NCBI GenBank assembly: GCA_965208675.1
Contig: OZ242351.1
Span: forward strand, 3,008,001 to 3,072,000
Length of the DNA stretch: 64,000 nt
Reading direction: 5' to 3'
Source of the DNA: Candidatus Poribacteria bacterium
GTDB taxonomy: Bacteria; Poribacteria; WGA-4E; PCPOR2b
In this document: positions 1-64,000 of the stretch, piece after piece
Position numbering within the stretch: the first letter of the stretch is position 1
Layout: every line of letters starts with the position of its first letter
The notes under the pieces: generated by a model
Seen by the model: only the letters and a program-made list of their open reading frames with translations
Told to the model about the DNA's origin: nothing
The model's database searches: none
Position numbers and translations under genes: made by a program

Positions 1-222
1 ATCGCCGTAATCATCATATTCGGTAAGAGTTTCTCGCGCACTCAGTCCCTGATAGCTCTCAAGTACCCACGTCCCAATCCACGCATTGTCTTCAGGCTCA
101 ATCGGTTCAGGATCTATAACTTCAGTAATTAACGCCTCGAAACTGTCGCAGCCGATGACGCCGATAATCCCGCAAAGCCCAAATACACCCAAAAACAGAT
201 TCATTACTATTTGTCTGAACAT
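1..222 (-). CDS. Lipoprotein, partial (runs off window start)
   Basis: Read by hand: ATG at 222 with GGAGG upstream; MFRQIVMNLFLGVFGLCGIIGVIGCDSF..., with a lipobox-like VIGC, then WIGTWVLESY (lipocalin-like start). Confidence 0.6.
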   Translation of the reverse strand, partial: MFRQIVMNLFLGVFGLCGIIGVIGCDSFEALITEVIDPEPIEPEDNAWIGTWVLESYQGLSARETLTEYDDYGD

Positions 223-582
223 TTCTGTATCCTCCATAGTATTTATTGATGGCGCTCTAGAGTCAACGCAGCCATTCATCCAAAAGACCGTAGTAGCGAT
301 CTTCTAATCGCGACGTTTTACTCCATTGTCTCGTGAGATTTCCTTCGTATCAACAAGCTACGAATCAAGTTTGCACAAATACACTGTACGATAACTGGCG
401 GGCGAGACTTCGACCAATCCAACCGCCGTGACTTCAGCGGAAATTGGCAAAGACATCTGTCGGCAAACGGCTACTGCTTGAGCAATCTGACACTCCGATA
501 AACCGGAAGCAATTGTGCAGTGCGGCACACACCTCCCGACGATTGAATTTCCTCACCGATGCCTTTCAGCGTCGAAAAACGG

Positions 583-1200
583 TTAGAAGATGATACGAAA
601 GAAAGCTATGTCAAACGCGAAAAATATCCCAATCACGCCCATACTCAAATAAACCGCGCAGGAAATCAAATTCCTAGGTACGGACGAAATGCGGAAATAC
701 TCGTTCATCTCACGGACAACCTCTCTGAGCACAGATTTGTGCACCCGCTGTTTGACCCTAATCATCCCGGTTCCCATCCACGAATGAGCAGACACTTGCA
801 GGTCGGCTTCAATAGAAGTCAGGCGTATTGCGGAAAGACTCACCTCGTAGGGCAACCGCAGCTTTTGAAGCGCTGCTGTCACTCCATCTCGAAACGATGT
901 ATCTGTCACGGCGTACGCCGTGTAACCCTTGTAATGAAACCATCCCCGCAACAGAAGAAGCCCAAGTATAAGCGGAATCACCCAATTTATAGCATAGAAA
1001 CTGGCGGGTAGCGGCATTGAGAAATTCAGCAGAATTATTGGAACAAATACAACGAACAAAATCGCCAGCCACCATCTATTCGAGACCAAGAAAGGCCGCT
1101 TGACCAGAACGCCCCGAACTCCAATGGTCAAGAAAAAGACTGCCATAATTCCAAACATAATTGGAAAAACCAAATTGTAAAAGTCAGGGTTCATGTTCAT
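583..1200 (-). CDS. Hypothetical membrane protein (about 4 TM segments)
   Basis: 205-aa ORF with several hydrophobic segments; AGGA upstream. Confidence 0.65.
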   Translation of the reverse strand: MNMNPDFYNLVFPIMFGIMAVFFLTIGVRGVLVKRPFLVSNRWWLAILFVVFVPIILLNFSMPLPASFYAINWVIPLILGLLLLRGWFHYKGYTAYAVTDTSFRDGVTAALQKLRLPYEVSLSAIRLTSIEADLQVSAHSWMGTGMIRVKQRVHKSVLREVVREMNEYFRISSVPRNLISCAVYLSMGVIGIFFAFDIAFFRIIF

Positions 1201-1295
1201 TTCCTACTATTGCCATGTTAACTTGGACCGCTAGTACGCTTCGCCGAAGCGTCTGACAAACTAGAGCGGAGCAGTACAATCCCAGTTCCTACCAA

Positions 1296-1460
1296 CTAAG
1301 AATTTGATTCAGGCGGTTCATAGTGTAACTCCAGCGCTTCTCTTAGATTGAGCAATGCCTCTGCTTCGCTTCTGCCTTGACTCGCAATATCAACCTCTAA
1401 ACATTGCGCAATAAACCAATCATCTTCTTGCCATACACTCGCCGTAAAAATCCGGGTTAT
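1296..1460 (-). pseudogene. HicB-family antitoxin remnant
   Basis: Translates ITRIFTASVWQEDDWFIAQCLEVDIASQGRSEAEALLNLREALELHYEPP, a HicB-like pattern. It begins with ATA rather than ATG, and no hicA is adjacent. Confidence 0.65.
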
Positions 1461-1751
1461 CCCCTAACGTAAGTCATCCTGCATATTCGTAAAACTAACG
1501 ATGAATTTCCTATTAAGATAACCAGCATTTGCCTCACGTCTGCGCCGAACTGCTGGTTTATTTCGACCATGTCATAGTTATCTTAGGCACCCAACAAGTA
1601 TTACCTAAATCTTCTGCATAGGATGACTGTCCGCCTGGGCCTATCCTTAACATTCATTATATTGTCCGTATGAGCCACGTTAATGACGGGGTCGTTTGAT
1701 TGGAAAAACCTTTCCTGTCAAGAAAATATTCTTGAGATTTGGCACGCAAAA

Positions 1752-2252
1752 TCAATGTGGCTGTACCACGACCGTCAAGTTACTCTCAATCGCACAACGA
1801 ATGTGTTCATTGGATAAATCAGGACTAACGCCGTGGGTTGAACAGAATATATTAAGGTTCTGATAACCCCACACCAAGAATCGCTGTGAATCCTCCTTTG
1901 AGACTGTCGTTCCTCCCTCCGCTCGAACAGGCGTTCCAAACATTATCGAATAGAACGCAAGCCACGGCGGGAGCATATCCATCCAAAAAAACAGTTCTGG
2001 AACCACGTCAAAAAGATGATGAAACCATTTCCTCACTTCACCAATAAGAAACAGTTGTCGGGAGTCATCGTCGTACCCGTTGACCATGATGTTAACGCGA
2101 TTTCGATTCCTATCGATCAAAGTTGGAACAAAACTGTCAAGAATTTCACGGACACGTGACGCATTTACACTAACAATTTCATCCTTTGAAATCAATATTG
2201 TAACAGGTGATTTCAAACAATCCTCCAATCGGTTAACTTTGATTTCCAACAC
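1752..2252 (-). CDS. CRR6/DUF1817-like protein
   Basis: Motif GYDDDSRQLFLIGEVRKWF...PELFFW resembles the recalled DUF1817 'DPREL.EIPEVR.WF' pattern. Confidence 0.55.
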   Translation of the reverse strand: MLEIKVNRLEDCLKSPVTILISKDEIVSVNASRVREILDSFVPTLIDRNRNRVNIMVNGYDDDSRQLFLIGEVRKWFHHLFDVVPELFFWMDMLPPWLAFYSIMFGTPVRAEGGTTVSKEDSQRFLVWGYQNLNIFCSTHGVSPDLSNEHIRCAIESNLTVVVQPH

Positions 2253-2369
2253 CCCCGCTCATTTTTCCAAAAAACTAAACGAGCAATGCTTGGCTTTGTC
2301 CAAACCAAGGTTGGTACACCAAAGCCTGTTATCAATCGGAATCGCGGGATAGATGCCTCGCGTCATCCA

Positions 2370-2502
2370 TTACTTTAACACGAATCGTAACGCTTCATTC
2401 ACAGCTTCGTCATCGGGAAAAGCAGCGGCAACATCTGGTGCTAGACGGACAATGTTCGCACCGTCAGCATATTGCTGAGCATGTTTCCCACGAACGTTGA
2501 GA
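2370..2502 (-). pseudogene. Small antitoxin-like (BrnA-type) gene remnant
   Basis: Translates VRGKHAQQYADGANIVRLAPDVAAAFPDDEAVNEALRFVLK*. There is no ATG/GTG/TTG start before the in-frame upstream TAA. Confidence 0.5.
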
Positions 2503-2542
2503 ATTAGGATAATAGCATTACTTTCAATACTGCCTTATTATA

Positions 2543-3424
2543 CTAACCGTCTGATGCTGCCGAAATTTCCCGCCACATCTCAATAGCAGAGGGGGTTCGA
2601 GCACTAACATGTCGTCGCAATGCCCGGGCAACCGATCCCGCAAATCTTGATGATAATCCTTCAGCAATCTCTCTCGGACGACCGGCAACAATCTCATCCT
2701 TCGTGAAATCAGGTGTTTCGTTGAGCAGCATACCTAGCAATAGCAAACCTACGTGATATATGTCAACATGCTTACCCAATACACCAAACTCTGCAGGTCT
2801 CAGGAATTCGGGAGGTAACATCCAATGGGCAAGGCGAGTATTGAAAAAACTAATGTCCCCTTCAAGACGGCTGATACCCAAGTCGCCGATTTTGAATCTA
2901 AAAATGGAATTTGTGTCGGGCTTCATTGGGTGCCGCTGTTCTGATACAAACACATTTCCTGCGTGTAAGTCCTTATGAACAAAACCATGGTCGTGGATGA
3001 ATTGGAGCCCATTGAGAATGTCACGACAGACATAGGGCAACCAAAGTTCTCCGGTTATGTCAGGGTTTTCGATAAATTCTTTCAGCGAGCAAAAACACTT
3101 CTCCACAATAATGTAGAACGTATCTTTGTGTTCAAAAGCACCGTGGATATAGGTAACATGTGGATGGCGGAGTAGTTGAAGTTTTTGCAACTCATGAATC
3201 CACTCCTCTCGTATAACCTCATACCGCTGATTCCGTGGCAAAAGCACTTTGGCGGCTAGTTCGTTTCCCCACTCGTCACGACAATCAAATACAACACCGA
3301 ACGCGCCTTGCCCGATTTGCTGACCGATGTAGTAATTAATTCCCTTACATTCAATTTTTTCGCCGGTTTTTGGAGGCACAAATGTCCGGGGCACCGGCAG
3401 TCGGAGGTTTTGATTGTGTGTCAT
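2543..3424 (-). CDS. Hanks-type Ser/Thr protein kinase (cytoplasmic)
   Basis: GQGAFGVV Gly-loop, AAK Lys, HKDLHAGN catalytic loop, DLG, PPE and DIY motifs. Confidence 0.9.
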   Translation of the reverse strand: MTHNQNLRLPVPRTFVPPKTGEKIECKGINYYIGQQIGQGAFGVVFDCRDEWGNELAAKVLLPRNQRYEVIREEWIHELQKLQLLRHPHVTYIHGAFEHKDTFYIIVEKCFCSLKEFIENPDITGELWLPYVCRDILNGLQFIHDHGFVHKDLHAGNVFVSEQRHPMKPDTNSIFRFKIGDLGISRLEGDISFFNTRLAHWMLPPEFLRPAEFGVLGKHVDIYHVGLLLLGMLLNETPDFTKDEIVAGRPREIAEGLSSRFAGSVARALRRHVSARTPSAIEMWREISAASDG

Positions 3425-3509
3425 TCCGAACTGCTACCTCACCAACAAGGACATGCACTATACAGCACCCTCATAAATTACAAATATGGTTGAGATTATT
3501 CCGATTATT

Positions 3510-4196
3510 TCAATAGTCCTGATCTCGCAATGCAAGAAACATGGAATCCAAAATCTGTAAAAGGTGTTGACTAACCATCCCCCATGATTTGTTCGTGGCC
3601 TTTGAGGCAGATTTATATCCCCAAGTGTTTGGTTCTTCTTGTTCTGCTACAATAGGGAAGTTTACGCTTTCCGAATCTCCAACTCTCTTGTCCACGATCT
3701 CAACTTCTAACCAAGATGTGCCAATCCACCTACCTTGAGGAACAAAAGACATTGCAAGTAAGGTCTGTTGGGTTGATGCAACTGATACCACATTGACCCA
3801 ATTATTAGGTGCAACTGCTAATGTTGAGGAAAACCTATTCTGAACATAAGCTATGGGCACGCGGCGTATTCCAAAATTTGCTTCATTCGCTTTAAGCCTT
3901 ATTTTTACAGCTACATTTCCGGCTGGGATTTTCTCGAAGTATTCAGCCCATTTTAGTGAATTCCCATATATGTAGGTAAGACCATTGCGTATACTAGTTA
4001 TGGCTTCTTGCGACCTTTCCTTATCCGTCCTTGCGTCCAACACCGAAAAAATAACCGGCTTCGCAAGGTTTAATCCTTTCCTAGGCGTGTCACGAATCTC
4101 TGGTATAGCAACGCGTTGCACAGCACAGCCAATAGCATGGAGTAATACTACAAGCAACAAGATTATCAGATTTTTCCACGGCCTAGATTCCTGCAT
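3510..4196 (-). CDS. Putative lipoprotein
   Basis: Signal peptide with AIGC lipobox-like site; 228 aa. Confidence 0.6.
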   Translation of the reverse strand: MQESRPWKNLIILLLVVLLHAIGCAVQRVAIPEIRDTPRKGLNLAKPVIFSVLDARTDKERSQEAITSIRNGLTYIYGNSLKWAEYFEKIPAGNVAVKIRLKANEANFGIRRVPIAYVQNRFSSTLAVAPNNWVNVVSVASTQQTLLAMSFVPQGRWIGTSWLEVEIVDKRVGDSESVNFPIVAEQEEPNTWGYKSASKATNKSWGMVSQHLLQILDSMFLALRDQDY

Positions 4197-4294
4197 GAGA
4201 ATATCCTTCTTGATGATGTCCAGTTACGTTGAACCTACTGTTGCCGGATGTCGCTGCTTAGTAACTCGTGTAAGAAACCGTTGCAACAGAATTT

Positions 4295-5215
4295 CTAAAG
4301 ACCGTGAAATTTTGAGAGTATTTGTGCCAAAAGGTTTCCTCCTGCTCCGATTCCAACACTCCAAGTACCCTCCGAAGCCTTTTTCATCATTCCGGCTATC
4401 CACGAAGACACCTTAGGACCAAATTGTCCCGGAGATTTAGGTGTTTCATCTGAATCAACAGCCTCTCTTAGGTCTGCGATGTCTCCTTCAGATACGCCAT
4501 TGGCTTGCAACACACGGCGCATTGACTCAAAGTCAGTTGGTACGATGTTGAATTCTATAGATGAGTCTTTTGCTGTCCCTACTAGGTTTGCAGGTCCGCC
4601 GTAGACGGTCGTATTGAATATTTGTGTAATCGTATCCGAACTAGGGGATTCCCGAGCGTTTGACTTTGGGTCGCCTGCATTGGGATGTTCCTTCCATACA
4701 GCCAATGAAAAGTCCAATATGCGGTCTCGTACTGTATTAAGCAGTTCAACAAAATTTGTTTTGCTGAACTCGGCCCAACACTCTAGGCAAATCATATCCT
4801 TGTAAACAGTTGCACCCAAAGTCAACGACAAATCTCCTGTATCGACTTGAATTATGTCACTGTCGTTTTCCTTTAGAGCTGACTCGACGGTTGCAACACT
4901 CATCCTAAATTCATACTCCATGTAACTTCCCCGAACATCTTTGGGAAGCAACGCTGGAGTAATCGGTGCATTCCTTAGGCCGGAACCAAACGGCCCCGCG
5001 AAATTCCCTTTCACCTGAAGAGACCACACGCGGTACCCGGGCACAGGAACATCCTCTGGATAACCGTTGGATTCCCAAATGAGCCAATTCTCAAGCTGCC
5101 GACTACCCAAATGTGCAGCTAAGAGTTTACACTTCCTGATCACCGTTCCTAGGTCACTTGAGGCATCAATTGCAGCGTTCTGAATGTCTTCCAGTAGGCT
5201 AATTTCAACCTCCAA
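4295..5215 (-). CDS. AbiTii-domain protein
   Basis: N-terminus SLLEDIQNAAIDASSDLGTVIRKCKLLAAHLGSRQLENWLIWESNGY...VPGYR matches the recalled AbiTii signature. Confidence 0.75.
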   Translation of the reverse strand: MEVEISLLEDIQNAAIDASSDLGTVIRKCKLLAAHLGSRQLENWLIWESNGYPEDVPVPGYRVWSLQVKGNFAGPFGSGLRNAPITPALLPKDVRGSYMEYEFRMSVATVESALKENDSDIIQVDTGDLSLTLGATVYKDMICLECWAEFSKTNFVELLNTVRDRILDFSLAVWKEHPNAGDPKSNARESPSSDTITQIFNTTVYGGPANLVGTAKDSSIEFNIVPTDFESMRRVLQANGVSEGDIADLREAVDSDETPKSPGQFGPKVSSWIAGMMKKASEGTWSVGIGAGGNLLAQILSKFHGL

Positions 5216-5274
5216 TCACTAACTTATTCTTAGACAGAGCTTATTTCTTCTCTAAGTTCCGTTGACCGCTCCAC

Positions 5275-8200
5275 CTAAAAATCCAAACTCACCCCCATCA
5301 TGACCAATCGCGGTGAACTCCACGAGAGCGGACTCGAATGCTTCCTATTGTTGAGCGGGATACCGTACCGGTCGTATGTAACCGGGTCTATCAGGTCGTC
5401 CAAATTCCTCGTATTAAAGATGTTCCGAATATCCGCAAACACGGTATACGTCATCCCCGCACGTATTATCCGCTTGCTAAGAAGCACATCAACATTGTAC
5501 GTCGGCGGGTACCGCTTCGAGTTCACGTCAGGCTTAATCGGCGCGGCAGGATTCGGCGTGTAGGGCAAGCCGCTGGCGTACCTGCCAATCAGATTCGCCG
5601 TAGCATTAAGCGGCAATTGAATCCCCAACGTACCGGACACAATGTGGCGCTGATCCCAGTCTAAAGGGTGGCTTTCAGTCACTTCGGGCTGCTGCCGATA
5701 AAAGGTCAGGTAACCCAGATTGCGGCTGGAGCCCTTCCCCTTCGCAACGGAATACGTATAGCTGAACATCCCGGAGACCCGGCTCTGACCCGTGCCCCAC
5801 TTGCGAAGCGTAAACTCAAATCCTTGAACCCGACCGTAGATGTCATTGATGAAATAACTGTAATCGTTAGTAATATCGACATGCAGGCTGCTCACAAGGT
5901 CGTTGATATCTTTCGTGAACCCGGTCAGGTCAACAGTTAAGTCGTCCGTGAGTTGTTGCGCCACGCCAACCTCGTACGCGATAGTCTTCTCCGGTTCGAG
6001 GTCGGGATTCCCCTTTCTCCGAATGGCGCCCCGCATATCAAAGTAAAGATTTTCGTAGAGATCATCGCCCCGTGGAATCTGGTAATAATGTCCGTACGTA
6101 AAGTGCAACTTCGCCCGATCTGTAATCGGAAACGACATCCCGAGGCGCGGCGCGAGCGACCGCTTGACCGACGGATTAACCGGATCCTTGATGATGGGTA
6201 ACCCAACCCTGTAGACACTCTTGTCTAACTTAAATGTACCATCCTCGTTAAGTTCGAGCGGATTCAGCGGGTCTTTAGGAATGTCGCCCTCAGGATTATA
6301 CTGCTCATACCGCAACCCCGCATTGACAATCATTCCCGCGTACTCCATCTTGTCTTGTACATACAGGCTAACACTGCCGGGCGTTACGTCATAATACTCC
6401 AGGTAGAGATTGGAACTCCCATGATTTGTCGCTCCGAGATAATATAGATTCTGCGTCGAGAATTCAGCCCCCGTCTGAATCTGGTGATTTGCCGTCACTT
6501 GGCTGGCAAAATCCGCTTTAACTATGGACGTCGTCGAGCTGCGGTCAACCCAACTATTGTCATCGCCGGCAATGAAGTAGCTTGTATCGTTGTACGCCTG
6601 TTGGGTCGGGTTCCTGATTCTTCCCTCATTTTGGTTCTCCTCGAAGGTTTTATCCGGATCCCAAGCGTTCTCCTCAAACGTTTTATCCAACGGATCCCAC
6701 AATTTGTCGGGTTGATGGCTCTCAAAGGAACGATGAAACTGCCCAACCGTCAGGGTGTAGAACGTACCCGAATTGAGATTATGTGAAAGCTGCACCGACA
6801 TGCTCCTCCCATCCCGGTTCGCCACCGGAACCGCGCTGGGTAGAAAGCGCAGCGAACCGCCGTACGAGTTGGATTCTCGCTGATCCATCAGCCCGCTCGC
6901 CGTGAGTTTGATGTCGGGAGTCACCTCAAACTTGAGTTTACCCTGAAAAGTGTATCCCCTCGAGTCATTGTTGGGCAGGTAGCTTTCATCCCGCCGCAAC
7001 TGGCTTGCGGCGGAGAATGTCAGCCGATTGCCCCATATCGGTCCGCTGAGCGCAAATTCCCCTATATGCATCGGGCTAAGTTCATAATTCTTCGTGTCGT
7101 TGAATAACCCGCTGTACTGCTCCAAATCCACAACATAGTTGTCAAACAGCGTAACCTGTTTTTTCTCATAGTCTATAACCGTGCCGTCGGCGTCCTGATA
7201 AGGTTGGCGTGACGTAACCGCCTCGCCTGTATCCGGATTTACCATGGGTTCGCTCGTCTCCGGATCAATCACCGGAAGCTGCGGATTTTTCGTCATGTCC
7301 GCATACACACCCGGGACAATCTCCGTGAATTCTACCCTGTCATCGCCCTCACGCGCAGCCAACTCGCCAACGGTAACCGCTTCACCGCGATAGGGCGTCT
7401 GATAGTCGTAAGGCTTGCCGAGGAAGATGCCCCTGAAAGGTTCGAGCGCCACAGGCCGGAAACCGTTGTCCGGATCCAGCCAAGGGCCGTATAACGGATC
7501 GCCGTGGTGCTCCGCCCACTGCCCAACGCGGTACCGGATGCGCCCGGAAAATTTTTGCGTGCCGGCTTTCGTGATGAGATTAATTACTCCGGATTGCGCA
7601 TCACCGTGTTCCGCATTGAAGCCGCCTGTGATAACCTCCATCTGTTCAATCGTATTCGCGTCGACACTCACGCCCAAGCCCCTGAAAATCGGGTCATTAA
7701 TCGGGATACCGTCAATCAGATATTTAATCTCCATTGAGCGTCCCCCGCGAATGTGGAGCGTGCCGGTCGCGTTATCTACCGCGACGCCAGCCTGCGTTTG
7801 CAGAATCCCGTTCACGGTGTCACGCGGCATGGCAGCAATCTCGTCTGCTTCAATAATCCTTGTGCTTTGTGTAACATCCCGCTTAATTAGAGGTTTGGTT
7901 GCCGTCACCTCTATCTCTTCCAGAGTTACAACTTCAGCGGCATCCAACGCAAAGTTTAAGGTTGTGGTGAGTCCGGCGAACACCTTCGCACCCATCACAG
8001 TCTTTGAAGCGTAGTCTGTGAGCTCGGCTTTTACATCAATACTCCCCGGCGGGATGTTTGCCATGACATAATAGCCATCGTCATTCGTTGCCGCAGTGCT
8101 GCTTGTCCCGACAATTGTTACCGTAGCATTCGACAGCGGTGCCCTGGTCGCTTCATCGGTAATTACACCCGAAATCTTGCCGGTGATGGCGGCGTAGACG

Positions 8201-8277
8201 CTGCGGTCACCTACTTCGAGCATAAGCACTGCTGCGCATGTCAAAAATATCCAGAAGATAACGTGTCTTCTTTTCAT
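5275..8277 (-). CDS. TonB-dependent receptor with N-terminal carboxypeptidase-regulatory-like domain
   Basis: Signal peptide; GKISGVITDE...; plug motif HIRGGR..E..Y.IDG; GGFNAEHG.AQSGVIN; GNPDLEPEKT..YE; C-terminal Phe. Start set at the ATG with AGGAG. Confidence 0.9.
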   Translation of the reverse strand: MKRRHVIFWIFLTCAAVLMLEVGDRSVYAAITGKISGVITDEATRAPLSNATVTIVGTSSTAATNDDGYYVMANIPPGSIDVKAELTDYASKTVMGAKVFAGLTTTLNFALDAAEVVTLEEIEVTATKPLIKRDVTQSTRIIEADEIAAMPRDTVNGILQTQAGVAVDNATGTLHIRGGRSMEIKYLIDGIPINDPIFRGLGVSVDANTIEQMEVITGGFNAEHGDAQSGVINLITKAGTQKFSGRIRYRVGQWAEHHGDPLYGPWLDPDNGFRPVALEPFRGIFLGKPYDYQTPYRGEAVTVGELAAREGDDRVEFTEIVPGVYADMTKNPQLPVIDPETSEPMVNPDTGEAVTSRQPYQDADGTVIDYEKKQVTLFDNYVVDLEQYSGLFNDTKNYELSPMHIGEFALSGPIWGNRLTFSAASQLRRDESYLPNNDSRGYTFQGKLKFEVTPDIKLTASGLMDQRESNSYGGSLRFLPSAVPVANRDGRSMSVQLSHNLNSGTFYTLTVGQFHRSFESHQPDKLWDPLDKTFEENAWDPDKTFEENQNEGRIRNPTQQAYNDTSYFIAGDDNSWVDRSSTTSIVKADFASQVTANHQIQTGAEFSTQNLYYLGATNHGSSNLYLEYYDVTPGSVSLYVQDKMEYAGMIVNAGLRYEQYNPEGDIPKDPLNPLELNEDGTFKLDKSVYRVGLPIIKDPVNPSVKRSLAPRLGMSFPITDRAKLHFTYGHYYQIPRGDDLYENLYFDMRGAIRRKGNPDLEPEKTIAYEVGVAQQLTDDLTVDLTGFTKDINDLVSSLHVDITNDYSYFINDIYGRVQGFEFTLRKWGTGQSRVSGMFSYTYSVAKGKGSSRNLGYLTFYRQQPEVTESHPLDWDQRHIVSGTLGIQLPLNATANLIGRYASGLPYTPNPAAPIKPDVNSKRYPPTYNVDVLLSKRIIRAGMTYTVFADIRNIFNTRNLDDLIDPVTYDRYGIPLNNRKHSSPLSWSSPRLVMMGVSLDF

Positions 8278-8588
8278 TGATATCTCTCCTGAAATCAAGC
8301 ATTGTGGGTTTGAAGTTCGTTTCGATTATGTCTTTATATTTAGAACACTCGCCGAATGATTTCTTCCCTATCCTTAACACCGTAAATTCCTCAACGCTGC
8401 AAATCGCATCCCCTCCAGCGGTTTCGCCACATGCCTCGGACCACGCCGCTCATACGCTGCACCATTGGTCAGTTTCATGTGAAATTTTAACATATTTGAA
8501 CATGATTCGGTAGGTGCGGTTTCCATCCACACCTGCGGATTCGACAAAAATTTTGCCGGTTCGACTATCACTTGATTTCGCGGTTCAA

Positions 8589-9134
8589 CTACTCCGCACG
8601 CCTCATAAGGACAAACGTACCGGTGGGGGCAGTAGATCTTAGCGTCAGCGTTTCTTCCGATAAACTCCACGTGGCTTCCGCTATGGAAATTGGGCTTTGC
8701 TCCTCTCCGTAATTTAGCGTATCCCAGACATCCTTAGGTTCAAGGATAACCTTTTCTTCTTCCGCAACGAACGACAACTGTGAACCCGATTGAGTATATT
8801 TCCCGTTCGTGGCAAAAGTTTGCTTCAGCGTGACAAGAACGCCGTCACTTTTAGTGACGGTCGACTCAAATCCAAGAATAAGACTATACGAACCGTCAGC
8901 GGCAAAAACCACCTCATTCTCGGCAATCTTCGAATCTATTCCTTGAACTTGCCCTTGTACACCGAAAGCGAACGACAAAGCAAAGGTTAGCAAGTTGGCT
9001 ACTGCGCTAAGGGGTTGGTCATCAATCGAGACAATCTCCCATGATCCAACCAATGATGGCTCGTCTTCGTCACTGCTGCCGCAACCCATCGCAACTAATA
9101 GAATTACCACAATCACGGAAGAATTCCGCATCAT
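8589..9134 (-). CDS. Lipocalin-like lipoprotein
   Basis: Lipobox AMGC followed by LVGSWEIVSID. Confidence 0.65.
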   Translation of the reverse strand: MMRNSSVIVVILLVAMGCGSSDEDEPSLVGSWEIVSIDDQPLSAVANLLTFALSFAFGVQGQVQGIDSKIAENEVVFAADGSYSLILGFESTVTKSDGVLVTLKQTFATNGKYTQSGSQLSFVAEEEKVILEPKDVWDTLNYGEEQSPISIAEATWSLSEETLTLRSTAPTGTFVLMRRAE

Positions 9135-9225
9135 CGTTTCTGTTCCCCCATTCTATCAATAGGACCAATCTGGCAAGTTGCCAACTCCGGTATTTTTGCT
9201 GTTTTTTACCATACTTTAATATCTG

Positions 9226-9377
9226 TTAGGAGTTACGCAGTTGATCGTCCAAGGGTTCGTAGTAGGGCAATTCATTGCCCGTTTATCCGTAAAACAATAT
9301 GTCAGGTCAAGGAAGTGAACGACCTGCCTGACGCGCAATAAATTGCGCTACTACAAACTGAACTGCGTAAGTCCTAA
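9226..9377. mobile_element. MITE/REPIN-like element with 17-bp terminal inverted repeats enclosing a REP pair
   Basis: ttaggagttacgcagtt (9226-9242) and aactgcgtaagtcctaa (9361-9377) differ by 1 mismatch. Inside are gtagtagggcaattcattgccc and gcgcaataaattgcgctactac. Confidence 0.75.
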
Positions 9378-9498
9378 TCTGTATGAGAACATCAGTTGGC
9401 GGGGCTTCCTAGCCCCGATAATCCGGACACAAAGATTCCCCTCCTACATTCAAACAATACAACCCATCTGACGGTGCAATTAGATGATTCGCCGCGAA

Positions 9499-11046
9499 TC
9501 AACGGGTTTCTTTTCGAAGCCCCATCCACACGCAAACTGCCATACCCAAAAGAACAATGGCGAACGGGAAGCCGGTGGCAAGCGAAGCCGCCTGTAACGA
9601 CTGCAGTCCACCGCCAAGGAGCAGCGCGATGGCAACCAACCCTTCAATCGTGCACCAGAAAACACGTTGAGGCACCGGTGCGTCAATTTTGCCGCCCGCT
9701 GCGATGGTGTCAATGATTAGCGAGCCAGAATCCGACGACGTGACGAAAAAGATAATCGTCAAAAGCATAGCGACGGATGAAAGCAGCATCGTCCACGGCA
9801 GTTCATCGAACATCTTAAAAAGCGCGATTTCCAGCTTCCACGCCTCAACGTTCTCCGTTACACCGGTATAGCCGTCAACGATATGCTGGTGTAGCGCCGT
9901 GCCGCCAAAGGCGCCAAACCACAGTAAACATAACAGCGTCGGCAGAAGTAACACAAAGATTACGAACTGCCGTACCGTCCGCCCCTTTGAAATGCGCGCA
10001 ATGAACGTGCCCACGAACGGCGCCCACGCTATCCACCACGCCCAGTAGAACGTGGTCCAGCCGTGAAAAAAGCCGGTGTCGTCACGTCCAATCCAGTTGC
10101 TGAGCGGCACAATTTTAACGGCGTAGTCAACCAATCCATTGAACATGCTGCGGAAAATGTACAGCGTTGGACCGAGTATGATAACAGCCAACAGCAATAA
10201 GAACGCGAGGATTATGTTAAACTGGCTAAGACGCTTGATCCCGACATTAATTCCCGTTATCACCGATGTCAGCGCGACAGCCGTTATCACAACAATCAAC
10301 ACCACCATCGTGGTATTGTTTGCGGGAACGTCAAATAGGTAGTTCATGCCGGATGTGACCTGTTTGACCCCCAAACCGAGAGATGTTGCCAGCCCAAACA
10401 GACCCGCGAAGATGGCGAAGGTATCAATGACATGGCCAGGCCAACCCCAGACGCGGTCGCCGAGCAGGGGATGGAACACCGAGCGGATCGTGAGAGGAAG
10501 GCCCCGATTGAAAGCGAAGTATGCGAGCGCAAGTCCGACAACGCCGTAGACTGCCCAGCCTTGAATTCCCCAGTGAAAGACGGTCGCAGATATGCCGGTG
10601 ACTGCAGCTCCCGGCGACCCGGCATCAATGCCGAGCGGCGGGTTCTTCAGGTAGTACATCGGTTCCGCCACGCCGAAAAACAGTAGACCGATGCCTACGC
10701 CTGCCGCAAAGAGCATAGCTGTCCACGTCAAATTGGAGTATTCCGGCTCCGCATCTGCTCCCCCAAGGCGAACCTTGCCGAGCGGCGAGAACGCCACAAC
10801 CAAACAGAACAGCGTGACAAGATTGACTGTAATCATAAACAACCAATCAAGGTTCGTCGTGAGCCAGACGCGGACATCTCCAAACAATTTCGTCGCACCT
10901 TCCTGAAACACAAGCGCACCGACGACAAAGATAAGGATGGCGATTGCGGAAATTACGAAGACTGGAGTCAAATAGATATCTAAACCGAATAACTTCCGGT
11001 ATTCCCTGTCTTGCGGCAATTGAGTTTGATTTCCTTCTTCGTGCAT
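9499..11046 (-). CDS. BCCT-family (betaine/choline/carnitine) transporter
   Basis: MLFAAGVGIGLLFFGVAEP, FHWG, WTTFYWAWWIAWAPFVGTFIARISKGRT and FFVTSSDSG motifs. Confidence 0.95.
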   Translation of the reverse strand: MHEEGNQTQLPQDREYRKLFGLDIYLTPVFVISAIAILIFVVGALVFQEGATKLFGDVRVWLTTNLDWLFMITVNLVTLFCLVVAFSPLGKVRLGGADAEPEYSNLTWTAMLFAAGVGIGLLFFGVAEPMYYLKNPPLGIDAGSPGAAVTGISATVFHWGIQGWAVYGVVGLALAYFAFNRGLPLTIRSVFHPLLGDRVWGWPGHVIDTFAIFAGLFGLATSLGLGVKQVTSGMNYLFDVPANNTTMVVLIVVITAVALTSVITGINVGIKRLSQFNIILAFLLLLAVIILGPTLYIFRSMFNGLVDYAVKIVPLSNWIGRDDTGFFHGWTTFYWAWWIAWAPFVGTFIARISKGRTVRQFVIFVLLLPTLLCLLWFGAFGGTALHQHIVDGYTGVTENVEAWKLEIALFKMFDELPWTMLLSSVAMLLTIIFFVTSSDSGSLIIDTIAAGGKIDAPVPQRVFWCTIEGLVAIALLLGGGLQSLQAASLATGFPFAIVLLGMAVCVWMGLRKETR

Positions 11047-11106
11047 TTTCAAATATTCTCCTTCCGGTTGGACAGACACAGCAGTCCATTGTTGCAAGCG
11101 CAGCGC

Positions 11107-12414
11107 TTAGAAATAGTAACCCAAGTTAAAGTTAATTCGCCAATTCCACGCGTCATTGCCGTTGGCGCCATAGTCGCCGGCACCCGTATAAATGTTGGCG
11201 TAGTCCTCTACCTTTCCGTCAGCATCAACGTTGCCCACAAATCCGTTGCCGTTGGAAAGCGCCAAATCACTATAGACATACAAGGCGCCAAACAACGTCC
11301 AGCTAGCGCCAAGTGTCACCAAGGTGCTGTTGTTAAAGTTATCCACCGTTTTTAGGATCGTACTGGCTTCAACATAAGGGGTAACATTGTCCATCCACGA
11401 GATACCCGACGCATCAATACCGTTGTAGCGCAGATTTAGCGCGGGAATCAATCCCTTGGACGCTATGGGCCATGCAAAATCGTAAGCGCCCATCGGGATT
11501 AGGTCGCCGGTGCCCCAGGGCGTCTCATCGGTAATGTTGTATGCATAATAGGAAAATTGAGAGTAGACTGTGAAATCCGAGAACGTGTTCTTCATGTGCG
11601 CGGAAAGCGCATAGTGATTCGCGCCGTCATCGTCCACATCCGTCCCCTTCAACAACCCGTATTGAACCGACGCGCCGACATCCGCAATGTTCTCAAGCGA
11701 ATAAATGCCGCGCAGGTTGAATTGATGTTGCTCATCGAACCCGTGTTCAACAGCAGAAACGTCCCAATCAACATCTCCTTTTTTGATCTCTTTTTCTTCA
11801 TTATTCTCTAGAACTTTTGTATCGTCCTTTGGATAGACTTTGGTATCCCACGTGACGATGTCATAACTGAACCGCGAACTCGCAACGCTGCTTCCCTCCG
11901 TCTGGGGTTCGCTCTGAAGAAAGTAGCCTACATCAAGCGCCAGCTTGCCCATGGTGTCGCTCCATCTGATTCCCACATCCATATCGTCCGAAAGCCCGAC
12001 ATAAAAATGTTGATCGAAGAACCAACTGCTTGAGACACCATAAGCAGTAGGTCCAAACGGAACCCGTACGACACCCGCCTTCACTGTGCCCAACTCGCCG
12101 AGGTTATACCCTAGCCAAGCGGTGTGTATCATGCTGTAGGTATCGTACCATCGGTATTCCAGTCTACTGATAACATTATTATAGTCCAAATCGGCATTCA
12201 GGCGGAAAAGCTCAAGGTCGGCATCTCCAATGTTTTCGCCTCGGCGGTGCGCCTTGTCCTCATCACCGTAGGTGCCGTAGGCATATCCCACCCGAATAGC
12301 GCCGCCAATCTTAATCGGGCTTTTTTTGTCCTCGGCAACCGCAACCCATTGCGAGGCAAACAACAGAAATACGATCCCGAGACTCAAGGTTCGTGTGTAA
12401 CTCTTACATTTCAC
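11107..12414 (-). CDS. Putative outer-membrane beta-barrel/porin upstream of the BCCT gene
   Basis: Signal peptide, amphipathic beta-strands, C-terminal RINFNLGYYF. Confidence 0.7.
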   Translation of the reverse strand: MKCKSYTRTLSLGIVFLLFASQWVAVAEDKKSPIKIGGAIRVGYAYGTYGDEDKAHRRGENIGDADLELFRLNADLDYNNVISRLEYRWYDTYSMIHTAWLGYNLGELGTVKAGVVRVPFGPTAYGVSSSWFFDQHFYVGLSDDMDVGIRWSDTMGKLALDVGYFLQSEPQTEGSSVASSRFSYDIVTWDTKVYPKDDTKVLENNEEKEIKKGDVDWDVSAVEHGFDEQHQFNLRGIYSLENIADVGASVQYGLLKGTDVDDDGANHYALSAHMKNTFSDFTVYSQFSYYAYNITDETPWGTGDLIPMGAYDFAWPIASKGLIPALNLRYNGIDASGISWMDNVTPYVEASTILKTVDNFNNSTLVTLGASWTLFGALYVYSDLALSNGNGFVGNVDADGKVEDYANIYTGAGDYGANGNDAWNWRINFNLGYYF

Positions 12415-12715
12415 AGCATTTATCCTTTCAATTATTGCATAGGCAGATAAGAACCTGCCCTGCTTATGTCTATCCGATGCGAAAATTCGCGAAGCCGTAT
12501 CATTTAGATACCGTTCGCCTTAGTGAATTCTTGTGTACGAGAACACTCACTTCCAGAGTATATCTCTAGGCGAGCCGTAATCATCGAACTCTGAACTCAT
12601 TATAAACCTTATACAAATTAAAGTCAACTGCAATTTATCATGGAATCGTACCATGCAAGGCACAACAAACCCCACCCATTCCCGTTGGGCGGGATTCTCG
12701 TCGGGCAGGTCTCTC

Positions 12716-13170
12716 GTAGGTCGGGCTTCCAGCCCGACACCCACCATCCCCCATAGGAGCGATCTCCGAATCGCGACAAACCACTTGTGGGAGCGGCTTC
12801 CAGCCGCGAAATAGTAGTAGGCACACTCCGGTCTGTAAAGTTTTTGTAGGTTGGGTTGAGCGGATTTTACCAAATGATGCACAAATTTACGTTCCGCTCT
12901 AAAAGCCTAACGACGAACAAAATCCGATGCACGGAGCGTAACCCAACCTACAAAAACCAGGAACGCTCATGGCGTCAATCGACGAATAGACATCTTTCCT
13001 ATTTAACTCAATGTGGTTGACAAAACCGAAGCGTTAAGGGCAACCACAAGGGTTGCCCCTACAGCGTATTAGCCCAATTTGAGGGTAGTCGTTTTACACC
13101 TGCCACCCCACTGGGGCTAGATGTTGATGTGTAACAGTGATTTCTATATACCTGTCGCCCCTCTGGGGCT
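12716..13170. repeat. Cluster of several GTAG/GTGG REP-like palindrome families
   Basis: gtaggtcgggcttccagcccgac; gtgggagcggcttccagccgcga; gtagtaggcacactccg; gtaggttgggtt...aacccaacctac; gggcaaccacaagggttgcccctac; cgcccctctggggct. Confidence 0.8.
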
Positions 13171-13536
13171 ATCCGGCGGTGGAATTATTTTGGAAAGATG
13201 TCTAATATCAACAGCTCGAAATTCAAGTCCGCATATTTCAACCAAAATTACAGTTTTTACAGTCCATAAAAAAAGGGAATTTTATCGCGGTTTGTGTTAT
13301 CCGAAATAATTAAAAACACTCCTGTAAGGTTGGGTTGGGGGGAGGTAGATTCAGTATATTTTATTTGCGTATTTTGTGAGTAATTGGGAAATAGGAAAAT
13401 TAGCGAAAATGGGCTTAAGGTTAGACAGAGAGCGGGTTGGTGGGTTTGAGTATTTTTGAGTATTTGAAACAATAAGTTGAGAATGCTCGATTTTGAACCC
13501 GCTGACGACCTGATTGATTCAGCCATCATAGTTTCT

Positions 13537-13848
13537 GTAGGTTGGGTAGAGTAAATAACTTAAAAAAGGTTCCGGTAGCAATTTACCGGTACGAGATTCA
13601 AACAATGCCGGCGTCAATATGCGCTGAGCGAAACCCAACGATCAACTGAGCGAATAGCGAAGGCGATAGTCTTCAGTATTAAAAACCTCCGGCAACCCTA
13701 GCGAATTCCTAATTCAACATACCGCTCCGAATTCCAAATACACTCATTCTATTTTCCTGTTCCAAAGGTTCTGGCGATGATGTTTACCGGCCGGTTATCC
13801 GAACGTTCAATAACGTTGGGTTTCGCGAGCACGCGCAACCCAACCTAC
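13537..13848. repeat. Long REP-bounded element, copy 1
   Basis: gtaggttgggtagag...aaacccaac...gttgggtttcgc...cccaacctac; internal sequence highly similar to 15285-15667. Confidence 0.85.
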
Positions 13849-14040
13849 ATTCACCTGGCAATTCTGCACAGAGTCTGCGCAACACAACAATTTACTACTA
13901 GTTGATTTCTTTGCGAGATTTATTGGCGTGCTTTTGTGGCATAGGAGAGTTGAGATTCAGAGGTACAGCCTGTGGGAGGTGTCGAGGAAACACCTCCTGC
14001 CACAGGATAAGGTAGTATTAAGCGAGGCGCGACAATTTAC

Positions 14041-14421
14041 TCACAGAATTGTGTTTATGTGATTTTCAATGTTGACCGAATTTTGAATAAGCGACTGGAT
14101 TTCTTGAGTTTTATTTTGGTAAGTATGCGCATCGTATCGTGCTTTTCTACTCGCCCTATAAAGTGCTTTGTACTGCGGGTATAAGGTACTAAGGTGTTTT
14201 TTGAAATATTCATGTCTCCCGGTATTCTGCCGGTTACTGCTGTGCCCAATTGGGTGGATGTTTTTCCGCGCCAAGTAAGAATCAACGGCGTGTAGGGCTT
14301 TGTAGAAGGCGAGTGTCACAATCCAGTCAGCGTGTTGTGGGCTGTTTTGCGATTGTTGAAGGTAAGAGAGCGTGATTTGTGTGCTTGTTTGCTTATCAAT
14401 ATGTTCTCGTTTCGTCGGCAT
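14041..14421 (-). CDS. HEPN-domain protein (putative RNase toxin)
   Basis: DWIVTLAFYKALHAVDSYLA...H...YKALYRASRKARY, the pattern of small HEPN proteins. Confidence 0.7.
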   Translation of the reverse strand: MPTKREHIDKQTSTQITLSYLQQSQNSPQHADWIVTLAFYKALHAVDSYLARKNIHPIGHSSNRQNTGRHEYFKKHLSTLYPQYKALYRASRKARYDAHTYQNKTQEIQSLIQNSVNIENHINTIL

Positions 14422-14483
14422 GGTTTTTCCGTGTTTTCAACTCCATTGATGATAGTTAGAAGGGGCACGGGAATACAGGTGGG

Positions 14484-15080
14484 TTAGCTGAAATTTTCAT
14501 AAAAACATTCAAAATCCTCCAACTCTAGATAATCCTCTGCTGATTCGTATTCCGCAGAGAAGGAAAGAAATCGAAATTTCTGATTTATCTCCAGATCAAG
14601 CTGGGCTAACTCCATGATTATTTCTACAGATTCTTCCGTGAGTAAGACTATGACCTCTGCGTTTTTACCTTCAATTCTTATATAACCCTTCTGGACATGA
14701 GGAATTTCTTCCAATTTTGCACTATAGAGTTGTTTAAGTTCTTGCCATGCTGCGGGTTCAACTTCTACGATAATTCGCTTTAGGAACATGTAGTCTTGAG
14801 ACTTTGGAGCACTGTCCTCTAACTCCTTATAGCGGGCAACAATTCTCGAGCACAATTTTGACTTCGCCTCTTTTTCGTTGGCGCCTGTGCTGTGTAGTTC
14901 GACATCATCGTAGGTAGCCTTCACAGCATCATCTGTTCTTTCGATTAAGATTGGAATTGGTTGACGTAGGTGGTAAGCGGGATGCTGAAGATTTTGAACC
15001 CAATGCGTTTCAGAAATATGGCGAATTTCTGAACGTATAATGTCACTCAATTGTGCAGGCTTAAGCTCCTCACGTGTCAC
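14484..15080 (-). CDS. Hypothetical protein, possible antitoxin partner of the HEPN gene
   Basis: GTG start with AGGAGG; HicB-like stretch (LHSTGANEKEAKSKL) and an acidic C-terminal domain; directly upstream of the HEPN gene. Confidence 0.5.
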   Translation of the reverse strand: MTREELKPAQLSDIIRSEIRHISETHWVQNLQHPAYHLRQPIPILIERTDDAVKATYDDVELHSTGANEKEAKSKLCSRIVARYKELEDSAPKSQDYMFLKRIIVEVEPAAWQELKQLYSAKLEEIPHVQKGYIRIEGKNAEVIVLLTEESVEIIMELAQLDLEINQKFRFLSFSAEYESAEDYLELEDFECFYENFS

Positions 15081-15284
15081 GATTTCCTCCTAGCTGTCAT
15101 CAATCAAATCATCCTCAAACGTATAATAAGCAACCAAGTCGCTACGAACCTAGAGCGTCCGTAATGCGCCCATACCCCGGCAGGAGACAGAACCGAGGAT
15201 AAACCTACCGAAAAATCTCATCAAGACGCCAAACGCGTCTAAGGGCATCCGACAAACTGGCTCTGGCGATAATATCCAGTTTCT

Positions 15285-15667
15285 GTAGGTTGGGTAGAGT
15301 AATTAATTCAAAAAACGGTTCAGCTTACAGTTAACCGTTCCGAATTTCTAATGATGCCGCTGCCAGTACACGCAGAGCAAAACCCAAGGATCAATTGAGC
15401 GAATAGCGAAGGCGATAGTCTTCAATATTAAAAACCTTCGGCAACCCTAGAAAATTCCGATTACAACACACCGCTCCGAATTCCAAATACTCTCATTGTT
15501 TTTCCTTGTTCCAATCGTGCTGGTGTTGGCGTGTGCCGGTCGGCTATCCGTACGTTTCAAAAACGTTGGGTTTCGCCACGGGCAAGTTACTAAAAACGGC
15601 GTTCGTTGTTTCGAACGGAATTTCTCCATAGGAATGTATTCGGTGTAACCCGCTCAACCCAACCTAC
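15285..15667. repeat. Long REP-bounded element, copy 2
   Basis: Shares gagcgaatagcgaaggcgatagtcttca, ccgctccgaattccaaatac and both GTAG/CTAC ends with copy 1. Confidence 0.85.
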
Positions 15668-16125
15668 AGAAACTCAGCGGAGGAAATCAGGAGCAGACTT
15701 TTAAACTCCTGCCAGAATAACCAAGCGTCCCGCCACAATTCAATTTTTCTGAACACGGAATTGCGAATCTGCTATTGCTATTCGACCATTAGCCTCCTTA
15801 TCAATCGTAAGGGAAACTTTGCGATCTCCGTTTTTGTCGATAATATCGATTCGGCATCCAGACTCATCGCCAACCTGAATACAAATTCCCTCCAGATTTT
15901 CTTCAACATTTGTTTATAGCAGCGAGGCGGTTGTGAATACGATTTATGCCAAAGCGGCAAAGCGGTACGGCGGTGTGCGTGAGATTCTTCCCTTCCGTAT
16001 CGGAAAGTTGCGCAGCCATGCCGCAGAGAGAGGGGACAATCGCCATTATGTCTCTAATCACCGGGGTTATATTTAGTAAATCATGTGTTTGTGGCGCCAG
16101 GTTATCAAGAGTTGCACTATCGCGT

Positions 16126-17475
16126 TTACCTTGTTGGTCGTTTTATTTCCGCCCATGACGTGGTTAGTAACTTGTGCTGTCGCGATACACGGGTGGGATG
16201 GCTAAGGAGGAAGATGTCTCCGTCCAGAGAGCCCACTGTGTGCGTCGTGTCATACTTGCCCGTAGCGACAGAAACTGTTACTTCGGGAAGCGCGATGGTT
16301 GGCGTTATACGACTTCGGTTATACACTGCCCAACCATTAGTAAATTCGCGGATATACAAGCCCGAATAGCGTTGGCGGCCCTCAACGAGATAATGTTCCC
16401 CTTTAGGACCAATCGGCTGTCCTAAATCGACGCCCCAAAAATCGTACCAGTGGTGATCATGCCCAAACTCGAGTGGCCCCTTGGTGTATAGGACTGAACC
16501 GTTATCGCACGTCAGGCTCATCGTGGTAAACAATCGCATCCATCGTATGTTGTCTGGACTGTCGAAGGCTTGTTCAGACATACCCCATCCCTCTAAACAG
16601 TTGACTGTGGGTTGCCGAAGATTTTCGGATGCCCATAAAAGCGTATCTTCAATCTGTGCAATACCAGCAGGTGTGTAGGGATAGTTTGGTTCACCTGGGT
16701 GAGCATCCCATACTGTTTCCATGAAAAGTCCGTTGACGTAAGGAGCATGGCCAGGGTCAGTACGCCAGCGATTGGTGTTCATGACAATGAGGAAATCCTC
16801 GTCGACTTCAGCTCGAATAGCTTTCAGAATAGCTAGCCTTGCTTGGCTTAAAAGGTCATTGTCTACGTAGCGATATGATGCAATATAGCAACATCTGCCT
16901 CCGTCAAAGAATACGCCGTCATACAATTCGCTTTCGGCTGCTAATGCAATTTCTTTGGCTAACAGTTGATGAAAGCCCTTATTTGTAAGGTCGAAAAAAT
17001 AAGTCGTGCCATCCGTGATTCGATTTCCGCCGCTGTCTCTCAGCCAAAACGGTGAGTCGGCTGGCATGTATTCTGGGTCAGCAATCCCAATAAAATCCAT
17101 CGGATAAAGGAACAGCATATTGGGGTTATAGCGCATCATCCATCGCTGCCAATTGCGGCTCTTTGATATGTGACCAGTTGCGACGACGGGTACGTGTTCG
17201 CCGTCCGCTGTGGATTGCCAACGAATGAAGTAGGATCCCCAGTGAACATCGTAAATCGCCATTTCTTGAAGTTCGTTAAAACCCTCAAAACGGTGACGGT
17301 CTATCAAAGGCGGATTGAATACACCGCCCCAGGCGCCAAAGATTGAAGGGTAGCTTCGGGAATCTATCCGTTCCCGAATCGTATCGAGACGGGCTTGCTG
17401 GGCATATACTAAATTTAGAGTGATTACTACCAAAATAACACAAAAACTACTGTACCACAGGCACTTGAATTTCAT
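16126..17475 (-). CDS. Secreted putative glycoside hydrolase (GHL15-like TIM barrel) with 'SWAEIK' tail
   Basis: Signal peptide; YDGVFFD; IVMNTN; GLFME; HYWY-like HHWYDFW; REFTNGWAVYNRS; C-terminal KLLTTSWAEIKR. Confidence 0.65.
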   Translation of the reverse strand: MKFKCLWYSSFCVILVVITLNLVYAQQARLDTIRERIDSRSYPSIFGAWGGVFNPPLIDRHRFEGFNELQEMAIYDVHWGSYFIRWQSTADGEHVPVVATGHISKSRNWQRWMMRYNPNMLFLYPMDFIGIADPEYMPADSPFWLRDSGGNRITDGTTYFFDLTNKGFHQLLAKEIALAAESELYDGVFFDGGRCCYIASYRYVDNDLLSQARLAILKAIRAEVDEDFLIVMNTNRWRTDPGHAPYVNGLFMETVWDAHPGEPNYPYTPAGIAQIEDTLLWASENLRQPTVNCLEGWGMSEQAFDSPDNIRWMRLFTTMSLTCDNGSVLYTKGPLEFGHDHHWYDFWGVDLGQPIGPKGEHYLVEGRQRYSGLYIREFTNGWAVYNRSRITPTIALPEVTVSVATGKYDTTHTVGSLDGDIFLLSHPTRVSRQHKLLTTSWAEIKRPTR

Positions 17476-17703
17476 GGCAAATTCTCCAACTGAATACACA
17501 TAAGATTTAGGAATTTCCAATACGAGCAACCGTCATTTTAGTCTATCTGAAATTTATGCGAACATCAATATCGACTGAAATCATCCCCAAAAACTGGACA
17601 GGCAATTATGGTGGATTTCGGTCGGGCAAAACGCTGTCTCACCAACCGGTTTAGCGGTTGCGTCGGCGTGAATTGCCGCGGGGTTGTGTAGAGATTTAAA
17701 AGC

Positions 17704-17807
17704 GTTGGGGTACGCTACGACCATTTCGCCAATAACAGCGTTCGGCAATAGGAACTGAAATTCTCCGTAGGAATGTATTCGGCGTAACCCGTTTAACCCA
17801 ACCTACA
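17704..17807. repeat. REP-like element (cccaacctac family)
   Basis: gttggggtacgc...taggaatgtattcggcgtaacccgtttaacccaacctac, matching the 3' part of 15285-15667. Confidence 0.65.
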
Positions 17808-17897
17808 AGAACTGATTGTGTGTATTAGCTTCAACATATCACTTCTCCTTAATTTTGGCAGTTGCCATCCCGATGTAAGTCGGCATCGGTACTGGAA

Positions 17898-20591
17898 TCA
17901 TTTAAGGATAACCATCCGTCTTGCAGTGGAGGAGTCTGTTGTGTCGAGTCTATAGAAGTATGGACTACTACTGACTCGCTCGCCGCGGTCATTCCGTCCA
18001 TCCCAATAGGCAGCTTTCTCCCGAGTCAGATAAGAACCAGCGGCTTGATTCCCCAGTTGGAGTGTACGTATACTGCGCCCCGATGCGTCATAAATGGTAA
18101 TGGACACTTCGGACACCTCCGCTAGCTGATACGGAATCCATGTTTCAGGGTTGAACGGATTTGGGTAATTCTGAAGCACTTGAGTGGTCATCGGCACCAA
18201 GTTGGTAAGCGTCGAATGCAGTGTTGAGTAAGCCCGCCGCATATCCTCCAGCGTAACCAGTTTATCTATCTTTCCAAATGGTTCGCCTGAAGTGGCATCC
18301 GTCACAGTCAAACGCAGTGTATCTCCAACGCGGACTAATGGGTTCCGGTTCATATCGGCGAAACCTAACGTCAATCGGGCCCCTGATTCCACGTTCGCGG
18401 TTGTAAGCAGGTTGTTCGTTCTGAGGTTTTTCACGGAAACATGGTAAGGTCCAGGGTAACCTTCTCCGTCTATCACGCCGTCAACAACAAATGCCCATAG
18501 ATTTTGCGGAATAGGCGTTGCCGATGGGGCTGCGATACCTTCCGCATCCGGTGAATCGCTCCAGCCTGCTCCCGTGAACTTGACATCGCCGCCATTAGGC
18601 GTATTGACGATATAACCGCGTCCGCCCTCAATCTGAAATCCGTCGCCCGGAGTATCACGAGTCCATGAGACGAATCTGCCTTCGTCAGAGATACTGATTA
18701 CCATCGTCGCGCCGATAAATTCCATGAAACTCCTAGCCGTATGCGGTTCCAATGGACGCAGCGGCAACGATATATTATTCAAGCCGTTATTTAAGGGCAC
18801 CGTATACGAGAGTTTGCCGGTAGCTTCCTCCGGCAGCACGACATCTTCAACAGAGCCGTCCAGCGTACTGACCATGGTCGCTAGATTGTTCGTCGCTCGG
18901 TGAAAAAACGGCGGCCAAAAACGTCTGGCGGCTTGAACCTTCTCAATCTCTTGCGTCGCCGGCGCCGATTCACCCGATGTCAGAAGGATGAATGCGACGC
19001 GAAAGTCCTTTTGGGAAGAATCAGCATGCGGGATTCGCTCTCCGTTTGCTGCGACGATGCCTTCAATGGTAACTTCCTCTTTCTCGCCGCGGAATGACAC
19101 GTCTGCCATTGGGTTTAGAAATTGCAAATCACCCCATAAACGCGGATTGTCGAACGGCGGCGGAATGTCTATATCATAGGGGTTTACGACTAGAAATGTC
19201 GGCGGCACCTCCTCCGGTCTTAACAAGCCCATCAAATATAAATCGAGCGGGCCGAATATATCTTTCGGGGTTAGCGTGGTGAAAGTCCCGTCTCCATTAT
19301 CCCGAATATCGTTGCCGCCCATAACCGAACCAGCCGTATGCAGGAAGAAGTTCCAATGCGTGTAGTCGCGTCCTAACAACTCGACCGGATTTATGTCAAC
19401 CCCCCAACCGTGTCCGAACTCGTGCAATACCACACTCAAGGTAGAAGTTGCAGCGCCGCTGACATTCTCCAATGGATTGTCAGACCATACCTTTAAGTTC
19501 TTCATCACGAGAAAAGTTCTTAGCCTGCCCAGACTGCCGTAATCATCGGTATGATCGAAAATCGGAAAAATATCACTACCGGCATAACCGCTGCCAATCC
19601 CTAAAACATCATTCTTGACGGGAACGGCAAAGGCGAGGACACCAAAGAGGTCTAAATCCGATTCAAAATTGGTAAAGAGCACCAGACTATCAAAGTCGTC
19701 GCCGTAGCTCTTATAAAATTCTCTCGCTACGTTCTGGATATTGACTGTCGATTCCGATACGAAAACTTCAGCGATGGCGCTTGTTGAGCCTTCAACCGGC
19801 AAATCATCAGAATAGTCCACGAGAGTTGTCTGCAAGGCGTTGTTAAGCCCGCCTGGGGATAACCCCACGATGCCAGTTCGGCTTTTGGACGATTCGAAAC
19901 GGATGTCGATGCCGCCCGTGTCGAATAGAACTATTTGCATCGTAATCTCGGAATCATAGCTTTCAAATGATGGAACATTGAACCAAGTGATTGTAATTTG
20001 CCCGGGTGTATCTTTAACTTCTACTGCCGTAGCTTCGTCACTAAATGTAAACGCATCGGGGTTTAAATCCGCATAAAGCGCACCGATGCGAGGCGGACCG
20101 CCCACAAAGTTTTGCAAATCCCTTGCCCGATGACGGGCGACCCCTGTACCGAATGTCAAGTTCCCATCAGAGTTGACGAAGACTTCGGTATACGCCTGTC
20201 CGAAAAACGTGAACGGGAATTCGATGGCAATCTTTCGGCTGTCATCATCGGTCAAATCCAATACTTGGCCGAAAGCCGCTTCAAATTCGACGTCATCGGG
20301 ACTAGACACATCGTATCCGCCCGCGGCATTGGGAGTAAATCGTAAACTGCTATTGGCTAAATCGAAAAAGTTTGTGGGTTGGACGAGGTGTTCGTTACCC
20401 TGAATGACAGCTATGTGTCCTACTTCAGTGGTTGTCGATGGAAAGCTAACTTCGCGCGCAGCATTAACGCTTAGTTGGTGATATGGGGCAGCGCCCGGTT
20501 TTGCCTGAGTTTCTAAACAGAAAAGAACTAAAAGTATTGTGGTTAAGGGCACTAGGATTTTGCGAATCTTCCTAAGCATGGAATCGAACAT
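17898..20591 (-). CDS. Large secreted protein: nidogen-like region, HExxH zinc-metallopeptidase motif, C-terminal FlgD-Ig/CTD-like domain
   Basis: FPFTFFGQAYTEVFVNSDGNLTF; VVLHEFGHGWG; LDLYLMGL; QNYPNPFNPETWIPYQL...WDGRNDRGE...RRMVILK. Confidence 0.85.
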   Translation of the reverse strand: MFDSMLRKIRKILVPLTTILLVLFCLETQAKPGAAPYHQLSVNAAREVSFPSTTTEVGHIAVIQGNEHLVQPTNFFDLANSSLRFTPNAAGGYDVSSPDDVEFEAAFGQVLDLTDDDSRKIAIEFPFTFFGQAYTEVFVNSDGNLTFGTGVARHRARDLQNFVGGPPRIGALYADLNPDAFTFSDEATAVEVKDTPGQITITWFNVPSFESYDSEITMQIVLFDTGGIDIRFESSKSRTGIVGLSPGGLNNALQTTLVDYSDDLPVEGSTSAIAEVFVSESTVNIQNVAREFYKSYGDDFDSLVLFTNFESDLDLFGVLAFAVPVKNDVLGIGSGYAGSDIFPIFDHTDDYGSLGRLRTFLVMKNLKVWSDNPLENVSGAATSTLSVVLHEFGHGWGVDINPVELLGRDYTHWNFFLHTAGSVMGGNDIRDNGDGTFTTLTPKDIFGPLDLYLMGLLRPEEVPPTFLVVNPYDIDIPPPFDNPRLWGDLQFLNPMADVSFRGEKEEVTIEGIVAANGERIPHADSSQKDFRVAFILLTSGESAPATQEIEKVQAARRFWPPFFHRATNNLATMVSTLDGSVEDVVLPEEATGKLSYTVPLNNGLNNISLPLRPLEPHTARSFMEFIGATMVISISDEGRFVSWTRDTPGDGFQIEGGRGYIVNTPNGGDVKFTGAGWSDSPDAEGIAAPSATPIPQNLWAFVVDGVIDGEGYPGPYHVSVKNLRTNNLLTTANVESGARLTLGFADMNRNPLVRVGDTLRLTVTDATSGEPFGKIDKLVTLEDMRRAYSTLHSTLTNLVPMTTQVLQNYPNPFNPETWIPYQLAEVSEVSITIYDASGRSIRTLQLGNQAAGSYLTREKAAYWDGRNDRGERVSSSPYFYRLDTTDSSTARRMVILK

Positions 20592-20807
20592 AACTTTCTC
20601 CTTATGTATGGTAGTTGACACCGATATGCCAGTCGGTATCGGTACGGGTCAAAGTAAACTCACATCGGTCGAGAACACCCGTTGAGAATCTGTCTATAGT
20701 CTTTTCAAAATTTCCGCACCGGCGCCAAGCGCCGCCGGGACGCCGACGAGCAACGTCGGGTGTAGGGACTCAATTTATCACCCCCTTCTTTTTGTTTGCA
20801 ACTGCCT

Positions 20808-20855
20808 CTATTTTTTAATCTCGCCCCAAACGGCTGCGAGTGCGTGGTTTGAGGC
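20808..20855 (-). pseudogene. Orphan 'WGEIK' C-terminal tail fragment
   Basis: ASNHALAAVWGEIKK*, similar at DNA level to the 3' end of the LamG gene (21763-21815); an in-frame stop lies just upstream. Confidence 0.6.
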
Positions 20856-20882
20856 GCCGGCGATTGGGGATCATCGCTAGAA

Positions 20883-21035
20883 CTATGAGCGGAAGTAGTC
20901 TAGGATATGGAATTCAAACACGTAGGCGATGACAAAATCGACAACGACGAGGAGGCACAATGCCATAAAGCCGACGAAAATCGCCGATAGGAAAAATATC
21001 AAGGTACAGTAAATTATGCGTCTGATGTTTTCCAA
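20883..21035 (-). CDS. Small membrane peptide (50 aa)
   Basis: TTG start after AAGGAGccctacaat; MENIRRIIYCTLIFFLSAIFVGFMALCLLVVVDFVIAYVFEFHILDYFRS. Confidence 0.45.
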   Translation of the reverse strand: MENIRRIIYCTLIFFLSAIFVGFMALCLLVVVDFVIAYVFEFHILDYFRS

Positions 21036-21521
21036 ATTGTAGGGCTCCTTGAGTTAATGCCCGTGCCAAATGTTTTCATCGCGGCAATCAGACAATGCCT
21101 GCCGATATACCGATTACCTTTTTGTGTAATTCCACTTTCCCGTAAACTCACCGGACTGATAGATTTACGCTGTTCTGCGCTCGGCGTATTTCTTAGAGTC
21201 AATCTTGTCGCCATCTCCGCAGCCGTTCAGAACGAGCATACCGACGTTGAGGGCGACGAAACTTTTGTGGGACTGAGATTTTCACGTTCATAGCCGGCGT
21301 CGCGGTGGCGCTCGCCGGGCTAGTTCTTTACGGCAGATTGCAGTGTAATCTTCGGAGATGACACCATGCTGCTTGAAACTTTAGTGGCGTCGTTATCGCT
21401 TATTCTAGCCACGGGAGTATACCTCGCTAACAAGCGAGCCAAAGCACATCTTGCACTAAAGCACCCGCGTATCATCGGGGCTGGTGCACGGGCAATACAG
21501 CAGTGAGTTTTTTAAAGGCCG

Positions 21522-21707
21522 TTACTGCGGCATTAAAATTAGGTACGCCACCATCAGCGGTTGTTCGCCAGACATAAGTCCAATTGTTAAGTATACCTTC
21601 TCTGTTTTAGTTTCTGTAGCGTCTTGATTGATTTCAATATACGACACGGCAGTTGTATTTATGGCCAATCCATGATTTGGCGAAAATTCTTCAAGCAACA
21701 AAAACAT
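21522..21707 (-). CDS. Small hypothetical protein ('MF...L.N...I' family)
   Basis: Preceded by repeat module A with a strong RBS. Confidence 0.55.
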   Translation of the reverse strand: MFLLLEEFSPNHGLAINTTAVSYIEINQDATETKTEKVYLTIGLMSGEQPLMVAYLILMPQ

Positions 21708-21765
21708 CGTAATTCTCCTTTTGTAAGAGATTCTTGGGGGAGTTGGCAGCCTCCCCTTTTTTTTA
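21705..21765 (-). repeat. Intergenic module A (A-tract, GC hairpin, RBS-ATG)
   Basis: Minus strand: taaaaaaaaaggggaggctgccaactcccccaagaatctcttacaaaaggagaattacgATG. Confidence 0.85.
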
Positions 21766-22506
21766 CCTCTTAATCTCGCCCCAAGAGACTGCGAGTGTGT
21801 GTTTTGGGGCGACGGCGAGCACGGTTTTTAGCCCGCGGTTCATGACAGTACGAATGTCGCGTGGGGGGAGCGCGATATTGAATATGGCGAACTCGTCGAT
21901 AAGCCCAGGAAACCTGTTTGGCCCACCAATTATAAACCGGAGATTATTCCTGTCGTCGGGCGGAACGTATGTTGTCGATCTATTCAGTGATGCGAACAAT
22001 TCCCCATCCACATAGATAGCCATTAGATTTTTGCGCCTGCTATGCACAAACGCCCAGTGCCGCCAGACCTCCCGAGTTATCATGCCAGCTTCGATTACCA
22101 ATTCGACGTATGGCGATCCGCACCGCCAACGCACAGCTTCATCCCAAGGCAATAACACGGCGATAACCCCTTCTTTTTCATCGAATGGCTGTAACGTGCT
22201 AAATAGGCGGCCATTCAGACCGTCGAAATTCTTTGTCCACGCCATAACCGTTATTTCCTCAATTTGCTGTTCTGGCGGGAAATCCCTATATGTTGTGAGG
22301 TAGCTTACTCGAAAATTAAGGCATTTTCCAAACATGCCGTCAATCCATGCACGCTCACCTAACACCGATAAACGCTTGCCTGATGCACTGTAGGGGCGCC
22401 AGTCTTTGCCTTCGTTGAAAAGCTAGGCGTCGATAACTAAATCCTTGTTGGCGGCATGGACGGCGATTGCCGCTAAAAAGCATACTGTGCTAATCAGCGC
22501 TTTCAT
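21763..22506 (-). pseudogene. LamG/concanavalin-like secreted protein with an in-frame TAG at codon 28
   Basis: MKALISTVCFLAAIAVHAANKDLVIDA*LFNEGK...GMFGKCLNF...ITVMAW...WRHWAF...YVDG...GLIDEFAIFN...SWGEIKR; TAG at 22423-22425. Confidence 0.75.
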
Positions 22507-22984
22507 TAGCTCGCTCCTCGCTTTCCTTTCTGCTGCGTGCTCTCATTTCTTCAAACTGTTTATCAAATTCAGCCTTGAGTTTGGCTATCCGCGCCTTGCT
22601 TTCGACGCGATACGTATCACGGCTCGCTTCTTCTTTAAATTCGAGTTCTTTCGCGTGTTCCTCCCACGCCTCTTTGTATGCCTGCCAGTGTTCCCACCCG
22701 CCATGAAAGCTATTTATGCGGTCGTTGGGCGCGGGGGTTAGGGCGGAATGGATGATGTCCGATTCTTCAAACGCCTCGCTAACGCTCTTGCCGCGGCGGA
22801 TGGCGGCGGCGATCCAATAGCTTCTATTGGCTCCAAGAAGTTGGCCTAACAAAAAATGACCTTGACGGGGGTTGTCCGTATCGATTTTCTCCGGCGGGCG
22901 ACCGTACACCATGTCGTTGAGGTTATGGGTATGGCTGCATCCGAGGATGAGTAAACATAAGCAGCCGCTAATCAGTGCTTTCAT
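22490..22984 (-). CDS. Lipoprotein, tandem paralog 2
   Basis: MKALISGCLCLLILGCSHTH...AIRRGKSV.EAFEE.D; similar to 22968-23456. Confidence 0.7.
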   Translation of the reverse strand: MKALISGCLCLLILGCSHTHNLNDMVYGRPPEKIDTDNPRQGHFLLGQLLGANRSYWIAAAIRRGKSVSEAFEESDIIHSALTPAPNDRINSFHGGWEHWQAYKEAWEEHAKELEFKEEASRDTYRVESKARIAKLKAEFDKQFEEMRARSRKESEERANESAD

Positions 22985-23456
22985 GGGTATGCCCCTCTCT
23001 GCAACACGACTCTCTGTATTCTTCAAGCCTTTTATCAAAATCGGCTTTGATTTTCGCTTTCCGTGCGTCGCTTTCTGCCTTGTATTTTGCGCGGGATGCT
23101 TTCCTTTCCGCTTCAAGTTGAGCTGTATGTTCTTGCCACGACAGTCTATATGCCTCCCACGTATCCCAATCTGAATAATAGTCGGTGATTCTGTCATTGG
23201 GATTGGGGCTTATGGCATTATAGATGGCGTCCGCTTCTTCAAATGCTTCGTTGACACTCTTGCCGCGGCGGATGGCGTCGCTGATCCAGTGTTCCACATT
23301 GGCTCGGAGCAGGACGCTTAACAATAATTCGGTATCTTTGGGGTCGTCCGGATTCATTGTTTCCGGGGGGCGTGCATAGTGCATTTCGCTAATGTTGTGG
23401 GTATGGCTGCATCCGAGAATGACCAAACACATACAGCTGCTAATCAGCATTTTCAT
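22968..23456 (-). CDS. Lipoprotein, tandem paralog 1
   Basis: GGAGGG RBS; MKMLISSCMCLVILGCSHTH...AIRRGKSVNEAFEE. Confidence 0.7.
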   Translation of the reverse strand: MKMLISSCMCLVILGCSHTHNISEMHYARPPETMNPDDPKDTELLLSVLLRANVEHWISDAIRRGKSVNEAFEEADAIYNAISPNPNDRITDYYSDWDTWEAYRLSWQEHTAQLEAERKASRAKYKAESDARKAKIKADFDKRLEEYRESCCREGHTHESTD

Positions 23457-23677
23457 TTTGTTTCCCTCCTTTGTTTGGAAAGAGCAGGTTGGAGGAAACA
23501 CGCTCACTGGCTAGAATATGAACGCAGTCAAAATACCTGCTCTCTCCGTTGTTTTGACCGTGATATGTCAATCCGGATGACAACATCATCTGGTAGGCGG
23601 CGCGATACGACTTGTTTGCGAAAGTGTTAGGTGCGCATTGGGTGTTACCCGCGTAACCCAACGTACAAAGACTCCCT

Positions 23678-24229
23678 TTACCTTAGTTTCCGCCATTTCA
23701 TTGTTATGCGATTGTCGCGAGTTAAAGAATGCCAGATAAGCGTTAAAACAACGCCATCCCATTTGTATTCCAATAGGACGCCATAATTCCATCTAACATC
23801 GTAACTGTGGTATCGCATAAACAAGTATTTCGAGCTATACGCGAAAATCGCCGATCTGTGTAGTTGGATTCTGTAATATTTGGGATTATTGTCTTCAGGA
23901 TAAAAAGGGCTAACAGATTCCCATTCAGAATCGAAATTGTAGTCTTGTTCTATTACAAATTCAAATTTATGGTCTAGTTCTATAGTTAATTCGCCGCGCA
24001 TTTCTTCTGCATTTTCAACCAGCCAATCACGTCCGTCATTGTATGTCTCCAGCCGATACTTTCCGACCAAATCCTTGTGTAGCGCAACTGCTTCAGATTC
24101 ATGCGTGTGGTCGTGCTGATGGCTATGGTGATGGTCGTGTTCGTGCGGGTGTTCATGTTCAGCTATAGGGTGAGTGTGTCCGCACCCAGCAAGGACGATT
24201 AACGCTATTAACAGAATAAAAGCCTTCAT
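23678..24229 (-). CDS. His-rich lipoprotein with lipocalin-like C-terminal region
   Basis: MKAFILLIALIVLAGC then GHTHPIAEHEHPHEHDHHHSHQHDHTHE; LVGKYRLE. Confidence 0.7.
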   Translation of the reverse strand: MKAFILLIALIVLAGCGHTHPIAEHEHPHEHDHHHSHQHDHTHESEAVALHKDLVGKYRLETYNDGRDWLVENAEEMRGELTIELDHKFEFVIEQDYNFDSEWESVSPFYPEDNNPKYYRIQLHRSAIFAYSSKYLFMRYHSYDVRWNYGVLLEYKWDGVVLTLIWHSLTRDNRITMKWRKLR

Positions 24230-24392
24230 TGGGTCATCTTCCTCTTTGCAAGGTGTTGTGAGTAATTGGCACTCGATTCTTTCAGTCTGTTTAATCTGTA
24301 TCTCGACCTGTCTCATCGCTTCATCGTCCCAACCTTCGGGGAAATCCGCCTCAGTCACAACAACACCTCCTTTCAACCCGTGTCTAACAATA

Positions 24393-24884
24393 TCACTTCA
24401 AATGGCAGCGAAATGTGAGTTGTGCTGGCTTATAGCCCAAGCGACCAATTATTCGTCTAGCTAATTCCACCGTGCGATCGGCACCATGGTATTTTAACAC
24501 CCAGAGTTTTAGTGGATGCACAAATTCCCACCTCCTCTTGACTCTTGGGAGAGGCTGCTTAGCTGAAAATATAGAACACTTTAGCAATCCATCGTACAAT
24601 GCTTTTTTATCTGTACTACGCTCATGCAACTCTCGACACAAAAGCGGTAATACGTCTTTCCAATGTTCAACCTTGCATGTCCGCGTCCCCAATGTAAATG
24701 ATGTTGGCTTGGTATCGACATAGGAAGTTTCATCCGTGACATGATTTTCTTCATCGGTCGGTCGAACACTCATTATGGCTACCAAATCTTTTCTTAGACG
24801 TGCAATATCATCCTTAGTGGCTAGATTGGATAACGCTTCCTTCAAATCTTCTTTGGTGAGCGGTTCGCTTACTGGGTATGGCAT
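24393..24884 (-). CDS. Hypothetical protein; ATKDD coiled segment plus a possible SeqA-C-like DNA-binding domain
   Basis: LATKDDIARL; KPTSFTLG....VEHWKDVLPLLCREL. Family assignment is tentative recall. Confidence 0.45.
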   Translation of the reverse strand: MPYPVSEPLTKEDLKEALSNLATKDDIARLRKDLVAIMSVRPTDEENHVTDETSYVDTKPTSFTLGTRTCKVEHWKDVLPLLCRELHERSTDKKALYDGLLKCSIFSAKQPLPRVKRRWEFVHPLKLWVLKYHGADRTVELARRIIGRLGYKPAQLTFRCHLK

Positions 24885-24971
24885 TCGAGTATTCCCCTTA
24901 TGAGATAGACGACGCGGACAGAAGTATGTGGTGCGGTAGCCGACATAAGAGCCTTCCGCCCCCGTCATATT

Positions 24972-25295
24972 TTATTCGCCATACACTGTGACTGTATAGA
25001 CAGCATAAATCCCCAGCACACTTTTCGACGAATAGTCAACATGGTGAATCTTCGTAATGCCGCCGTTCTTGGCAGCAGCTTCAATGCTCGCATCTCCAGT
25101 TGCGACTAACCCTAATACCGAAGTTACGGTCGCCGAACCGGATTTCATAGCGGCAGTGTCGCTCGCAGTCGCCGTTACCGGTGCTTTAACATCGGTGTAC
25201 AATACACCGGTAACTGGCGACGTGCTATAAGCAACACAACCTGTTAGATAGGATATAGCTACTACAAGAATAAACAACATGCCGAGATGTCTCAT
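24972..25295 (-). CDS. TRL-like family lipoprotein
   Basis: LTGC lipobox; GVLYTDVKAP; SVLGLVATGDASIEAAAKNGGITKIHHVDY. Confidence 0.85.
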   Translation of the reverse strand: MRHLGMLFILVVAISYLTGCVAYSTSPVTGVLYTDVKAPVTATASDTAAMKSGSATVTSVLGLVATGDASIEAAAKNGGITKIHHVDYSSKSVLGIYAVYTVTVYGE

Positions 25296-25354
25296 CGTAA
25301 TATCTCCTTTTTGTAAAGGGTTGTGGGGAAGGCGGCAGCCTCCCCCTTTTTTTA
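25293..25354 (-). repeat. Intergenic module A
   Basis: taaaaaaaagggggaggctgccgccttccccacaaccctttacaaaaaggagatattacgATG. Confidence 0.85.
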
Positions 25355-25549
25355 TTTTGTTTGCGTCGGAATTAACAATCGTTCCAAGTACCTCCAATGC
25401 AATTCTAATGCCTCTGGGGTTCCCTTTTTTATTACTATAGCTCCGTGCTCTTCCGGAGCATAGCCTGCAATACGATTGCCCTCATGGACAATTCTCGTAA
25501 GCCGACTCGTATTTACTAGGGTACGATCGTCGTCGGTTTTTATAAACAT
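25352..25549 (-). CDS. Small hypothetical protein ('MF...LVN...I' family)
   Basis: AGGAGGTG RBS; MFIKTDDDRTLVNTSRLTRIVHE. Confidence 0.6.
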   Translation of the reverse strand: MFIKTDDDRTLVNTSRLTRIVHEGNRIAGYAPEEHGAIVIKKGTPEALELHWRYLERLLIPTQTK

Positions 25550-25555
25550 TGAAAA

Positions 25556-25825
25556 TCACCTCCTTTCAGTCAGCTCTTCATCGCGGGAGGGTCTGTTGAT
25601 AATATCGATAAATCGCCCGTGTTTATCGACATATTCGATGGTACGCAATTCTTGGTTTGCCTTCTTTTTTTCTTCTGCCATATACTCAACCTACCAGGTC
25701 CTGTCTCTATCCAAAGTAATGGTGGTAAAGGGATGCTGGTTGGTATAGGACATGGCGTCTAAGAACCAAAAGCAAAATCCAACGAATGCGAGCGCGATTA
25801 TCGGGGGAATCAAGTTTCGGTTCAT
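25556..25825 (-). pseudogene. Degenerate copy of 27830-28174
   Basis: Near-identical 5' ~230 bp; TTG to TAG at 25691-25693; different 3' end. Confidence 0.8.
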
Positions 25826-25857
25826 TTTGTTTTCTCGCTGACCGTTGGGGCGTATCG

Positions 25858-26250
25858 CTAATCGTCCACATCAAACCTAATATTTCGATAACCGCCGCGC
25901 CAGGAAATAACTAGGGGTGTTACCCCGCATAATGGTTTAAGAGGATTGTCATGAATGATTTTTGTCACCGCGTCATGTTTCCTGCTTACGTTCCACTCTA
26001 TCTCTGTCTGATATAACCCTTTGCAACCGCTGACGGTAACGTTTTCCGCAGGCCCGTCAAACTGTACGTAATACCTAATGCCTGAGCCCCAACCGCCTTC
26101 CCCCCCAGGCATTATACCGGAGGAAACGTGAATAATACGGGCATCTTCGGCATGGGAATCGCAGCCAACGAGCGCAACCAAGCAGATAACGACAGCAAGC
26201 GCCGTGATAATAGCGAGTAGCGGGGACAAGCGTTTGCGCAATCGGGGCAT
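25858..26250 (-). CDS. Lipoprotein
   Basis: MPRLRKRLSPLLAIITALAVVICLVALVGCDS; leader aaaggcagtctacaATG. Confidence 0.6.
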   Translation of the reverse strand: MPRLRKRLSPLLAIITALAVVICLVALVGCDSHAEDARIIHVSSGIMPGGEGGWGSGIRYYVQFDGPAENVTVSGCKGLYQTEIEWNVSRKHDAVTKIIHDNPLKPLCGVTPLVISWRGGYRNIRFDVDD

Positions 26251-26293
26251 TGTAGACTGCCTTTCGTATGCCTTATAATTTAGTTTGAAAAAG

Positions 26294-26380
26294 GGTGGCA
26301 GCGGAGAGGTCGCAGCAAGGTTAAACCTCGCGGAGCCGCGGAAATGCCCCTCAGCATAACCGCGGCGTTTACTCCCTTCC
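26294..26380. repeat. Structured repeat C, copy 1
   Basis: ggagaggtcgcagcaaggttaaacctcgcggagccgcggaaatgcccctcagcataaccgcggcgttta, almost identical to 27701-27793. Confidence 0.85.
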
Positions 26381-26493
26381 ACGATACCTTTCGTGCTTTG
26401 GGGGTGCGACAATCGCATAAAACATCCAAGCAAAGAAAAAGATTGTAAACAACTTTTCCCTGACATTGCAGGTCTCCTTATGATGCGCCTCGG

Positions 26494-26697
26494 TTAGAGA
26501 ACGCCTCCGAGTAGCCAGCCGAACCTGGATTCCACGGCAGCGGCGAAACACCATAGCCCGACAACGAAGACCAAAAAACCTATCCCAAAGAATCCCAGCC
26601 AAACCCAACCGGGGGGACCGTCTCGGCTCCAATCGTCTTCAATTTTACAACCTATTCCGAAAACAACTAGGAATACGATGATGGCAAGCGCTCCCAT
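26494..26697 (-). CDS. Small 2-TM protein
   Basis: aaaggagacctctATG; MGALAIIVFLVVFGIGC... Confidence 0.55.
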   Translation of the reverse strand: MGALAIIVFLVVFGIGCKIEDDWSRDGPPGWVWLGFFGIGFLVFVVGLWCFAAAVESRFGWLLGGVL

Positions 26698-26711
26698 AGA
26701 GGTCTCCTTTG

Positions 26712-26861
26712 TTAATGCCCAAGTAATGCGGCAAAAAAGCGAATGAATGCGTACATTAGGCTGCCGAAGATGAGTAAGACGGCAATCATCATCAATGCCC
26801 ACATGACATACGGCTCGACAAGCTCCCATATCAACAGCAGTAATCCTAGTAATTCCGACAT
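26712..26861 (-). CDS. Small membrane peptide (49 aa)
   Basis: aaaggagacctacaATG; MSELLGLLLLIWELVEPYVMWALMMIAVLLIFGSLMYAFIRFFAALLGH. Confidence 0.55.
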   Translation of the reverse strand: MSELLGLLLLIWELVEPYVMWALMMIAVLLIFGSLMYAFIRFFAALLGH

Positions 26862-26893
26862 TGTAGGTCTCCTTTGTTGGAGCGTATCGCTAG

Positions 26894-27298
26894 TTACTCT
26901 TCACCTAAAGCAGGATCTAGGTGTATTATTCCTCTTTTATCTATCATTGTAATGCCAGCCAGCAGGTCGTCATCAATAGCCATAGCAATTGATGAAGTGC
27001 CGCCATTGCCAGAGACTGCGACACGCCCTCCATACTTATTCACGCCAATTATTACGCCTCTATCACTGAATAGTTTAAAAGTATCCGTGAGAGTGTTGAT
27101 GCTTTCCATATTAGGAACAAGAATTATCCGCGTTGTGCCGTCCGTATCGACGACTCGCAAACTGGTACACTCAATATCTCCTAACTTTGCGCGTTCAGCG
27201 AAGAGGCTAGGCATCAAGACACTAGAGGCTATCATACCTATCAGCATCAATATCCCGCCGATTGTAATATAGGCTAACTTCTGTTTGTAAGTTTTCAA
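26894..27298 (-). CDS. 'GDIEC' family membrane-anchored beta-rich protein
   Basis: AAGGAGG plus TTG start; KQKLAYITIGGILMLIGM...LGDIECTSLRVVD. Confidence 0.65.
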   Translation of the reverse strand: MKTYKQKLAYITIGGILMLIGMIASSVLMPSLFAERAKLGDIECTSLRVVDTDGTTRIILVPNMESINTLTDTFKLFSDRGVIIGVNKYGGRVAVSGNGGTSSIAMAIDDDLLAGITMIDKRGIIHLDPALGEE

Positions 27299-27311
27299 TG
27301 TGTGCCTCCTT

Positions 27312-27638
27312 TTAGCACGAACCTGAAATTGCGCTTAAAATCCAAATGAACACTACTACACCTATGAAAGTAAGGCAACCAAAGCGTTTCATGAACGGAA
27401 TGGGACTACCATCAAGTTCAGATTCTACTTTATGTGTATCTAATTCCCACCCCCTTCCGCATATATCACAAAGCATGAGCCATTTTTTCTCAGTTACAAA
27501 ATTGAAAACCCAGTATACGCCCCAATGTCTATACTCAAGAACAAGCTTGAATCGCCGCTCTTTGTCACACACTTCGCAATGTTGCGTCGCAATCTGACCA
27601 CAATCAATTACATCACCACCAGATCCCCAAACAATCAT
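27312..27638 (-). CDS. Zinc-ribbon membrane protein
   Basis: GAGGAG RBS; MIVWG...CEVC...CDIC...C-terminal TM helix. Confidence 0.7.
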   Translation of the reverse strand: MIVWGSGGDVIDCGQIATQHCEVCDKERRFKLVLEYRHWGVYWVFNFVTEKKWLMLCDICGRGWELDTHKVESELDGSPIPFMKRFGCLTFIGVVVFIWILSAISGSC

Positions 27639-27700
27639 GAGAGCTCCTCGCGGCCCTGTGTCGCACCGGGTTTCCGGGGGAGCCAGGGTCACCGCCATAA

Positions 27701-27832
27701 GGTGGCGGCGGAGAGGTCGCAGCAAGGTTAAACCTCGCGTAGCCGCGGAAATGCCCCTCAGCATAACCGCGGCGTTTAACCTCCCCTCCGCCATAAGATT
27801 ATGGGGGAGGCGGCTGCCTCCCCCTTTTTTTA
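27701..27832. repeat. Structured repeat C, copy 2, followed by the module-A hairpin/T-tract
   Basis: Ends cctccGCCA (27793), then gggggaggcggctgcctcccccttttttt. Confidence 0.85.
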
Positions 27833-28174
27833 TCTCTGTGGTCTTCTACCGGGGTTTCTCATTATCTCCGGGATGCTGGACGGATCCACATAAAAGGGTT
27901 CTGTTTTCAGCTTTTTCGGGCGTTTGATAACAGGGGTTCTGTGGGTAATATCGATAAATCGACCCTGCTTGTTGTGGACGTATTCGATGGTACGAAATTC
28001 ATAATCGTATTTCTTCTTTTCTTCTGCCATGTACTCAATCAACCAAGCCCTTTCTCTATCCAAAGTAATGGCGGTAAAGGGATGCTGGTTGGTATAGGAC
28101 ATGGCGTCTAAAAACCAAAAGCAAAATCCAACGAATGCGAGCGCGATTAGCGGGGGAATCAAGTTTCGCTTCAT
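27830..28174 (-). CDS. Membrane-anchored hypothetical protein (intact paralog of 25556-25825)
   Basis: GGAGGGaaacaaaATG; MKRNLIPPLIALAFVGFCFWFLD. Confidence 0.65.
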   Translation of the reverse strand: MKRNLIPPLIALAFVGFCFWFLDAMSYTNQHPFTAITLDRERAWLIEYMAEEKKKYDYEFRTIEYVHNKQGRFIDITHRTPVIKRPKKLKTEPFYVDPSSIPEIMRNPGRRPQR

Positions 28175-28193
28175 TTTGTTTCCCTCCTGTTGA

Positions 28194-28604
28194 TTACTGG
28201 CTATAGCCGTTTTTGTCGTAGATGGACACGGCGCCGTTGCCATGTTCGTTGATGCCCATGATGGCGTAGCCTTTCGATCTGCCATGCGTACTTACATAGC
28301 CGCCATGTTCATCAGTACCGATTCTCACTTGTTTATTATCTACAGCGTCACCCTCGCGGAGGAAGACATCACCGGCACCGATTATCGTAGCTCTTGTTGG
28401 AGCGTCTTTCCACATAGCAATGGATTGTTTACTAATAAGTATAAACGCATCTTCGAGTCCACTGCCAATCTTCAAGCTCGTGCATTCAATATCTCCGAAT
28501 TTATCCTGTTGTGCGGTTATAGGTGATAGCAGCATCCCAATAATGGTAAAAATACTGCCTAACGCCATTAGCCCTGCCTTTTGCTTCCAAGTGGTTTTGA
28601 TCAT
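28194..28604 (-). CDS. 'GDIEC' family protein
   Basis: MIKTTWKQKAGLMALGSIFTIIGMLLSPITAQQDKFGDIECTSL...MGINEHGNGAVSIYDKNGY. Confidence 0.7.
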   Translation of the reverse strand: MIKTTWKQKAGLMALGSIFTIIGMLLSPITAQQDKFGDIECTSLKIGSGLEDAFILISKQSIAMWKDAPTRATIIGAGDVFLREGDAVDNKQVRIGTDEHGGYVSTHGRSKGYAIMGINEHGNGAVSIYDKNGYSQ

Positions 28605-28804
28605 TTTCGAACCCCTTTTCTGAATTGGTTGTTCCACAAATTAAGAAACTCACGGAAGTCAGTCAATGCTTCGCATAATTGCTCAATTTTCTTATCTGTA
28701 GCATAATGAGTGCCAAAATTCCGAGCGTGGCGTAATGCTTCAGTAAGGTCGTCGATTTCGGAAAGTAGATACAAACGGTTGTCATCGCTGGATGGTGGTC
28801 GCAT
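28601..28804 (-). CDS. Small hypothetical protein
   Basis: AAGGAGG RBS; ATGA overlap with the downstream gene. Confidence 0.55.
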   Translation of the reverse strand: MRPPSSDDNRLYLLSEIDDLTEALRHARNFGTHYATDKKIEQLCEALTDFREFLNLWNNQFRKGVRK

Positions 28805-28872
28805 ATGTAACCTCCTTTTCTGTGGAAAATGTCCGATAATGTAGATTAGCGGACAGCCTTTCAGTCCGCTTT

Positions 28873-30564
28873 TCATCTCTTATAAGCCGACCGGTCAGTA
28901 TTCCCGCCGTATTTCATCGCATACACGAACATATTCACCATGAACCGATGCACGTCCGCGGAACGGCGCATCCGCAGCATTGTCCGGCTGGGGATTTCCG
29001 CCGTCTCCATCGCACAGAGATAATCCTTCCGATTGTACACCACTGCGAGGCGGCGCCCGATTGTAATCCCCTTCTGAAACTTAAACTTTGTCACCTTCGG
29101 GTTGTTTTCAGACCCCCAATACACATCAGACCCGTTCGGCGGAATAGACAGCTTGTAATAGATAGAATAAATCTCGTGGCTGTGGGGAACAGACTGGAGC
29201 GGGTATTCCGGCATAATTTTCTTCAATTCATCAGCGACACGCGCAGCGAACAAGCCCTTGAACCCGCAATCATCGAAAAATAGCAGCCCGCCGCGTTCCA
29301 CAAGATACTTTCTCATCGCCGACCGTTCTGCCGGTGTAAAGCCCGACAGCCACGGCTCGCCGCGCATCAGGTTACGGGTTGTGGTCAACTCCTTATCGTG
29401 ACCTGTCATGACAATTATCGGCGCATCGAGGATTCGCGGATCTGTCATCCGCATCGCGCCGCCCTCCAGTTTCATATCCGCACGCAGCCGAGTGTTGTCC
29501 GATAACCACCGCATGAAACTCGGCAGAGCTGACGGGTCTTGCCACCAATCTGCAAGGGAATGTATTAACCGAGTAAAGCGGATGTGACCTTGTATATCCG
29601 CGCCCTCACCCTCTAAAATAGCACCTAACTTATCATCAGGGACAGTCGTGATTTTAGCCAACGGGTCGTCTCCCGCGCCGCCGGCATCAGCAGCCCCGAC
29701 CGACCCCACCAGCGAGTCAATTCCGCTCGAATGAATCCCGCCGCGGCCGGGCCCGTTGATGTCGTCCGTACCCCGCCCGTGTCCGGTTCTGAGACCCCGG
29801 CGCCTTCCAACCCCCGGCGCAATAACCTCCTCATTGCGTCTAGTGTCAAGCTGTGCCGCCGTCGTGACAGGCGCATCGACAATCGCGTCGGGCGTCAACG
29901 GCGACACGTCCATTGATACGCTTCCCGGCGCCGGCGCAATCGGCTTAGCAATTCTTTGAGCAGCCGAAACGCGAACCGACTGGGCAATCGGTTTCACGGC
30001 TGGGCGCACCGGCTCCGGGGGTTTAGGCTTAATCTTTTTAGGGCGCCTAGTCTTTGGCACCGGCTTTACCATCTCCACGGCAATCGCATCTTCGATAACC
30101 TCCGCATCGTCGGTTGCCAGTATAAAAATGACAAAAGCCAAGATAACGTGCGCCACCGCGGAGATTAACATCGAATTGCGGACTTTACTACTCTTTTCGG
30201 TGACAACCGCCGCCGCGGCCTTGGACGCCAATGATTCGGGTGTGTATCCGGACGCGCTCAGGTAGTAGGTCTGTCCGCCGCAATCAACCTGCATCTGTCC
30301 ACCCGGGAGGCTCCGGAACTGGGCGCTTTCGCCTGCTCGGATTATTTCGCTCACCCGTATAATCGGCAGACTTACCGACCCCGGTTGTGCAATCTCCGCG
30401 TCGATTGTTATTTTTCGGTCTGCGGCGAAAAGCTCAAGCCTGTCAACGCCAATGCTCCGCACACGAACATCGGAAACATTCGATAGCTGATTTTCTCGCG
30501 CCGCCTGTGATTGGAGCGACTTAATCGCCTTCAGAATATTTGCTGTTTCTATCGTGAATTGCAT
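28873..30564 (-). CDS. Fusion: beta-clamp(DnaN)-like N-terminal domain + TM/Pro-rich linker + DUF4159-like domain
   Basis: MQFTIE...LKAI..L...LELFAAD....AEIAQPGSVSLP resembles DnaN domain I; MLISAVAHVIL TM; PIIVMTGH, MRKYLVERGGLLFFDDC and HEIYSIYY are typical of DUF4159. Confidence 0.7.
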   Translation of the reverse strand: MQFTIETANILKAIKSLQSQAARENQLSNVSDVRVRSIGVDRLELFAADRKITIDAEIAQPGSVSLPIIRVSEIIRAGESAQFRSLPGGQMQVDCGGQTYYLSASGYTPESLASKAAAAVVTEKSSKVRNSMLISAVAHVILAFVIFILATDDAEVIEDAIAVEMVKPVPKTRRPKKIKPKPPEPVRPAVKPIAQSVRVSAAQRIAKPIAPAPGSVSMDVSPLTPDAIVDAPVTTAAQLDTRRNEEVIAPGVGRRRGLRTGHGRGTDDINGPGRGGIHSSGIDSLVGSVGAADAGGAGDDPLAKITTVPDDKLGAILEGEGADIQGHIRFTRLIHSLADWWQDPSALPSFMRWLSDNTRLRADMKLEGGAMRMTDPRILDAPIIVMTGHDKELTTTRNLMRGEPWLSGFTPAERSAMRKYLVERGGLLFFDDCGFKGLFAARVADELKKIMPEYPLQSVPHSHEIYSIYYKLSIPPNGSDVYWGSENNPKVTKFKFQKGITIGRRLAVVYNRKDYLCAMETAEIPSRTMLRMRRSADVHRFMVNMFVYAMKYGGNTDRSAYKR

Positions 30565-30575
30565 ACGGCAAGTAT

Positions 30576-31445
30576 TCAATCCTCAATTTTGAACCGATAC
30601 GGAACAATTATGCGGATTGTGACCGGTTTGCCGTCTTTTTGCGCCGGCTTAAACCGCGACCGTTTCAACGCCTCGATTGCTGCTTCATCACAGCCCATTC
30701 CAATTCCCGCTCTTACCTTAATATCTCTGGCTTTGCCGTCAATTCCGATGGTCGCCTCTAACTTCACAACCCCTTCTTTTCCGGCATGACGGGCACGTTC
30801 CGGATACTTCGGCTTCGGCTTATGGATGGCTTTCGGCGGTACGGTGTTATCCGTAATGTCCACGACGGGTACGTTGACAGTGTCGTCTAGCCCAATATCT
30901 GCGTCCGGGATGTCTGTCTCCATCTCGTTAAAAATTGATGGTCGGTCAGGCCTGGTGGTGGGAATCTTCGGCAATTCAGGTTCAATGCTTGGGCGTTCCC
31001 CTTCGGCAATTGGCGGCCTTTCAATCTTGGGAATCTCCGGCGGTGCATCAGGTGAGTCAATAACAAGGTTATCTGAAGGAACAGCATATCCGCCTGAGCC
31101 GGACGGAATGTCCACCGGTTTTACGGGCTGGCTGGGTCGGGTTGTCGGAGTTAGCCGTACTTCGGGTTTAATTGTCTTAGCTTCACGCTCAGGTTCACGA
31201 GGTGGGGGTTTAACCTTCTTCGCCTCAAACATTTCAGTTACCACTGCATCATCATCGTGAATCGCTACATTTTGGGCGATGTGAAAAGCGACAAACAGCA
31301 TGATGACCAAATGGAAAGCAAGAGATACAATCCACCCAAGAGATTTAGACACGCGATTTTTCTTTCTCTGCCGCCGCTCTAAAATCGGCTCAACCGCAGG
31401 AATCCGGCGTTTACGTTCATGATTTAGCGAATTTGACTTGGACAT
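30576..31445 (-). CDS. tonB: TonB-family energy transducer
   Basis: TM with SLAFH (S-x3-H), Pro-rich linker, PKYPERARHAGKEGVVKLEATIGIDG...FKPAQKDGKPV. Confidence 0.9.
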   Translation of the reverse strand: MSKSNSLNHERKRRIPAVEPILERRQRKKNRVSKSLGWIVSLAFHLVIMLFVAFHIAQNVAIHDDDAVVTEMFEAKKVKPPPREPEREAKTIKPEVRLTPTTRPSQPVKPVDIPSGSGGYAVPSDNLVIDSPDAPPEIPKIERPPIAEGERPSIEPELPKIPTTRPDRPSIFNEMETDIPDADIGLDDTVNVPVVDITDNTVPPKAIHKPKPKYPERARHAGKEGVVKLEATIGIDGKARDIKVRAGIGMGCDEAAIEALKRSRFKPAQKDGKPVTIRIIVPYRFKIED

Positions 31446-31495
31446 GGCTCGAAAATCTCCTTCCTTTGTAAGGGGTTGTGGGGGAGGTGCCCCCG
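31443..31495 (-). repeat. Intergenic module A (variant)
   Basis: cgggggcacctcccccacaaccccttacaaaggaaggagattttcgagccATG. Confidence 0.75.
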
Positions 31496-31501
31496 GTTAA
31501 C

Positions 31502-31633
31502 CTACTTTTTGCTAGATTTAGATTTGGGGTTAGGGTTGTTGGTTTTGCCTTTACCCGATTCTTTGCCGTGTACCTTACTTGGCTTATTCTGAGGGTAAAC
31601 AGCCTTACTTGCCTTTCCTTTTTGCTTTGCCAT
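31502..31633 (-). CDS. Small basic Lys/Gly/Ser-rich peptide (43 aa)
   Basis: GGAGGTG RBS; MAKQKGKASKAVYPQNKPSKVHGKESGKGKTNNPNPKSKSSKK. Confidence 0.65.
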   Translation of the reverse strand: MAKQKGKASKAVYPQNKPSKVHGKESGKGKTNNPNPKSKSSKK

Positions 31634-31694
31634 TGTTTATCACCTCCTTCCTTTCTTTTATTGGCTGGGGCTGGTGAAATACGCGATTATATGA

Positions 31695-31949
31695 CTAATT
31701 GTTCCTTCTGCGTCTCTTATGAGGATTGCCTTTTCGCCAACCTGTTTGATATCCCCGCATATAATCCTTGCATGGTATATCAAAACAGATTGGACAATTG
31801 TTGGGAAATACTAATAGCCCAGTCTTGCCGTGCTCTAGCCCCTTCGCATAACCTTTGGCGTAATGACTAGAGACGGCATTCTTAGTTTTAGCTCCACAGC
31901 TCAAACTTAAAATTACCATTATTGTTAGAATAAGTGGTTTATACATCAC
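31695..31949 (-). CDS. Small lipoprotein with YxxGYxxG repeats
   Basis: LSLSC lipobox; YAKGYAKG, YMRGYQTG; preceded by a module A variant (31947-31988). Confidence 0.55.
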   Translation of the reverse strand: MMYKPLILTIMVILSLSCGAKTKNAVSSHYAKGYAKGLEHGKTGLLVFPNNCPICFDIPCKDYMRGYQTGWRKGNPHKRRRRNN

Positions 31950-32000
31950 ATTGTGTAAGGGTTGTGGGGGAAGGGGTAGCCTCCCCCTGTGGAGAAGAAG

Positions 32001-32312
32001 CTAAAGCCTAGGGCTAGCGACAAACATGGGAAATACATGTTCATTCCCTTCCCAGTCGGAAATAGTAATCTCTCCTCTCGAATAATCACTATCATCATCA
32101 TGCTCGATGACAGTAACACAGACTTTTGCGTCACTATTGCGGTCCCGCACAACAATCCTTGGCAATCCTTGATCATCCATGGTCAAGTCAAGGATACCTA
32201 TGATTGAAATTGTGTTGTTCTTAATCCAAATAGTGGGATTACCTTCGTCGTCAACGATTGTAATACTTTTGCAAGTTACAGATTCATAGGTTGGATTAGT
32301 TGTATCAGACAT
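32001..32312 (-). CDS. Beta-rich small protein related to the 'GDIEC' family (no TM leader)
   Basis: YESVTCKSITIVDDEGNP; preceded by module A. Confidence 0.6.
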   Translation of the reverse strand: MSDTTNPTYESVTCKSITIVDDEGNPTIWIKNNTISIIGILDLTMDDQGLPRIVVRDRNSDAKVCVTVIEHDDDSDYSRGEITISDWEGNEHVFPMFVASPRL

Positions 32313-32369
32313 CGTAAATCTCCTCTTTGTAAGGGTTGTGGGGGAGGTGGCGGCCACCCCCTTTTTTTA
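32310..32369 (-). repeat. Intergenic module A
   Basis: taaaaaaagggggtggccgccacctcccccacaacccttacaaagaggagatttacgATG. Confidence 0.85.
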
Positions 32370-32400
32370 TTGCGTTTGCGCCGGGTCGTACTCATCCTCC

Positions 32401-32808
32401 TTACTTATCCCTGAAACTCTCGCATTCAATATCGCCATATTTGGTCTTGCGCAGTAATTGAATTTCTTCCTTCATGGTTTCGACCTCAGTGTGTAAACTT
32501 TTATACCATTCGTATATCTGCTCATCGGTTAGCGGAAAAGGAATCTCGCCCGGCATGATCACAAGTTTATCGGTTGCCGTGGCTTCTTCATTGACCGCGA
32601 ATTCGCTTGCCTCGGCGTTCGTGAGCATTTGTTGTATCAAATGCGGTTTAGGCGTCGAATCAGCCGCCCAAATATCTTCTACGACTTCTGTTTCGGTGAT
32701 CGGCTGGGCGCAGAAGTTACAGATTTTAATGGTCGTCACGTATAAACCCCAGCCGACGATTGCCGCAAATGCGACCGCGGCGATGATGAAGCTAATCAGG
32801 ATTTTCAT
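32401..32808 (-). CDS. Membrane-anchored hypothetical protein, chimeric with a GDIEC tail
   Basis: MKILISF leader; ends KYGDIECESFRDK. Confidence 0.55.
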   Translation of the reverse strand: MKILISFIIAAVAFAAIVGWGLYVTTIKICNFCAQPITETEVVEDIWAADSTPKPHLIQQMLTNAEASEFAVNEEATATDKLVIMPGEIPFPLTDEQIYEWYKSLHTEVETMKEEIQLLRKTKYGDIECESFRDK

Positions 32809-33161
32809 TTTTTCGCTCTTCTTTTCGACAACTCTTTTTCGATATCAGCGTCCACCAGCCGAATATACTCGGGATCGGTTACAATCCACGCATGAGGGAT
32901 TCCGCTTTGGCGCTTTTCGCGGTAATACCGTGACGAATCCGAATTATAAACGAAACAATTTTTAAGGGCATCGTTGGCGGCAGCCGAAACGGCATCGATT
33001 CTTGCCGTCATATCGTCAGCTAAAGCGATGGCATTGTCGATTTGTTCTATCTCTTTCTTTGCAGACGCTCTCACTCCAAGTTGTTTCCGTTTAGCGTCTT
33101 TGAGGCAAGTATCTTTCAAATCGGTGTCGCCCGATTCCATGGATACGGTACCAATAACCAT
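32805..33161 (-). CDS. Hypothetical protein (true start apparently damaged)
   Basis: The frame extends upstream to aaaggagaaac-aaacat with no ATG there; ATGA overlap with the next gene. Confidence 0.45.
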   Translation of the reverse strand: MVIGTVSMESGDTDLKDTCLKDAKRKQLGVRASAKKEIEQIDNAIALADDMTARIDAVSAAANDALKNCFVYNSDSSRYYREKRQSGIPHAWIVTDPEYIRLVDADIEKELSKRRAKK

Positions 33162-33242
33162 AAATTTGTCGCCTTCCAGTTCGTAGGAATAAATCCCGGG
33201 CGTGATTGGCTTCTTGACGAGATAACGATGTTTGTTTCTCCT

Positions 33243-33422
33243 TTAAAAAAACTCGATGTCTCTGACTAAATTGGCGTAAGCATCGAAAATTTTCAATTTC
33301 AGGGTTCGGTGACTGGGTAGGGTTTTATCCGTTTGGATATACTGTCCGCGCGGTAAACCGGAATCTTTATCCGCGGAGCCGAGGATGACCAGACAGATCA
33401 AGCAGCTAATCAGGGATTTCAT
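33243..33422 (-). CDS. Short secreted peptide or fragment with 'MKSLISC' leader
   Basis: Leader shared with the 22968-23456 family (CLVILG), body unrelated. Confidence 0.45.
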   Translation of the reverse strand: MKSLISCLICLVILGSADKDSGLPRGQYIQTDKTLPSHRTLKLKIFDAYANLVRDIEFF

Positions 33423-33627
33423 TGTCAGCCCCTTTTGCCGTAACTGTGAGGTGAATATATTTTTCTTCATCATAAAAAATGTAGATATGGCCGTCTTTGG
33501 ATGTATCTAAATGGGTAATAGAGGCTCGAAGGTAGTTTTGGACTCCTTGGGCTTCCGTATTGCGATAACCCACTCTGACAACGCTTTCATCAGTGCTGTC
33601 CAAATTAAACTTTTCTGCTTTTAACAT
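33406..33627 (-). CDS. Small hypothetical protein
   Basis: aaaggagatttacaATG leader; stop supplied by junction motif B. Confidence 0.55.
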   Translation of the reverse strand: MLKAEKFNLDSTDESVVRVGYRNTEAQGVQNYLRASITHLDTSKDGHIYIFYDEEKYIHLTVTAKGADNEIPD

Positions 33628-33644
33628 TGTAAATCTCCTTTCGA

Positions 33645-34046
33645 TTACTTGTGGATATAACCGTTTTTGTCGTAGGCAGATATGGCGCCGTGCCCCTTGT
33701 CGTCGATACCCATGATGACAGAACCTTTCGATCTTACATGGGTGCTTACAAAACCTCCGTGTCTATCCGTACCGATTATCACTTTTTTATCCCCTTCGCG
33801 GAGGAGCACTTCATCGGCACTGATCACCGCACCTCTAAATGTTGGACCGTCGTCGAAAATCGCAATGTCATATGGTCTAATATGTATAAGCACATCGCCA
33901 CTGCTAACCTTCAAGCTCTCACATTCAATATCTCCGAATTTTTCCTTTTGTGCGGATATGGGCGACAGCAGCAGGCCGATAATGGTGAAAATACTGCCTA
34001 ACGCCATTAGACCTGCCCTTTACTTCCAATTAATCAGGGGTTTCAT
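33645..34046 (-). pseudogene. 'GDIEC' family paralog of 28194-28604 with TAA at codon 9 (could restart at ATG 34007)
   Basis: MKPLINWK*RAGLMALGSIFTIIG versus MIKTTWKQKAGLMALGSIFTIIG; TAA at 34020-34022. Confidence 0.65.
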
Positions 34047-34329
34047 TAAATATCTCCGTTTCAAGGCGATTGATGAAATTTAACAACGTCTCAGGGTCAT
34101 CATGATACCTATCAAGTGCGGACGCCTTTTCGCCCGGTTTCAGGTTTTTCGCTAACGTCCTTTCGAGACGCCAACCGCTACCCTTCAAACCTACAAATCC
34201 CTTGAGCTCGTCAAACGATTTTAGAGGGAACGATACCGCCCAGTATATATCATCATAGTACAGGCGCCCGTAAACACGTCTGTGCCGTGGTGGAGGCGGG
34301 GAAGTCCGTACTGTCATTTTTTCAGTCAT
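34030..34329 (-). CDS. Hypothetical protein
   Basis: AGGAGGAGG RBS; 99 aa. Confidence 0.6.
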   Translation of the reverse strand: MTEKMTVRTSPPPPRHRRVYGRLYYDDIYWAVSFPLKSFDELKGFVGLKGSGWRLERTLAKNLKPGEKASALDRYHDDPETLLNFINRLETEIFNETPD

Positions 34330-34659
34330 AACCTCCTCCTTTTTTTATAAAATGTCCGATCATATGGGTTAGCGGGCATTTTCATTGGTGGAAAAATGGG
34401 CGGCGAGGAACAAGCACCTTATGAGCGTGACTTTCAGTCCGCTCTTCATCGCGGCAAAGGCTGCAATCCTACTTACCCGATTAGGAATCCTATTTTCCTA
34501 TTCGGGTATCCGTCGGCAATCTGCGTTAGCGCGGTTGCCGCCATAAGGCGACGGGGGCAGGAGTAAGTGTGCGATCGGTCACAATCTGCATGAATCCCCC
34601 GCTCCCCGTCATAAGATTATGAGTTGCATCAAGCATATACAGCACACCGCCTGAAAAAA

Positions 34660-34919
34660 TCATCGTAACCGCAATATTCGCGCCCCTCCTTCAATCTGCA
34701 TAACAAGGTCGTTCCAAACGGCGTTGTAATCTTGTTGGTCTGGCGTGCTATAGAGAGTGTACCGATGCCGGGTTTCAGGCTTTGTTGACGGGTCATGCAA
34801 ATCTACGCCCACCGCCACAATATGATATTGTCCGCCATCTACCTCTAATTCCGCTAATTCCGCGCAATCTATAGCGTTAATGTTTACTAATCTGTTAGAT
34901 GGTAATTCTCCAAGAACAT
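34660..34919 (-). pseudogene. Small 'MF...LVN...I' family gene with a frameshift near the start
   Basis: aaaggagatttacaATG TTC TTG is out of frame by 2 nt with ELPSNRLVNINAID... Confidence 0.55.
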
Positions 34920-34989
34920 TGTAAATCTCCTTTGTCTGAAGGTGCGTATCGGCAGAAATGCTGTTAACACCCATTGCCAGCCTTCTTGT

Positions 34990-35565
34990 CTATCTTGTGA
35001 ATCTATTTTTTCCGAGAGGAATGCCCATTGCTTTTAGGGCCTGGTACAATGGTATTTGCCACGGGCTTTTTACGCCCCATGGCACTACTGTGGATACTGC
35101 CGAAGGCGGCATTCCAAGACCACCTTCATTGTTATCAGGACGTTTAACTTCGACCAAAGCGACTACTTCACGATCTAACGTTCGTATAATTTTGATATGC
35201 CTTTCAATAGCGAAAGTGCGCACCAAATAGTCGCAGCCAACATCCTCATATTCATCGTATGATTCGGTTATCGTTCCTGCTCCCGCACGAATTGCCGCTA
35301 CGTGCATGGCGGATTCGACAGCAGCAATGCTTTTGGTTACAATGACGTCCTTGGTTTTTTGCGGAGGCATCACTACTTTAACGCCTGCGCTAATCAGTGC
35401 ATGTTCAACTTCGTTTGCAAACCATGCTTGATACAACCGATTGTTGGGCGGTTGTACAATAAATACGGGGTGATGTGGGACATCTCGAACAACAACGGCA
35501 TTGTAGCGAGTAGTACCACAAGCTATCATAAACACACACAATCCCAGAACAAACCCATGCTTCAT
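34990..35565 (-). CDS. Lipoprotein
   Basis: AGGAG RBS; MKHGFVLGLCVFMIACG. Confidence 0.65.
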   Translation of the reverse strand: MKHGFVLGLCVFMIACGTTRYNAVVVRDVPHHPVFIVQPPNNRLYQAWFANEVEHALISAGVKVVMPPQKTKDVIVTKSIAAVESAMHVAAIRAGAGTITESYDEYEDVGCDYLVRTFAIERHIKIIRTLDREVVALVEVKRPDNNEGGLGMPPSAVSTVVPWGVKSPWQIPLYQALKAMGIPLGKNRFTR

Positions 35566-36532
35566 TTTAAGTAAACTCCTACTATTGAAAGTTAAACATC
35601 TATTCTCGTTGTTTGCCAAGCTGTTAAGGTATTGGAGTGCTTTTTGTGGGTTTCGGTTTTGTATTTGTACCACTCGCCAGCATCCCAACCTTTTGGTGTT
35701 TTCATGCCATAGTAATAATCGTTTCTCAAATCTTCTAGCGTTGGTTGATTAGATTTTCTACGAAGAGTTGGCCCTACGCAAGAACCTACCGCCTTAAACC
35801 CCTTGGGAATTACCGTACAACACAGAGTAACAACACCAATCTGAGCATTTCAGTAGATTGCTTATGACATCTATGGGTCATTATTAAACTCCTTTCTTAG
35901 TATTAGCCATAGCCGTTTGAATTCTCTCTGTGAGCTTTTTTCAAGATGAAGTCAATTGCCATCAAAGGCACACAATCAAAGCGAGTAATGCTATTGCTGA
36001 AGGATTTATTTTGATTCCTACCCATATAGAGTTGAATAAGCAATCGCATTTTATTGGTTATAATTTGGGCACACGCAAAAATTCCGACTTACTGGCGCCG
36101 CGAAGACATGGCACAACACTGCCAAAGCGGCGGCTATTTTGTATTTCGTTTGGAACACGAACGATAGACGAACAGGCAGCAACCTTCTATCGTCGGCTCG
36201 AACTGAACCCACTGCCATAAAGTCTATTGATATAAATACATGGAACTTCCCTCCCTCCTTCCATTCCCCGGCGAAGGGGTGCGGCAGGCATCACGGCACC
36301 GTGATGCCGCCTCCTGCCGCGGGAAAGATTATAAGATGCGTAAATCTCTTGCACCAGCCGGATCAGAGAAAGACGATCTGCCTCCTCTTTACTATGGCAA
36401 AAACCGTGCCAACGGTCGGTCTAAGGAAGGGTTCAACTCTGTAAAGGCATAGAAATCCAGTGGTAGCTTGGCTTTGATAGGTATGGGAAGGAGTCAGACG
36501 GACGGTAGCGTGACAGGGTGCGGGTTGAAAAA

Positions 36533-36639
36533 GTCTCATAATGGGACTGATAAGATTGGCAGAAATAGCGGATAAGCCTGTAATGACGCGGGATGGGGGC
36601 GTTTTCTCAATATGGGACTTCGTCCCATATTGGGACACA
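36533..36639 (-). mobile_element. Candidate transposon end or recombinase-binding site array
   Basis: Three 15-bp quasi-palindromes: gtctcataatgggac (36533), ttctcaatatgggac (36604), gtcccatattgggac (36622), ending in ACA (5'-TGT on the minus strand). Confidence 0.45.
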
Positions 36640-37083
36640 TGAGAAGGTTTTAGGGGAGGATTAGGTCGGTCAATGGATAACTTTTTTGTGGAAAAAACGT
36701 TTTTAAGAAAAAAATTTAATTTTTTTCTGTAATTACCGGGTGGTGTCGGGTGCGGTTAGGAAGGGGATCTCTATCGCGTTCGCTATCCACTCGCTTGATC
36801 GCACCTACGGTAAAGCGTAACGAGTAAAGCGTAATGCGTAAACGGTTAGGATTTGTGTATAGTGCGTTGCGGTTGGAAACAGAGCCTACCGGGATGGACC
36901 GCGCAGTTTATTCAACTTCAATCTCCGATACAGGGTTGATTGACCAATTTTCAACGCTTACACCTTAGTGGACAAGTATGACTGTCCAAACATTGGGGGT
37001 AGGTACATGGAAAAAGGGTTGCCCGGGATTAGCAGCGGTGTTGGTGTTTGGTAATCAATTGGGATGGGTGAGGTTTGAAAAGC

Positions 37084-37520
37084 GTTGGGTTTCGCTATAT
37101 CCATCGAGTTTTGTACGCTGTGAGTTTGATAGGGCGGTTCGTTTTCACGGGTGTTTTTGGCTGAATCCGCTCTACCCAACCTACAAGAGCTGTCTGAACT
37201 GCGACTCATATGACTGAATGATGGGCTATGATTAAGAGAGCACATAATCATCCAGTGTTGAAGCGTGGTTTTTGTAGGTTGGGGTAAGCGGAGTAAATGA
37301 AAGACGTGAAAAATGTTGAGTGGATATTGGTAAATGAAGTTGTTTAGAATTTGTTAAAAAGTAGCGAACCCAACGCTTTTGGATATTTCGAGGCGTTTGA
37401 TTTATTGGAAGCGGGAGCGGAGAAGACAATCGTCTTCGCTATACGCTCAGTTGATCCCAACCTACAAGAACTACAAAAACCTGACCCCCTCTAGCTCCCC
37501 CTTGCCAAGGGAGAGGATTT
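37084..37520. repeat. REP-like cluster (gtaggttggg/cccaacctac and cccccctagctccccc families)
   Basis: gttgggtttcgc...ccgctctacccaacctac; gtaggttggggtaagcgg...gcgaacccaac...cccaacctac. Confidence 0.75.
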
Positions 37521-37564
37521 TACTAGACAAGACTATCGCCCTCCCTGTTCAGTCGGTTGATTCC

Positions 37565-38674
37565 TCAGAATTTCAACCCCAAGCTAACGCGGTGCGCACG
37601 CTGCAGATGCCCAAAATCAGCAAACGCATAGTCGAGAGAAAGCATCGTCCCCGCAAAATCCATGTGCATACCCAAGCCAAGCGTAAACCCCTCTTCATCA
37701 TCACCCCGGTCAGCGCCCAACCGGAATTTATAACCGCCGCGGAGAGCAACCACCTTTTTATACCAATACTCCAATCCGAAATTTACCCGTTCGCTATTGT
37801 CGTTCGGATGGTTGCCGTCAAGCGCAATCGTGAGCAGGTTATCGCTAGAATCAATTAAATCGTAGGCGATGCCGAGACGGAAATTGGACGGCAACGGAAA
37901 TTCCACGGTTTCTAATTCAGCCGTTCGCGTCGGATTCGTCGTGTCCGGATACGGGCGGTAGTCCGCGTTTCTGGGATCGCCCGCCGCTTCGGCGCCGGTC
38001 TCAAGGTCGGGACCGCTGAAACGCATTTCAGGTCCAAAATTCGAGAAGGACATCCCGATGCGCAAACTTCTCCAGCCGGTGTGGTACAAGGTGCCAACAT
38101 CCACGGCAACCCCTCTGGCGCTCTCGCGATGAATCTGTTGATGGATGTATTTGGCATTGATTCCGAAGGAGAGGCTGACCCCGGATTCCTTTTCGTAAAA
38201 CTGCCTGGAATACGCCGCCGATACCGCCGCATCCCACGCCGAGAACCACAACCCCGTCCCATCCGGCTTTGAGAGCGTGGTAATTTCCATATCCGGGACG
38301 TTCAGAAATGTAACGCTTGCGCCCAAGGTGCCCACCTTGTCAATCGGCGTGGCGAACGCAAGATAGTTGTACCGCACGTCCGCCAACCATATTGTGTGCG
38401 TGTCTGAAAAGCTGGTGTGTTCGAGTTGGCTTAACCCGGCAGGATTCCAGTAAATGCTTGTGACATCGTTCGCAAGCCCGCCAAACGCGCCGCCCAAGCT
38501 ATCCACACGCGCGCCGGGGCCAATTTTCAGGAACTGTGCGCCCGCAGTACCGACATTTGTGGTCGCGTTACTCGGAGCCGCCTGTAAAAACACGGCGGCA
38601 ACCAAAAGAACAGAAATTATCGGGTTGAATCGCCGCTTGTCCATCGCTTTATTCATAAAAATAGTTTTGTGCAT
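37565..38674 (-). CDS. PorV/PorQ-like (UPF0164) outer-membrane protein
   Basis: GTAGAQFLKIGPGAR..SLGGAF..LANDVTSIYWNPAGL; C-terminal HRVSLGLKF. Confidence 0.85.
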   Translation of the reverse strand: MHKTIFMNKAMDKRRFNPIISVLLVAAVFLQAAPSNATTNVGTAGAQFLKIGPGARVDSLGGAFGGLANDVTSIYWNPAGLSQLEHTSFSDTHTIWLADVRYNYLAFATPIDKVGTLGASVTFLNVPDMEITTLSKPDGTGLWFSAWDAAVSAAYSRQFYEKESGVSLSFGINAKYIHQQIHRESARGVAVDVGTLYHTGWRSLRIGMSFSNFGPEMRFSGPDLETGAEAAGDPRNADYRPYPDTTNPTRTAELETVEFPLPSNFRLGIAYDLIDSSDNLLTIALDGNHPNDNSERVNFGLEYWYKKVVALRGGYKFRLGADRGDDEEGFTLGLGMHMDFAGTMLSLDYAFADFGHLQRAHRVSLGLKF

Positions 38675-38718
38675 GGTCTTCTCCTGCTGAAGAGCGCGCC
38701 TCAAAGGCGCATCCCCAT

Positions 38719-41700
38719 TTATCGAATAATCGCAAACCGGCTAATTCTATTACCGACGACAGCGTCGCTCTCATCGCGCGCTTCAACATGATAGATGTAG
38801 ACGCCGCTGGCAAGGGCTTGATTGTAACGGTTTAGCAGCTCAAACGTCTCCGTGCCGCCCTTATCCCCCTGCGCCAAACGATCATCCGGACTGAAGGCTG
38901 CGGTATGTTCGTGTTCAATCTCTCGCACTAACTCGCCCGCCATCGTATAAATCCGTATCGTACATCGCGGCGGGAGATGGGTGAAGAAGATTTTATCCGT
39001 CCCTTCGGCAGTCACCGCCCGGTTGGTGACGAAATAGGGGTTCGGCACAACGCGGATACGTCCTAGATCGGCTTCGATGTTTTCTGCGGTAAGCGTCTCT
39101 TCACCCGTCCTCAGAAGCACCACGTCACCGTCCTGCGGGGCGCTGACGCCGCCCATCTCAACCATAAATACATCGCCTGCGGAGATTTCACGGTTGGGAT
39201 CTTTGATGTACAAGTAACCGCCCCGAATGTAAATCCGAAAAAAATCTGGTGTAGCTTCCCGGATATAAGTATCACTCCAGGCTGCACCAGTAAAGATTGC
39301 ATACCCATCGGCGCGCTCGCCGTTGAACGCAATCTCCTCGCCCGTAATCTCATCCATCACTTTGACGTGCGCATCGTCGACAAACCTAATCGAGTAGGTA
39401 TGCGGACGGTAATATGTTGCCCACCAAACGTTGGGCCACGTGTTCTCTCCGACGCCGGGCGACTGAATGTCCACCGTCCAACCCGAAACAGAGCCTTCAC
39501 TCAACTCAACGTTGACAATCGAGTTTTCGGTCGGACTCCCGTACGTTACATCAACGCCCTTTATCTTTAGGATAACGCCGTCAAACATCGGGGAGAGCAC
39601 CTCCACAGCCTCGCCGTGAGGAGGGTCATACCACTCAAACGATTGCCGCTCCACCACCGTCTGATTTGTCGCCGCGTCAATAATCTCATAACTGGGCGGC
39701 TGGTATCCGGGACCTGTAATATAGGCGCCGGCATCGGTCTGTTTCGCGCCCTGCCAGACGATTCTATATTCATGTCCCGTCACCTTGTTCGGCGCAAGTA
39801 CCATCGGTTCAACCGTGACCGTCCCCGTGAGGCCGGAAGGTGTATCCACCACATCGGCGGTGGCACCTCGATACCCAGCCGGTTGCGCACGCGGCACCAC
39901 ATGAACCATGGTCTCAATCTGGCTGCTTTCCATCGCGATAAGCCCGGTTATAGGGTTGCCCGTATCATACGAGGTAACCGCATAGGTGTACTCAAGGCCA
40001 TTGGTCAACCCTTCGTCGGAGTAGAAATTCTTGATGCCCGCATCCTCGCCGAGCGCCATCGACGGCGTAGAAACAACCCGGAAGATATCGCCCGCCACTG
40101 GAGGGCCTGAAGGCCCGTCTGAAATTGCGACATACAAACCACCAAAGTAAATTTGCGCACCGGAACGGTAGGTTCCATCAGGATACGGTTCTCCCGTAGC
40201 CGAGTCTTTCACCACAACATACCCCTCACCGTTCGCAGGGAACTCCGGATTATGCGCCATTACCTCCCAGAGCGTCGTATTAATTACCTCAAAGGACGTA
40301 CTAGAGTTAAATTTGATGGCGTAAACCGCACTCTTGAAAAAGTCGGAAAAAAACGGCTCATCGCCCTCGTTTGTAATCGTAGCGTCCGACTGCTTGCCGA
40401 CATGCGCCACCGTGAAGAAGTTGCCGGTTGCGCTCGGTTTATCAAATTCCATTAGCATCGTCCAATCTTCCACAGGGTTGCCGGACGATGAATCGTAGGA
40501 CGTATCTCTCCGGTAAACCCGATAACCTTCAAATATCTTCTCCGAATCGGTCACATCAACATACTCTTCGATACTTTTATTCACACCTTGGTCCACCCAG
40601 CGACCATCGCTTTCCCAAATGAGTGTCACCTGTCCGTCAGCAGGAAGGGCAGTGACCAACGGGGACGGCGGCGGCGCCGGAGCAACATAGGCATCATCGT
40701 ACAACTTCTGCGCCCAGTCCGACGATGCCTGCAGCCCTTCAAGCCCCTCGCCGATCGCCACTGCCGCGATGACCGTGAATTCCTGTCCGGGAGCGAACGC
40801 TGCGATGGGGCCGTACGACTGGATAAAGCGCTGATCGTCGTAATTCGCGGGAAGCGGTTCAACGCCGGGGATGCTGATTAAAGCGTACTTTTCCGCGTCA
40901 GTCGTTGGATCGGTGGAAATCGTAATCCGTTTATGCGCTGTAAATGGAATCTTCGCCCCGGCATCCTGCGCGTTGTCCCCAATATACGAATCTAACACCC
41001 GCAAACCGATATACCCTACCGCAGACGCATTGGAGAAGCCGTAAGAGAGATAACGGTTCGGATGGGCTTCAGGGTTGAGCGCATCCGGCGTCTCATCCAG
41101 CGCAACGAAGTCATCAGCCGAGTAGCTCGCCGTGCCCGTTTCGTTGCTAGAGATATCAACGTCGTACCGGAACGCCATGAATAGGTCTTCGAGCGTCTCG
41201 TTCCCAACATTTTTGACATTATATTCCAGAATAAAAAAGTCGTAGAGCGGCGCATAACTCCACTGAAAGCCGTTGACATCAAGCTCCAACCCGAGAATTA
41301 ATCCCTTATTCGCCTCAGCGTTCATGTCCGTGCATCTGAACCGAATCGCTTGGCTCGTCGGCGTCCCTTGCGTTGTTACACCGGGCTTATCAGAAATCAC
41401 CTCGGGCACATCGTCAGTCGGCCAAATCTCACTCTGCCTGCCATCCGACTCAGAAACCCCAACTTCCCCGCCAATCTTGGCGCCAATCCAGATATTGCCC
41501 TCATAAAGGTAGGAATCGTTCGTCCCCGCGGGCCACCAACCTGATGGGTTAGCGGTCGGGTTGCTGGGGTAGCCGACGACTGCGGTGTTGTAAACAGCAG
41601 ACGATAGATTGCCTACGTCAAGCGCTTTCCAATCCACGCCTGCCTTCACCGGCAGAATTGCTATGGCGAATAGCGCAGATGTCAGTAATGCAGTAGGCAT

Positions 41701-41736
41701 AAATCCACGTGTCTGCCCTGTTCCGTGGGTTTTCAT
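38719..41736 (-). CDS. Large secreted protein with Fn3-like segments and a CTD-like C-terminus
   Basis: Signal peptide; PAPPPSP..VTL.W; FEGYRVYR; YTYAVTSYD; IRVVPNPY..FTHLP..CTIRIYTMAGELVREIEH..ASGVYIYHV..FAIIR. Confidence 0.8.
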   Translation of the reverse strand: MKTHGTGQTRGFMPTALLTSALFAIAILPVKAGVDWKALDVGNLSSAVYNTAVVGYPSNPTANPSGWWPAGTNDSYLYEGNIWIGAKIGGEVGVSESDGRQSEIWPTDDVPEVISDKPGVTTQGTPTSQAIRFRCTDMNAEANKGLILGLELDVNGFQWSYAPLYDFFILEYNVKNVGNETLEDLFMAFRYDVDISSNETGTASYSADDFVALDETPDALNPEAHPNRYLSYGFSNASAVGYIGLRVLDSYIGDNAQDAGAKIPFTAHKRITISTDPTTDAEKYALISIPGVEPLPANYDDQRFIQSYGPIAAFAPGQEFTVIAAVAIGEGLEGLQASSDWAQKLYDDAYVAPAPPPSPLVTALPADGQVTLIWESDGRWVDQGVNKSIEEYVDVTDSEKIFEGYRVYRRDTSYDSSSGNPVEDWTMLMEFDKPSATGNFFTVAHVGKQSDATITNEGDEPFFSDFFKSAVYAIKFNSSTSFEVINTTLWEVMAHNPEFPANGEGYVVVKDSATGEPYPDGTYRSGAQIYFGGLYVAISDGPSGPPVAGDIFRVVSTPSMALGEDAGIKNFYSDEGLTNGLEYTYAVTSYDTGNPITGLIAMESSQIETMVHVVPRAQPAGYRGATADVVDTPSGLTGTVTVEPMVLAPNKVTGHEYRIVWQGAKQTDAGAYITGPGYQPPSYEIIDAATNQTVVERQSFEWYDPPHGEAVEVLSPMFDGVILKIKGVDVTYGSPTENSIVNVELSEGSVSGWTVDIQSPGVGENTWPNVWWATYYRPHTYSIRFVDDAHVKVMDEITGEEIAFNGERADGYAIFTGAAWSDTYIREATPDFFRIYIRGGYLYIKDPNREISAGDVFMVEMGGVSAPQDGDVVLLRTGEETLTAENIEADLGRIRVVPNPYFVTNRAVTAEGTDKIFFTHLPPRCTIRIYTMAGELVREIEHEHTAAFSPDDRLAQGDKGGTETFELLNRYNQALASGVYIYHVEARDESDAVVGNRISRFAIIR

Positions 41737-41995
41737 TTTTCCCTCCTGAAAACGAGGTTAAATACACTCAAAACCTCTTACTCATATAGCCGAATCAAAC
41801 AACTCGCCGAAATTTCAAGGCTCTAATACAACTCATGGATCATTTTCAGTGACAGTAATTGTTTTCAATTCAATATTGCTAACACGAAAGTGCGGGAACT
41901 CACGATGAACTCAATGTGTTGGCGTCCCTGAGAGACTCTGTCCTTGCCCGACCAAAATCGGCGCCTGATTTCCTTATCACGGTATGTCATGGCTA

Positions 41996-43036
41996 TCAAT
42001 TATTCCACATCTCCGCACGCCGCATGAATATCAAGGGATCTGCCACCCATTCTGCATAGCCAATATTCCGGTCATCTGTCAAATAGTTGAGTTTCTCGTC
42101 AATGCAAGTAGCCAGTGCTGCATCTTCCATCGCCAGCGTAAATCCGCCGAGTTCTACTTCCTCGTCAAGGACGGTGACAGTGAATGTATTGTTGAAGGCT
42201 TGCACAGCATCACGGTTTCCAATCTCACCCCTGGCTATCGCATCAATTGTCCCCGCGGCCAGGGCATCAAGGAGTTCCGATTCACCACCCTCATCGCCGA
42301 GATAAACAACTTGCGGCATTTTTTCCGAGGGCGGATAGAGATAGCTGCGTCCTGCCAAATTCGAAGTGGCGTTGGCGGCGGTAATCATGTACATCTCGGT
42401 GCCATCCGCGACGACAGTGCCTTGCGGTGTCGTAACACGCGTACCCTCGGCGAGAACACCGTCGGCATCAACAAGTCCCGTCAATACCAGCAAACGTGCT
42501 TCTCCGGTCGTTGCGGAAAGCACGCCAACGCGTACATCGCTGGTCAGATCGGCATAGTCGGCGAGGCGTTCTGTGTCTTCGGTGCGCACCAAAAGCGACT
42601 GGCGAAACTTGATATGCCCTGACGTAAAATTAACGACTTTGTTGCCGTGCTCATCTCGGGTGCGAGAGTCGAGAATCGTGATGCCGCCGCCGACAATATC
42701 GTATTCTGAATCGGCGGACTTCAGCCAGATGTCCGGCCAAACCGCAATAGGGTGGCGGACAAACGACAATCCCGCGCCTTCCATAGCTTCAAGTGCCGTC
42801 AATAGGTCTGCTTCATAGCCAAGATGTGTACTAAAGCCCTCGGCAGTAGGCTCTTCGTCGGCACTGTAACTCACTGGTGAAAAATAGGCGTAGAATCCAA
42901 CATTGAGGACTTGACCGCCATCTGTGCAGGCTTGTGATGGCAGAGAGGGATGGAGAATAGGCTGAAGTTGATCGCAGGCGGAAAGCCCCGCAATCGCAAA
43001 CACGCAGGTGAGTATGATGATTTTCTTGGTGTTCAT
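41996..43036 (-). CDS. Family-3 solute-binding lipoprotein
   Basis: LSAC lipobox; LNVGFYAYFSPVSY; GYEADLL; GGGITILDSR. Confidence 0.8.
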   Translation of the reverse strand: MNTKKIIILTCVFAIAGLSACDQLQPILHPSLPSQACTDGGQVLNVGFYAYFSPVSYSADEEPTAEGFSTHLGYEADLLTALEAMEGAGLSFVRHPIAVWPDIWLKSADSEYDIVGGGITILDSRTRDEHGNKVVNFTSGHIKFRQSLLVRTEDTERLADYADLTSDVRVGVLSATTGEARLLVLTGLVDADGVLAEGTRVTTPQGTVVADGTEMYMITAANATSNLAGRSYLYPPSEKMPQVVYLGDEGGESELLDALAAGTIDAIARGEIGNRDAVQAFNNTFTVTVLDEEVELGGFTLAMEDAALATCIDEKLNYLTDDRNIGYAEWVADPLIFMRRAEMWNN

Positions 43037-43262
43037 CTCGGCAACACCCTTACCGATAAAACGCTCGTTTTCCGCCGCCCATACAATAATCCTAATGTGG
43101 TTCGCCCTTCGGGTCGCTTTTCAGATTCCCCAACTGTTGTTTTGGCTTCCTTATTCTTGGGAATAGCGGTAACGGTATAATTGATATTCGGAATAAAATA
43201 CCGGCACGATTATAGCACAGGTTACGAATTTCTTTCAAATAAATAAAAACCGCTCATTTTAC

Positions 43263-45188
43263 TCATGGGTAGAGGCTATAAACCTTTATACCGAGTGCGA
43301 CGCCGATGAGGCTCCATAGCCCCCAAGCGAGGAATTGGCCTAATATAAATCCCAGAAACAGCGGCAACGCACGGCGATAGGCGCCAATCCCGCCGCCCTT
43401 AAAGACAAGCCGCTTGAGCAACCATCCCCAGAAGATAGAGAACCACATGCCGCTAATGCACCATCCGTACGAAACGGCGAAGCCCACAGGGTAAAACGAC
43501 CACCACAAAAACCGGCGCTTTAAGTACGCAAGCAAGACCGTAAAGGCGAATCCAAACCCAAAGCCGCGAATCTGGCGCGTGCTCGGGTCGCGGGGATTGG
43601 TAATCCAACTCGAAAGGAATTGGAACGGCGCCACGGCATCCCAGCCCTGCCTGTAGTGATGCTGATAGTAAAGCACGATATGTGCGCCAATGGCAATCAA
43701 CGATCCGACAATGCCGGCAAAAATCATCGCCGCCACAAGCCGATTGTCCCGTATCCGCAGCGCTGAACCAATCTTAAACCCTTCGAGCTGGTGGGGCATC
43801 GGATGAGAACGGTAACCATAGGAGAGCCATTGAAGCAGCGTCGTCAGCGAAAGGTTTTTTGCGCCGACAAGGCGAGTCCCCGTAAACATGATGATAAGCC
43901 GGTCCGGCAGCGCGTCATGAAGTTCATGCGTGGGCGGCCCCAACTCCGCACGCATACGCGCCATAGCAATACACATGAGAAAATGAATGATAAAGTAGAG
44001 CGCCGCCACCCAGTACGGAAGGCCCGCAGCGTGCCAAAACGCAAGCATGAGAAGAAACCCGCCAATCCCCCCATAGATTGCGAAACGGTACAACGGCTCC
44101 TGCTTTGACGCCTCCCCGCTTCTGCTGAATAGCCCGACAACCATCAACCAAATATGCCGCCGAGCCGTCCAGAGTGCAATAAACCCAATGGCAAGCCATG
44201 CGCCGGCGCGCTGTTCGCCATGCCAACGGTCCAGAGGGCGCCAGCCCATTGCAGAAAAGACGACATGCTCCGCTTTCCAGAATAAAAAGAAAAACCAAAG
44301 CGAGAAGGAAAGCCCAAGCGGCATCAAGTAACCCACACCCACCGCGAAAAGGTAAATTTTCATCGGGAACCATGAGATAGCGCTCCACGGTTTCTCGGTC
44401 ATAAACTGCGCAATCTCAATGTCCTTCAGCGGGAGCGCGGGAATCCATGGATAGAGATAGTTCAACCCGGCAAACACCTCTATTGCCAGCGCAACGGCAA
44501 AACCTATCCAAGTCAGCCTGCTTGAGAAAACGCCCGCCGTGTTGCCAATTATCTCGATGGGAAGTTGCGCAATCGGGTAGTTCAACCGCTCATGTTCTAT
44601 CCACTGTCTCCGAAGTACGATGTTGATACACAGCGTGACAAACAGGAAAATGGCAGTGAAAACCGACCACGCTACGAAAGGTTTAAGCCACGACAGCACA
44701 ATTAACCGCTGCCAAAAAGGCTCAGTGCCGGGTTCATAATACCCCTGTAGCACGGTGAGGTCAGAGATAGTAAGCCAGTTCGGAAGGTAGGCGTGGAAAA
44801 GATTAGCCCAGTCGTTCTCGGGGGTCGCAAGCCAAAAACCGTTGATGGTCGTCGGAACAAGTTGGCGGGCAATGTCACGTCCCGAAAGCGCGGTGGCTAT
44901 CGAAATCATGACGTAGAGCGTGGCAAGTTCGGATGCTGTCAGTGCAAAACGCGGGGCAAAGCGCTTTATGCCGTGATTGATCATCGCCAGCATAAACACG
45001 GTGAAAAGCACCGTTGGAAAGAATGAGAAGACCGTCACTTCCCCAACGGCACGGTGCTCTGCCGCGACAATCCAGAAAACATTGAAAAAAATCAGAGGAG
45101 CCCCAAAACCGAGCACCCTGACAATAAAGCGGATTGTGCTAGTGGTGTCCGCGGCACCCGGGCTCTTCGCTTGAGACGCTGAATACAT
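43263..45188 (-). CDS. DUF6785/DUF6784-type (OPT-like) membrane protein
   Basis: FWLATPENDW..LF; LRRQWIEHERLNYPIAQLP; HPMPHQLEGFK; FLWWSFYPVG; PLFLGFILG. Confidence 0.75.
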   Translation of the reverse strand: MYSASQAKSPGAADTTSTIRFIVRVLGFGAPLIFFNVFWIVAAEHRAVGEVTVFSFFPTVLFTVFMLAMINHGIKRFAPRFALTASELATLYVMISIATALSGRDIARQLVPTTINGFWLATPENDWANLFHAYLPNWLTISDLTVLQGYYEPGTEPFWQRLIVLSWLKPFVAWSVFTAIFLFVTLCINIVLRRQWIEHERLNYPIAQLPIEIIGNTAGVFSSRLTWIGFAVALAIEVFAGLNYLYPWIPALPLKDIEIAQFMTEKPWSAISWFPMKIYLFAVGVGYLMPLGLSFSLWFFFLFWKAEHVVFSAMGWRPLDRWHGEQRAGAWLAIGFIALWTARRHIWLMVVGLFSRSGEASKQEPLYRFAIYGGIGGFLLMLAFWHAAGLPYWVAALYFIIHFLMCIAMARMRAELGPPTHELHDALPDRLIIMFTGTRLVGAKNLSLTTLLQWLSYGYRSHPMPHQLEGFKIGSALRIRDNRLVAAMIFAGIVGSLIAIGAHIVLYYQHHYRQGWDAVAPFQFLSSWITNPRDPSTRQIRGFGFGFAFTVLLAYLKRRFLWWSFYPVGFAVSYGWCISGMWFSIFWGWLLKRLVFKGGGIGAYRRALPLFLGFILGQFLAWGLWSLIGVALGIKVYSLYP

Positions 45189-45351
45189 CCTAAACCATTT
45201 CGTCAGAAGATAAAATCGTTAGATTTATGGGCATGAAATACGTACAAACAAATACCCCCCTGACAAGGGGGGCTAGGGGGGTTACTCCCCTTTTTGATTG
45301 GAATTAAATATGTGTAATTATTAGCTTCAGTGACTATAATTCCGATCTGCC

Positions 45352-45558
45352 CTAACCGCCTTGAACGGCATGGACAATCTCAACCTCGCTGCCCGCACGG
45401 ACTACCGTCTCCTGCCACTGTTTTTTGGAAATTAACTCCTGATTCATGGCAACGGCAATCCCGGGTTGGACCGGATCAATTTGCAGGTCTATAAGGAGTT
45501 GATAGAGCGATAACCCTTGCTCAACCGTCTTGACTTCGCCGTTCACACGTATATCCAT
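45352..45558 (-). CDS. thiS: Sulfur carrier protein ThiS
   Basis: 68 aa, IRVNGE...AVAMN...VEIVHAVQGG. Confidence 0.95.
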   Translation of the reverse strand: MDIRVNGEVKTVEQGLSLYQLLIDLQIDPVQPGIAVAMNQELISKKQWQETVVRAGSEVEIVHAVQGG

Positions 45559-45606
45559 TGGCTCTTTCCATTGGACATAATAATCGCCAGCACAAAAATC
45601 CCTGCG

Positions 45607-46761
45607 CTAATGTGCAAACCGTGACAACTGAAACGGTGAGATGATTTCCGAGGTTTTGCCCGTCAAAACGAGCGAAGCAATCTCGCGGGCGGTCACTGGC
45701 GCTAGAAGGATGCCGTGACGATAGTGTCCAGTTGCCATGACCAAGTTCTCAACAGCCGATGGACCAAGGATGGGTGAGTTGTCACGGCTTCCCGGTCGCA
45801 ATCCGGTCCAGGTCTCTACAATTGGGAGGTCGTAAACGCCGGGAACCGCTTCCCATGCGCCCCGAAGCAGCTCGAATATACCGCCGGCGGTCAGTCGGGT
45901 ATCGAACCCCATCTCTTCGCTCGTCGCTCCGATAACCAGCCGCCCATCATTCTTGGGTACGAGATAGACATCTGTCGGATACTTCGCGCGGGTTGTGCGA
46001 ATCACCTTCTGGAGTTTCAACCCCGACTCCATCTGCAGCGCCAAAATTTGGCCCTTGACCGGGCGCAACGGCGGTTTCGCATTTCGTGGCAACCCCTCAA
46101 TCTCGTTAGACCAGCATCCGGCGGCAAGTACAATGACATCACAATCTTCCAGAACCCCATCGACCCACACCCCGTACGCTTTTTCACCTCGAATTTCAAT
46201 TTTATCGACGGGCGCGTTTTCGTACAGGCATCCCCCGGCTTTCCCATGCGCGGCAATCAGGGCGTGGACCATCAAACGGTTATCAACCTGATGGTCGTTC
46301 GGGCTGGAAATCGCCGCCGTGATCTTCGGGGAAAGCAACGGCTCTATTTCTCTCGCCTCGGCGCCGGTGAGCCATTCGCACGGCAGGTTCAAGAATTGTT
46401 GCGATTCGTACAGATGTTCCAGTTCACGGGCATCATCCGGATCTACGCCGACAATTAACGTCCCCTCCGTCCGGTAGCCGAGGGGCAACCCACTGTCCGC
46501 CTCCAGCGCCGCTGTCCACTCCGGATACATCTCAAGGCTGAGACTGCCCAATCGTAAGAGCGCCTTCTCCTCAAGGTGAACTTCGGCGAGCGGAGCTAAC
46601 ATTCCCGCAGCCGCCCACGATGCCGAACGCCCCGCGCGGTCCCGCTCGTAGATTGATACTGCGCAGCCCGCCTTTGCTAACCGCCAGCCGATGCTCAACC
46701 CAATCACCCCGCCGCCGATGATAATCACTCGTCGATTTGGATGTGGGTTGTGGCTACCCAT
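45607..46761 (-). CDS. thiO: Glycine oxidase ThiO
   Basis: GGGVIG; ASWAAAGML; PVKGQ; GLRP; GHYRHGILLAP. Confidence 0.95.
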   Translation of the reverse strand: MGSHNPHPNRRVIIIGGGVIGLSIGWRLAKAGCAVSIYERDRAGRSASWAAAGMLAPLAEVHLEEKALLRLGSLSLEMYPEWTAALEADSGLPLGYRTEGTLIVGVDPDDARELEHLYESQQFLNLPCEWLTGAEAREIEPLLSPKITAAISSPNDHQVDNRLMVHALIAAHGKAGGCLYENAPVDKIEIRGEKAYGVWVDGVLEDCDVIVLAAGCWSNEIEGLPRNAKPPLRPVKGQILALQMESGLKLQKVIRTTRAKYPTDVYLVPKNDGRLVIGATSEEMGFDTRLTAGGIFELLRGAWEAVPGVYDLPIVETWTGLRPGSRDNSPILGPSAVENLVMATGHYRHGILLAPVTAREIASLVLTGKTSEIISPFQLSRFAH

Positions 46762-46917
46762 CATTCTCCTCTGCAAACGAAACATGCATTAATATGCGCA
46801 AAACTAACTCCTAAGACGGAATCTTCAATCTTCAAATCGAAGATGGGGTTTATTCTGGTTCATAGAAACGCCAATTGCGCCCATTGGCGTTGCACGCATT
46901 CCACTCGGTTCGAAAAA

Positions 46918-48846
<1,929 letters not shown>

Positions 48847-48984
48847 CTAATCCTCCTGATAGATTTTACTTTCGGCTATAGTAGTAGGCATACTCCGTAT
48901 GCCGTGACCCTCGTCTCGACGCCGCCATCACCATTCAATGCAATATGTGCTAGGTACCACGGTACAACAAGCAAACAAAAAGCA

Positions 48985-49018
48985 AAAAAAAACCGCTTTC
49001 CAGCATAAGGAAAACGGT
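48985..49018 (-). terminator. Intrinsic terminator of the riboswitch expression platform
   Basis: Minus strand: accgttttcc-ttatgct-ggaaagcgg followed by a T-run. Confidence 0.8.
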
Positions 49019-49095
49019 GTCCTAATCGAAAATGCCGCCGCCGCATAACAACGGCGATTTTCCGACCTGAATCGATAATTGTGGGTTAACTCGTG

Positions 49096-49184
49096 TTTTC
49101 CTACGCTGGGATTACCCAGGTCAGGTTCAAAGGGTTTGTTCTCAGCCCTCGCCGACCCTTTAAAATAGAGAGAGCACCCCTAAC
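49096..49184 (-). promoter_or_regulatory. TPP riboswitch aptamer
   Basis: Minus strand: aggggtgc...gctgagaacaaaccctttgaacctgacctgggtaatcccagcgtaggaa, upstream of thiC. Confidence 0.95.
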
Positions 49185-49760
49185 AACCTATACTGCCAGC
49201 TATTTTACAACATCTACGCAAAAAAGTCAAGAAAAAGACAGTTCCCGTAGGTTGGGTAGAGCGGATTACTCCATTAACGCCCTTTCACCCACAAACCGTT
49301 CCAAATTTGGAATGAAGCTTGGCGGAAAAATGCGCACAGCGAAACCCAACTCTTTTGAAACCTCCCGCACACCAACTGATTACCTGCCCCCCCCAATCAT
49401 AGCCCATCATTTAATCACACGAACCACAGTTCAGACAAAAACTGTAAAGTTTCACAGTAACGTTGTCCAAGGATGTCCGGTTATTGGAAACAATCGGACT
49501 GAAATCCAGTCCCAGACTGAATTTCACGCTTCCAAAATCTCGACCTTGTGTCCGGTTCCGCTTCAATCTACTGTGAAAACTGTGAAATTTACATTTGCCT
49601 CTCTTAAAAGTAGTAGGCATACTCCGTATGCCGCAACCCTCGCCCCAATACCGCCATCCGGCTTTAAAGCAATAGCAGAAAATCATTGACAATCGCGTCG
49701 ACGCTAGATAAAGTATATCTGATATTGTTCCCATAATCTCCACCCCTAAGGATGAGGACA

Positions 49761-51299
49761 ATGAACCGTGACACCATTGTCGTTTTAGATTTTGGATCGC
49801 AGTATACGCAGTTGATTACCAGGCGCATTCGTGAACAAGAGGTGTACTGTGAAATTCATCCATATTATACCCCCGCCGATCGGTTAGCCTCCATGCAGCC
49901 AAAGGGAATAGTCTTATCCGGCGGCCCCTCAAGCGTTTACGCGTCAGATGCGCCCCTTCCCGATTCCGGGGTTTTTGCGCTTGGAATTCCCATTCTAGGC
50001 ATATGTTACGGCATGCAGCTCGTCGCACACCTGTCAAATGGCGGTGTGGTACACCCAGCCGATGAACGTGAATACGGTTCGGCAGAGCTGGTCGTTGATT
50101 TACCGATTCCGCTGTTCGCAAATTTGCGGGGCGAGGTGAACGTGTGGATGAGTCACGGCGATCGAATCGAGGTGCTGCCGCAAGGATTCCTCCAGATCGC
50201 CCACACGCGCAACTCGCCAATCGCGGCGATGGGTGATATAGACCGGGATATCTACGGGTTGCAGTTCCATCCCGAGGTCGTTCACACAAAAGATGATAAT
50301 CAGATTCTCTCCAACTTTGTCTTTGAAATCTGTGAGTGCAGCAAAGGATGGACCATGAAATCTTTTGTCGCCGAGGCAACGGAGAAAATCCAAAAGCAGA
50401 TTCAAGGACATCGCGTGTTGTGCGCCGTGAGCGGCGGCGTTGACTCAACCGTCCTTGCAGTTTTGCTCCGGCGCGCTATCGGCGAAGCGCTTGCTTGCGT
50501 GTTTGTTAACAACGGCTTGTTGCGGAAAAATGAAGCGGAAGGCGTGATTGAAGATTTTCGGGAGCTTGGAATCGAAGTGCACTGCATCGACGCAACAGAT
50601 CGATTCCTGAATTGCCTCGCCAACGTTGACAATCCCGAAGGAAAACGCAAGCGTATCGGGAACCAGTTTATCGAAGTTTTTCGAGACGAGTTGGGGACGT
50701 TAGGGGCGATTGACCACCTTGCGCAGGGCACCCTCTACCCCGATGTAATCGAAAGTGTGTCCGTCAAAGGGCCTTCCGCAACCATAAAGACGCACCATAA
50801 TGTTGGCGGCTTGCCCAAAGATTTACCCTTCAAACTCGTCGAACCGTTCCGAGATTTGTTCAAAGACGAGGTGCGCGCAGTAGGCATCGAGTTAGGCATC
50901 CCGAAACCGATTCTTGGGCGGCATCCTTTTCCAGGTCCCGGTTTAGCTGTCCGAGTTATCGGCGCTGTTACTCAAGAGCGGCTAGAAATTCTCCGTGAAG
51001 CGGACGAAATCTTCATCGCAGAAATTAAGAAAGCTGGTTTGTATAATGAGATTTGGCAAGCACTGGCGGTGCTGCTGCCAGTTAAGAGTGTCGGAGTGAT
51101 GGGAGATGAGCGAACTTACGAAAACGTGGTCGCGCTCCGCGCCGTCACCAGCACCGATGCCATGACCGCGGATTGGGCGCGCATTCCTGACGCCGTTTTA
51201 GCGGTAATCTCCAATCGCATCATCAACGAAGTGCAAGGCATTAACCGCGTCGTTTATGATATTAGCTCAAAACCGCCTAGCACCATTGAATGGGAGTAA
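49761..51299 (+). CDS. guaA: GMP synthase (glutamine-hydrolysing)
   Basis: LDFGSQY; GICYGMQ; QFHPEV; SGGVDS; IKTHHNVGG; [11 protein letters not shown]. Confidence 0.98.
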
Positions 51300-51453
51300 G
51301 CTCTTTCCCAAGCCATTTTCTTGCTTCTCAACATGGGACACGTCTTGGGTATATTCACGTCGATCCGGCAAGGTGGGAATAGTAGATTCATCTTGAAATA
51401 ACCACGTTTTTAACCCCCTAAATCCCCCTTATCAGGGAACTCTTGAACTTATA

Positions 51454-53616
51454 ATGACCGATCTCCTCAAATCTCTGAACTCAGTTCAACGCAGAGCGGT
51501 CCAACATACCGAAGGCCCCCTGCTGCTATTGTCAGGGGCAGGCAGCGGCAAAACCCGGGTAATTACCCACCGCATCGCCTACCTCATCCGCCAACGCAAA
51601 ATTTCACCGTTTAATATTCTTGCCGTAACCTTCACCAATAAAGCTGCCGCAGAGATGAAAGCGCGTCTTGAGAGTCTAATTGGCCCCGACAGTCAATCCG
51701 TGTGGGCAGCGACCTTCCATTCAACCTGTGCGCGGATTCTCCGCAAGGATATTGAACGGCTCGGTTATTCCCGCTACTTCACGATTTACGATACCGTTGA
51801 CCAGCTTACGCTTGTTAAAAATATTCTCAAGCAACTCCAACTCCGTGAGAGCGATGTTCATCCAAGGGCTGCCCTCAGTACCATAAGCAACGCCAAGAAC
51901 GAACTCACTACCCCTGAAATGTACGCAAAGGCAGTCAGCGATTACATTGAGGAACGCATCGCACAGATTTATCGCATGTACCAAGACCGGCTTCGGGAAA
52001 ACAACGCCCTCGATTTTGACGACCTTATCATGCTAACCGTCGAGCTGTTTGAATCGCATCCGGATGTGCTTGGTTACTATCAGAGTAAATTTCGATATAT
52101 CCTCATTGATGAGTATCAGGACACAAACCACAGCCAGTATCGACTGATGCATGCGTTGGCGAATAAGCATCACAACATCTGCGCCGTAGGCGACGACGAT
52201 CAGTCGATATACTCGTGGAGAGGTGCCGACATCAACAACATCCTCGACTTCGAGCGGGACTATCCGAATGCCGCTGTCCTTCGCTTAGAGCAAAACTACC
52301 GTTCCACACAAAATATCCTCGAAGCAGCATATGAAGTTGTCCGGAACAATCAGAAGCGAACCGAGAAAAAACTCTGGACGCAGAATAAGATGGGAGAGTG
52401 CATCCGCTGCTTTCAGGCACAAGACGAGAACGAGGAGGCGGACGTAGTTTTACGGGAGATTGAGCGCTGGCGGGAAAAGGACGTGAAATACGGAGAATGT
52501 GTAATCTTCTATCGAATCAACGCACAGTCCCGAACCTTTGAGGATGCGCTCAGAAAAGCCAATATCCCGTATCAGATTGTGGGCAGTGTCCGATTCTATG
52601 AGCGAATGGAAATTAAAGACATAATGGCGTATCTGCGCGTAATTGTCAACCCGGCGGACGCAATCAGTCTCAGGCGTATCATTAACGTCCCGCGTCGAGG
52701 AATTGGCGACACGACGCTGCAGCGGCTGGAGATTTTCGCTAGCGAAGCAAACATCTCCCTGTTCGAGGCTATCAAAGGAGTCGGAGAGGTCGACAGGCTT
52801 CGTCATGCGGAACGGGACAGAGTGCGAAAATTCGCTAAACTCATCGACTCCTTTGATGCAGACGATGCACCGGCTAACACAATAGAACAACTACTCGACC
52901 GCTCCGGTTACCTTAAATCTCTGACGCAAGAAGGCACTATTGAAGCGCAAGGCCGGGTCGAGAACGTCCATGAGTTTATCACTGCCGCCATTGAATATGA
53001 GGCGCGTGACGCCGAACCGTCGTTAGCCGGATTTTTGGAGATGATTACGCTAGTCGCTGACATCGACACTATGGATGACAAAAGCGACGTGGTCACGCTC
53101 ATGACGCTGCATAGCGCAAAAGGGTTGGAATTTCCGATTGTATTCATGGCCGGGATGGAAGAAGGATTATTGCCGCATCAGCGTTCATTCTCCAGCGAAG
53201 CCGAACTCGAGGAGGAACGGCGGCTCTGTTACGTCGGCATTACACGCGCGAAAGAGCAGGTCTACATGATCCATGCCCGCGAGCGGCGGCAATACGGCTA
53301 CACCGACTATCGGATGCCTTCGCGTTTCATTGAAGAAATTCCCCACGAATTGCTGGATCGCGAAGATGTCTTTCAGCCGCCGCACCGTCCGGTCGTTTCG
53401 TCCTACGACCCCGATACGCCCGACGCTGATGAGGGCTTCGCATTCGATTACGACGTTGGTGAGGTGGTCTACCACACAAAATTCGGAAAAGGCAAAATTA
53501 CCGCCATGAGCGGATATGGACCCGATATGCGCCTTACTATACGGTTCACGCGCGGAATCGAAAAAACACTAATGGCAGGTTACGCAAAGCTGCAAAGAGC
53601 AGGAAGTGATTATTGA
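51454..53616 (+). CDS. pcrA: ATP-dependent DNA helicase PcrA/UvrD
   Basis: GAGSGKT; DEYQDTN; VGDDDQSIY; LEQNYRST; TLHSAKGLEF; EERRLCYVGITRA. Confidence 0.95.
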   Translation: MTDLLKSLNSVQRRAVQHTEGPLLLLSGAGSGKTRVITHRIAYLIRQRKISPFNILAVTFTNKAAAEMKARLESLIGPDSQSVWAATFHSTCARILRKDIERLGYSRYFTIYDTVDQLTLVKNILKQLQLRESDVHPRAALSTISNAKNELTTPEMYAKAVSDYIEERIAQIYRMYQDRLRENNALDFDDLIMLTVELFESHPDVLGYYQSKFRYILIDEYQDTNHSQYRLMHALANKHHNICAVGDDDQSIYSWRGADINNILDFERDYPNAAVLRLEQNYRSTQNILEAAYEVVRNNQKRTEKKLWTQNKMGECIRCFQAQDENEEADVVLREIERWREKDVKYGECVIFYRINAQSRTFEDALRKANIPYQIVGSVRFYERMEIKDIMAYLRVIVNPADAISLRRIINVPRRGIGDTTLQRLEIFASEANISLFEAIKGVGEVDRLRHAERDRVRKFAKLIDSFDADDAPANTIEQLLDRSGYLKSLTQEGTIEAQGRVENVHEFITAAIEYEARDAEPSLAGFLEMITLVADIDTMDDKSDVVTLMTLHSAKGLEFPIVFMAGMEEGLLPHQRSFSSEAELEEERRLCYVGITRAKEQVYMIHARERRQYGYTDYRMPSRFIEEIPHELLDREDVFQPPHRPVVSSYDPDTPDADEGFAFDYDVGEVVYHTKFGKGKITAMSGYGPDMRLTIRFTRGIEKTLMAGYAKLQRAGSDY

Positions 53617-53730
53617 AACCGAGTTTCTTCCTGAACCCGAGTTTTTACTTCAAAACTCGGGTTCTTCAACCATTTACAACAGTTGAAAATTTATCGTAAC
53701 GTAGAAACGCGAAAGGTTAGGAATACCCAG

Positions 53731-54021
53731 ATGGCAACCATTACGACAGAAGAAGTGAAACACGTCGCTGCCCTTGCACGGCTCGAGTTCAACGAAGAAG
53801 ATATTCAGCAGTTCGCCCATCAACTCGCCCGCATTATAGACTATATTGGAAAGTTGAACGAATTGGATACGGCCGACGTACCGCCGACTTCACATGTCCT
53901 TCCTATCCGCAATATCGTCAAAGCAGATGTCCCGAAGCCAACCAATCCTCGAGACGATTTTTTGGAAGGCGCCCCGAGCGCCCAGGAAGGATATTTTGAG
54001 GTGCCGAAAGTCATTGAGTAA
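53731..54021 (+). CDS. gatC: Asp/Glu-tRNA amidotransferase subunit C
   Basis: EVKHVAALARL...LNELDT..VPPTSH...YFEVPKVIE. Confidence 0.95.
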   Translation: MATITTEEVKHVAALARLEFNEEDIQQFAHQLARIIDYIGKLNELDTADVPPTSHVLPIRNIVKADVPKPTNPRDDFLEGAPSAQEGYFEVPKVIE

Positions 54022-54077
54022 ACAGCGAGGGATTTGAGATTTTACGTAAACGAAAAAGACGCAAAGGAATCGAAACT

Positions 54078-54434
54078 TTGAAACAGCGGGTGTGCGAACA
54101 TCAAAAGAAAATTGCCGATGAAAAAGATAAACCGATTACTAACATAAACCAAATCAAGCATGACGAGATTGACCGCTTGGATATTCTTCTAAAAAAATAC
54201 CTTCCGACGCTTAAAGCGAAGAAACGCGCGATGATTGCCCTTCACTTGAGCGACATTGCCGGAGAAATACCAAATTTTGAAAAGTGTTATACCGCACTTG
54301 TGCAAAGCGAAGAAATCTCTGAGGATAATCTCGCTGACTGTATGGAGGAGATGGAAATTTCAATTATCCACATGCTTAATCACATGAAAGACCTGAAGCC
54401 GCTGCTCAAGCAAGCCGTCAATGTGTTGCCATGA
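54078..54434 (+). CDS. Hypothetical helical protein between gatC and gatA
   Basis: 118-aa ORF filling the gap; start uncertain. Confidence 0.45.
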
Positions 54435-54459
54435 TTATCCACAAAGGAGTACACGTTTC

Positions 54460-55920
54460 ATGCCGTTACACGAACTGGCAGCCCACGAACTTCACCAAAA
54501 ATTGAAAGCGCGCGAAATCACTTCGGTTGAACTTACGCAATCCGTTTACGACCGAATCAGCGCCGTCGAACAACGGGTACAAGGGTACATCACGTTAACG
54601 AAGGACATCGCTTTCGAGCAAGCCGAAGTTGCGGACGCGGGTTTCGAACGCGGGGAGGAAATGCAGCCCCTCGCAGGAATTCCAATCGCAGTCAAGGACG
54701 TAATCTGTACCAAAGACGTGTTGACAACCTGCGGCTCCAAGATTCTGCACAACTTCATTTCGCCCTACGACGCCACCGTTATGACTAAAATTCGTCATCA
54801 AGGATTTGTAATGATCGGCAAGACAAACATGGACGAATTTGCGATGGGGTCATCAACAGAGAATTCAGCGTTTAAAATTACTCGCAATCCCTGGAATCTG
54901 GATACCATCCCCGGTGGTTCAAGCGGCGGATCCGCAGCCGTGGTCGCCGCAGACGCTGCAATCTGCGCCCTCGGATCGGACACTGGCGGTTCAATTCGAC
55001 AACCCGCCGCGCTGTGCGGTGTCGTTGGAATGAAGCCGACTTACGGGCGTGTGTCACGGTATGGGCTTGTGGCGTTCGCGTCGTCTTTAGATCAGATTGG
55101 CCCCTTCTCCAAAGATGTGACCGATTGCGCTTTGATGCTCAACGCTATCTGTGGGCACGACCCCATGGATTCTACCTCCGTGAATCGTCCCGACACAGAC
55201 TTCACCCGGAGCCTAGTCAACGGCATCAGTGGAATCAAAATCGGCATCCCAAAGGAATATTTCATTGAAGGGTTAGATGCAGATGTGGAAGACAGGGTTC
55301 GGGGCGCAATTGAAGTGCTTCGTGGGTGCGGTGCAATCATCGAAGAGATTTCCTTACCCCACACCGAATATGCCATCGCAACATATTACATCATCGCTCC
55401 TGCTGAAGCCAGTGCCAATCTAGCGCGGTACGATGGCGTTCGATTCGGATTTCGTGCCAGTAACGCCGAAAACCTCATTGACATGTACAGAAAGACGCGG
55501 AGCCAAGGGTTCGGAGAAGAAGTTAAACGCCGAATCATGCTCGGTACTTACGCGCTCAGTTCGGGATACTATGATGCCTACTATCTAAAAGCACAAAAAG
55601 TACGGACACTGATTAAGTCCGATTTTGATAGTGCATTTGAAAAAGTTGATGTCATCGCCGCACCGACTTCACCAACACCGGCATTTAAGGTTGGTGAGCG
55701 GACAGACGATCCGTTACAGATGTACCTTTCAGACATTTTGACTACGCCGGCGAGTCTCGCGGGTATACCTGCAATCTCCATGCCGTGCGGTTTGACGCAT
55801 AGCGGGTTGCCTGTCGGCTTGCAAATTATCGCCCCGGCGTTTGAAGAGAACAAAATCCTGCAAGTGGCGTACACTTATGAACAACACACCGGCGGCCATC
55901 AAAAAAAGCCGAACTTTTGA
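54460..55920 (+). CDS. gatA: Asp/Glu-tRNA amidotransferase subunit A
   Basis: [17 protein letters not shown]; GGSSGGS; [12 protein letters not shown]; NLARYDGVR. Confidence 0.97.
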
Positions 55921-55986
55921 TTCGCAGCGGATTCTAAACGGTAGTCGAGATCTCCGAATCGCGAAATCTTTAATGATAGGAGCAAT

Positions 55987-56496
55987 ATGAACAATCCGAA
56001 ACCGGCTAACCTTGTCTTTGTCCCTACAGGCGGACTAATCGGCGCCGTTGTCGGGGGAATGCTTTGGGCAAAGTATGTCCAGTGGACAGGCTACACAGCA
56101 GGCGGGGTCGCGTTCGCCATCGGCGTCTTCACTGGACTCGGCGTACTGTTGACAGGCAGATCTCGGCGGATAAGTGTCTGCTCAATCGCCTCGCTGTTTG
56201 CCGTCCTTGGTATCATTTTCGGTAAATACCTTGATGTCCGTTGGAACGCCCTCGAACGGATTAAAACTCAACTCATGGACACGCAGGGAATCTCCTCCAA
56301 TCAAGCTGAACCCATAGCGCAGACCATTTTCGCGGGGCATTCTACGTGGGAACTCATGCGGGACCAGATGCAGTGGATAGATTTAATCTTTTACGCCATT
56401 GCCGCCTTCATTGCGATTTATGTCGTTCGCAGCCGAGTCCTCCACCGAATTTTCTTCAAATCTAAACAATCAAACATAACACATCAAGACCCATAA
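55987..56496 (+). CDS. Hypothetical membrane protein
   Basis: AGGAG RBS; Gly-rich TM helices. Confidence 0.7.
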   Translation: MNNPKPANLVFVPTGGLIGAVVGGMLWAKYVQWTGYTAGGVAFAIGVFTGLGVLLTGRSRRISVCSIASLFAVLGIIFGKYLDVRWNALERIKTQLMDTQGISSNQAEPIAQTIFAGHSTWELMRDQMQWIDLIFYAIAAFIAIYVVRSRVLHRIFFKSKQSNITHQDP

Positions 56497-56536
56497 CTTG
56501 AAACAAACTAACTGAATTCAATCAAAACCGCAATAG

Positions 56537-57994
56537 GTGAATATTATGAAACCAAATCGACCCGTTCTAACAAGTTGGCTCGGTGGTGTTTTAATTTTGG
56601 GATGCATGCTATCCTTCATCCCGATAATGGTTATCGCACAGGATGAAGAGCCGGCCTCCGGAAATCCGCTCGAAGATGAACTTTTGGAACAAATTCAGCT
56701 TTTTTCTGAAATACTCGCCCGCACACAACAGGATCACCGAGACAATCCTGAAGCCAAGCAACTCATTTACGGTGCGATTCGTGGTATGCTGCGAACGCTA
56801 GACCCCTACAGCCAGTTCTTCGAACCAGAAAGTTTCGCTGAATTGCGCGAGGAAAACCGCGGAACTTATGGCGGTCTCGGCATGGCAATCGGCATTCGAG
56901 GCAATCGGTTGACGGTCATCACCCCCTTCAAGAACACGCCTGCCGGTCAGGCAGGCATTCAAAGCGGAGACGTCATCGAGGAAATCGAGGGAAAAGAGAC
57001 AGCGAATATGACTCTCGAAGAGGCTGTTAAACTCCTTCGAGGCGAGCCGGGGACGCAAGTGAAGGTCACAATTATCCGCGAGGGAGAACTCGAAAAGCTG
57101 GAAGTAACCATGACGCGGGATGTCATCCGTTTTCCCAACGTCGAATCCAAAACGCTCAAGGGGAATATCGGATATATCCGGATTAACCAATTCCGCCAAA
57201 CAACAGCCGCAGATGTTGATGATGTCTTTAAAACCTTCAACCAGCAAGATATTCGTGGAATTATTTTGGATTTAAGATCCAATCCCGGTGGAATTCTTCA
57301 GTCTGCCGTTGAAATTGCGAGTTGCTTTTTGGAGCCCGAGCAGTTAATCGTCTATACCCAAGGAAAACAGCCGAGGCAAAACTTCGTCGCCATCGAAGCG
57401 AAACTGCAGAAGCACTACCCGCTAGTGGTGCTTGTGAACTTCGGCAGCGCAAGCGGATCTGAGATTGTTGCGGCAGCCATAAAAGATCACGGGCGCGGCT
57501 TAGTCATGGGTCAAAAAACCTACGGTAAGGCTTCGGTGCAGCAAATATTTCCGCTCAGCGGCGGCGCCGCAGTCAAGTTAACTACAGCCCACTACTACAG
57601 CCCTAACGGTGTTGACATCCATGATGACGGTATCTCTCCCAACATCGAACTGCCGTGGTTTAACAGGCCTGAAGTCAAAATGTTACGAAAACTCAACACT
57701 AACGAGAAAATCAAGGCATACATTGAGAACAATGGTGATGACATCCTAAATCAGCTAGAAATAGCACGTGCAGCGCCGAGAAACGATGCTGAGGCACAGG
57801 CGCTTCTTAGAAAATTCCGGCAACTGGTGGATATGCTCGCAAATGAACAAATTATTTTGAGCGATGCAGGCATAAAGCTGGCAATTGCGCGTCAGACAGA
57901 AAACGATCTCGATCAGTACGAATTCGATCCTCAGATTTCCTTAGCTATCCAGCAGTTACAAGCCGGCGCACTTCTCCAAACAATGTACGAGTAA
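56537..57994 (+). CDS. ctpA: S41 C-terminal processing peptidase (PDZ)
   Basis: LDPYS; GGLG; LDLRSNPGG; SASGSEI; TYGKASVQ. Confidence 0.92.
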   Translation: MNIMKPNRPVLTSWLGGVLILGCMLSFIPIMVIAQDEEPASGNPLEDELLEQIQLFSEILARTQQDHRDNPEAKQLIYGAIRGMLRTLDPYSQFFEPESFAELREENRGTYGGLGMAIGIRGNRLTVITPFKNTPAGQAGIQSGDVIEEIEGKETANMTLEEAVKLLRGEPGTQVKVTIIREGELEKLEVTMTRDVIRFPNVESKTLKGNIGYIRINQFRQTTAADVDDVFKTFNQQDIRGIILDLRSNPGGILQSAVEIASCFLEPEQLIVYTQGKQPRQNFVAIEAKLQKHYPLVVLVNFGSASGSEIVAAAIKDHGRGLVMGQKTYGKASVQQIFPLSGGAAVKLTTAHYYSPNGVDIHDDGISPNIELPWFNRPEVKMLRKLNTNEKIKAYIENNGDDILNQLEIARAAPRNDAEAQALLRKFRQLVDMLANEQIILSDAGIKLAIARQTENDLDQYEFDPQISLAIQQLQAGALLQTMYE

Positions 57995-58054
57995 AATCAA
58001 CGGCCCCCATTATGCGTACGATTAACCACTAAATCACAGTTCAGACAACAGATT

Positions 58055-58834
58055 ATGATTACCAAACGCATTATCCCCTGCCTTGATGTCCGTGCTGGCA
58101 AAGTGACAAAAGGAATCGCCTTTCGTGGAAACGTTGACATCGGAGATCCCGTCGAAATGGCGAGTTTCTATTATGAGTGCGGTGCGGATGAGCTTGTCTT
58201 TTACGACATTACCGCTAGCAACGAAAGACGTGATATCATGATCGATGTTGTATCGGCGGTAGCGCTGGAAATCTTCATCCCATTCTCCGTCGGCGGAGGG
58301 CTTCGCACCTTGGAGGATATGCGCCGTGTACTGCTCGCAGGCGCTGAAAAAGTCAGTATTGACTCTGGCGCAGTCAGAAACCCGGACCTAATCGCAGAGG
58401 GCGCGAAGGCATTTGGTAGCCAGTGTATCGTCCTAAGTATGCAGGTGAAGAGCGTGCCGAAAAGCCATTCTATCCCGAGCGGTTACGAGGTCTATATTGA
58501 TGGGGGGCGCCGTGCTACTGGTTTGGATGCACTGCAGTGGACGCAGTGCGGCGTCGAATTGGGAGCAGGTGAGGTTGTGGTTAACAGTATAGATCAAGAT
58601 GGAACTAAAGCCGGATACGAACTCAAGCTAACACAGTTAATCACAGATGCGGTGCCTGTGCCCGTGGTTGCATCGGGCGGCGCCGGAAACCCGCAACATC
58701 TTCGCGACGTGTTCGTCGAAAGCCGTGCCGACGCCGCCATTGTTGCCTCCATCACCCACTACGGCGAATTTTCGATTGAAAACATCAAACGGCACCTCAA
58801 AGCGCAAAACGTGCCCGTTCGCAACACATGGTAG
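58055..58834 (+). CDS. hisF: Imidazole glycerol phosphate synthase cyclase subunit
   Basis: KRIIPCLDV; GADEL.F.DI.AS; SIDQDGT..GY; ASGGAG. Confidence 0.95.
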
Positions 58835-58997
58835 CCCGTCAACGCTAGTTTGGATATATTGACAACGGTTATTTCCCCTGTTAAAATCGGCATAGGAAGC
58901 ATGCGGTTGCCCCAACCTTTACGCATACGAACTTACAAGATGACCTATATGCACTTAGAATCTAGCATTGATGAACTTTACCAGGAGGTAACGAGTC

Positions 58998-60008
58998 ATG
59001 GAAATCCGGAAATCGTTCGCATGTGCAGTATGCGTCAGTCTTATTCTCTTGGCGGCCATCGCGGTGCCGAGAAGTGCCGCGGCGCAGGCACCCGATAATC
59101 CAACCATTGCGTTTACTGCCAACGCCGAAGGCGGTAATATCTGGCTGATGGATCCCGATGGGAAGAATCAGCGCCCAATTCTCGCGATCAAGGGAAACCC
59201 CGTACCCTTGGGTTTAGTGTGGTCACCGGACGGCAACAAGCTCGCCTTCCATACCGAAATCAGGAAGAACATTGATGTTTATTTAGCCGATGCTAACGGC
59301 GAGAATCTCCGCCAACTCACGAACCATGAGGCGGAGGATAGTTGGCCAAACTGGCACCCCGGCGGTCAAAAGATAGCGTTTGCCACCAATCGGGACGGAA
59401 ACTTTGAAATCTACGAGATGACTTCAAGAGGGGAAGTTCTGCAAAACATCACAAACGACGCTGTCTACGACAGTTATCCCGCATGGTCGCGTGACGGGCG
59501 GCATATTGCCTTCTCCTCCATTCGAGGGAAAACCCTCGGAGACATCTGGGTGATGGATGCAAGCGGCGAAAATCTTAAAAACCTCACAAATCATCGCGCC
59601 GAGGATTTCCGGCCGAGATGGTCTCCGGATAGTCAGAAGATAGCATGGCTTTCCCGCCGCACCGGTAGAGGCCATGTTTATGTGATGGACGCCGATGGCG
59701 AGAATTTTCTACAAATCGTAAAACCGCCTAGCTCCGAAAAGCGGGATCCCGAATGGTCTCCGGATGGTAAAAAAATTGCCTGCGTTCACTTCGCAGGAAA
59801 TATTGCAAGTATCCGAATTTTTGAGGCGGATGTGAAGGAACAAGACGCAGAGTTCGTCGAAATACTTCCGGCTATAGGCTTCCCGAACCGGGCGCCGGCG
59901 TGGTTCGACCCCGACTTTGTCAAGCCTTTCTCCGTTTCCCCCGCTGAAAAACGAAATCTCGCATGGGGTTGGCTCAAGCAGGCGGGAGACATGTTTTCCG
60001 ATAGATAG
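58998..60008 (+). CDS. TolB-like beta-propeller (PD40 repeats) secreted protein with 'AWGWLK' tail
   Basis: Repeated WSPDG.KIAF, RDGNFEIY, LTNH; C-terminal SVSPAEKRNLAWGWLKQ. Confidence 0.85.
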   Translation: MEIRKSFACAVCVSLILLAAIAVPRSAAAQAPDNPTIAFTANAEGGNIWLMDPDGKNQRPILAIKGNPVPLGLVWSPDGNKLAFHTEIRKNIDVYLADANGENLRQLTNHEAEDSWPNWHPGGQKIAFATNRDGNFEIYEMTSRGEVLQNITNDAVYDSYPAWSRDGRHIAFSSIRGKTLGDIWVMDASGENLKNLTNHRAEDFRPRWSPDSQKIAWLSRRTGRGHVYVMDADGENFLQIVKPPSSEKRDPEWSPDGKKIACVHFAGNIASIRIFEADVKEQDAEFVEILPAIGFPNRAPAWFDPDFVKPFSVSPAEKRNLAWGWLKQAGDMFSDR

Positions 60009-60263
60009 CGTCGGAAAATCAGAAGCTACGGGATTGACACTCGCTGCACCTCGTTGAATTGAGATATCCCAATCCTCGGATTGTTTCTTCGGTCAACAGA
60101 CTAAGACTTCAAGCCTATTCTTCGCCGCGGATGTAGTTATTGAAGTGCTTGTACCAACTGCCTCTATCCCACCAAGCCGCGAAGTTGACGATTGCCGATT
60201 GGCCCAAAAACGTCAATCCAAAACTGAGCAGTGCGCATGCCCCAATCCCGTGCCGGGTGATTT

Positions 60264-62186
60264 GTGAATCAAACCTCCACTATCAAAAACAGCGTGGCAA
60301 GCGGTGTTTCCCTCAAAGCGGTGTCGATTGGCATTTTGGTGATGGCAGTCAACGCCTATTGGATTTCGGTCAACGACCTCGTCATAGGGCCGGCGCACAA
60401 CTATATGTCGCTGTTCAGTAACGCCGTTTTTAGCCTCTTTGTGCTGATACTCGCCAATCTCCTCCTGAAGAAACTCTCGCCGAGATTCGCATTTACTGCC
60501 TCCGACCTATTGGTCATCTATATCATGGTTGTCATGGTAACCACCGTGTCCGGACACCGAATGACCCGGCTGCTAGGAATTCTCGTCCACCCCTTCTGGT
60601 TCGCCACACCGGAGAATGATTGGCGAAATCTTTTCTGGAGTCATATTCCCGAATGGTTCACGGTCGGGGACAAAACCGCCCTGTCCGGCTTTTTTCTCGG
60701 CGAGTCCTCATTCTTCACACGGAAGCACATTGCCGCTTGGCTTGGGCCTATGTTTTATTGGTCGGCTTTTATTTTTGTCGTCTACTTCGTCCTCATCTGC
60801 GTGAACACCATTGTCCAAAAACAGTTCACGGAGCATGAAAGGCTCACCTATCCGATTACTTGGCTGCCGCTGGAGATGGGGCGAGATACATCCACTTTCC
60901 TAAAGAATAAGTTGATGTGGATGGGCTTTGGCATTGCAGCCGGTATTAGTCTTCTCAACGGTCTGCACACCTTTTACCCGTTCGTTCCGCCTATCCCCGT
61001 AGGGTGGCAGCCGCTAGCCTTCGAGGATAAACCGTGGATATACATGGGCAGGACACTCGTATCCTTCCAACCATTCGTCATCGGACTCGCCTTTTTCATG
61101 CCGCTAGACCTCGCCTTTTCCGCATGGTTCTTCTACATCCTAAAAAAAATGACGCAAGTCTTGATGGGGGTATCGGGATGGCACACGCTTTACTTCGACG
61201 AACAAGCACAAGGGGCATGGGTCGGATTGGGTATCCTTGCACTCTGGATCGGCCGCAGACACCTCAAGTGGGTGTTTACGCAAGCCGTCACGGGCAAGCC
61301 GGCAACAGATGACCCCAGTGCGCCTATGCAGTATCGAACCGCCTGTTGGGGCATCATGGCTGGATTGCTCGTTCTAATCTGGTTCGCCTATAAATCCGGT
61401 CTTTCACTTTGGGCACTTCTGCTTTTTTGGGGAATTTACGGTTGCGGCGCCATTGGCGTGACGAAAATCAGGAGCGGATTGGGCTTGCCCGTTCATGAAA
61501 TGCTTTGGATTGATCCCGCCCGGACGATGGTGACAGCTATGGGAACTCGGGTATTTGCCCCGCGAAACTTGACGGTGCTCTCCTTCTTCTATTGGTTGAA
61601 TCGTGAACAGGTTGCCCATCCAATGCCAAATCAACTCGAAGCCTTTCGAATCGGCGAGCAGTCCAATATTGATAATCGAAAACTGTTGCGGGTGATAATT
61701 CTAACCCTTGCTGTTGGGATACCGGTGACCTTTGTGATATACCTCAGCTATCTGTATAAACTCGGTGCCGTCAGCTCAGGGTCGTACATCGTGGGGATAG
61801 GGAGGGAAAGCTTTACTTGGCGGCTTCAACCGTGGTTAAGTCTTCCAACGACACATGACTATTTTACGATGAGCGCCATGGGGCTCGGTTTTGGTATCAC
61901 CGGTTTTCTGTTAGCTATGAAGATGCGGTTTCTCTGGTGGCCCTTTCACCCGGTCGGCTACGTATTGGGGGTAAGTCCGGGCGAGATGGTCTATGTTTGG
62001 GTGCCTGTTCTTGTCAGTTGGGCGCTCAAGTTCGCCATCCTCCGCTACGGCGGGTTGAAAGCCTATCGCGGCGCCATCCCGTTTTTTGCCGGCTTGATAC
62101 TGGGCGACTACTCCATGGGCTGCATTTGGAGCATTATCAGCGCGGTATTCAAAATAAACACGTACAACATGGCATGGCACGGCTAA
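60264..62186 (+). CDS. DUF6785/DUF6784-type membrane protein (paralog of 43263-45188)
   Basis: FWFATPENDW; EHERLTYPI; HPMPNQLEAF; RFLWWPFHPVGY; PFFAGLILGD. Confidence 0.75.
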   Translation: MNQTSTIKNSVASGVSLKAVSIGILVMAVNAYWISVNDLVIGPAHNYMSLFSNAVFSLFVLILANLLLKKLSPRFAFTASDLLVIYIMVVMVTTVSGHRMTRLLGILVHPFWFATPENDWRNLFWSHIPEWFTVGDKTALSGFFLGESSFFTRKHIAAWLGPMFYWSAFIFVVYFVLICVNTIVQKQFTEHERLTYPITWLPLEMGRDTSTFLKNKLMWMGFGIAAGISLLNGLHTFYPFVPPIPVGWQPLAFEDKPWIYMGRTLVSFQPFVIGLAFFMPLDLAFSAWFFYILKKMTQVLMGVSGWHTLYFDEQAQGAWVGLGILALWIGRRHLKWVFTQAVTGKPATDDPSAPMQYRTACWGIMAGLLVLIWFAYKSGLSLWALLLFWGIYGCGAIGVTKIRSGLGLPVHEMLWIDPARTMVTAMGTRVFAPRNLTVLSFFYWLNREQVAHPMPNQLEAFRIGEQSNIDNRKLLRVIILTLAVGIPVTFVIYLSYLYKLGAVSSGSYIVGIGRESFTWRLQPWLSLPTTHDYFTMSAMGLGFGITGFLLAMKMRFLWWPFHPVGYVLGVSPGEMVYVWVPVLVSWALKFAILRYGGLKAYRGAIPFFAGLILGDYSMGCIWSIISAVFKINTYNMAWHG

Positions 62187-62328
62187 TAAGCCAGACTTGC
62201 ACCGGCGCGCGGTAGGCAGCTAGATCACGCAGCAGAACAGTTCCACAGAAAAAGAGTTTCGGGTTGGAAAACCCGACTCACCGGCTCAAAATTTAAGCTA
62301 GCCGGATTAAACCTTTACTTGCCCGTGC

Positions 62329-63408
62329 TTAGACCGTTGGCAGTGCAGGTGCAACATGCTTCGCCAGCAATTCCATTGAGCGCATCCACTTGGCTTTGTC
62401 ATCCCAGTCATGCGCCATCATCAGGAGTGTGCCAAATCCACCGGTAACGTCCCACAAGTCATGCAGTTGCCGAATGCATTCGTCCACATCTCCGATGATG
62501 CAAAGGTGTTTTAGGACGTATTCCGGTGTCACCTCGTCATCGGGTATGTCCAAATCGTGCTTCATCAAGTTCAACACATTTCTCGCCCTTATAACTGAGA
62601 TGAGGTAGTCGAACGATCGGGCAAACGCGCCATTCAGCGCGTGATTCCAGGCATCTTCGGTCGATTCGCCAACGAAGATGCTGCGCGCTACACGCCAGAT
62701 GGATCGGCCAGGGGGCGGGCGGTCCGCCTCTTCAGCGCCGGCGCAGTACGTTCGCCAGTGCTCAGCGACCGTTGTCGCAGCAGGCACGATATTCGTGCTC
62801 AGGGGCATATAGCCGCGCTGGCCAGCCATACGGCACGCCAGCGACTCGCCTTGGGTTGCGCTCATCGCGAGCGGCGGATGCGGTTTCTGATAAGGTCTGA
62901 GCAATTCGCCTATCCCGCGCTCGGGAACAGGGTTTTCGATTTTGATATGCCAATATTGCCCCTTGAAGTCGAAGGGCGCTTCGGCTTGCCACAACTTGAG
63001 AATCATATCGATGCCTTCGACCGTCATCAGCCCCTGCGTCTTTCGGTCCGGCAGGTTGAACAATTCCGAATCGGTCGCTATCCCGGACTGGCCAAATCCG
63101 CAATTTATGCGGCCGCGAGACAGATGGTCGAGGAACGCGAGGCGGCCGGCGACGTTAACTGGATGATGGTGGGGAATTATCGATACGCCGGGGCCAAGGC
63201 GGATGTTCTTCGTGTGCGGCAGCACGTTGGCTATAAAAACATCGTTAGATGGGATGGGTTCCTAGGCAATCGTGTGATGTTGGCCGACCCACGCCTCCGT
63301 AAATCCAAGCTTGTCGGCATGAACAACCAACTCAATGTCTTCTTCGAAACATTGTGTACGGTCCTTCTCCGGCGGGTGTAATGGCATCATGAACAACCCC
63401 AATTTCAT
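62329..63408 (-). pseudogene. Luciferase-like (LLM) flavin monooxygenase with an in-frame TAG at codon 49
   Basis: GGAGG + MKLGLFMMPLHPP...DKLGFTEAWVGQHHTIA*EPIP...LDHLSRGR; TAG at 63262-63264. Confidence 0.8.
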
Positions 63409-63768
63409 CGTATAGCCTCCCCTTCAATACACGCTATTTCTCGCCGTTCCTTAGCAATCCGTGGAAAATCGTATTATCAACATACGAATAATATCATAAC
63501 CCAACAGTAAGTATCAATCACAATGATCGAGAGTTCTTGTAGGTTGGGTTACCCGCCATCGCCCGCCATCTTTCCAGCCTCCCCTCCTTCCAGGCATTTT
63601 TCTTGCCCGCTTCTAATATAGAAAGTCTCGGCCGCCATTTGCCTCCTAGATTCGGATGGCGGAAGTTGACACCGCCACCTCCTTTTGCTAGTATATGACT
63701 ACCGAACGCATTAAAATCACCGTGCACCGAAAAAACTGTGTGCCGTGCCGCTAACGACTGACAACCCT

Positions 63769-64000
63769 ATGGGTGCAGAGCTAGAAACAACCACCGAACA
63801 CTCCGAGAATTTCCTCTCACTGGACCTTGAAGTCGGTGTCAAAGACCGCCGTATCCACGCCTTCGCAGCAATACGCCCAGATAGGGCGCAGCCACTAACG
63901 CGCCGCCCGTCGAGCAACGGATTGGACGCTGCATTGGCAGAATTAGACGAATTTGCCGACGGCGTAGATTTCCTACTCGGCCACAATCTTATCGATTTCG
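63769..64000 (+). CDS. Partial gene with an N-terminal DEDD-exonuclease-like domain, as in large RecQ-family helicases
   Basis: FLSLDLEVG...IHAFAA...FLLGHNLIDF; open to the window end. Confidence 0.6.
   Translation, partial: MGAELETTTEHSENFLSLDLEVGVKDRRIHAFAAIRPDRAQPLTRRPSSNGLDAALAELDEFADGVDFLLGHNLIDF

Follow-up and report, generated by a model that had tools for sequence, protein, structure and literature searches.

The stretch of DNA analysed here (the window; 64,000 nt) is part of the complete 4.89-Mb chromosome of a sponge symbiont, Candidatus Poribacteria (G000), and it contains a strain-specific hotspot, or island, at positions 12641–37494, as delimited by comparison with three congeners (G001, G002, and G003). 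The hotspot lies between a conserved gene pair, encoding a BCCT transporter and a 435-aa protein, and the PorV-like and PorZ-like genes of a T9SS; these flanks are 84–95% conserved in the three congeners, and the inner content differs in all of them. In G003, the equivalent of position ~12630 is joined to 37564 with 1.6 kb between them, and in G001 position 12491 is joined to 37564 across an insert of 4.3 kb; the G002 island is 52 kb long, holds ordinary cellular genes, shares only pieces with G000, and yielded no integrase. A previous sequence-only reading had flagged positions 20780–36300 as a candidate cassette-shuffling array and possibly the variable region of a larger mobile element. The dense array does lie there (20883–35565) and is variable in gene content, but the variable unit extends more widely, from 12.64 to 37.5 kb.

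The array consists of 32 small ORFs or fragments, all on the minus strand, and is probably a tightly packed accessory operon, polycistronic and encoding small envelope proteins. ORF starts were set by hand from Shine–Dalgarno (SD) sites rather than by a gene caller. Thirty of the 32 ORFs span 41–200 aa and the remaining two 289 and 563 aa; most genes are orphans. A crude lipobox and hydropathy script, complemented by reading of the sequences, classed about 8 of the 32 products as lipoprotein-like and assigned an N-terminal or internal membrane span to about 12, together roughly 20 of 32, in keeping with the earlier picture of about 30 ORFs or fragments, mostly lipoproteins or membrane proteins of 40–200 aa. 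Regarding the 31 junctions, 4 are overlaps, 11 measure up to 35 nt, 9 measure 36–100 nt, and 7 exceed 100 nt, i.e., 24 of 31 are at most 100 nt long or overlapping. The co-orientation is a regional trait, not special to the array; all ORFs of at least 150 aa taken as genes between 583 and 48843 lie on the minus strand.

Features of the array are described below for the minus strand, except for one palindromic element to which no strand is assigned. A Laminin_G_3 gene (21763–22506) is interrupted after its signal peptide by a TGG to TAG change (22423–22425), and 20815–20863 holds a 3′ scrap left from another copy. A tandem pair of lipoprotein genes (22490–23456; 55% amino acid identity between the two) shares its signal peptide with g6 (33243–33422), in which the lipobox Cys has become Ser, and a TRL-family lipoprotein gene is found at 24972–25295 (PF13146, E = 1.2e-28). 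The membrane protein g16 (27830–28174, 114 aa) is 81% identical in amino acids to its G002 homologue, and g22 (25556–25825) is a broken chimeric copy of it, with an in-frame TAG (25691–25693) and a 3′ end derived from a DUF4159 tail scrap. The GDIEC family, with conserved ends and a hypervariable middle, comprises g15 (28194–28604; signal anchor and beta meander) and its paralogs at 26894–27298 and 33645–34007; its motif also closes the tail of g8 (32401–32808), and g9 (32001–32312, 103 aa) has a GDIEC-type beta domain without the anchor. The paralog g4 (33645–34044) carries a TAA (34020–34022) at a codon that reads CAA in g15 and CAC in the G002 homologue, and translation of g4 could restart at an internal Met. 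The two largest genes, TonB-like (289 aa) and DUF4159 (563 aa), occupy 28873–31445 and are old paralogs (79% in nucleotides) of genes at G000 2391098 and 4822360. Five paralog groups, as had been proposed, are thus present (the GDIEC family, g16/g22, the lipoprotein pair with its reused signal peptide, Laminin_G_3 with its 3′ scrap, and the DUF4159 tails), along with several chimeras and three single-base nonsense lesions. The array is fast-changing and partly decaying, and the fresh nonsense mutations speak for decay rather than for an active system.

Junctions are built in part from reused sequences, of which at least five types were found where at least four had been reported. The main one, a hairpin-leader module, combines a GC hairpin (a 21–22-nt perfect stem-loop) with an SD leader and is present at 6 of the 31 junctions: J1 (21700–21779), which follows the Laminin_G_3 pseudogene and leads into a 61-aa ORF; J2 (25288–25368; fold z = -3.1), which separates a 65-aa ORF from the TRL lipoprotein gene downstream; the hairpin J3 (27768–27846; fold z = -4.9), after g16 and followed by an 89-nt element; J4 (31932–32009), after g9 and before an 83-aa lipoprotein gene, with a degenerate SD; J5 (32305–32383), before g9 and containing five codons left from the end of a g23-like gene; and a half copy, 3′ arm plus leader (31442–31516), before the TonB-like gene. 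The hairpin stands ~8–14 nt from the SD and ~25 nt from the ATG, and the former gap leaves no room for a promoter. An A-run precedes the hairpin in 6 of 11 copies, which places a T-run on the antisense strand; this is the rarer orientation in G000 (11 antisense-only against 29 sense-only sites near ORF ends). The modules are local, as had been supposed: a profile search of the whole 4.89 Mb of G000 returned six copies of the hairpin-leader, all within 10.7 kb. The hairpin-leader is also restricted to the genus (4 of 4 genomes against 0 of 37 other relatives).

The other repeated junctions are more heterogeneous. A DUF4159 gene tail with a palindromic operator-like site, TGTCCGCTAA-N10-CGGACA, precedes g14-g15-g16 (28817–28890), and the same site precedes the g16 homologue of G002; a second tail scrap with its palindrome (TGTCCGCTAA..CGGACA) precedes g3-g4 (34340–34463), and a tail without the palindrome lies at 25563–25595. 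The D9 words occur also at the ends of other DUF4159 paralogs. The 89-nt palindromic element has two copies, 94% identical, at 26294–26380 and 27701–27789, the second seen only in G000 and folding at -60 kcal/mol (z = -5.5). In addition, TAGCGATACGCYCCAAC is a repeated junction type found after two stop codons, and the leader AGGAGGGAAACAAAATGAA is used at two or three array sites. Several of these "modules" are mere scraps of gene ends, namely the DUF4159 tails, the g23-like scrap in J5, and the Laminin_G_3 3′ scrap.

At its ends, the island carries clusters of genome-wide repeats, one on the left (12754–13675), including an inverted doublet of TTGTAGGTTGGG at 12840–12957, and one on the right (36216–37474) made of the same repeats. 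TTGTAGGTTGGG has 210 exact copies in G000, against 0.6 expected by chance; within the window its copies sit on both sides of the island and are absent from 20.8–36.3 kb. The G002 island holds 26 copies (up to one mismatch), clustered between its segments, and the small G001 and G003 gaps hold none. Neither a tRNA nor an att-like direct repeat was found at the island, and no defence families were detected in it. Pfam recognized no integrase, transposase, RT, or virion domain in the array genes, in ORFs of at least 55 aa from 12.5–17.95 and 35.5–37.6 kb, or in plus-strand ORFs of at least 90 aa inside the array, in agreement with the sequence-only reading. These searches bear on the view that an integrated phage, or some mobile element of another kind, left the array behind as its decayed variable (early or "moron") region. 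The array's strong SD sites and intrinsic-terminator-like hairpins, rare across G000 and dense here (AAGGAG(5–10)ATG occurs 13 times in the array and 542 times in the whole genome), its tetranucleotide distance at the 94th percentile, and its many orphans would fit such an origin. This is nonetheless very improbable, as megablast against 50,697 phage records gave no match, none of 30 proteins had a PHROGs match at E < 0.001, tblastn of 3 of the 32 array proteins gave none either, no integrase, tRNA, or att-like direct repeat was found, and core TonB and DUF4159 genes have old paralogs in the array. Nothing marks the larger mobile element that had been suggested, with no phage, plasmid-type, or defence match.

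Metagenome contigs extend the comparison. The contigs listed for run X1, in eight pieces, show zero differences from the window; contigs of 5387 and 6785 nt together reach across four hairpins, J1, J2, J4, and J5 are crossed without a difference, and the gaps between contigs fall on internal repeats. The match is not independent, because X1 is possibly the source sample. Pieces of the array recur at 90–98% in metagenomes of three other studies. An assembly artefact behind the mosaic could be entertained for a repeat-rich region from an uncultured symbiont whose genome derives from a metagenome, but with these two sets of contigs it is extremely improbable. Internal repeats of the array amount to 8 pairs and 2332 bp, against a genome median of 1 pair and 215 bp; among 315 equal-sized G000 windows, 14.6% reach the array's number of pairs and 13.3% its repeat coverage, and the genome is repeat-rich in general. 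At the stop lesions of the Laminin_G_3 gene and g22, the source-like run X1 agrees with the window, and all covering contigs of three other sponge metagenomes, X5, X6, and X7, have TGG.

Some contigs begin or join at modules: those of X5, X6, and X7 start at 31954–31968, in J4, and one X7 contig joins 34335 to 25832, i.e., two module edges. A rival reading is that the hairpin-leader is a functional linker driving turnover, recombination between copies excising, inserting, or swapping single ORFs exactly at the start codon. It would then be a chromosomal version, without the promoter, of the PeSL (promoter-early stem-loop) cassettes known from hyperplastic regions of T4-like phages, on which Comeau et al. 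(2014, PMC4122927) reportedly also wrote. Eleven clear copies in four congeners precede at least seven unrelated ORFs, and in seven of them the likeness stops at the ATG, which upholds the claim of re-leadering; with unrelated genes on both sides, simple tandem duplication does not explain the module. Moreover, g9 with both flanking hairpins is 97% identical to G002:2880891–2881284, where both neighbours differ, and the g16 unit likewise ends in a hairpin that is kept in G002; these units in a new context, together with the X7 join, are what linker-mediated exchange would give. PeSLs (Arbiol et al. 2010, PMC2839356) also have a polyG/polyC stem-loop after the stop codon, with crossovers falling in the stretch from the ATG/SD to the -10 box. 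Both systems have a conserved intergenic unit that opens with a G-run/C-run stem-loop right behind a stop codon and closes at the SD/ATG of the small orphan gene downstream, and both flank ORFs that differ between close relatives. The array, in contrast, lacks the sigma-70 promoter, phage genes, and the phage recombination system, and has its T-run on the antisense strand; its six copies within a single bacterial chromosome compare with dozens in a phage. Furthermore, 25 junctions do without the module, its copies are 61–87% alike, with longest exact runs between non-orthologous copies of ~13–17 nt (read from alignments), a poor RecA substrate, and X1 contigs pass four copies unchanged; among the 15 joints listed (of 92), no X1 joint falls in 20.3–36.2 kb, both being weak points because contigs drop rare variants. 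Other homology breaks lie inside genes, and X7 record 30 ends at 32552. We therefore regard a driving linker as unlikely.

Integrons and CALINs, the latter being attC clusters without integrase, resemble the array in having co-oriented, mostly promoter-less short orphan genes and a palindromic element after genes. The array differs in lacking IntI, in having a short perfect stem-loop instead of R''/R' core sites or the 55–140-nt imperfect attC structure, and in having hairpins at only a fifth of its junctions. Selection for novelty would explain the turnover if the array were an accumulating store of envelope proteins with a protective or diversifying role, for example orphan immunity proteins that counter toxins acting in the periplasm, or variable surface proteins. 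Acquired interbacterial defence clusters would be its analogues. The envelope-type products and the hypervariable GDIEC middle would suit it, orphan immunity arrays typically have paralogs, fragments, and chimeras, and the recombinase-associated (rAID-1) clusters of Bacteroidales (10.1101/471110) are likewise co-oriented over more than 15 kb, with fragments, repetitive sequences between genes, and as many as about 31 small genes. Compared with rAID-1, the array belongs to another phylum and shows no marked GC skew (47.6% vs 49.2% for the genome). Against a store of this kind, the array has no XerD-family recombinase; Pfam, NCBIfam, and PADLOC gave no match to immunity or toxin families, no toxin gene or fragment was recognized, and fresh stops in three genes argue against strong current selection. 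We hold such a store to be improbable.

Our preferred interpretation, with a probability of about 0.6, is that an accessory operon evolves by birth and death inside a hotspot with REP-like repeats on either side. The island resembles chromosomal integration hotspots, plasticity zones, and "minimal mobile elements", which lie between conserved core genes, in its conserved flanks, a content that differs in every relative, the lack of its own mobility genes, and dispersed repeats at its borders; it differs in that its core is a dense operon of small genes with private junction repeats. Duplicated junctions, truncated gene ends, and lineage-private single-base stops are as in birth-and-death paralog arrays, but here one leader is common to unrelated orphan ORFs. 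The strict locality of the hairpin-leader and its rarer antisense T-run orientation also count against the preferred interpretation. The reused joints have the look of punctuation shared along an operon and of leftover gene pieces, rather than of a machine dedicated to gene capture: no recombinase, other capture machinery, or attC-like sites were found, and the main module stands at only 6 of the 31 junctions. Of the module-based capture array first envisaged, variability, locality, and re-leadering stand, and capture machinery and module coverage do not; its expected counter-signs, i.e., identical gene order in relatives, breakpoints unrelated to modules, genome-wide modules, or misassembly, did not appear. 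No mechanism beyond host recombination was found. Turnover would proceed by duplication of local segments, by gene pieces fusing, by loss, and by new nonsense mutations, with ORFs replaced behind a shared translation leader and the repeated modules (hairpin plus SD leader, DUF4159 tail plus palindrome, palindromic element, and short leaders) carried along. Ordinary host recombination could do the shuffling, its small steps using short homologies at reused junctions and its large steps the REP-like TTGTAGGTTGGG clusters at the island ends. In RNA, the hairpins may act as intercistronic stabilisers, processing sites, or barriers to antisense transcription.

The source genome (G000), a single contig of 4.89 Mb with 49% G+C, carries in this window housekeeping genes (ThiC, GuaA, UvrD/PcrA, HisF, and an amidase), genes of the T9SS type, no tRNA, and a long array of small genes. 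We counted 32 minus-strand ORFs or fragments in the array, between positions 20883 and 35565, with starts set by hand from Shine-Dalgarno (SD) sites and without a gene caller; its 31 junctions consist of 4 overlaps, 11 spacers of at most 35 nt, 9 of 36–100 nt, and 7 longer ones. The sequence-only reading had described small genes joined by repeats, with recurring paralogs, lesions, and no recognized gene for an integrase, transposase, RT, or virion protein, and this description, together with its ORF count, is borne out. The repeats and paralog groups are real, and Pfam detected no domain of an integrase, transposase, RT, or virion protein in any ORF scanned, namely 27 ORFs of at least 150 aa taken as genes outside the array, 28 array ORFs, and 44 further ORFs (at least 55 aa in 12.5–17.95 and 35.5–37.6 kb; at least 90 aa on the plus strand inside the array).

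Some of these properties are shared with the surrounding chromosome. Genes at 583–48843 all lie on the minus strand and the GC skew is negative throughout, so that the co-orientation is regional. Internal repeats amount to 8 pairs and 2332 bp, compared with a genome median of 1 pair and 215 bp, and 14.6% (pairs) and 13.3% (bp) of 315 equal-sized genome windows reach or exceed these values; the genome is repeat-rich overall. The tetranucleotide distance of the array is mildly atypical (94th percentile), and strong SD sites of the form AAGGAG..ATG are unusually dense in it, numbering 13; in the whole genome GGAG occurs at −18 to −5 in only 486 of 1809 long ATG-started ORFs.

The array sits in a chromosomal hotspot, where the same conserved flanking genes enclose different content in related genomes. 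In two congeners, the left flank (up to window position ∼12630 for G003 and 12491 for G001) and the right flank (from 37564) are 84–88% identical to the window; the interval between the two flanks measures only 1.6 kb in G003, where it holds a ferritin-like gene, and 4.3 kb in G001, where a HerA/NurA-like pair is additionally present. In the third congener, G002, the flanks are 89–95% identical and enclose 52 kb encoding T9SS cargo proteins, a histidine kinase, TonB, a WD40 protein, binding proteins, a Cu/Zn SOD, and HerA/NurA, with no integrase. The islands of G000 and G002 have only a few pieces in common, which stand in different order: the array genes g16 (87% nucleotide identity) and g9 (97%), TonB (87%), the conserved 5' end of genes of the GDIEC paralog family, a 147-nt 3' scrap of a DUF4159 gene, a palindromic site, and dispersed repeats. 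Hence, the variable unit is larger than the 20780..36300 segment originally delimited. The HerA/NurA-like pair, located at L011:10384-13180 in G002 (by Pfam) and at G001:C1:1681558-1685910, where a pair of similar size (533 aa and 375 aa) is named by likeness, occurs in neither the G000 nor the G003 hotspot. In the left part of the G000 island, a 907-aa protein of the T9SS-cargo type is encoded at 17898-20621; its homologues (84–92%) occupy quite different chromosomal places in G001–G003, and judging from these placements this part of the island is apparently a relocated or duplicated segment.

Among the array proteins, the only Pfam families recognized are Laminin_G_3, TRL, DUF4159, and TonB_C, and PHROGs, NCBIfam, and PADLOC added nothing of note. 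By script and by reading the sequences, we assigned a lipobox to about 8 products and a membrane span to about 12. Most array proteins are singletons in the genome; the TonB-like and DUF4159 genes share 79% nucleotide identity with old paralogs elsewhere in it. Within the array, the recurring groups are the GDIEC family, represented by g15, g4, g18, g9 (which lacks an anchor), and the g8 tail; g16 and a broken copy of it, g22; a tandem pair of lipoprotein genes, the signal peptide of which reappears on g6; a Laminin_G_3 gene with a 3' scrap; and DUF4159 tails. The GDIEC family matches more than 30 places in the genome by tblastn, several of them in arrays, and of its 37 database matches the sole source name given is poribacterial. 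When 21 of these 37 matches were aligned with 3 window paralogs, the signal anchor and the C-terminal end proved conserved and the middle hypervariable. The AF2 model (pLDDT 83.8) comprises an N-terminal helix and a beta meander, with no significant PDB match by Foldseek (best OspA, E = 0.035), GDIEC being the one family for which structure-based remote homology was run. The g9 protein has no relative in JGI metagenome contigs. The strong expansion of the GDIEC family includes a tandem array at G000:C1:3835876-3838301 (L026:7876-10301), which adjoins a 604-aa ATPase with weak terminase-like and DEAD matches.

Decay is seen next to duplication. The lesions are a TGG>TAG change in the Laminin_G_3 gene, a TAG in g22, and a TAA in g4 at a codon that reads CAA in g15 and CAC in the G002 homologue. 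At both 22424 and 25692, every covering contig from three metagenome runs (X5, X6, and X7) carries the base that restores TGG, and those of a fourth run, X1, agree with the window; therefore, two of the three stop codons are private to this lineage. Taken together, we regard an accessory operon that sits in a chromosomal hotspot and evolves by birth and death as the best-fitting explanation, with a probability of roughly 0.6. It leaves unaccounted for the T-runs in antisense orientation and the single leader common to unrelated orphan ORFs, both of which belong to a hairpin-leader module.

This module has the consensus of an A-run followed by GGGGGAGGC-NNNN-GCCTCCCCC-ACAACCCTTACAAAGAGGAGATTTACG-ATG and stands at 6 of the 31 array junctions, once as a half copy. 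All six copies lie within 21.7–32.4 kb, and a whole-genome profile search returned only these (E <= 5e-8; next match E = 0.086); as the training copies they match by construction, and the informative part is that nothing else matched. A covariance model found three copies plus one weaker in G002, one plus one in each of G001 and G003, and no copy in 37 further relatives, the weak extra copies being diverged hairpin-leader junctions between other small genes. Across 176 genomes of the phylum, the pattern CCCCAYAAYCYTTAC matched in 17, and at six non-congener sites inspected (15 such genomes), three of which represent one conserved sequence and three single sites, there was no hairpin; in JGI metagenome contigs the module pattern gave 7 matches, none with a hairpin or SD. 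On these searches, the module is apparently confined to one poribacterial genus. A general RBS consensus was ruled out as the origin of the leader, for TTACAA..GGAGA..ATG occurs 5 times genome-wide, 3 of them in the array.

In an alignment of 11 copies, the stem-loop directly follows the upstream stop codon and conservation runs through the SD and ATG of the next gene; both flanking genes differ, and the likeness stops at the ATG before seven different ORFs. The hairpin has a perfect stem of 21–22 nt, and the five full window copies fold at −13.8 to −22.1 kcal/mol (z −0.9 to −4.9). A T-run lies on the antisense strand in 6 of the 11 copies. A crude scan counted only 113 hairpin+T5 sites genome-wide, against which the density of hairpins in the array is unusual; near ORF ends, 29 such sites are sense-only and 11 antisense-only, 2 of the latter being array copies. 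No sigma-70-type promoter was found between stem-loop and SD, a gap of only 8–14 nt, and a promoter scan showed no enrichment (19 vs 24.4 expected).

These features invite another explanation, which we consider unlikely, in which the promoter-less hairpin and leader would form a portable adaptor, and recombination between copies would swap, excise, or newly express small ORFs exactly at the start codon. The places where gene content changes bear on it in both directions. G000 and G002 share the g9 unit, the match starting within the hairpin upstream and reaching the leader downstream, and the neighboring genes differ on either side; the g16 unit of each genome has the hairpin at its end, following the palindromic site directly in G002 and with g14-g15 intervening in G000; and an X7 contig joins 34335 to 25832, the two module edges. 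The earlier expectation that gene content would break at modules thus holds for these cases and fails for several breaks inside genes: the GDIEC matches between G000 and G002 end within genes, the G002 DUF4159 scrap is a truncation within a gene, and matching in X7 record 30 stops at 32552, inside g8. Moreover, recombinants with intact genes tend to have intergenic breakpoints, so that the module-edge pattern discriminates only weakly.

The runs carrying pieces of the region are labeled sponge metagenomes, and no RNA run is among the matches listed. The contigs of X5, X6, and X7 all start at 31954-31968, in the hairpin that follows g9 (31932..32009). For X1, possibly the source sample itself, the contigs listed match the window without difference; four hairpins are crossed by two of these contigs (20367-25753 and 29497-36281), and the gaps between X1 contigs coincide with internal repeats. 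Among the 15 joints listed for all runs, beyond which there are 77 more, those of X1 all fall at 37.1–37.5 kb, and contigs drop rare variants. The bins at 23.4–24.7 and 26.0–27.2 kb are nearly uncovered in X5–X7, with no joining contig shown, and are uninformative on absence.

Other junction sequences had been proposed as modules too. The words GATGAARAGCGGACTGAAAG reappear at the ends of other DUF4159 paralogs, which identifies the copies at 34431-34463 and 25563-25595 as scraps of gene ends. The palindrome TGTCCGCTAA-N10-CGGACA follows DUF4159 scraps in its two G000 copies, and similar sites stand before genes in G002. An 89-nt element occurs twice, at 26294-26380 and 27701-27789, in G000 only, with a three-stem fold (−60 kcal/mol, z = −5.5) and imperfect terminal inverted repeats; its absence from 30 relatives examined rules out a conserved RNA and makes it a private duplicate. 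Directly after its second copy, the plus strand has the hairpin+T7 shape of a terminator. Short leaders and a post-stop word occur 2–3 times each in the array. Rfam gave two chance-level matches only, AniS (E = 0.28) and narK (E = 0.4).

As for known systems, in integrons an IntI-type tyrosine recombinase adjoins the array, a requirement that does not apply to CALIN, which are clusters of attC sites; attC has the form R''(RYYYAAC)...R'(GTTRRRY) with complementary L boxes, spans 55–140 nt, and lies at the 3' end of each cassette. The poribacterial array differs from both, with no IntI-type integrase domain in the ORFs scanned by Pfam, no attC-like candidate on either strand (by our own crude regex and complementarity scan, for which shuffles also gave 0), and a hairpin that is a perfect stem. 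REP/REPIN sequences are dispersed genome-wide in tens to hundreds of intergenic copies, unlike the local hairpin module and like the repeat with core TTGTAGGTTGGG at the ends of the island. This repeat has 210 exact copies in G000, vs 0.6 expected by chance; with up to one mismatch the count rises to 390, and copies often form inverted doublets about 80–150 nt apart. It clusters at both ends of the G000 island; in the window as a whole it lies at 12840-12957, 17797, 37153-37474, and 63537 and nowhere inside 20.8–36.3 kb. In the G002 island, 26 copies (one mismatch allowed) cluster between segments, and from the small gaps of G001 and G003 the repeat is absent. Apart from these REP-like repeats, no att-like direct repeats were found at the ends of the island. 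A 223-nt repeat at 12985-13207, with at least 10 copies at 91–97% identity scattered over G002, looks like a recently active miniature element, and an 840-nt non-coding repeat at 36255-37094 is 92–94% identical to G000 83751-84591 and 2637180-2637926, the longer copy region (81265-84591) holding ordinary cargo genes and no transposase.

A further comparison is with the promoter-early stem-loop (PeSL) cassettes of the hyperplastic regions of T4-like phages, which have a strong sigma-70-type promoter between stem-loop and SD, and in which insertions, deletions, and replacements among close relatives cross over and mini-circles form (PMC2839356). The poribacterial module resembles them in its G/C stem-loop after the stop codon and its conservation up to the ATG, may resemble them in ORF differences between relatives that modules bound, and differs in being promoter-less, rare, and located in a bacterial chromosome without phage match (PMC2839356). 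With regard to crossovers, modules form the ends of the g9 and g16 units, and other breaks fall inside genes. In rAID-1 arrays, a conserved XerD-family recombinase leads genes homologous to interbacterial-toxin immunity genes (10.1101/471110); array size, co-orientation, and repetitive intergenic DNA are similar here, whereas no XerD recombinase (Pfam on ORFs scanned) and no immunity-family match in Pfam, NCBIfam, or PADLOC was found (10.1101/471110). Among the literature titles listed, none concerns poribacterial genomic islands.

A phage origin was rejected, the whole 15.5 kb giving 0 matches by megablast against 50,697 phage records; in addition, PHROGs gave no array match below E = 0.001, and 3 of the 32 array proteins had no phage match by tblastn. 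A defense island was likewise discarded, with PADLOC finding no match among 30 island proteins, of which 28 belong to the array. Of the initial interpretation, then, the reuse, duplication, and re-leadering of genes stand, and the capture system and the larger mobile element do not. If the birth-and-death explanation holds, the locus is a well-resolved case of small envelope-protein gene turnover in an uncultured sponge symbiont, with REP-like repeats bracketing the hotspot, duplication scars visible, and two nonsense mutations datable as lineage-private. If the module instead proved to be a portable adaptor, it would be a cellular counterpart of phage PeSL shuffling, extending such modular exchange beyond phages and offering a testable route to orphan-gene birth, and it might serve as a nursery of new envelope-protein genes. 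Under neither explanation does the finding indicate a novel recombination enzyme or mobile-element class.

Outside the island, the only PADLOC matches in the window lie far to its left, in a defense islet at 2543-5215 with a Ser/Thr kinase (PD-T4-6/mad6-like, E = 4.7e-37) and AbiTii (E = 3.3e-33); most of 1.2–5.3 kb has no counterpart in G002 among the matches listed. To the right, a pair of DUF6785/DUF6784 paralogs in opposite orientation occupies 43263-45188 and 60264-62186, within 17 kb of each other.

Follow-up and report, generated by a model that had tools for sequence, protein, structure and literature searches.

The window, i.e., the whole 64-kb stretch of DNA that was analysed, contains exactly six matches to the 17-nt motif ATGAAAnnnCTGATTAR (ATGAAANNNCTGATTAR), and a motif search recovered every copy listed in a preliminary description of this DNA (Table 1). 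All six lie on the minus strand, which that description left unstated, and all are direct, with no inverted copy in the window. The fixed bases are invariant among the six (14/14) with codon 3 free, and the flanks are approximately 25–77% identical. Two matches with two mismatches elsewhere in the window are unrelated. As had been proposed, the same leader start heads unrelated bodies, namely, Laminin_G_3 (LamG), SHTH lipoproteins, and GDIEC-family proteins.

Table 1. Motif copies (S1–S6), the genes that they head, and neighbouring genes in the window; up, upstream gene; asterisk, stop.
Feature	Position	Strand	Remarks
LamG (Laminin_G_3) gene	21763..22506	(-)	leader MKALISTVCFLAAIAVHA; interrupted by a TAG, codon 28
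Motif copy S3 (ATGAAAGCGCTGATTAG)	22490..22506	(-)	LamG start and SHTH2 stop
SHTH2, 164 aa	22490..22984	(-)	tandem paralog of SHTH1; tail NESAD* inside S3
Motif copy S2 (ATGAAAGCACTGATTAG)	22968..22984	(-)	SHTH2 start and SHTH1 stop; 17-nt overlap
SHTH1, 162 aa	22968..23456	(-)	leader MKMLISSCMCLVILGC, lipobox-like LGC; tail HESTD* inside S2
Motif copy S1 (ATGAAAATGCTGATTAG)	23440..23456	(-)	heads the SHTH1 lipoprotein gene; strong SD (GGAGGG) 7 nt upstream
Nearest GDIEC paralog	28194..28604	(-)	starts MIKTTWKQ without motif; 75% nt identity to 33635-34029
S4 gene, 135 aa	32401..32808	(-)	MKILIS and membrane span; tail ...KYGDIECESFRDK*
Motif copy S4 (ATGAAAATCCTGATTAG)	32792..32808	(-)	motif search
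upS4, 118 aa	32805..33161	(-)	stop in ATGA of S4, 4-nt overlap
S5 gene, 59 aa	33243..33422	(-)	starts MKSLISCLICLVILGS...; orphan body
Motif copy S5 (ATGAAATCCCTGATTAG)	33406..33422	(-)	motif search
upS5, 73 aa	33406..33627	(-)	tail NEIPD* inside S5
GDIEC-family gene	33645..34046	(-)	MKPLINWK*RAGLMALGS...; TAA at codon 9
Motif copy S6 (ATGAAACCCCTGATTAA)	34030..34046	(-)	ancestral GDIEC start
upS6, 99 aa	34030..34329	(-)	tail NETPD* (TAA) inside S6

Sec and lipoprotein signal peptides have a short basic n-region and a hydrophobic h-region, followed by a lipobox L-x-[GA]-C or an A-x-A-type site. Inspected by eye, the S1 and S2 leaders (MK..LIS.C.CL.ILGC) fit the lipobox, those of S3 (...AIAVHA-A) and S6 (...LLSPISA-Q) fit a type I site, and that of S4 looks like an uncleaved membrane anchor; on such inspection of their sequences, the leaders are regarded as putative export or membrane-anchor segments. 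The two SHTH proteins share 55% of their residues (69% at the nucleotide level), and all nine aligned SHTH sequences end in E-x-x-D. Their copy number is two in G000, the genome of 4,892,038 bases (4.89 Mb) that holds the window, and three paralogs occur on one 2159-nt database contig. In addition, a joint from 22966 back to 22489 (478 back, with nine shared letters) is present in contigs from runs X5 and X6 and points to an additional SHTH2-like copy. In the sequence P0007, a mature part of SHTH1 type, identical over approximately 90 residues, follows a different leader.

The body behind S3 matches Laminin_G_3 (PF13385) with 53.6 bits (E = 3.5e-14; Pfam gathering score, 27.6), a result that holds with the in-frame TAG read through, the gene being broken in G000. 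This TAG (22423-22425) cuts the LamG body from its leader at a codon where relatives have a conserved Trp. Together with the TAA of the GDIEC gene, it leaves two of the six leaders cut from their bodies, a feature missed by the preliminary description. Five LamG leaders (S3, a second copy in G000, two in G001, and one in G002) are 60–97% identical in pairs just past the motif, whereas their motifs show two mismatches in 70 fixed positions. The second G000 copy starts with GTG; no upstream ORF terminates in its motif, nor in those of one G001 copy (L005) and the G002 copy. The other G001 copy is preceded by an unrelated ORF, at least 304 aa long, that ends in NESTD*.

The S5 leader is homologous to the SHTH leaders, with 67–73% identity over the next 30 nt (67–77% among S1, S2, and S5 mutually), and has LGS, without the lipobox Cys. 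P0013, which is 96% identical to upS5, has the tail NETPD; like the E-x-x-D ends of the aligned SHTH sequences, this shows the overlap conserved where it is present. In G002, the upS5 homolog is followed by a dead motif copy with ATT for ATG. A contig of run X5 has a junction between 34424 and 33423, the latter lying one base 5' of the S5 start. Two orphan bodies had been described; the S5 body is indeed an orphan, while the gene at 32401-32808 proved to be a truncated GDIEC-family member. MKxLIS is kept in all four aligned S4 sequences (the window protein, P0010, P0011, and P0012), and in P0011 the N-terminal part of upS4 is fused in frame to the leader. S4 and the MKVLIS start of G002 are only 50% identical over the next 30 nt.

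In the GDIEC gene behind S6, an in-frame TAA (34020-34022) cuts the body from the leader; the G002 ortholog is intact, with a His codon, and a restart at ATG 34007 is possible. Compared with its paralogs, this copy differs in 12 of 12 bases of codons 2–5 and is then approximately 75–80% identical. The alignment with the nearest paralog, which overlaps its own upstream gene (28601-28876) by ATGA, stops at 34029, the 3' edge of S6, and the similarity between G000 and G002 begins at 34047. The G002 GDIEC gene is preceded by another gene, of 156 aa, whose stop lies in the ATGA (4-nt overlap), and the upS6 homologs in G002 and G003 have other ends, without the motif.

Reading of the minus strand confirms the dual-frame claim made earlier, that is, a leader start in one frame and an upstream stop in another, including the ATGA stop at 32805. 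Frame 1 gives MKMLIS, MKALIS, MKALIS, MKILIS, MKSLIS, and MKPLIN at the six copies, and the tails of upstream ORFs in frame 3 are NENAD*, HESTD*, NESAD*, NEIPD*, and NETPD*. NENAD* ends a doubtful 73-aa TTG ORF before S1 (overlap -17); four well-supported gene pairs overlap by -17 (SHTH1/SHTH2, SHTH2/LamG, upS5/S5, and upS6/GDIEC), and only upS4/S4 overlaps by -4. Co-directional genes with overlapping stop and start, the geometry of coupled pairs, are thus found at five junctions. The motif codons carry TGA twice in the +1 frame and TAG or TAA once in the +2 frame, so an upstream ORF running in ends there; the motif variants of relatives (CTGACTAG and TTGATTAG) retain both out-of-frame stops. 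Each of the six starts has an SD-like purine tract 6–7 nt upstream, and the six junction RNAs are unstructured compared with shuffles (z = +0.1 to +1.3), which permits independent initiation at all of them; termination–reinitiation coupling at the -17 and -4 junctions is a plausible prediction. A crude genome census gave 14 candidate 17-nt overlaps, one of them an ordinary ABC permease/ATPase pair (MKPLLS, HETPA*), so that such overlaps need no special device.

Chance or generic signal-peptide composition has a practically negligible probability as the source of the motif. Starts with MK are common, as are L/I-rich n-regions; 40 related genomes carry 0–2 copies each; and a seventh copy in G000 is an unrelated gene start outside the island. 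However, six of these seven copies fall inside 11.6 kb; a scan of G000 and 40 relatives (41 genomes) found copies in 13, with more than two in G000 only; and 100 dinucleotide shuffles gave no match. Furthermore, six of the 20 ORF starts with MKxLI in the genome lie inside the island (binomial P approximately 7e-12), and the AAA-CTG-ATT triple is used at 6/6 of these versus 3/14 elsewhere, with a codon-usage expectation of 0.056 per MKxLI start and 3e-8 for six independent sites. The motif is non-random, as previously claimed, and neither generic MKxLI composition nor codon bias suffices; triple use and clustering together call for identity by descent or copying. Chance is refuted for the whole set and possible only for the single outlier S6. 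It is extremely improbable that the motif is the crossover site of a site-specific recombination or cassette system of the shufflon, integron, or mycoplasma Vsa/Vpma type. Such a system would suit a short conserved 5' sequence on several surface or exported genes in a variable island and the rearrangements between strains, but no Pfam recombinase, integrase, transposase, or reverse transcriptase domain was found in the 63 ORFs scanned in the window and no PHROG matches were found, and the copies are all direct with their own SD and ATG, hence no silent cassettes. Recombinase-driven switching of leader and cargo was rejected on the same grounds (no nearby recombinase domain, inverted sites, or silent cassettes). 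An integron gene-cassette array, which would carry an IntI integrase and attC sites between cassettes, was rejected in view of the absence of an integrase domain from those 63 ORFs, and the junctions fold no better than shuffles; a recombinase-free cassette junction is not supported yet. A cis-regulatory RNA site over the start codon, recognized by a small RNA or an RNA-binding protein that co-regulates exported proteins, is quite improbable, although it would explain nucleotide invariance across unrelated genes, synonymous positions included, at a motif that lies exactly on the translation-initiation region and is kept in orthologs from three species of the genus. No Rfam family or conserved structure was found at the motif and no exact antisense copy elsewhere in the genome, and nonsense codons in two of the six genes argue against strong selection on the set.

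The view that the motif is a selected dual-frame junction, which couples translation and offers microhomology for recombining an export leader onto cargo, is rather unlikely. In its favour are the unrelated bodies headed by one 17-mer that varies only at codon 3, the breakpoints at motif edges, the motif-bounded SHTH units of variable copy number, the three kinds of upstream gene that end in the motif within the genus, and the variants that keep both stops. Against it, seven starts (or relics) with the motif were examined outside the window and four of them lack an overlapping upstream gene; the sequence thus persists where it has no junction role. The leader occurs without the 17-nt overlap in the G001, second G000, and G002 LamG genes, at the G002 MKVLIS start (no overlap), in the G002 GDIEC gene (4-nt overlap), and in P0011 (in-frame fusion); homologs bearing the leader in this way had been named in advance as evidence against a dedicated junction, and they do occur. 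The similarity of leaders past the 17-mer in the S1/S2/S5 and LamG groups shows that the shared unit is the leader and not a 17-nt junction, and no reciprocal recombinants for the G002 or G001 upstream genes were found in G000. The SD-like tracts and the unstructured starts also count against it, as does the length of 17 nt, which is below the usual minimum for RecA-dependent exchange. In the cited passages of the literature, enrichment concerns overlaps of -4, -1, and -8 only, and reinitiation drops steeply with distance (PMC12548453, PMC10666635). The proposed leader swap stands in so far as leaders or 5' segments were exchanged in the lineage (P0007 and GDIEC codons 2–5), while crossing-over inside the 17-mer is unsupported. 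It is also unlikely that the 17-mer is a selected portable unit of gene punctuation (a start codon with stops in the two other frames) joined to leader codons, itself a short-homology recombination substrate in the variable islands of this symbiont lineage. If so, the unit would supply any cargo inserted behind it with a translation start and an export leader and would terminate the preceding ORF cleanly, a recombinase-free, exon-shuffling-like route to new exported proteins that would be of wider interest for how the secretomes of host-associated bacteria evolve.

The 17-mer is probably the 5' end of an inherited, locally copied, lineage-specific leader of the downstream gene, with the overlaps as a by-product. 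It would represent the start codon and codons 2–6 of a leader, MK-x-LI-S/N followed by a hydrophobic stretch, that may serve a number of genes for small extracytoplasmic proteins within a hypervariable island and would belong to the downstream gene, with its own SD-like tract and unstructured start region. An upstream ORF that has lost its stop, or that is placed against the leader, would terminate 4 or 17 nt past the start of its downstream neighbour, while one in the third frame would be fused to the leader instead, as in P0011. Since the leader codons supply the stops, the (N/H)ExxD* tails would be incidental rather than peptides under selection. Copying may have followed three routes: tandem duplication, presumably by unequal crossing-over, of an SHTH unit bounded by leader copies, with strain-dependent copy number; inheritance within the LamG subfamily; and replacement of the 5' segment in GDIEC-family genes. 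The invariant 17-mer between diverged flanks points to additional nucleotide-level constraint or conversion, a feature that simple descent leaves partly unexplained. The breakpoints at motif edges (34047, 34029, and 33423) fit recombination at or in the motif, but gene starts are also natural survivable breakpoints. Past the 17-mer, S4 and S6 resemble the other leaders weakly, and their motif identity with the rest could be independent (by estimate, less than 1–3% by chance for one copy).

The shared leader start is a real and fairly ordinary case of gene-family tinkering in a sponge-symbiont genome. If the leader is indeed inherited and locally copied, the locus would be a small, clear example of a bacterial symbiont building and rebuilding exported proteins, with one leader reused on a lectin-like LamG domain, helical lipoproteins, and GDIEC-family proteins, tandem arrays expanding and contracting between strains, and overlaps arising as a side effect of leader codons. 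It also warns that repeated dual-frame junctions need not be designed devices, and it offers a place where population long reads could measure the exchange rate of 5' leader segments.

Eyre-Walker and Bulmer (1993) reportedly described that bacterial genes undergo less synonymous change at their 5' ends. The first codons are likewise more conserved here than the rest of the leader, and the starts fold no better than shuffles; however, that effect covers conservation among orthologs and not identity across unrelated families. With overlapping co-directional pairs that show termination–reinitiation coupling (Huber et al., 2019, PMC6728339; Huber et al., 2023, PMC10666635; a 2025 review, PMC12548453), the shared features are tight packing, an upstream stop in or directly behind the downstream start region, and the classic ATGA junction, found here once. 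Overlaps are described as usually arising where an upstream gene has lost its stop codon and is read on to the next one available in its frame, within the downstream ORF (PMC10666635), which is the likely origin here as well. In contrast, the four 17-nt overlaps lie outside the lengths given as enriched (-4, -1, and -8; PMC12548453, PMC10666635), all downstream genes have an SD-like tract, and the repeated sequence is a shared leader and not a convergent junction design.

The variable lipoprotein families Vpma, Vsp, and Vsa of Mycoplasma (PMC2268961) share with this locus a cluster of surface or exported (lipo)proteins with a conserved 5' or signal-peptide part and differing mature parts, and recombination that reshuffles the body behind the conserved 5' end. 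They rely on a neighbouring tyrosine recombinase (Xer1, Mbr, and HvsR), inversions, one promoter, and silent genes (PMC2268961), whereas this window has no recombinase domain and its motif copies are direct, each with its own SD and ATG, and head unrelated folds. Tandem paralog arrays that evolve by homologous recombination between repeats, such as the T7SS immunity genes (PMC9484751), resemble the head-to-tail SHTH array with its strain-variable copy number. Unlike in those arrays, the SHTH unit is bounded by a leader start that also ends the preceding copy, and the array runs into an unrelated LamG gene with the same leader start.

The 17-nt motif ATGAAANNNCTGATTAR has exactly six matches within the window, all on the minus strand, and the pattern search recovers every copy named in the preliminary description. 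No match was found in 100 dinucleotide-preserving shuffles of the window, and a search allowing two mismatches added only two sites, both unrelated. The dual-frame reading also holds on the minus strand: frame 1 gives the signal-peptide starts MKMLIS, MKALIS, MKALIS, MKILIS, MKSLIS, and MKPLIN, and frame 3 gives the upstream ORF ends NENAD, HESTD, NESAD, NEIPD, and NETPD, each followed by a stop, with CTGATTAG being the part of the motif that carries the out-of-frame stops. The NENAD tail belongs to a doubtful 73-aa TTG ORF before S1, and the upstream ORF at 32805 terminates within ATGA. Four well-supported gene pairs show a junction distance of -17, as does the doubtful ORF preceding S1; one further junction is at -4.

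The genome holding the window (G000; 4,892,038 bases in one contig) contains seven motif copies, six of them inside an 11.6-kb stretch. The motif is present in 13 of 41 scanned genomes (G000 and 40 relatives), with more than two copies in G000 only. Of the 49 MKxLI sites in G000, 18 begin ORFs that are 50 codons or longer; together with two island copies shortened by nonsense codons, 20 starts were counted, six of them in the island. The AAA-CTG-ATT triple is used at 6/6 island starts vs. 3/14 others (hypergeometric P = 0.002), and the codon usage of long ORFs predicts it with a probability of 0.056 at a single start and 3e-8 at six independent ones. The placement of 6/20 starts within 0.24% of the genome has a binomial P of about 7e-12. 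The motif is thus more frequent than generic MKxLI composition or codon bias would give; it is real and non-random, and the clustering and triple statistics mean that the copies share descent or copying, or a nucleotide-level constraint.

Motif copies, nonsense codons, and other features of the window
Feature	Position	Strand	Content
S1	23440-23456	minus	starts SHTH1, tandem paralog of SHTH2 (55% aa, 69% nt identity)
S2	22968-22984	minus	starts SHTH2
S3	22490-22506	minus	starts Laminin_G_3 (LamG) gene; 53.6 bits with stop read through
S4	32792-32808	minus	starts 135-aa protein with membrane span
S5	33406-33422	minus	starts 59-aa orphan; leader 67-73% identical to SHTH leaders over next 30 nt
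S6	34030-34046	minus	ancestral start of GDIEC-family gene
LamG nonsense codon	22423-22425	minus	in-frame TAG, codon 28; Trp conserved in relatives shown
GDIEC nonsense codon	34020-34022	minus	TAA, codon 9; Gln or His in relatives
GDIEC-family members	26894-27298; 28194-28604; 33645-34046
S4 gene	32401-32808 (in region 32001-32808)	minus	ends in KYGDIECESFRDK and stop
Gene 3' of S4 gene	ATG 32312		opens at body equivalent (YESVTCKSITIVDDEGN)
Intergenic cassette, 60-75 nt	21705-21765; 25293-25369; 32310-32384
Partial cassette copies	27799-27833; 31449-31489; 31954-31988
CRISPR-repeat-like units, solitary	25563-25582; 28858-28877; 34431-34450	minus	CCGC-GATGAAGA-GCGG hairpin, then ACTGAAAG
RBS-plus-start, 19 nt identical	23457-23475; 28175-28193 region		AGGAGGGAAACAAAATGAA, ahead of SHTH1 and an unrelated membrane protein
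Membrane protein start	ATG 28174		MKRNLIPP
Internal duplication	25589-25832; 27935-28181		87% identity
Internal duplication	26294-26386; 27701-27795		93% identity
Repeated segment	about 37010-37265		dozens of repeats in G002, tandem-like clusters
AbiTii/kinase neighbourhood	2543-5215		AbiTii-domain protein two genes from Ser/Thr protein kinase
Island	roughly 13-41 kb

The motif-bearing genes sit in a variable chromosomal island that is rich in small exported or membrane proteins and flanked by housekeeping genes. Its Pfam families include TonB_C, DUF4159, TRL, FlgD_ig/Por_Secre_tail, GHL15, a PorV/UPF0164-like protein, and Laminin_G_3, and numerous ORFs have no Pfam family. The same-genus genome G002 is syntenic with the island in patches only, and self-comparison reveals a mosaic in which several segments are duplicated internally and a hairpin-plus-RBS cassette recurs. 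A phage or mobile-element origin was rejected: PHROG gave no match for 34 island proteins, and no recombinase, transposase, or reverse-transcriptase domain was found by Pfam among 63 window ORFs. The sequencing runs that hold parts of the window are sponge metagenomes.

Several other repeated elements accompany these genes. The cassette consists of an A-run, a GC-rich hairpin, and then CTTACAAAAGGAGAnnTTACGATG, which provides the following gene with its RBS and start; the cassette's hairpin and T-run can be read as a terminator on the plus strand only. The CRISPR-repeat-like units are small hairpins lying 15-100 nt 5' of small island genes; there are nine in the genome, including two 66 nt apart elsewhere (1533630 and 1533696), and one at the LamG locus L005 of the same-genus genome G001 adjoins the RBS of the motif-bearing gene. 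The leader MKRNLIPP looks like an MKxLI variant with a two-codon spacer, and the 25.6-kb copy of its gene has in-frame stops. Outside the island, the AbiTii-domain protein (PF18864, E = 1.4e-35) and the kinase are separated by an unannotated 228-aa ORF and could form a defence-related pair.

The genes behind the copies are diverse. The SHTH leader, MK.LIS.C.CL.ILGC, looks like a lipoprotein leader, and the S5 leader has Ser at the lipobox Cys position. MKxLIS is kept in 4/4 aligned S4 sequences (that of the window and those of three database homologs), the S4 body was found in 0/3 same-genus genomes, and the intact database relative P0012 shows the S4 protein to be a truncated GDIEC-family member. 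The S4 gene ends where GDIEC-family bodies start and is followed by a hairpin-plus-RBS cassette and the gene at ATG 32312; P0012 is the uninterrupted form of both, which look like a single gene split by the inserted cassette. GDIEC proteins form a large, lineage-restricted family, with about 27-31 matches in G000, 16-20 per same-genus genome, and any match in 10/41 genomes. In these proteins an N-terminal membrane span precedes AQ(K/R)DKFG(D/E)IEC and a beta-rich body, without a Pfam match. In Atlas look-ups, neither SHTH (best 0.81) nor GDIEC matched a named family; the top matches for GDIEC were unnamed clusters with Candidatus Poribacteria as the commonest taxon, and gp37_trimer is a weak lead (0.89).

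Nonsense codons interrupt the LamG and GDIEC genes, and therefore 2/6 leaders are detached from their bodies in G000; the GDIEC ortholog in G002 is intact and reads MKPLINWKHKLGLMALGS. Both stops lie a few codons past the shared leader and look like fresh nonsense mutations. Contigs from the probable source runs match the assembly, which is not independent confirmation. Stop-codon reassignment was rejected, as TAG and TAA also terminate upstream genes in the motif and the stops replace a conserved Trp codon and a codon that is Gln or His in relatives.

The preliminary description had proposed a dedicated junction that couples genes and allows a leader to be swapped by microhomology. Beyond the window, seven starts or relics with the motif were examined in this genus, and 4/7 lack an overlapping upstream gene; homologs that have this leader but no overlap are what the preliminary description itself had named as refuting its junction. 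All LamG-subfamily copies that were found carry the leader. In G000 the second copy starts GTGAAAGCGCTGATTAGC and lacks an upstream gene; of the two copies in G001, one has no ORF upstream and the other follows an unrelated ORF, 304 aa or longer, ending NESTD-stop in the motif; and the G002 copy (CTGACTAG) has no upstream ORF. Elsewhere in G002, the identical 17-mer heads the GDIEC ortholog, where the upstream gene is a different one (156 aa) stopping in ATGA, a membrane protein with the start MKVLIS (TTGATTAG) shows no overlap, and a homolog of the gene upstream of S5 is followed by a dead motif copy, in which ATT for ATG created an earlier TAA. Among the database homologs P0002-P0013, whose junctions are known from protein termini alone, P0011 has the N-terminal part of the gene upstream of S4 fused in frame to MKVLIS, the result to be expected of an upstream frame that coincides with the motif's one stop-free frame. 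Where present, the overlap is stable: 9/9 aligned SHTH sequences end E-x-x-D, and a relative of the protein upstream of S5 at 96% identity ends NETPD. On comparison of these sequences, the leader is assigned to the downstream gene, overlap or not. The 14 invariant motif bases, across leaders that differ elsewhere, are left unexplained by the reading as a reused leader.

Leaders are common to unrelated bodies and sometimes exchanged, in partial support of the proposal, and no reciprocal products were found in G000 (tblastn of G002 and G001 upstream genes gave none adjoining the motif). P0007 matches SHTH1 without a difference across about 90 residues of the mature part and has a different leader, MKQILINAIAAAVLCLT, for which no donor was found in G000. 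The GDIEC subfamily nearest to the island copy has the N-terminus MF.IQNWK, with the 17-mer in the island copy only; this copy has AATTGGAAG and roughly the next 100 nt in common with its nearest paralogs and differs at 12/12 bases of codons 2-5. The paralog alignment stops at 34029, the motif 3' edge, and the similarity of G000 and G002 at this gene starts from 34047, the 5' edge. In run X5, a contig tentatively links 34424 with 33423, the base immediately 5' of the S5 start (a single low-depth contig, 85% likeness). Together these are evidence that 5' segments get replaced in this lineage. Breakpoints at the motif edges fit the junction model and are equally expected if only start-keeping rearrangements survive. 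The SHTH unit is 472-478 nt with leader starts at both bounds, a 2159-nt database contig holds three paralogs, and in two sponge-metagenome runs contigs jump from 22966 back to 22489, nine letters being shared at the joint, indicating an extra SHTH2-like copy; the simplest reading is an array expanding and contracting between leader copies. SHTH was found in 1/41 genomes, G000 only (single query), and of 599 metagenome stretches matched by a pattern search for SHTH-homolog DNA, none encoded a relative.

Some coupling at -17 is plausible as a prediction, and the sequence is explicable without it. An SD-like purine tract lies 6-7 nt upstream at 6/6 starts (GGAGGG, GAGGGG, GAGGAG, the weak AAGAGC, AGGGG, and GGAGA). 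The idea that the junction carries a structured RNA or a known RNA family was rejected: 90-nt RNAs folded no better than shuffles (z +0.13 to +1.33), and Rfam gave no family at the motif, with two sub-threshold matches elsewhere. No RNA runs containing the window were listed. According to two sources, overlap spacings of -4, -1, and -8 are enriched and longer ones rare, reinitiation declines steeply with distance, and overlaps usually originate when the upstream stop is lost (PMC12548453, PMC10666635). A crude census of G000 gave 115 candidate 4-nt and 14 candidate 17-nt overlaps, the latter including three island copies and one ordinary ABC permease/ATPase pair starting MKPLLS.

The motif is best interpreted as the 5' opening of an export leader that has been reused, with the out-of-frame stops as a by-product. 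The coupling-and-swapping junction finds partial support in the sharing and occasional exchange of leaders; as a mechanism it is a proposal. The case relates to two known phenomena, overlapping genes and the leader modules conserved within gene families for surface proteins.
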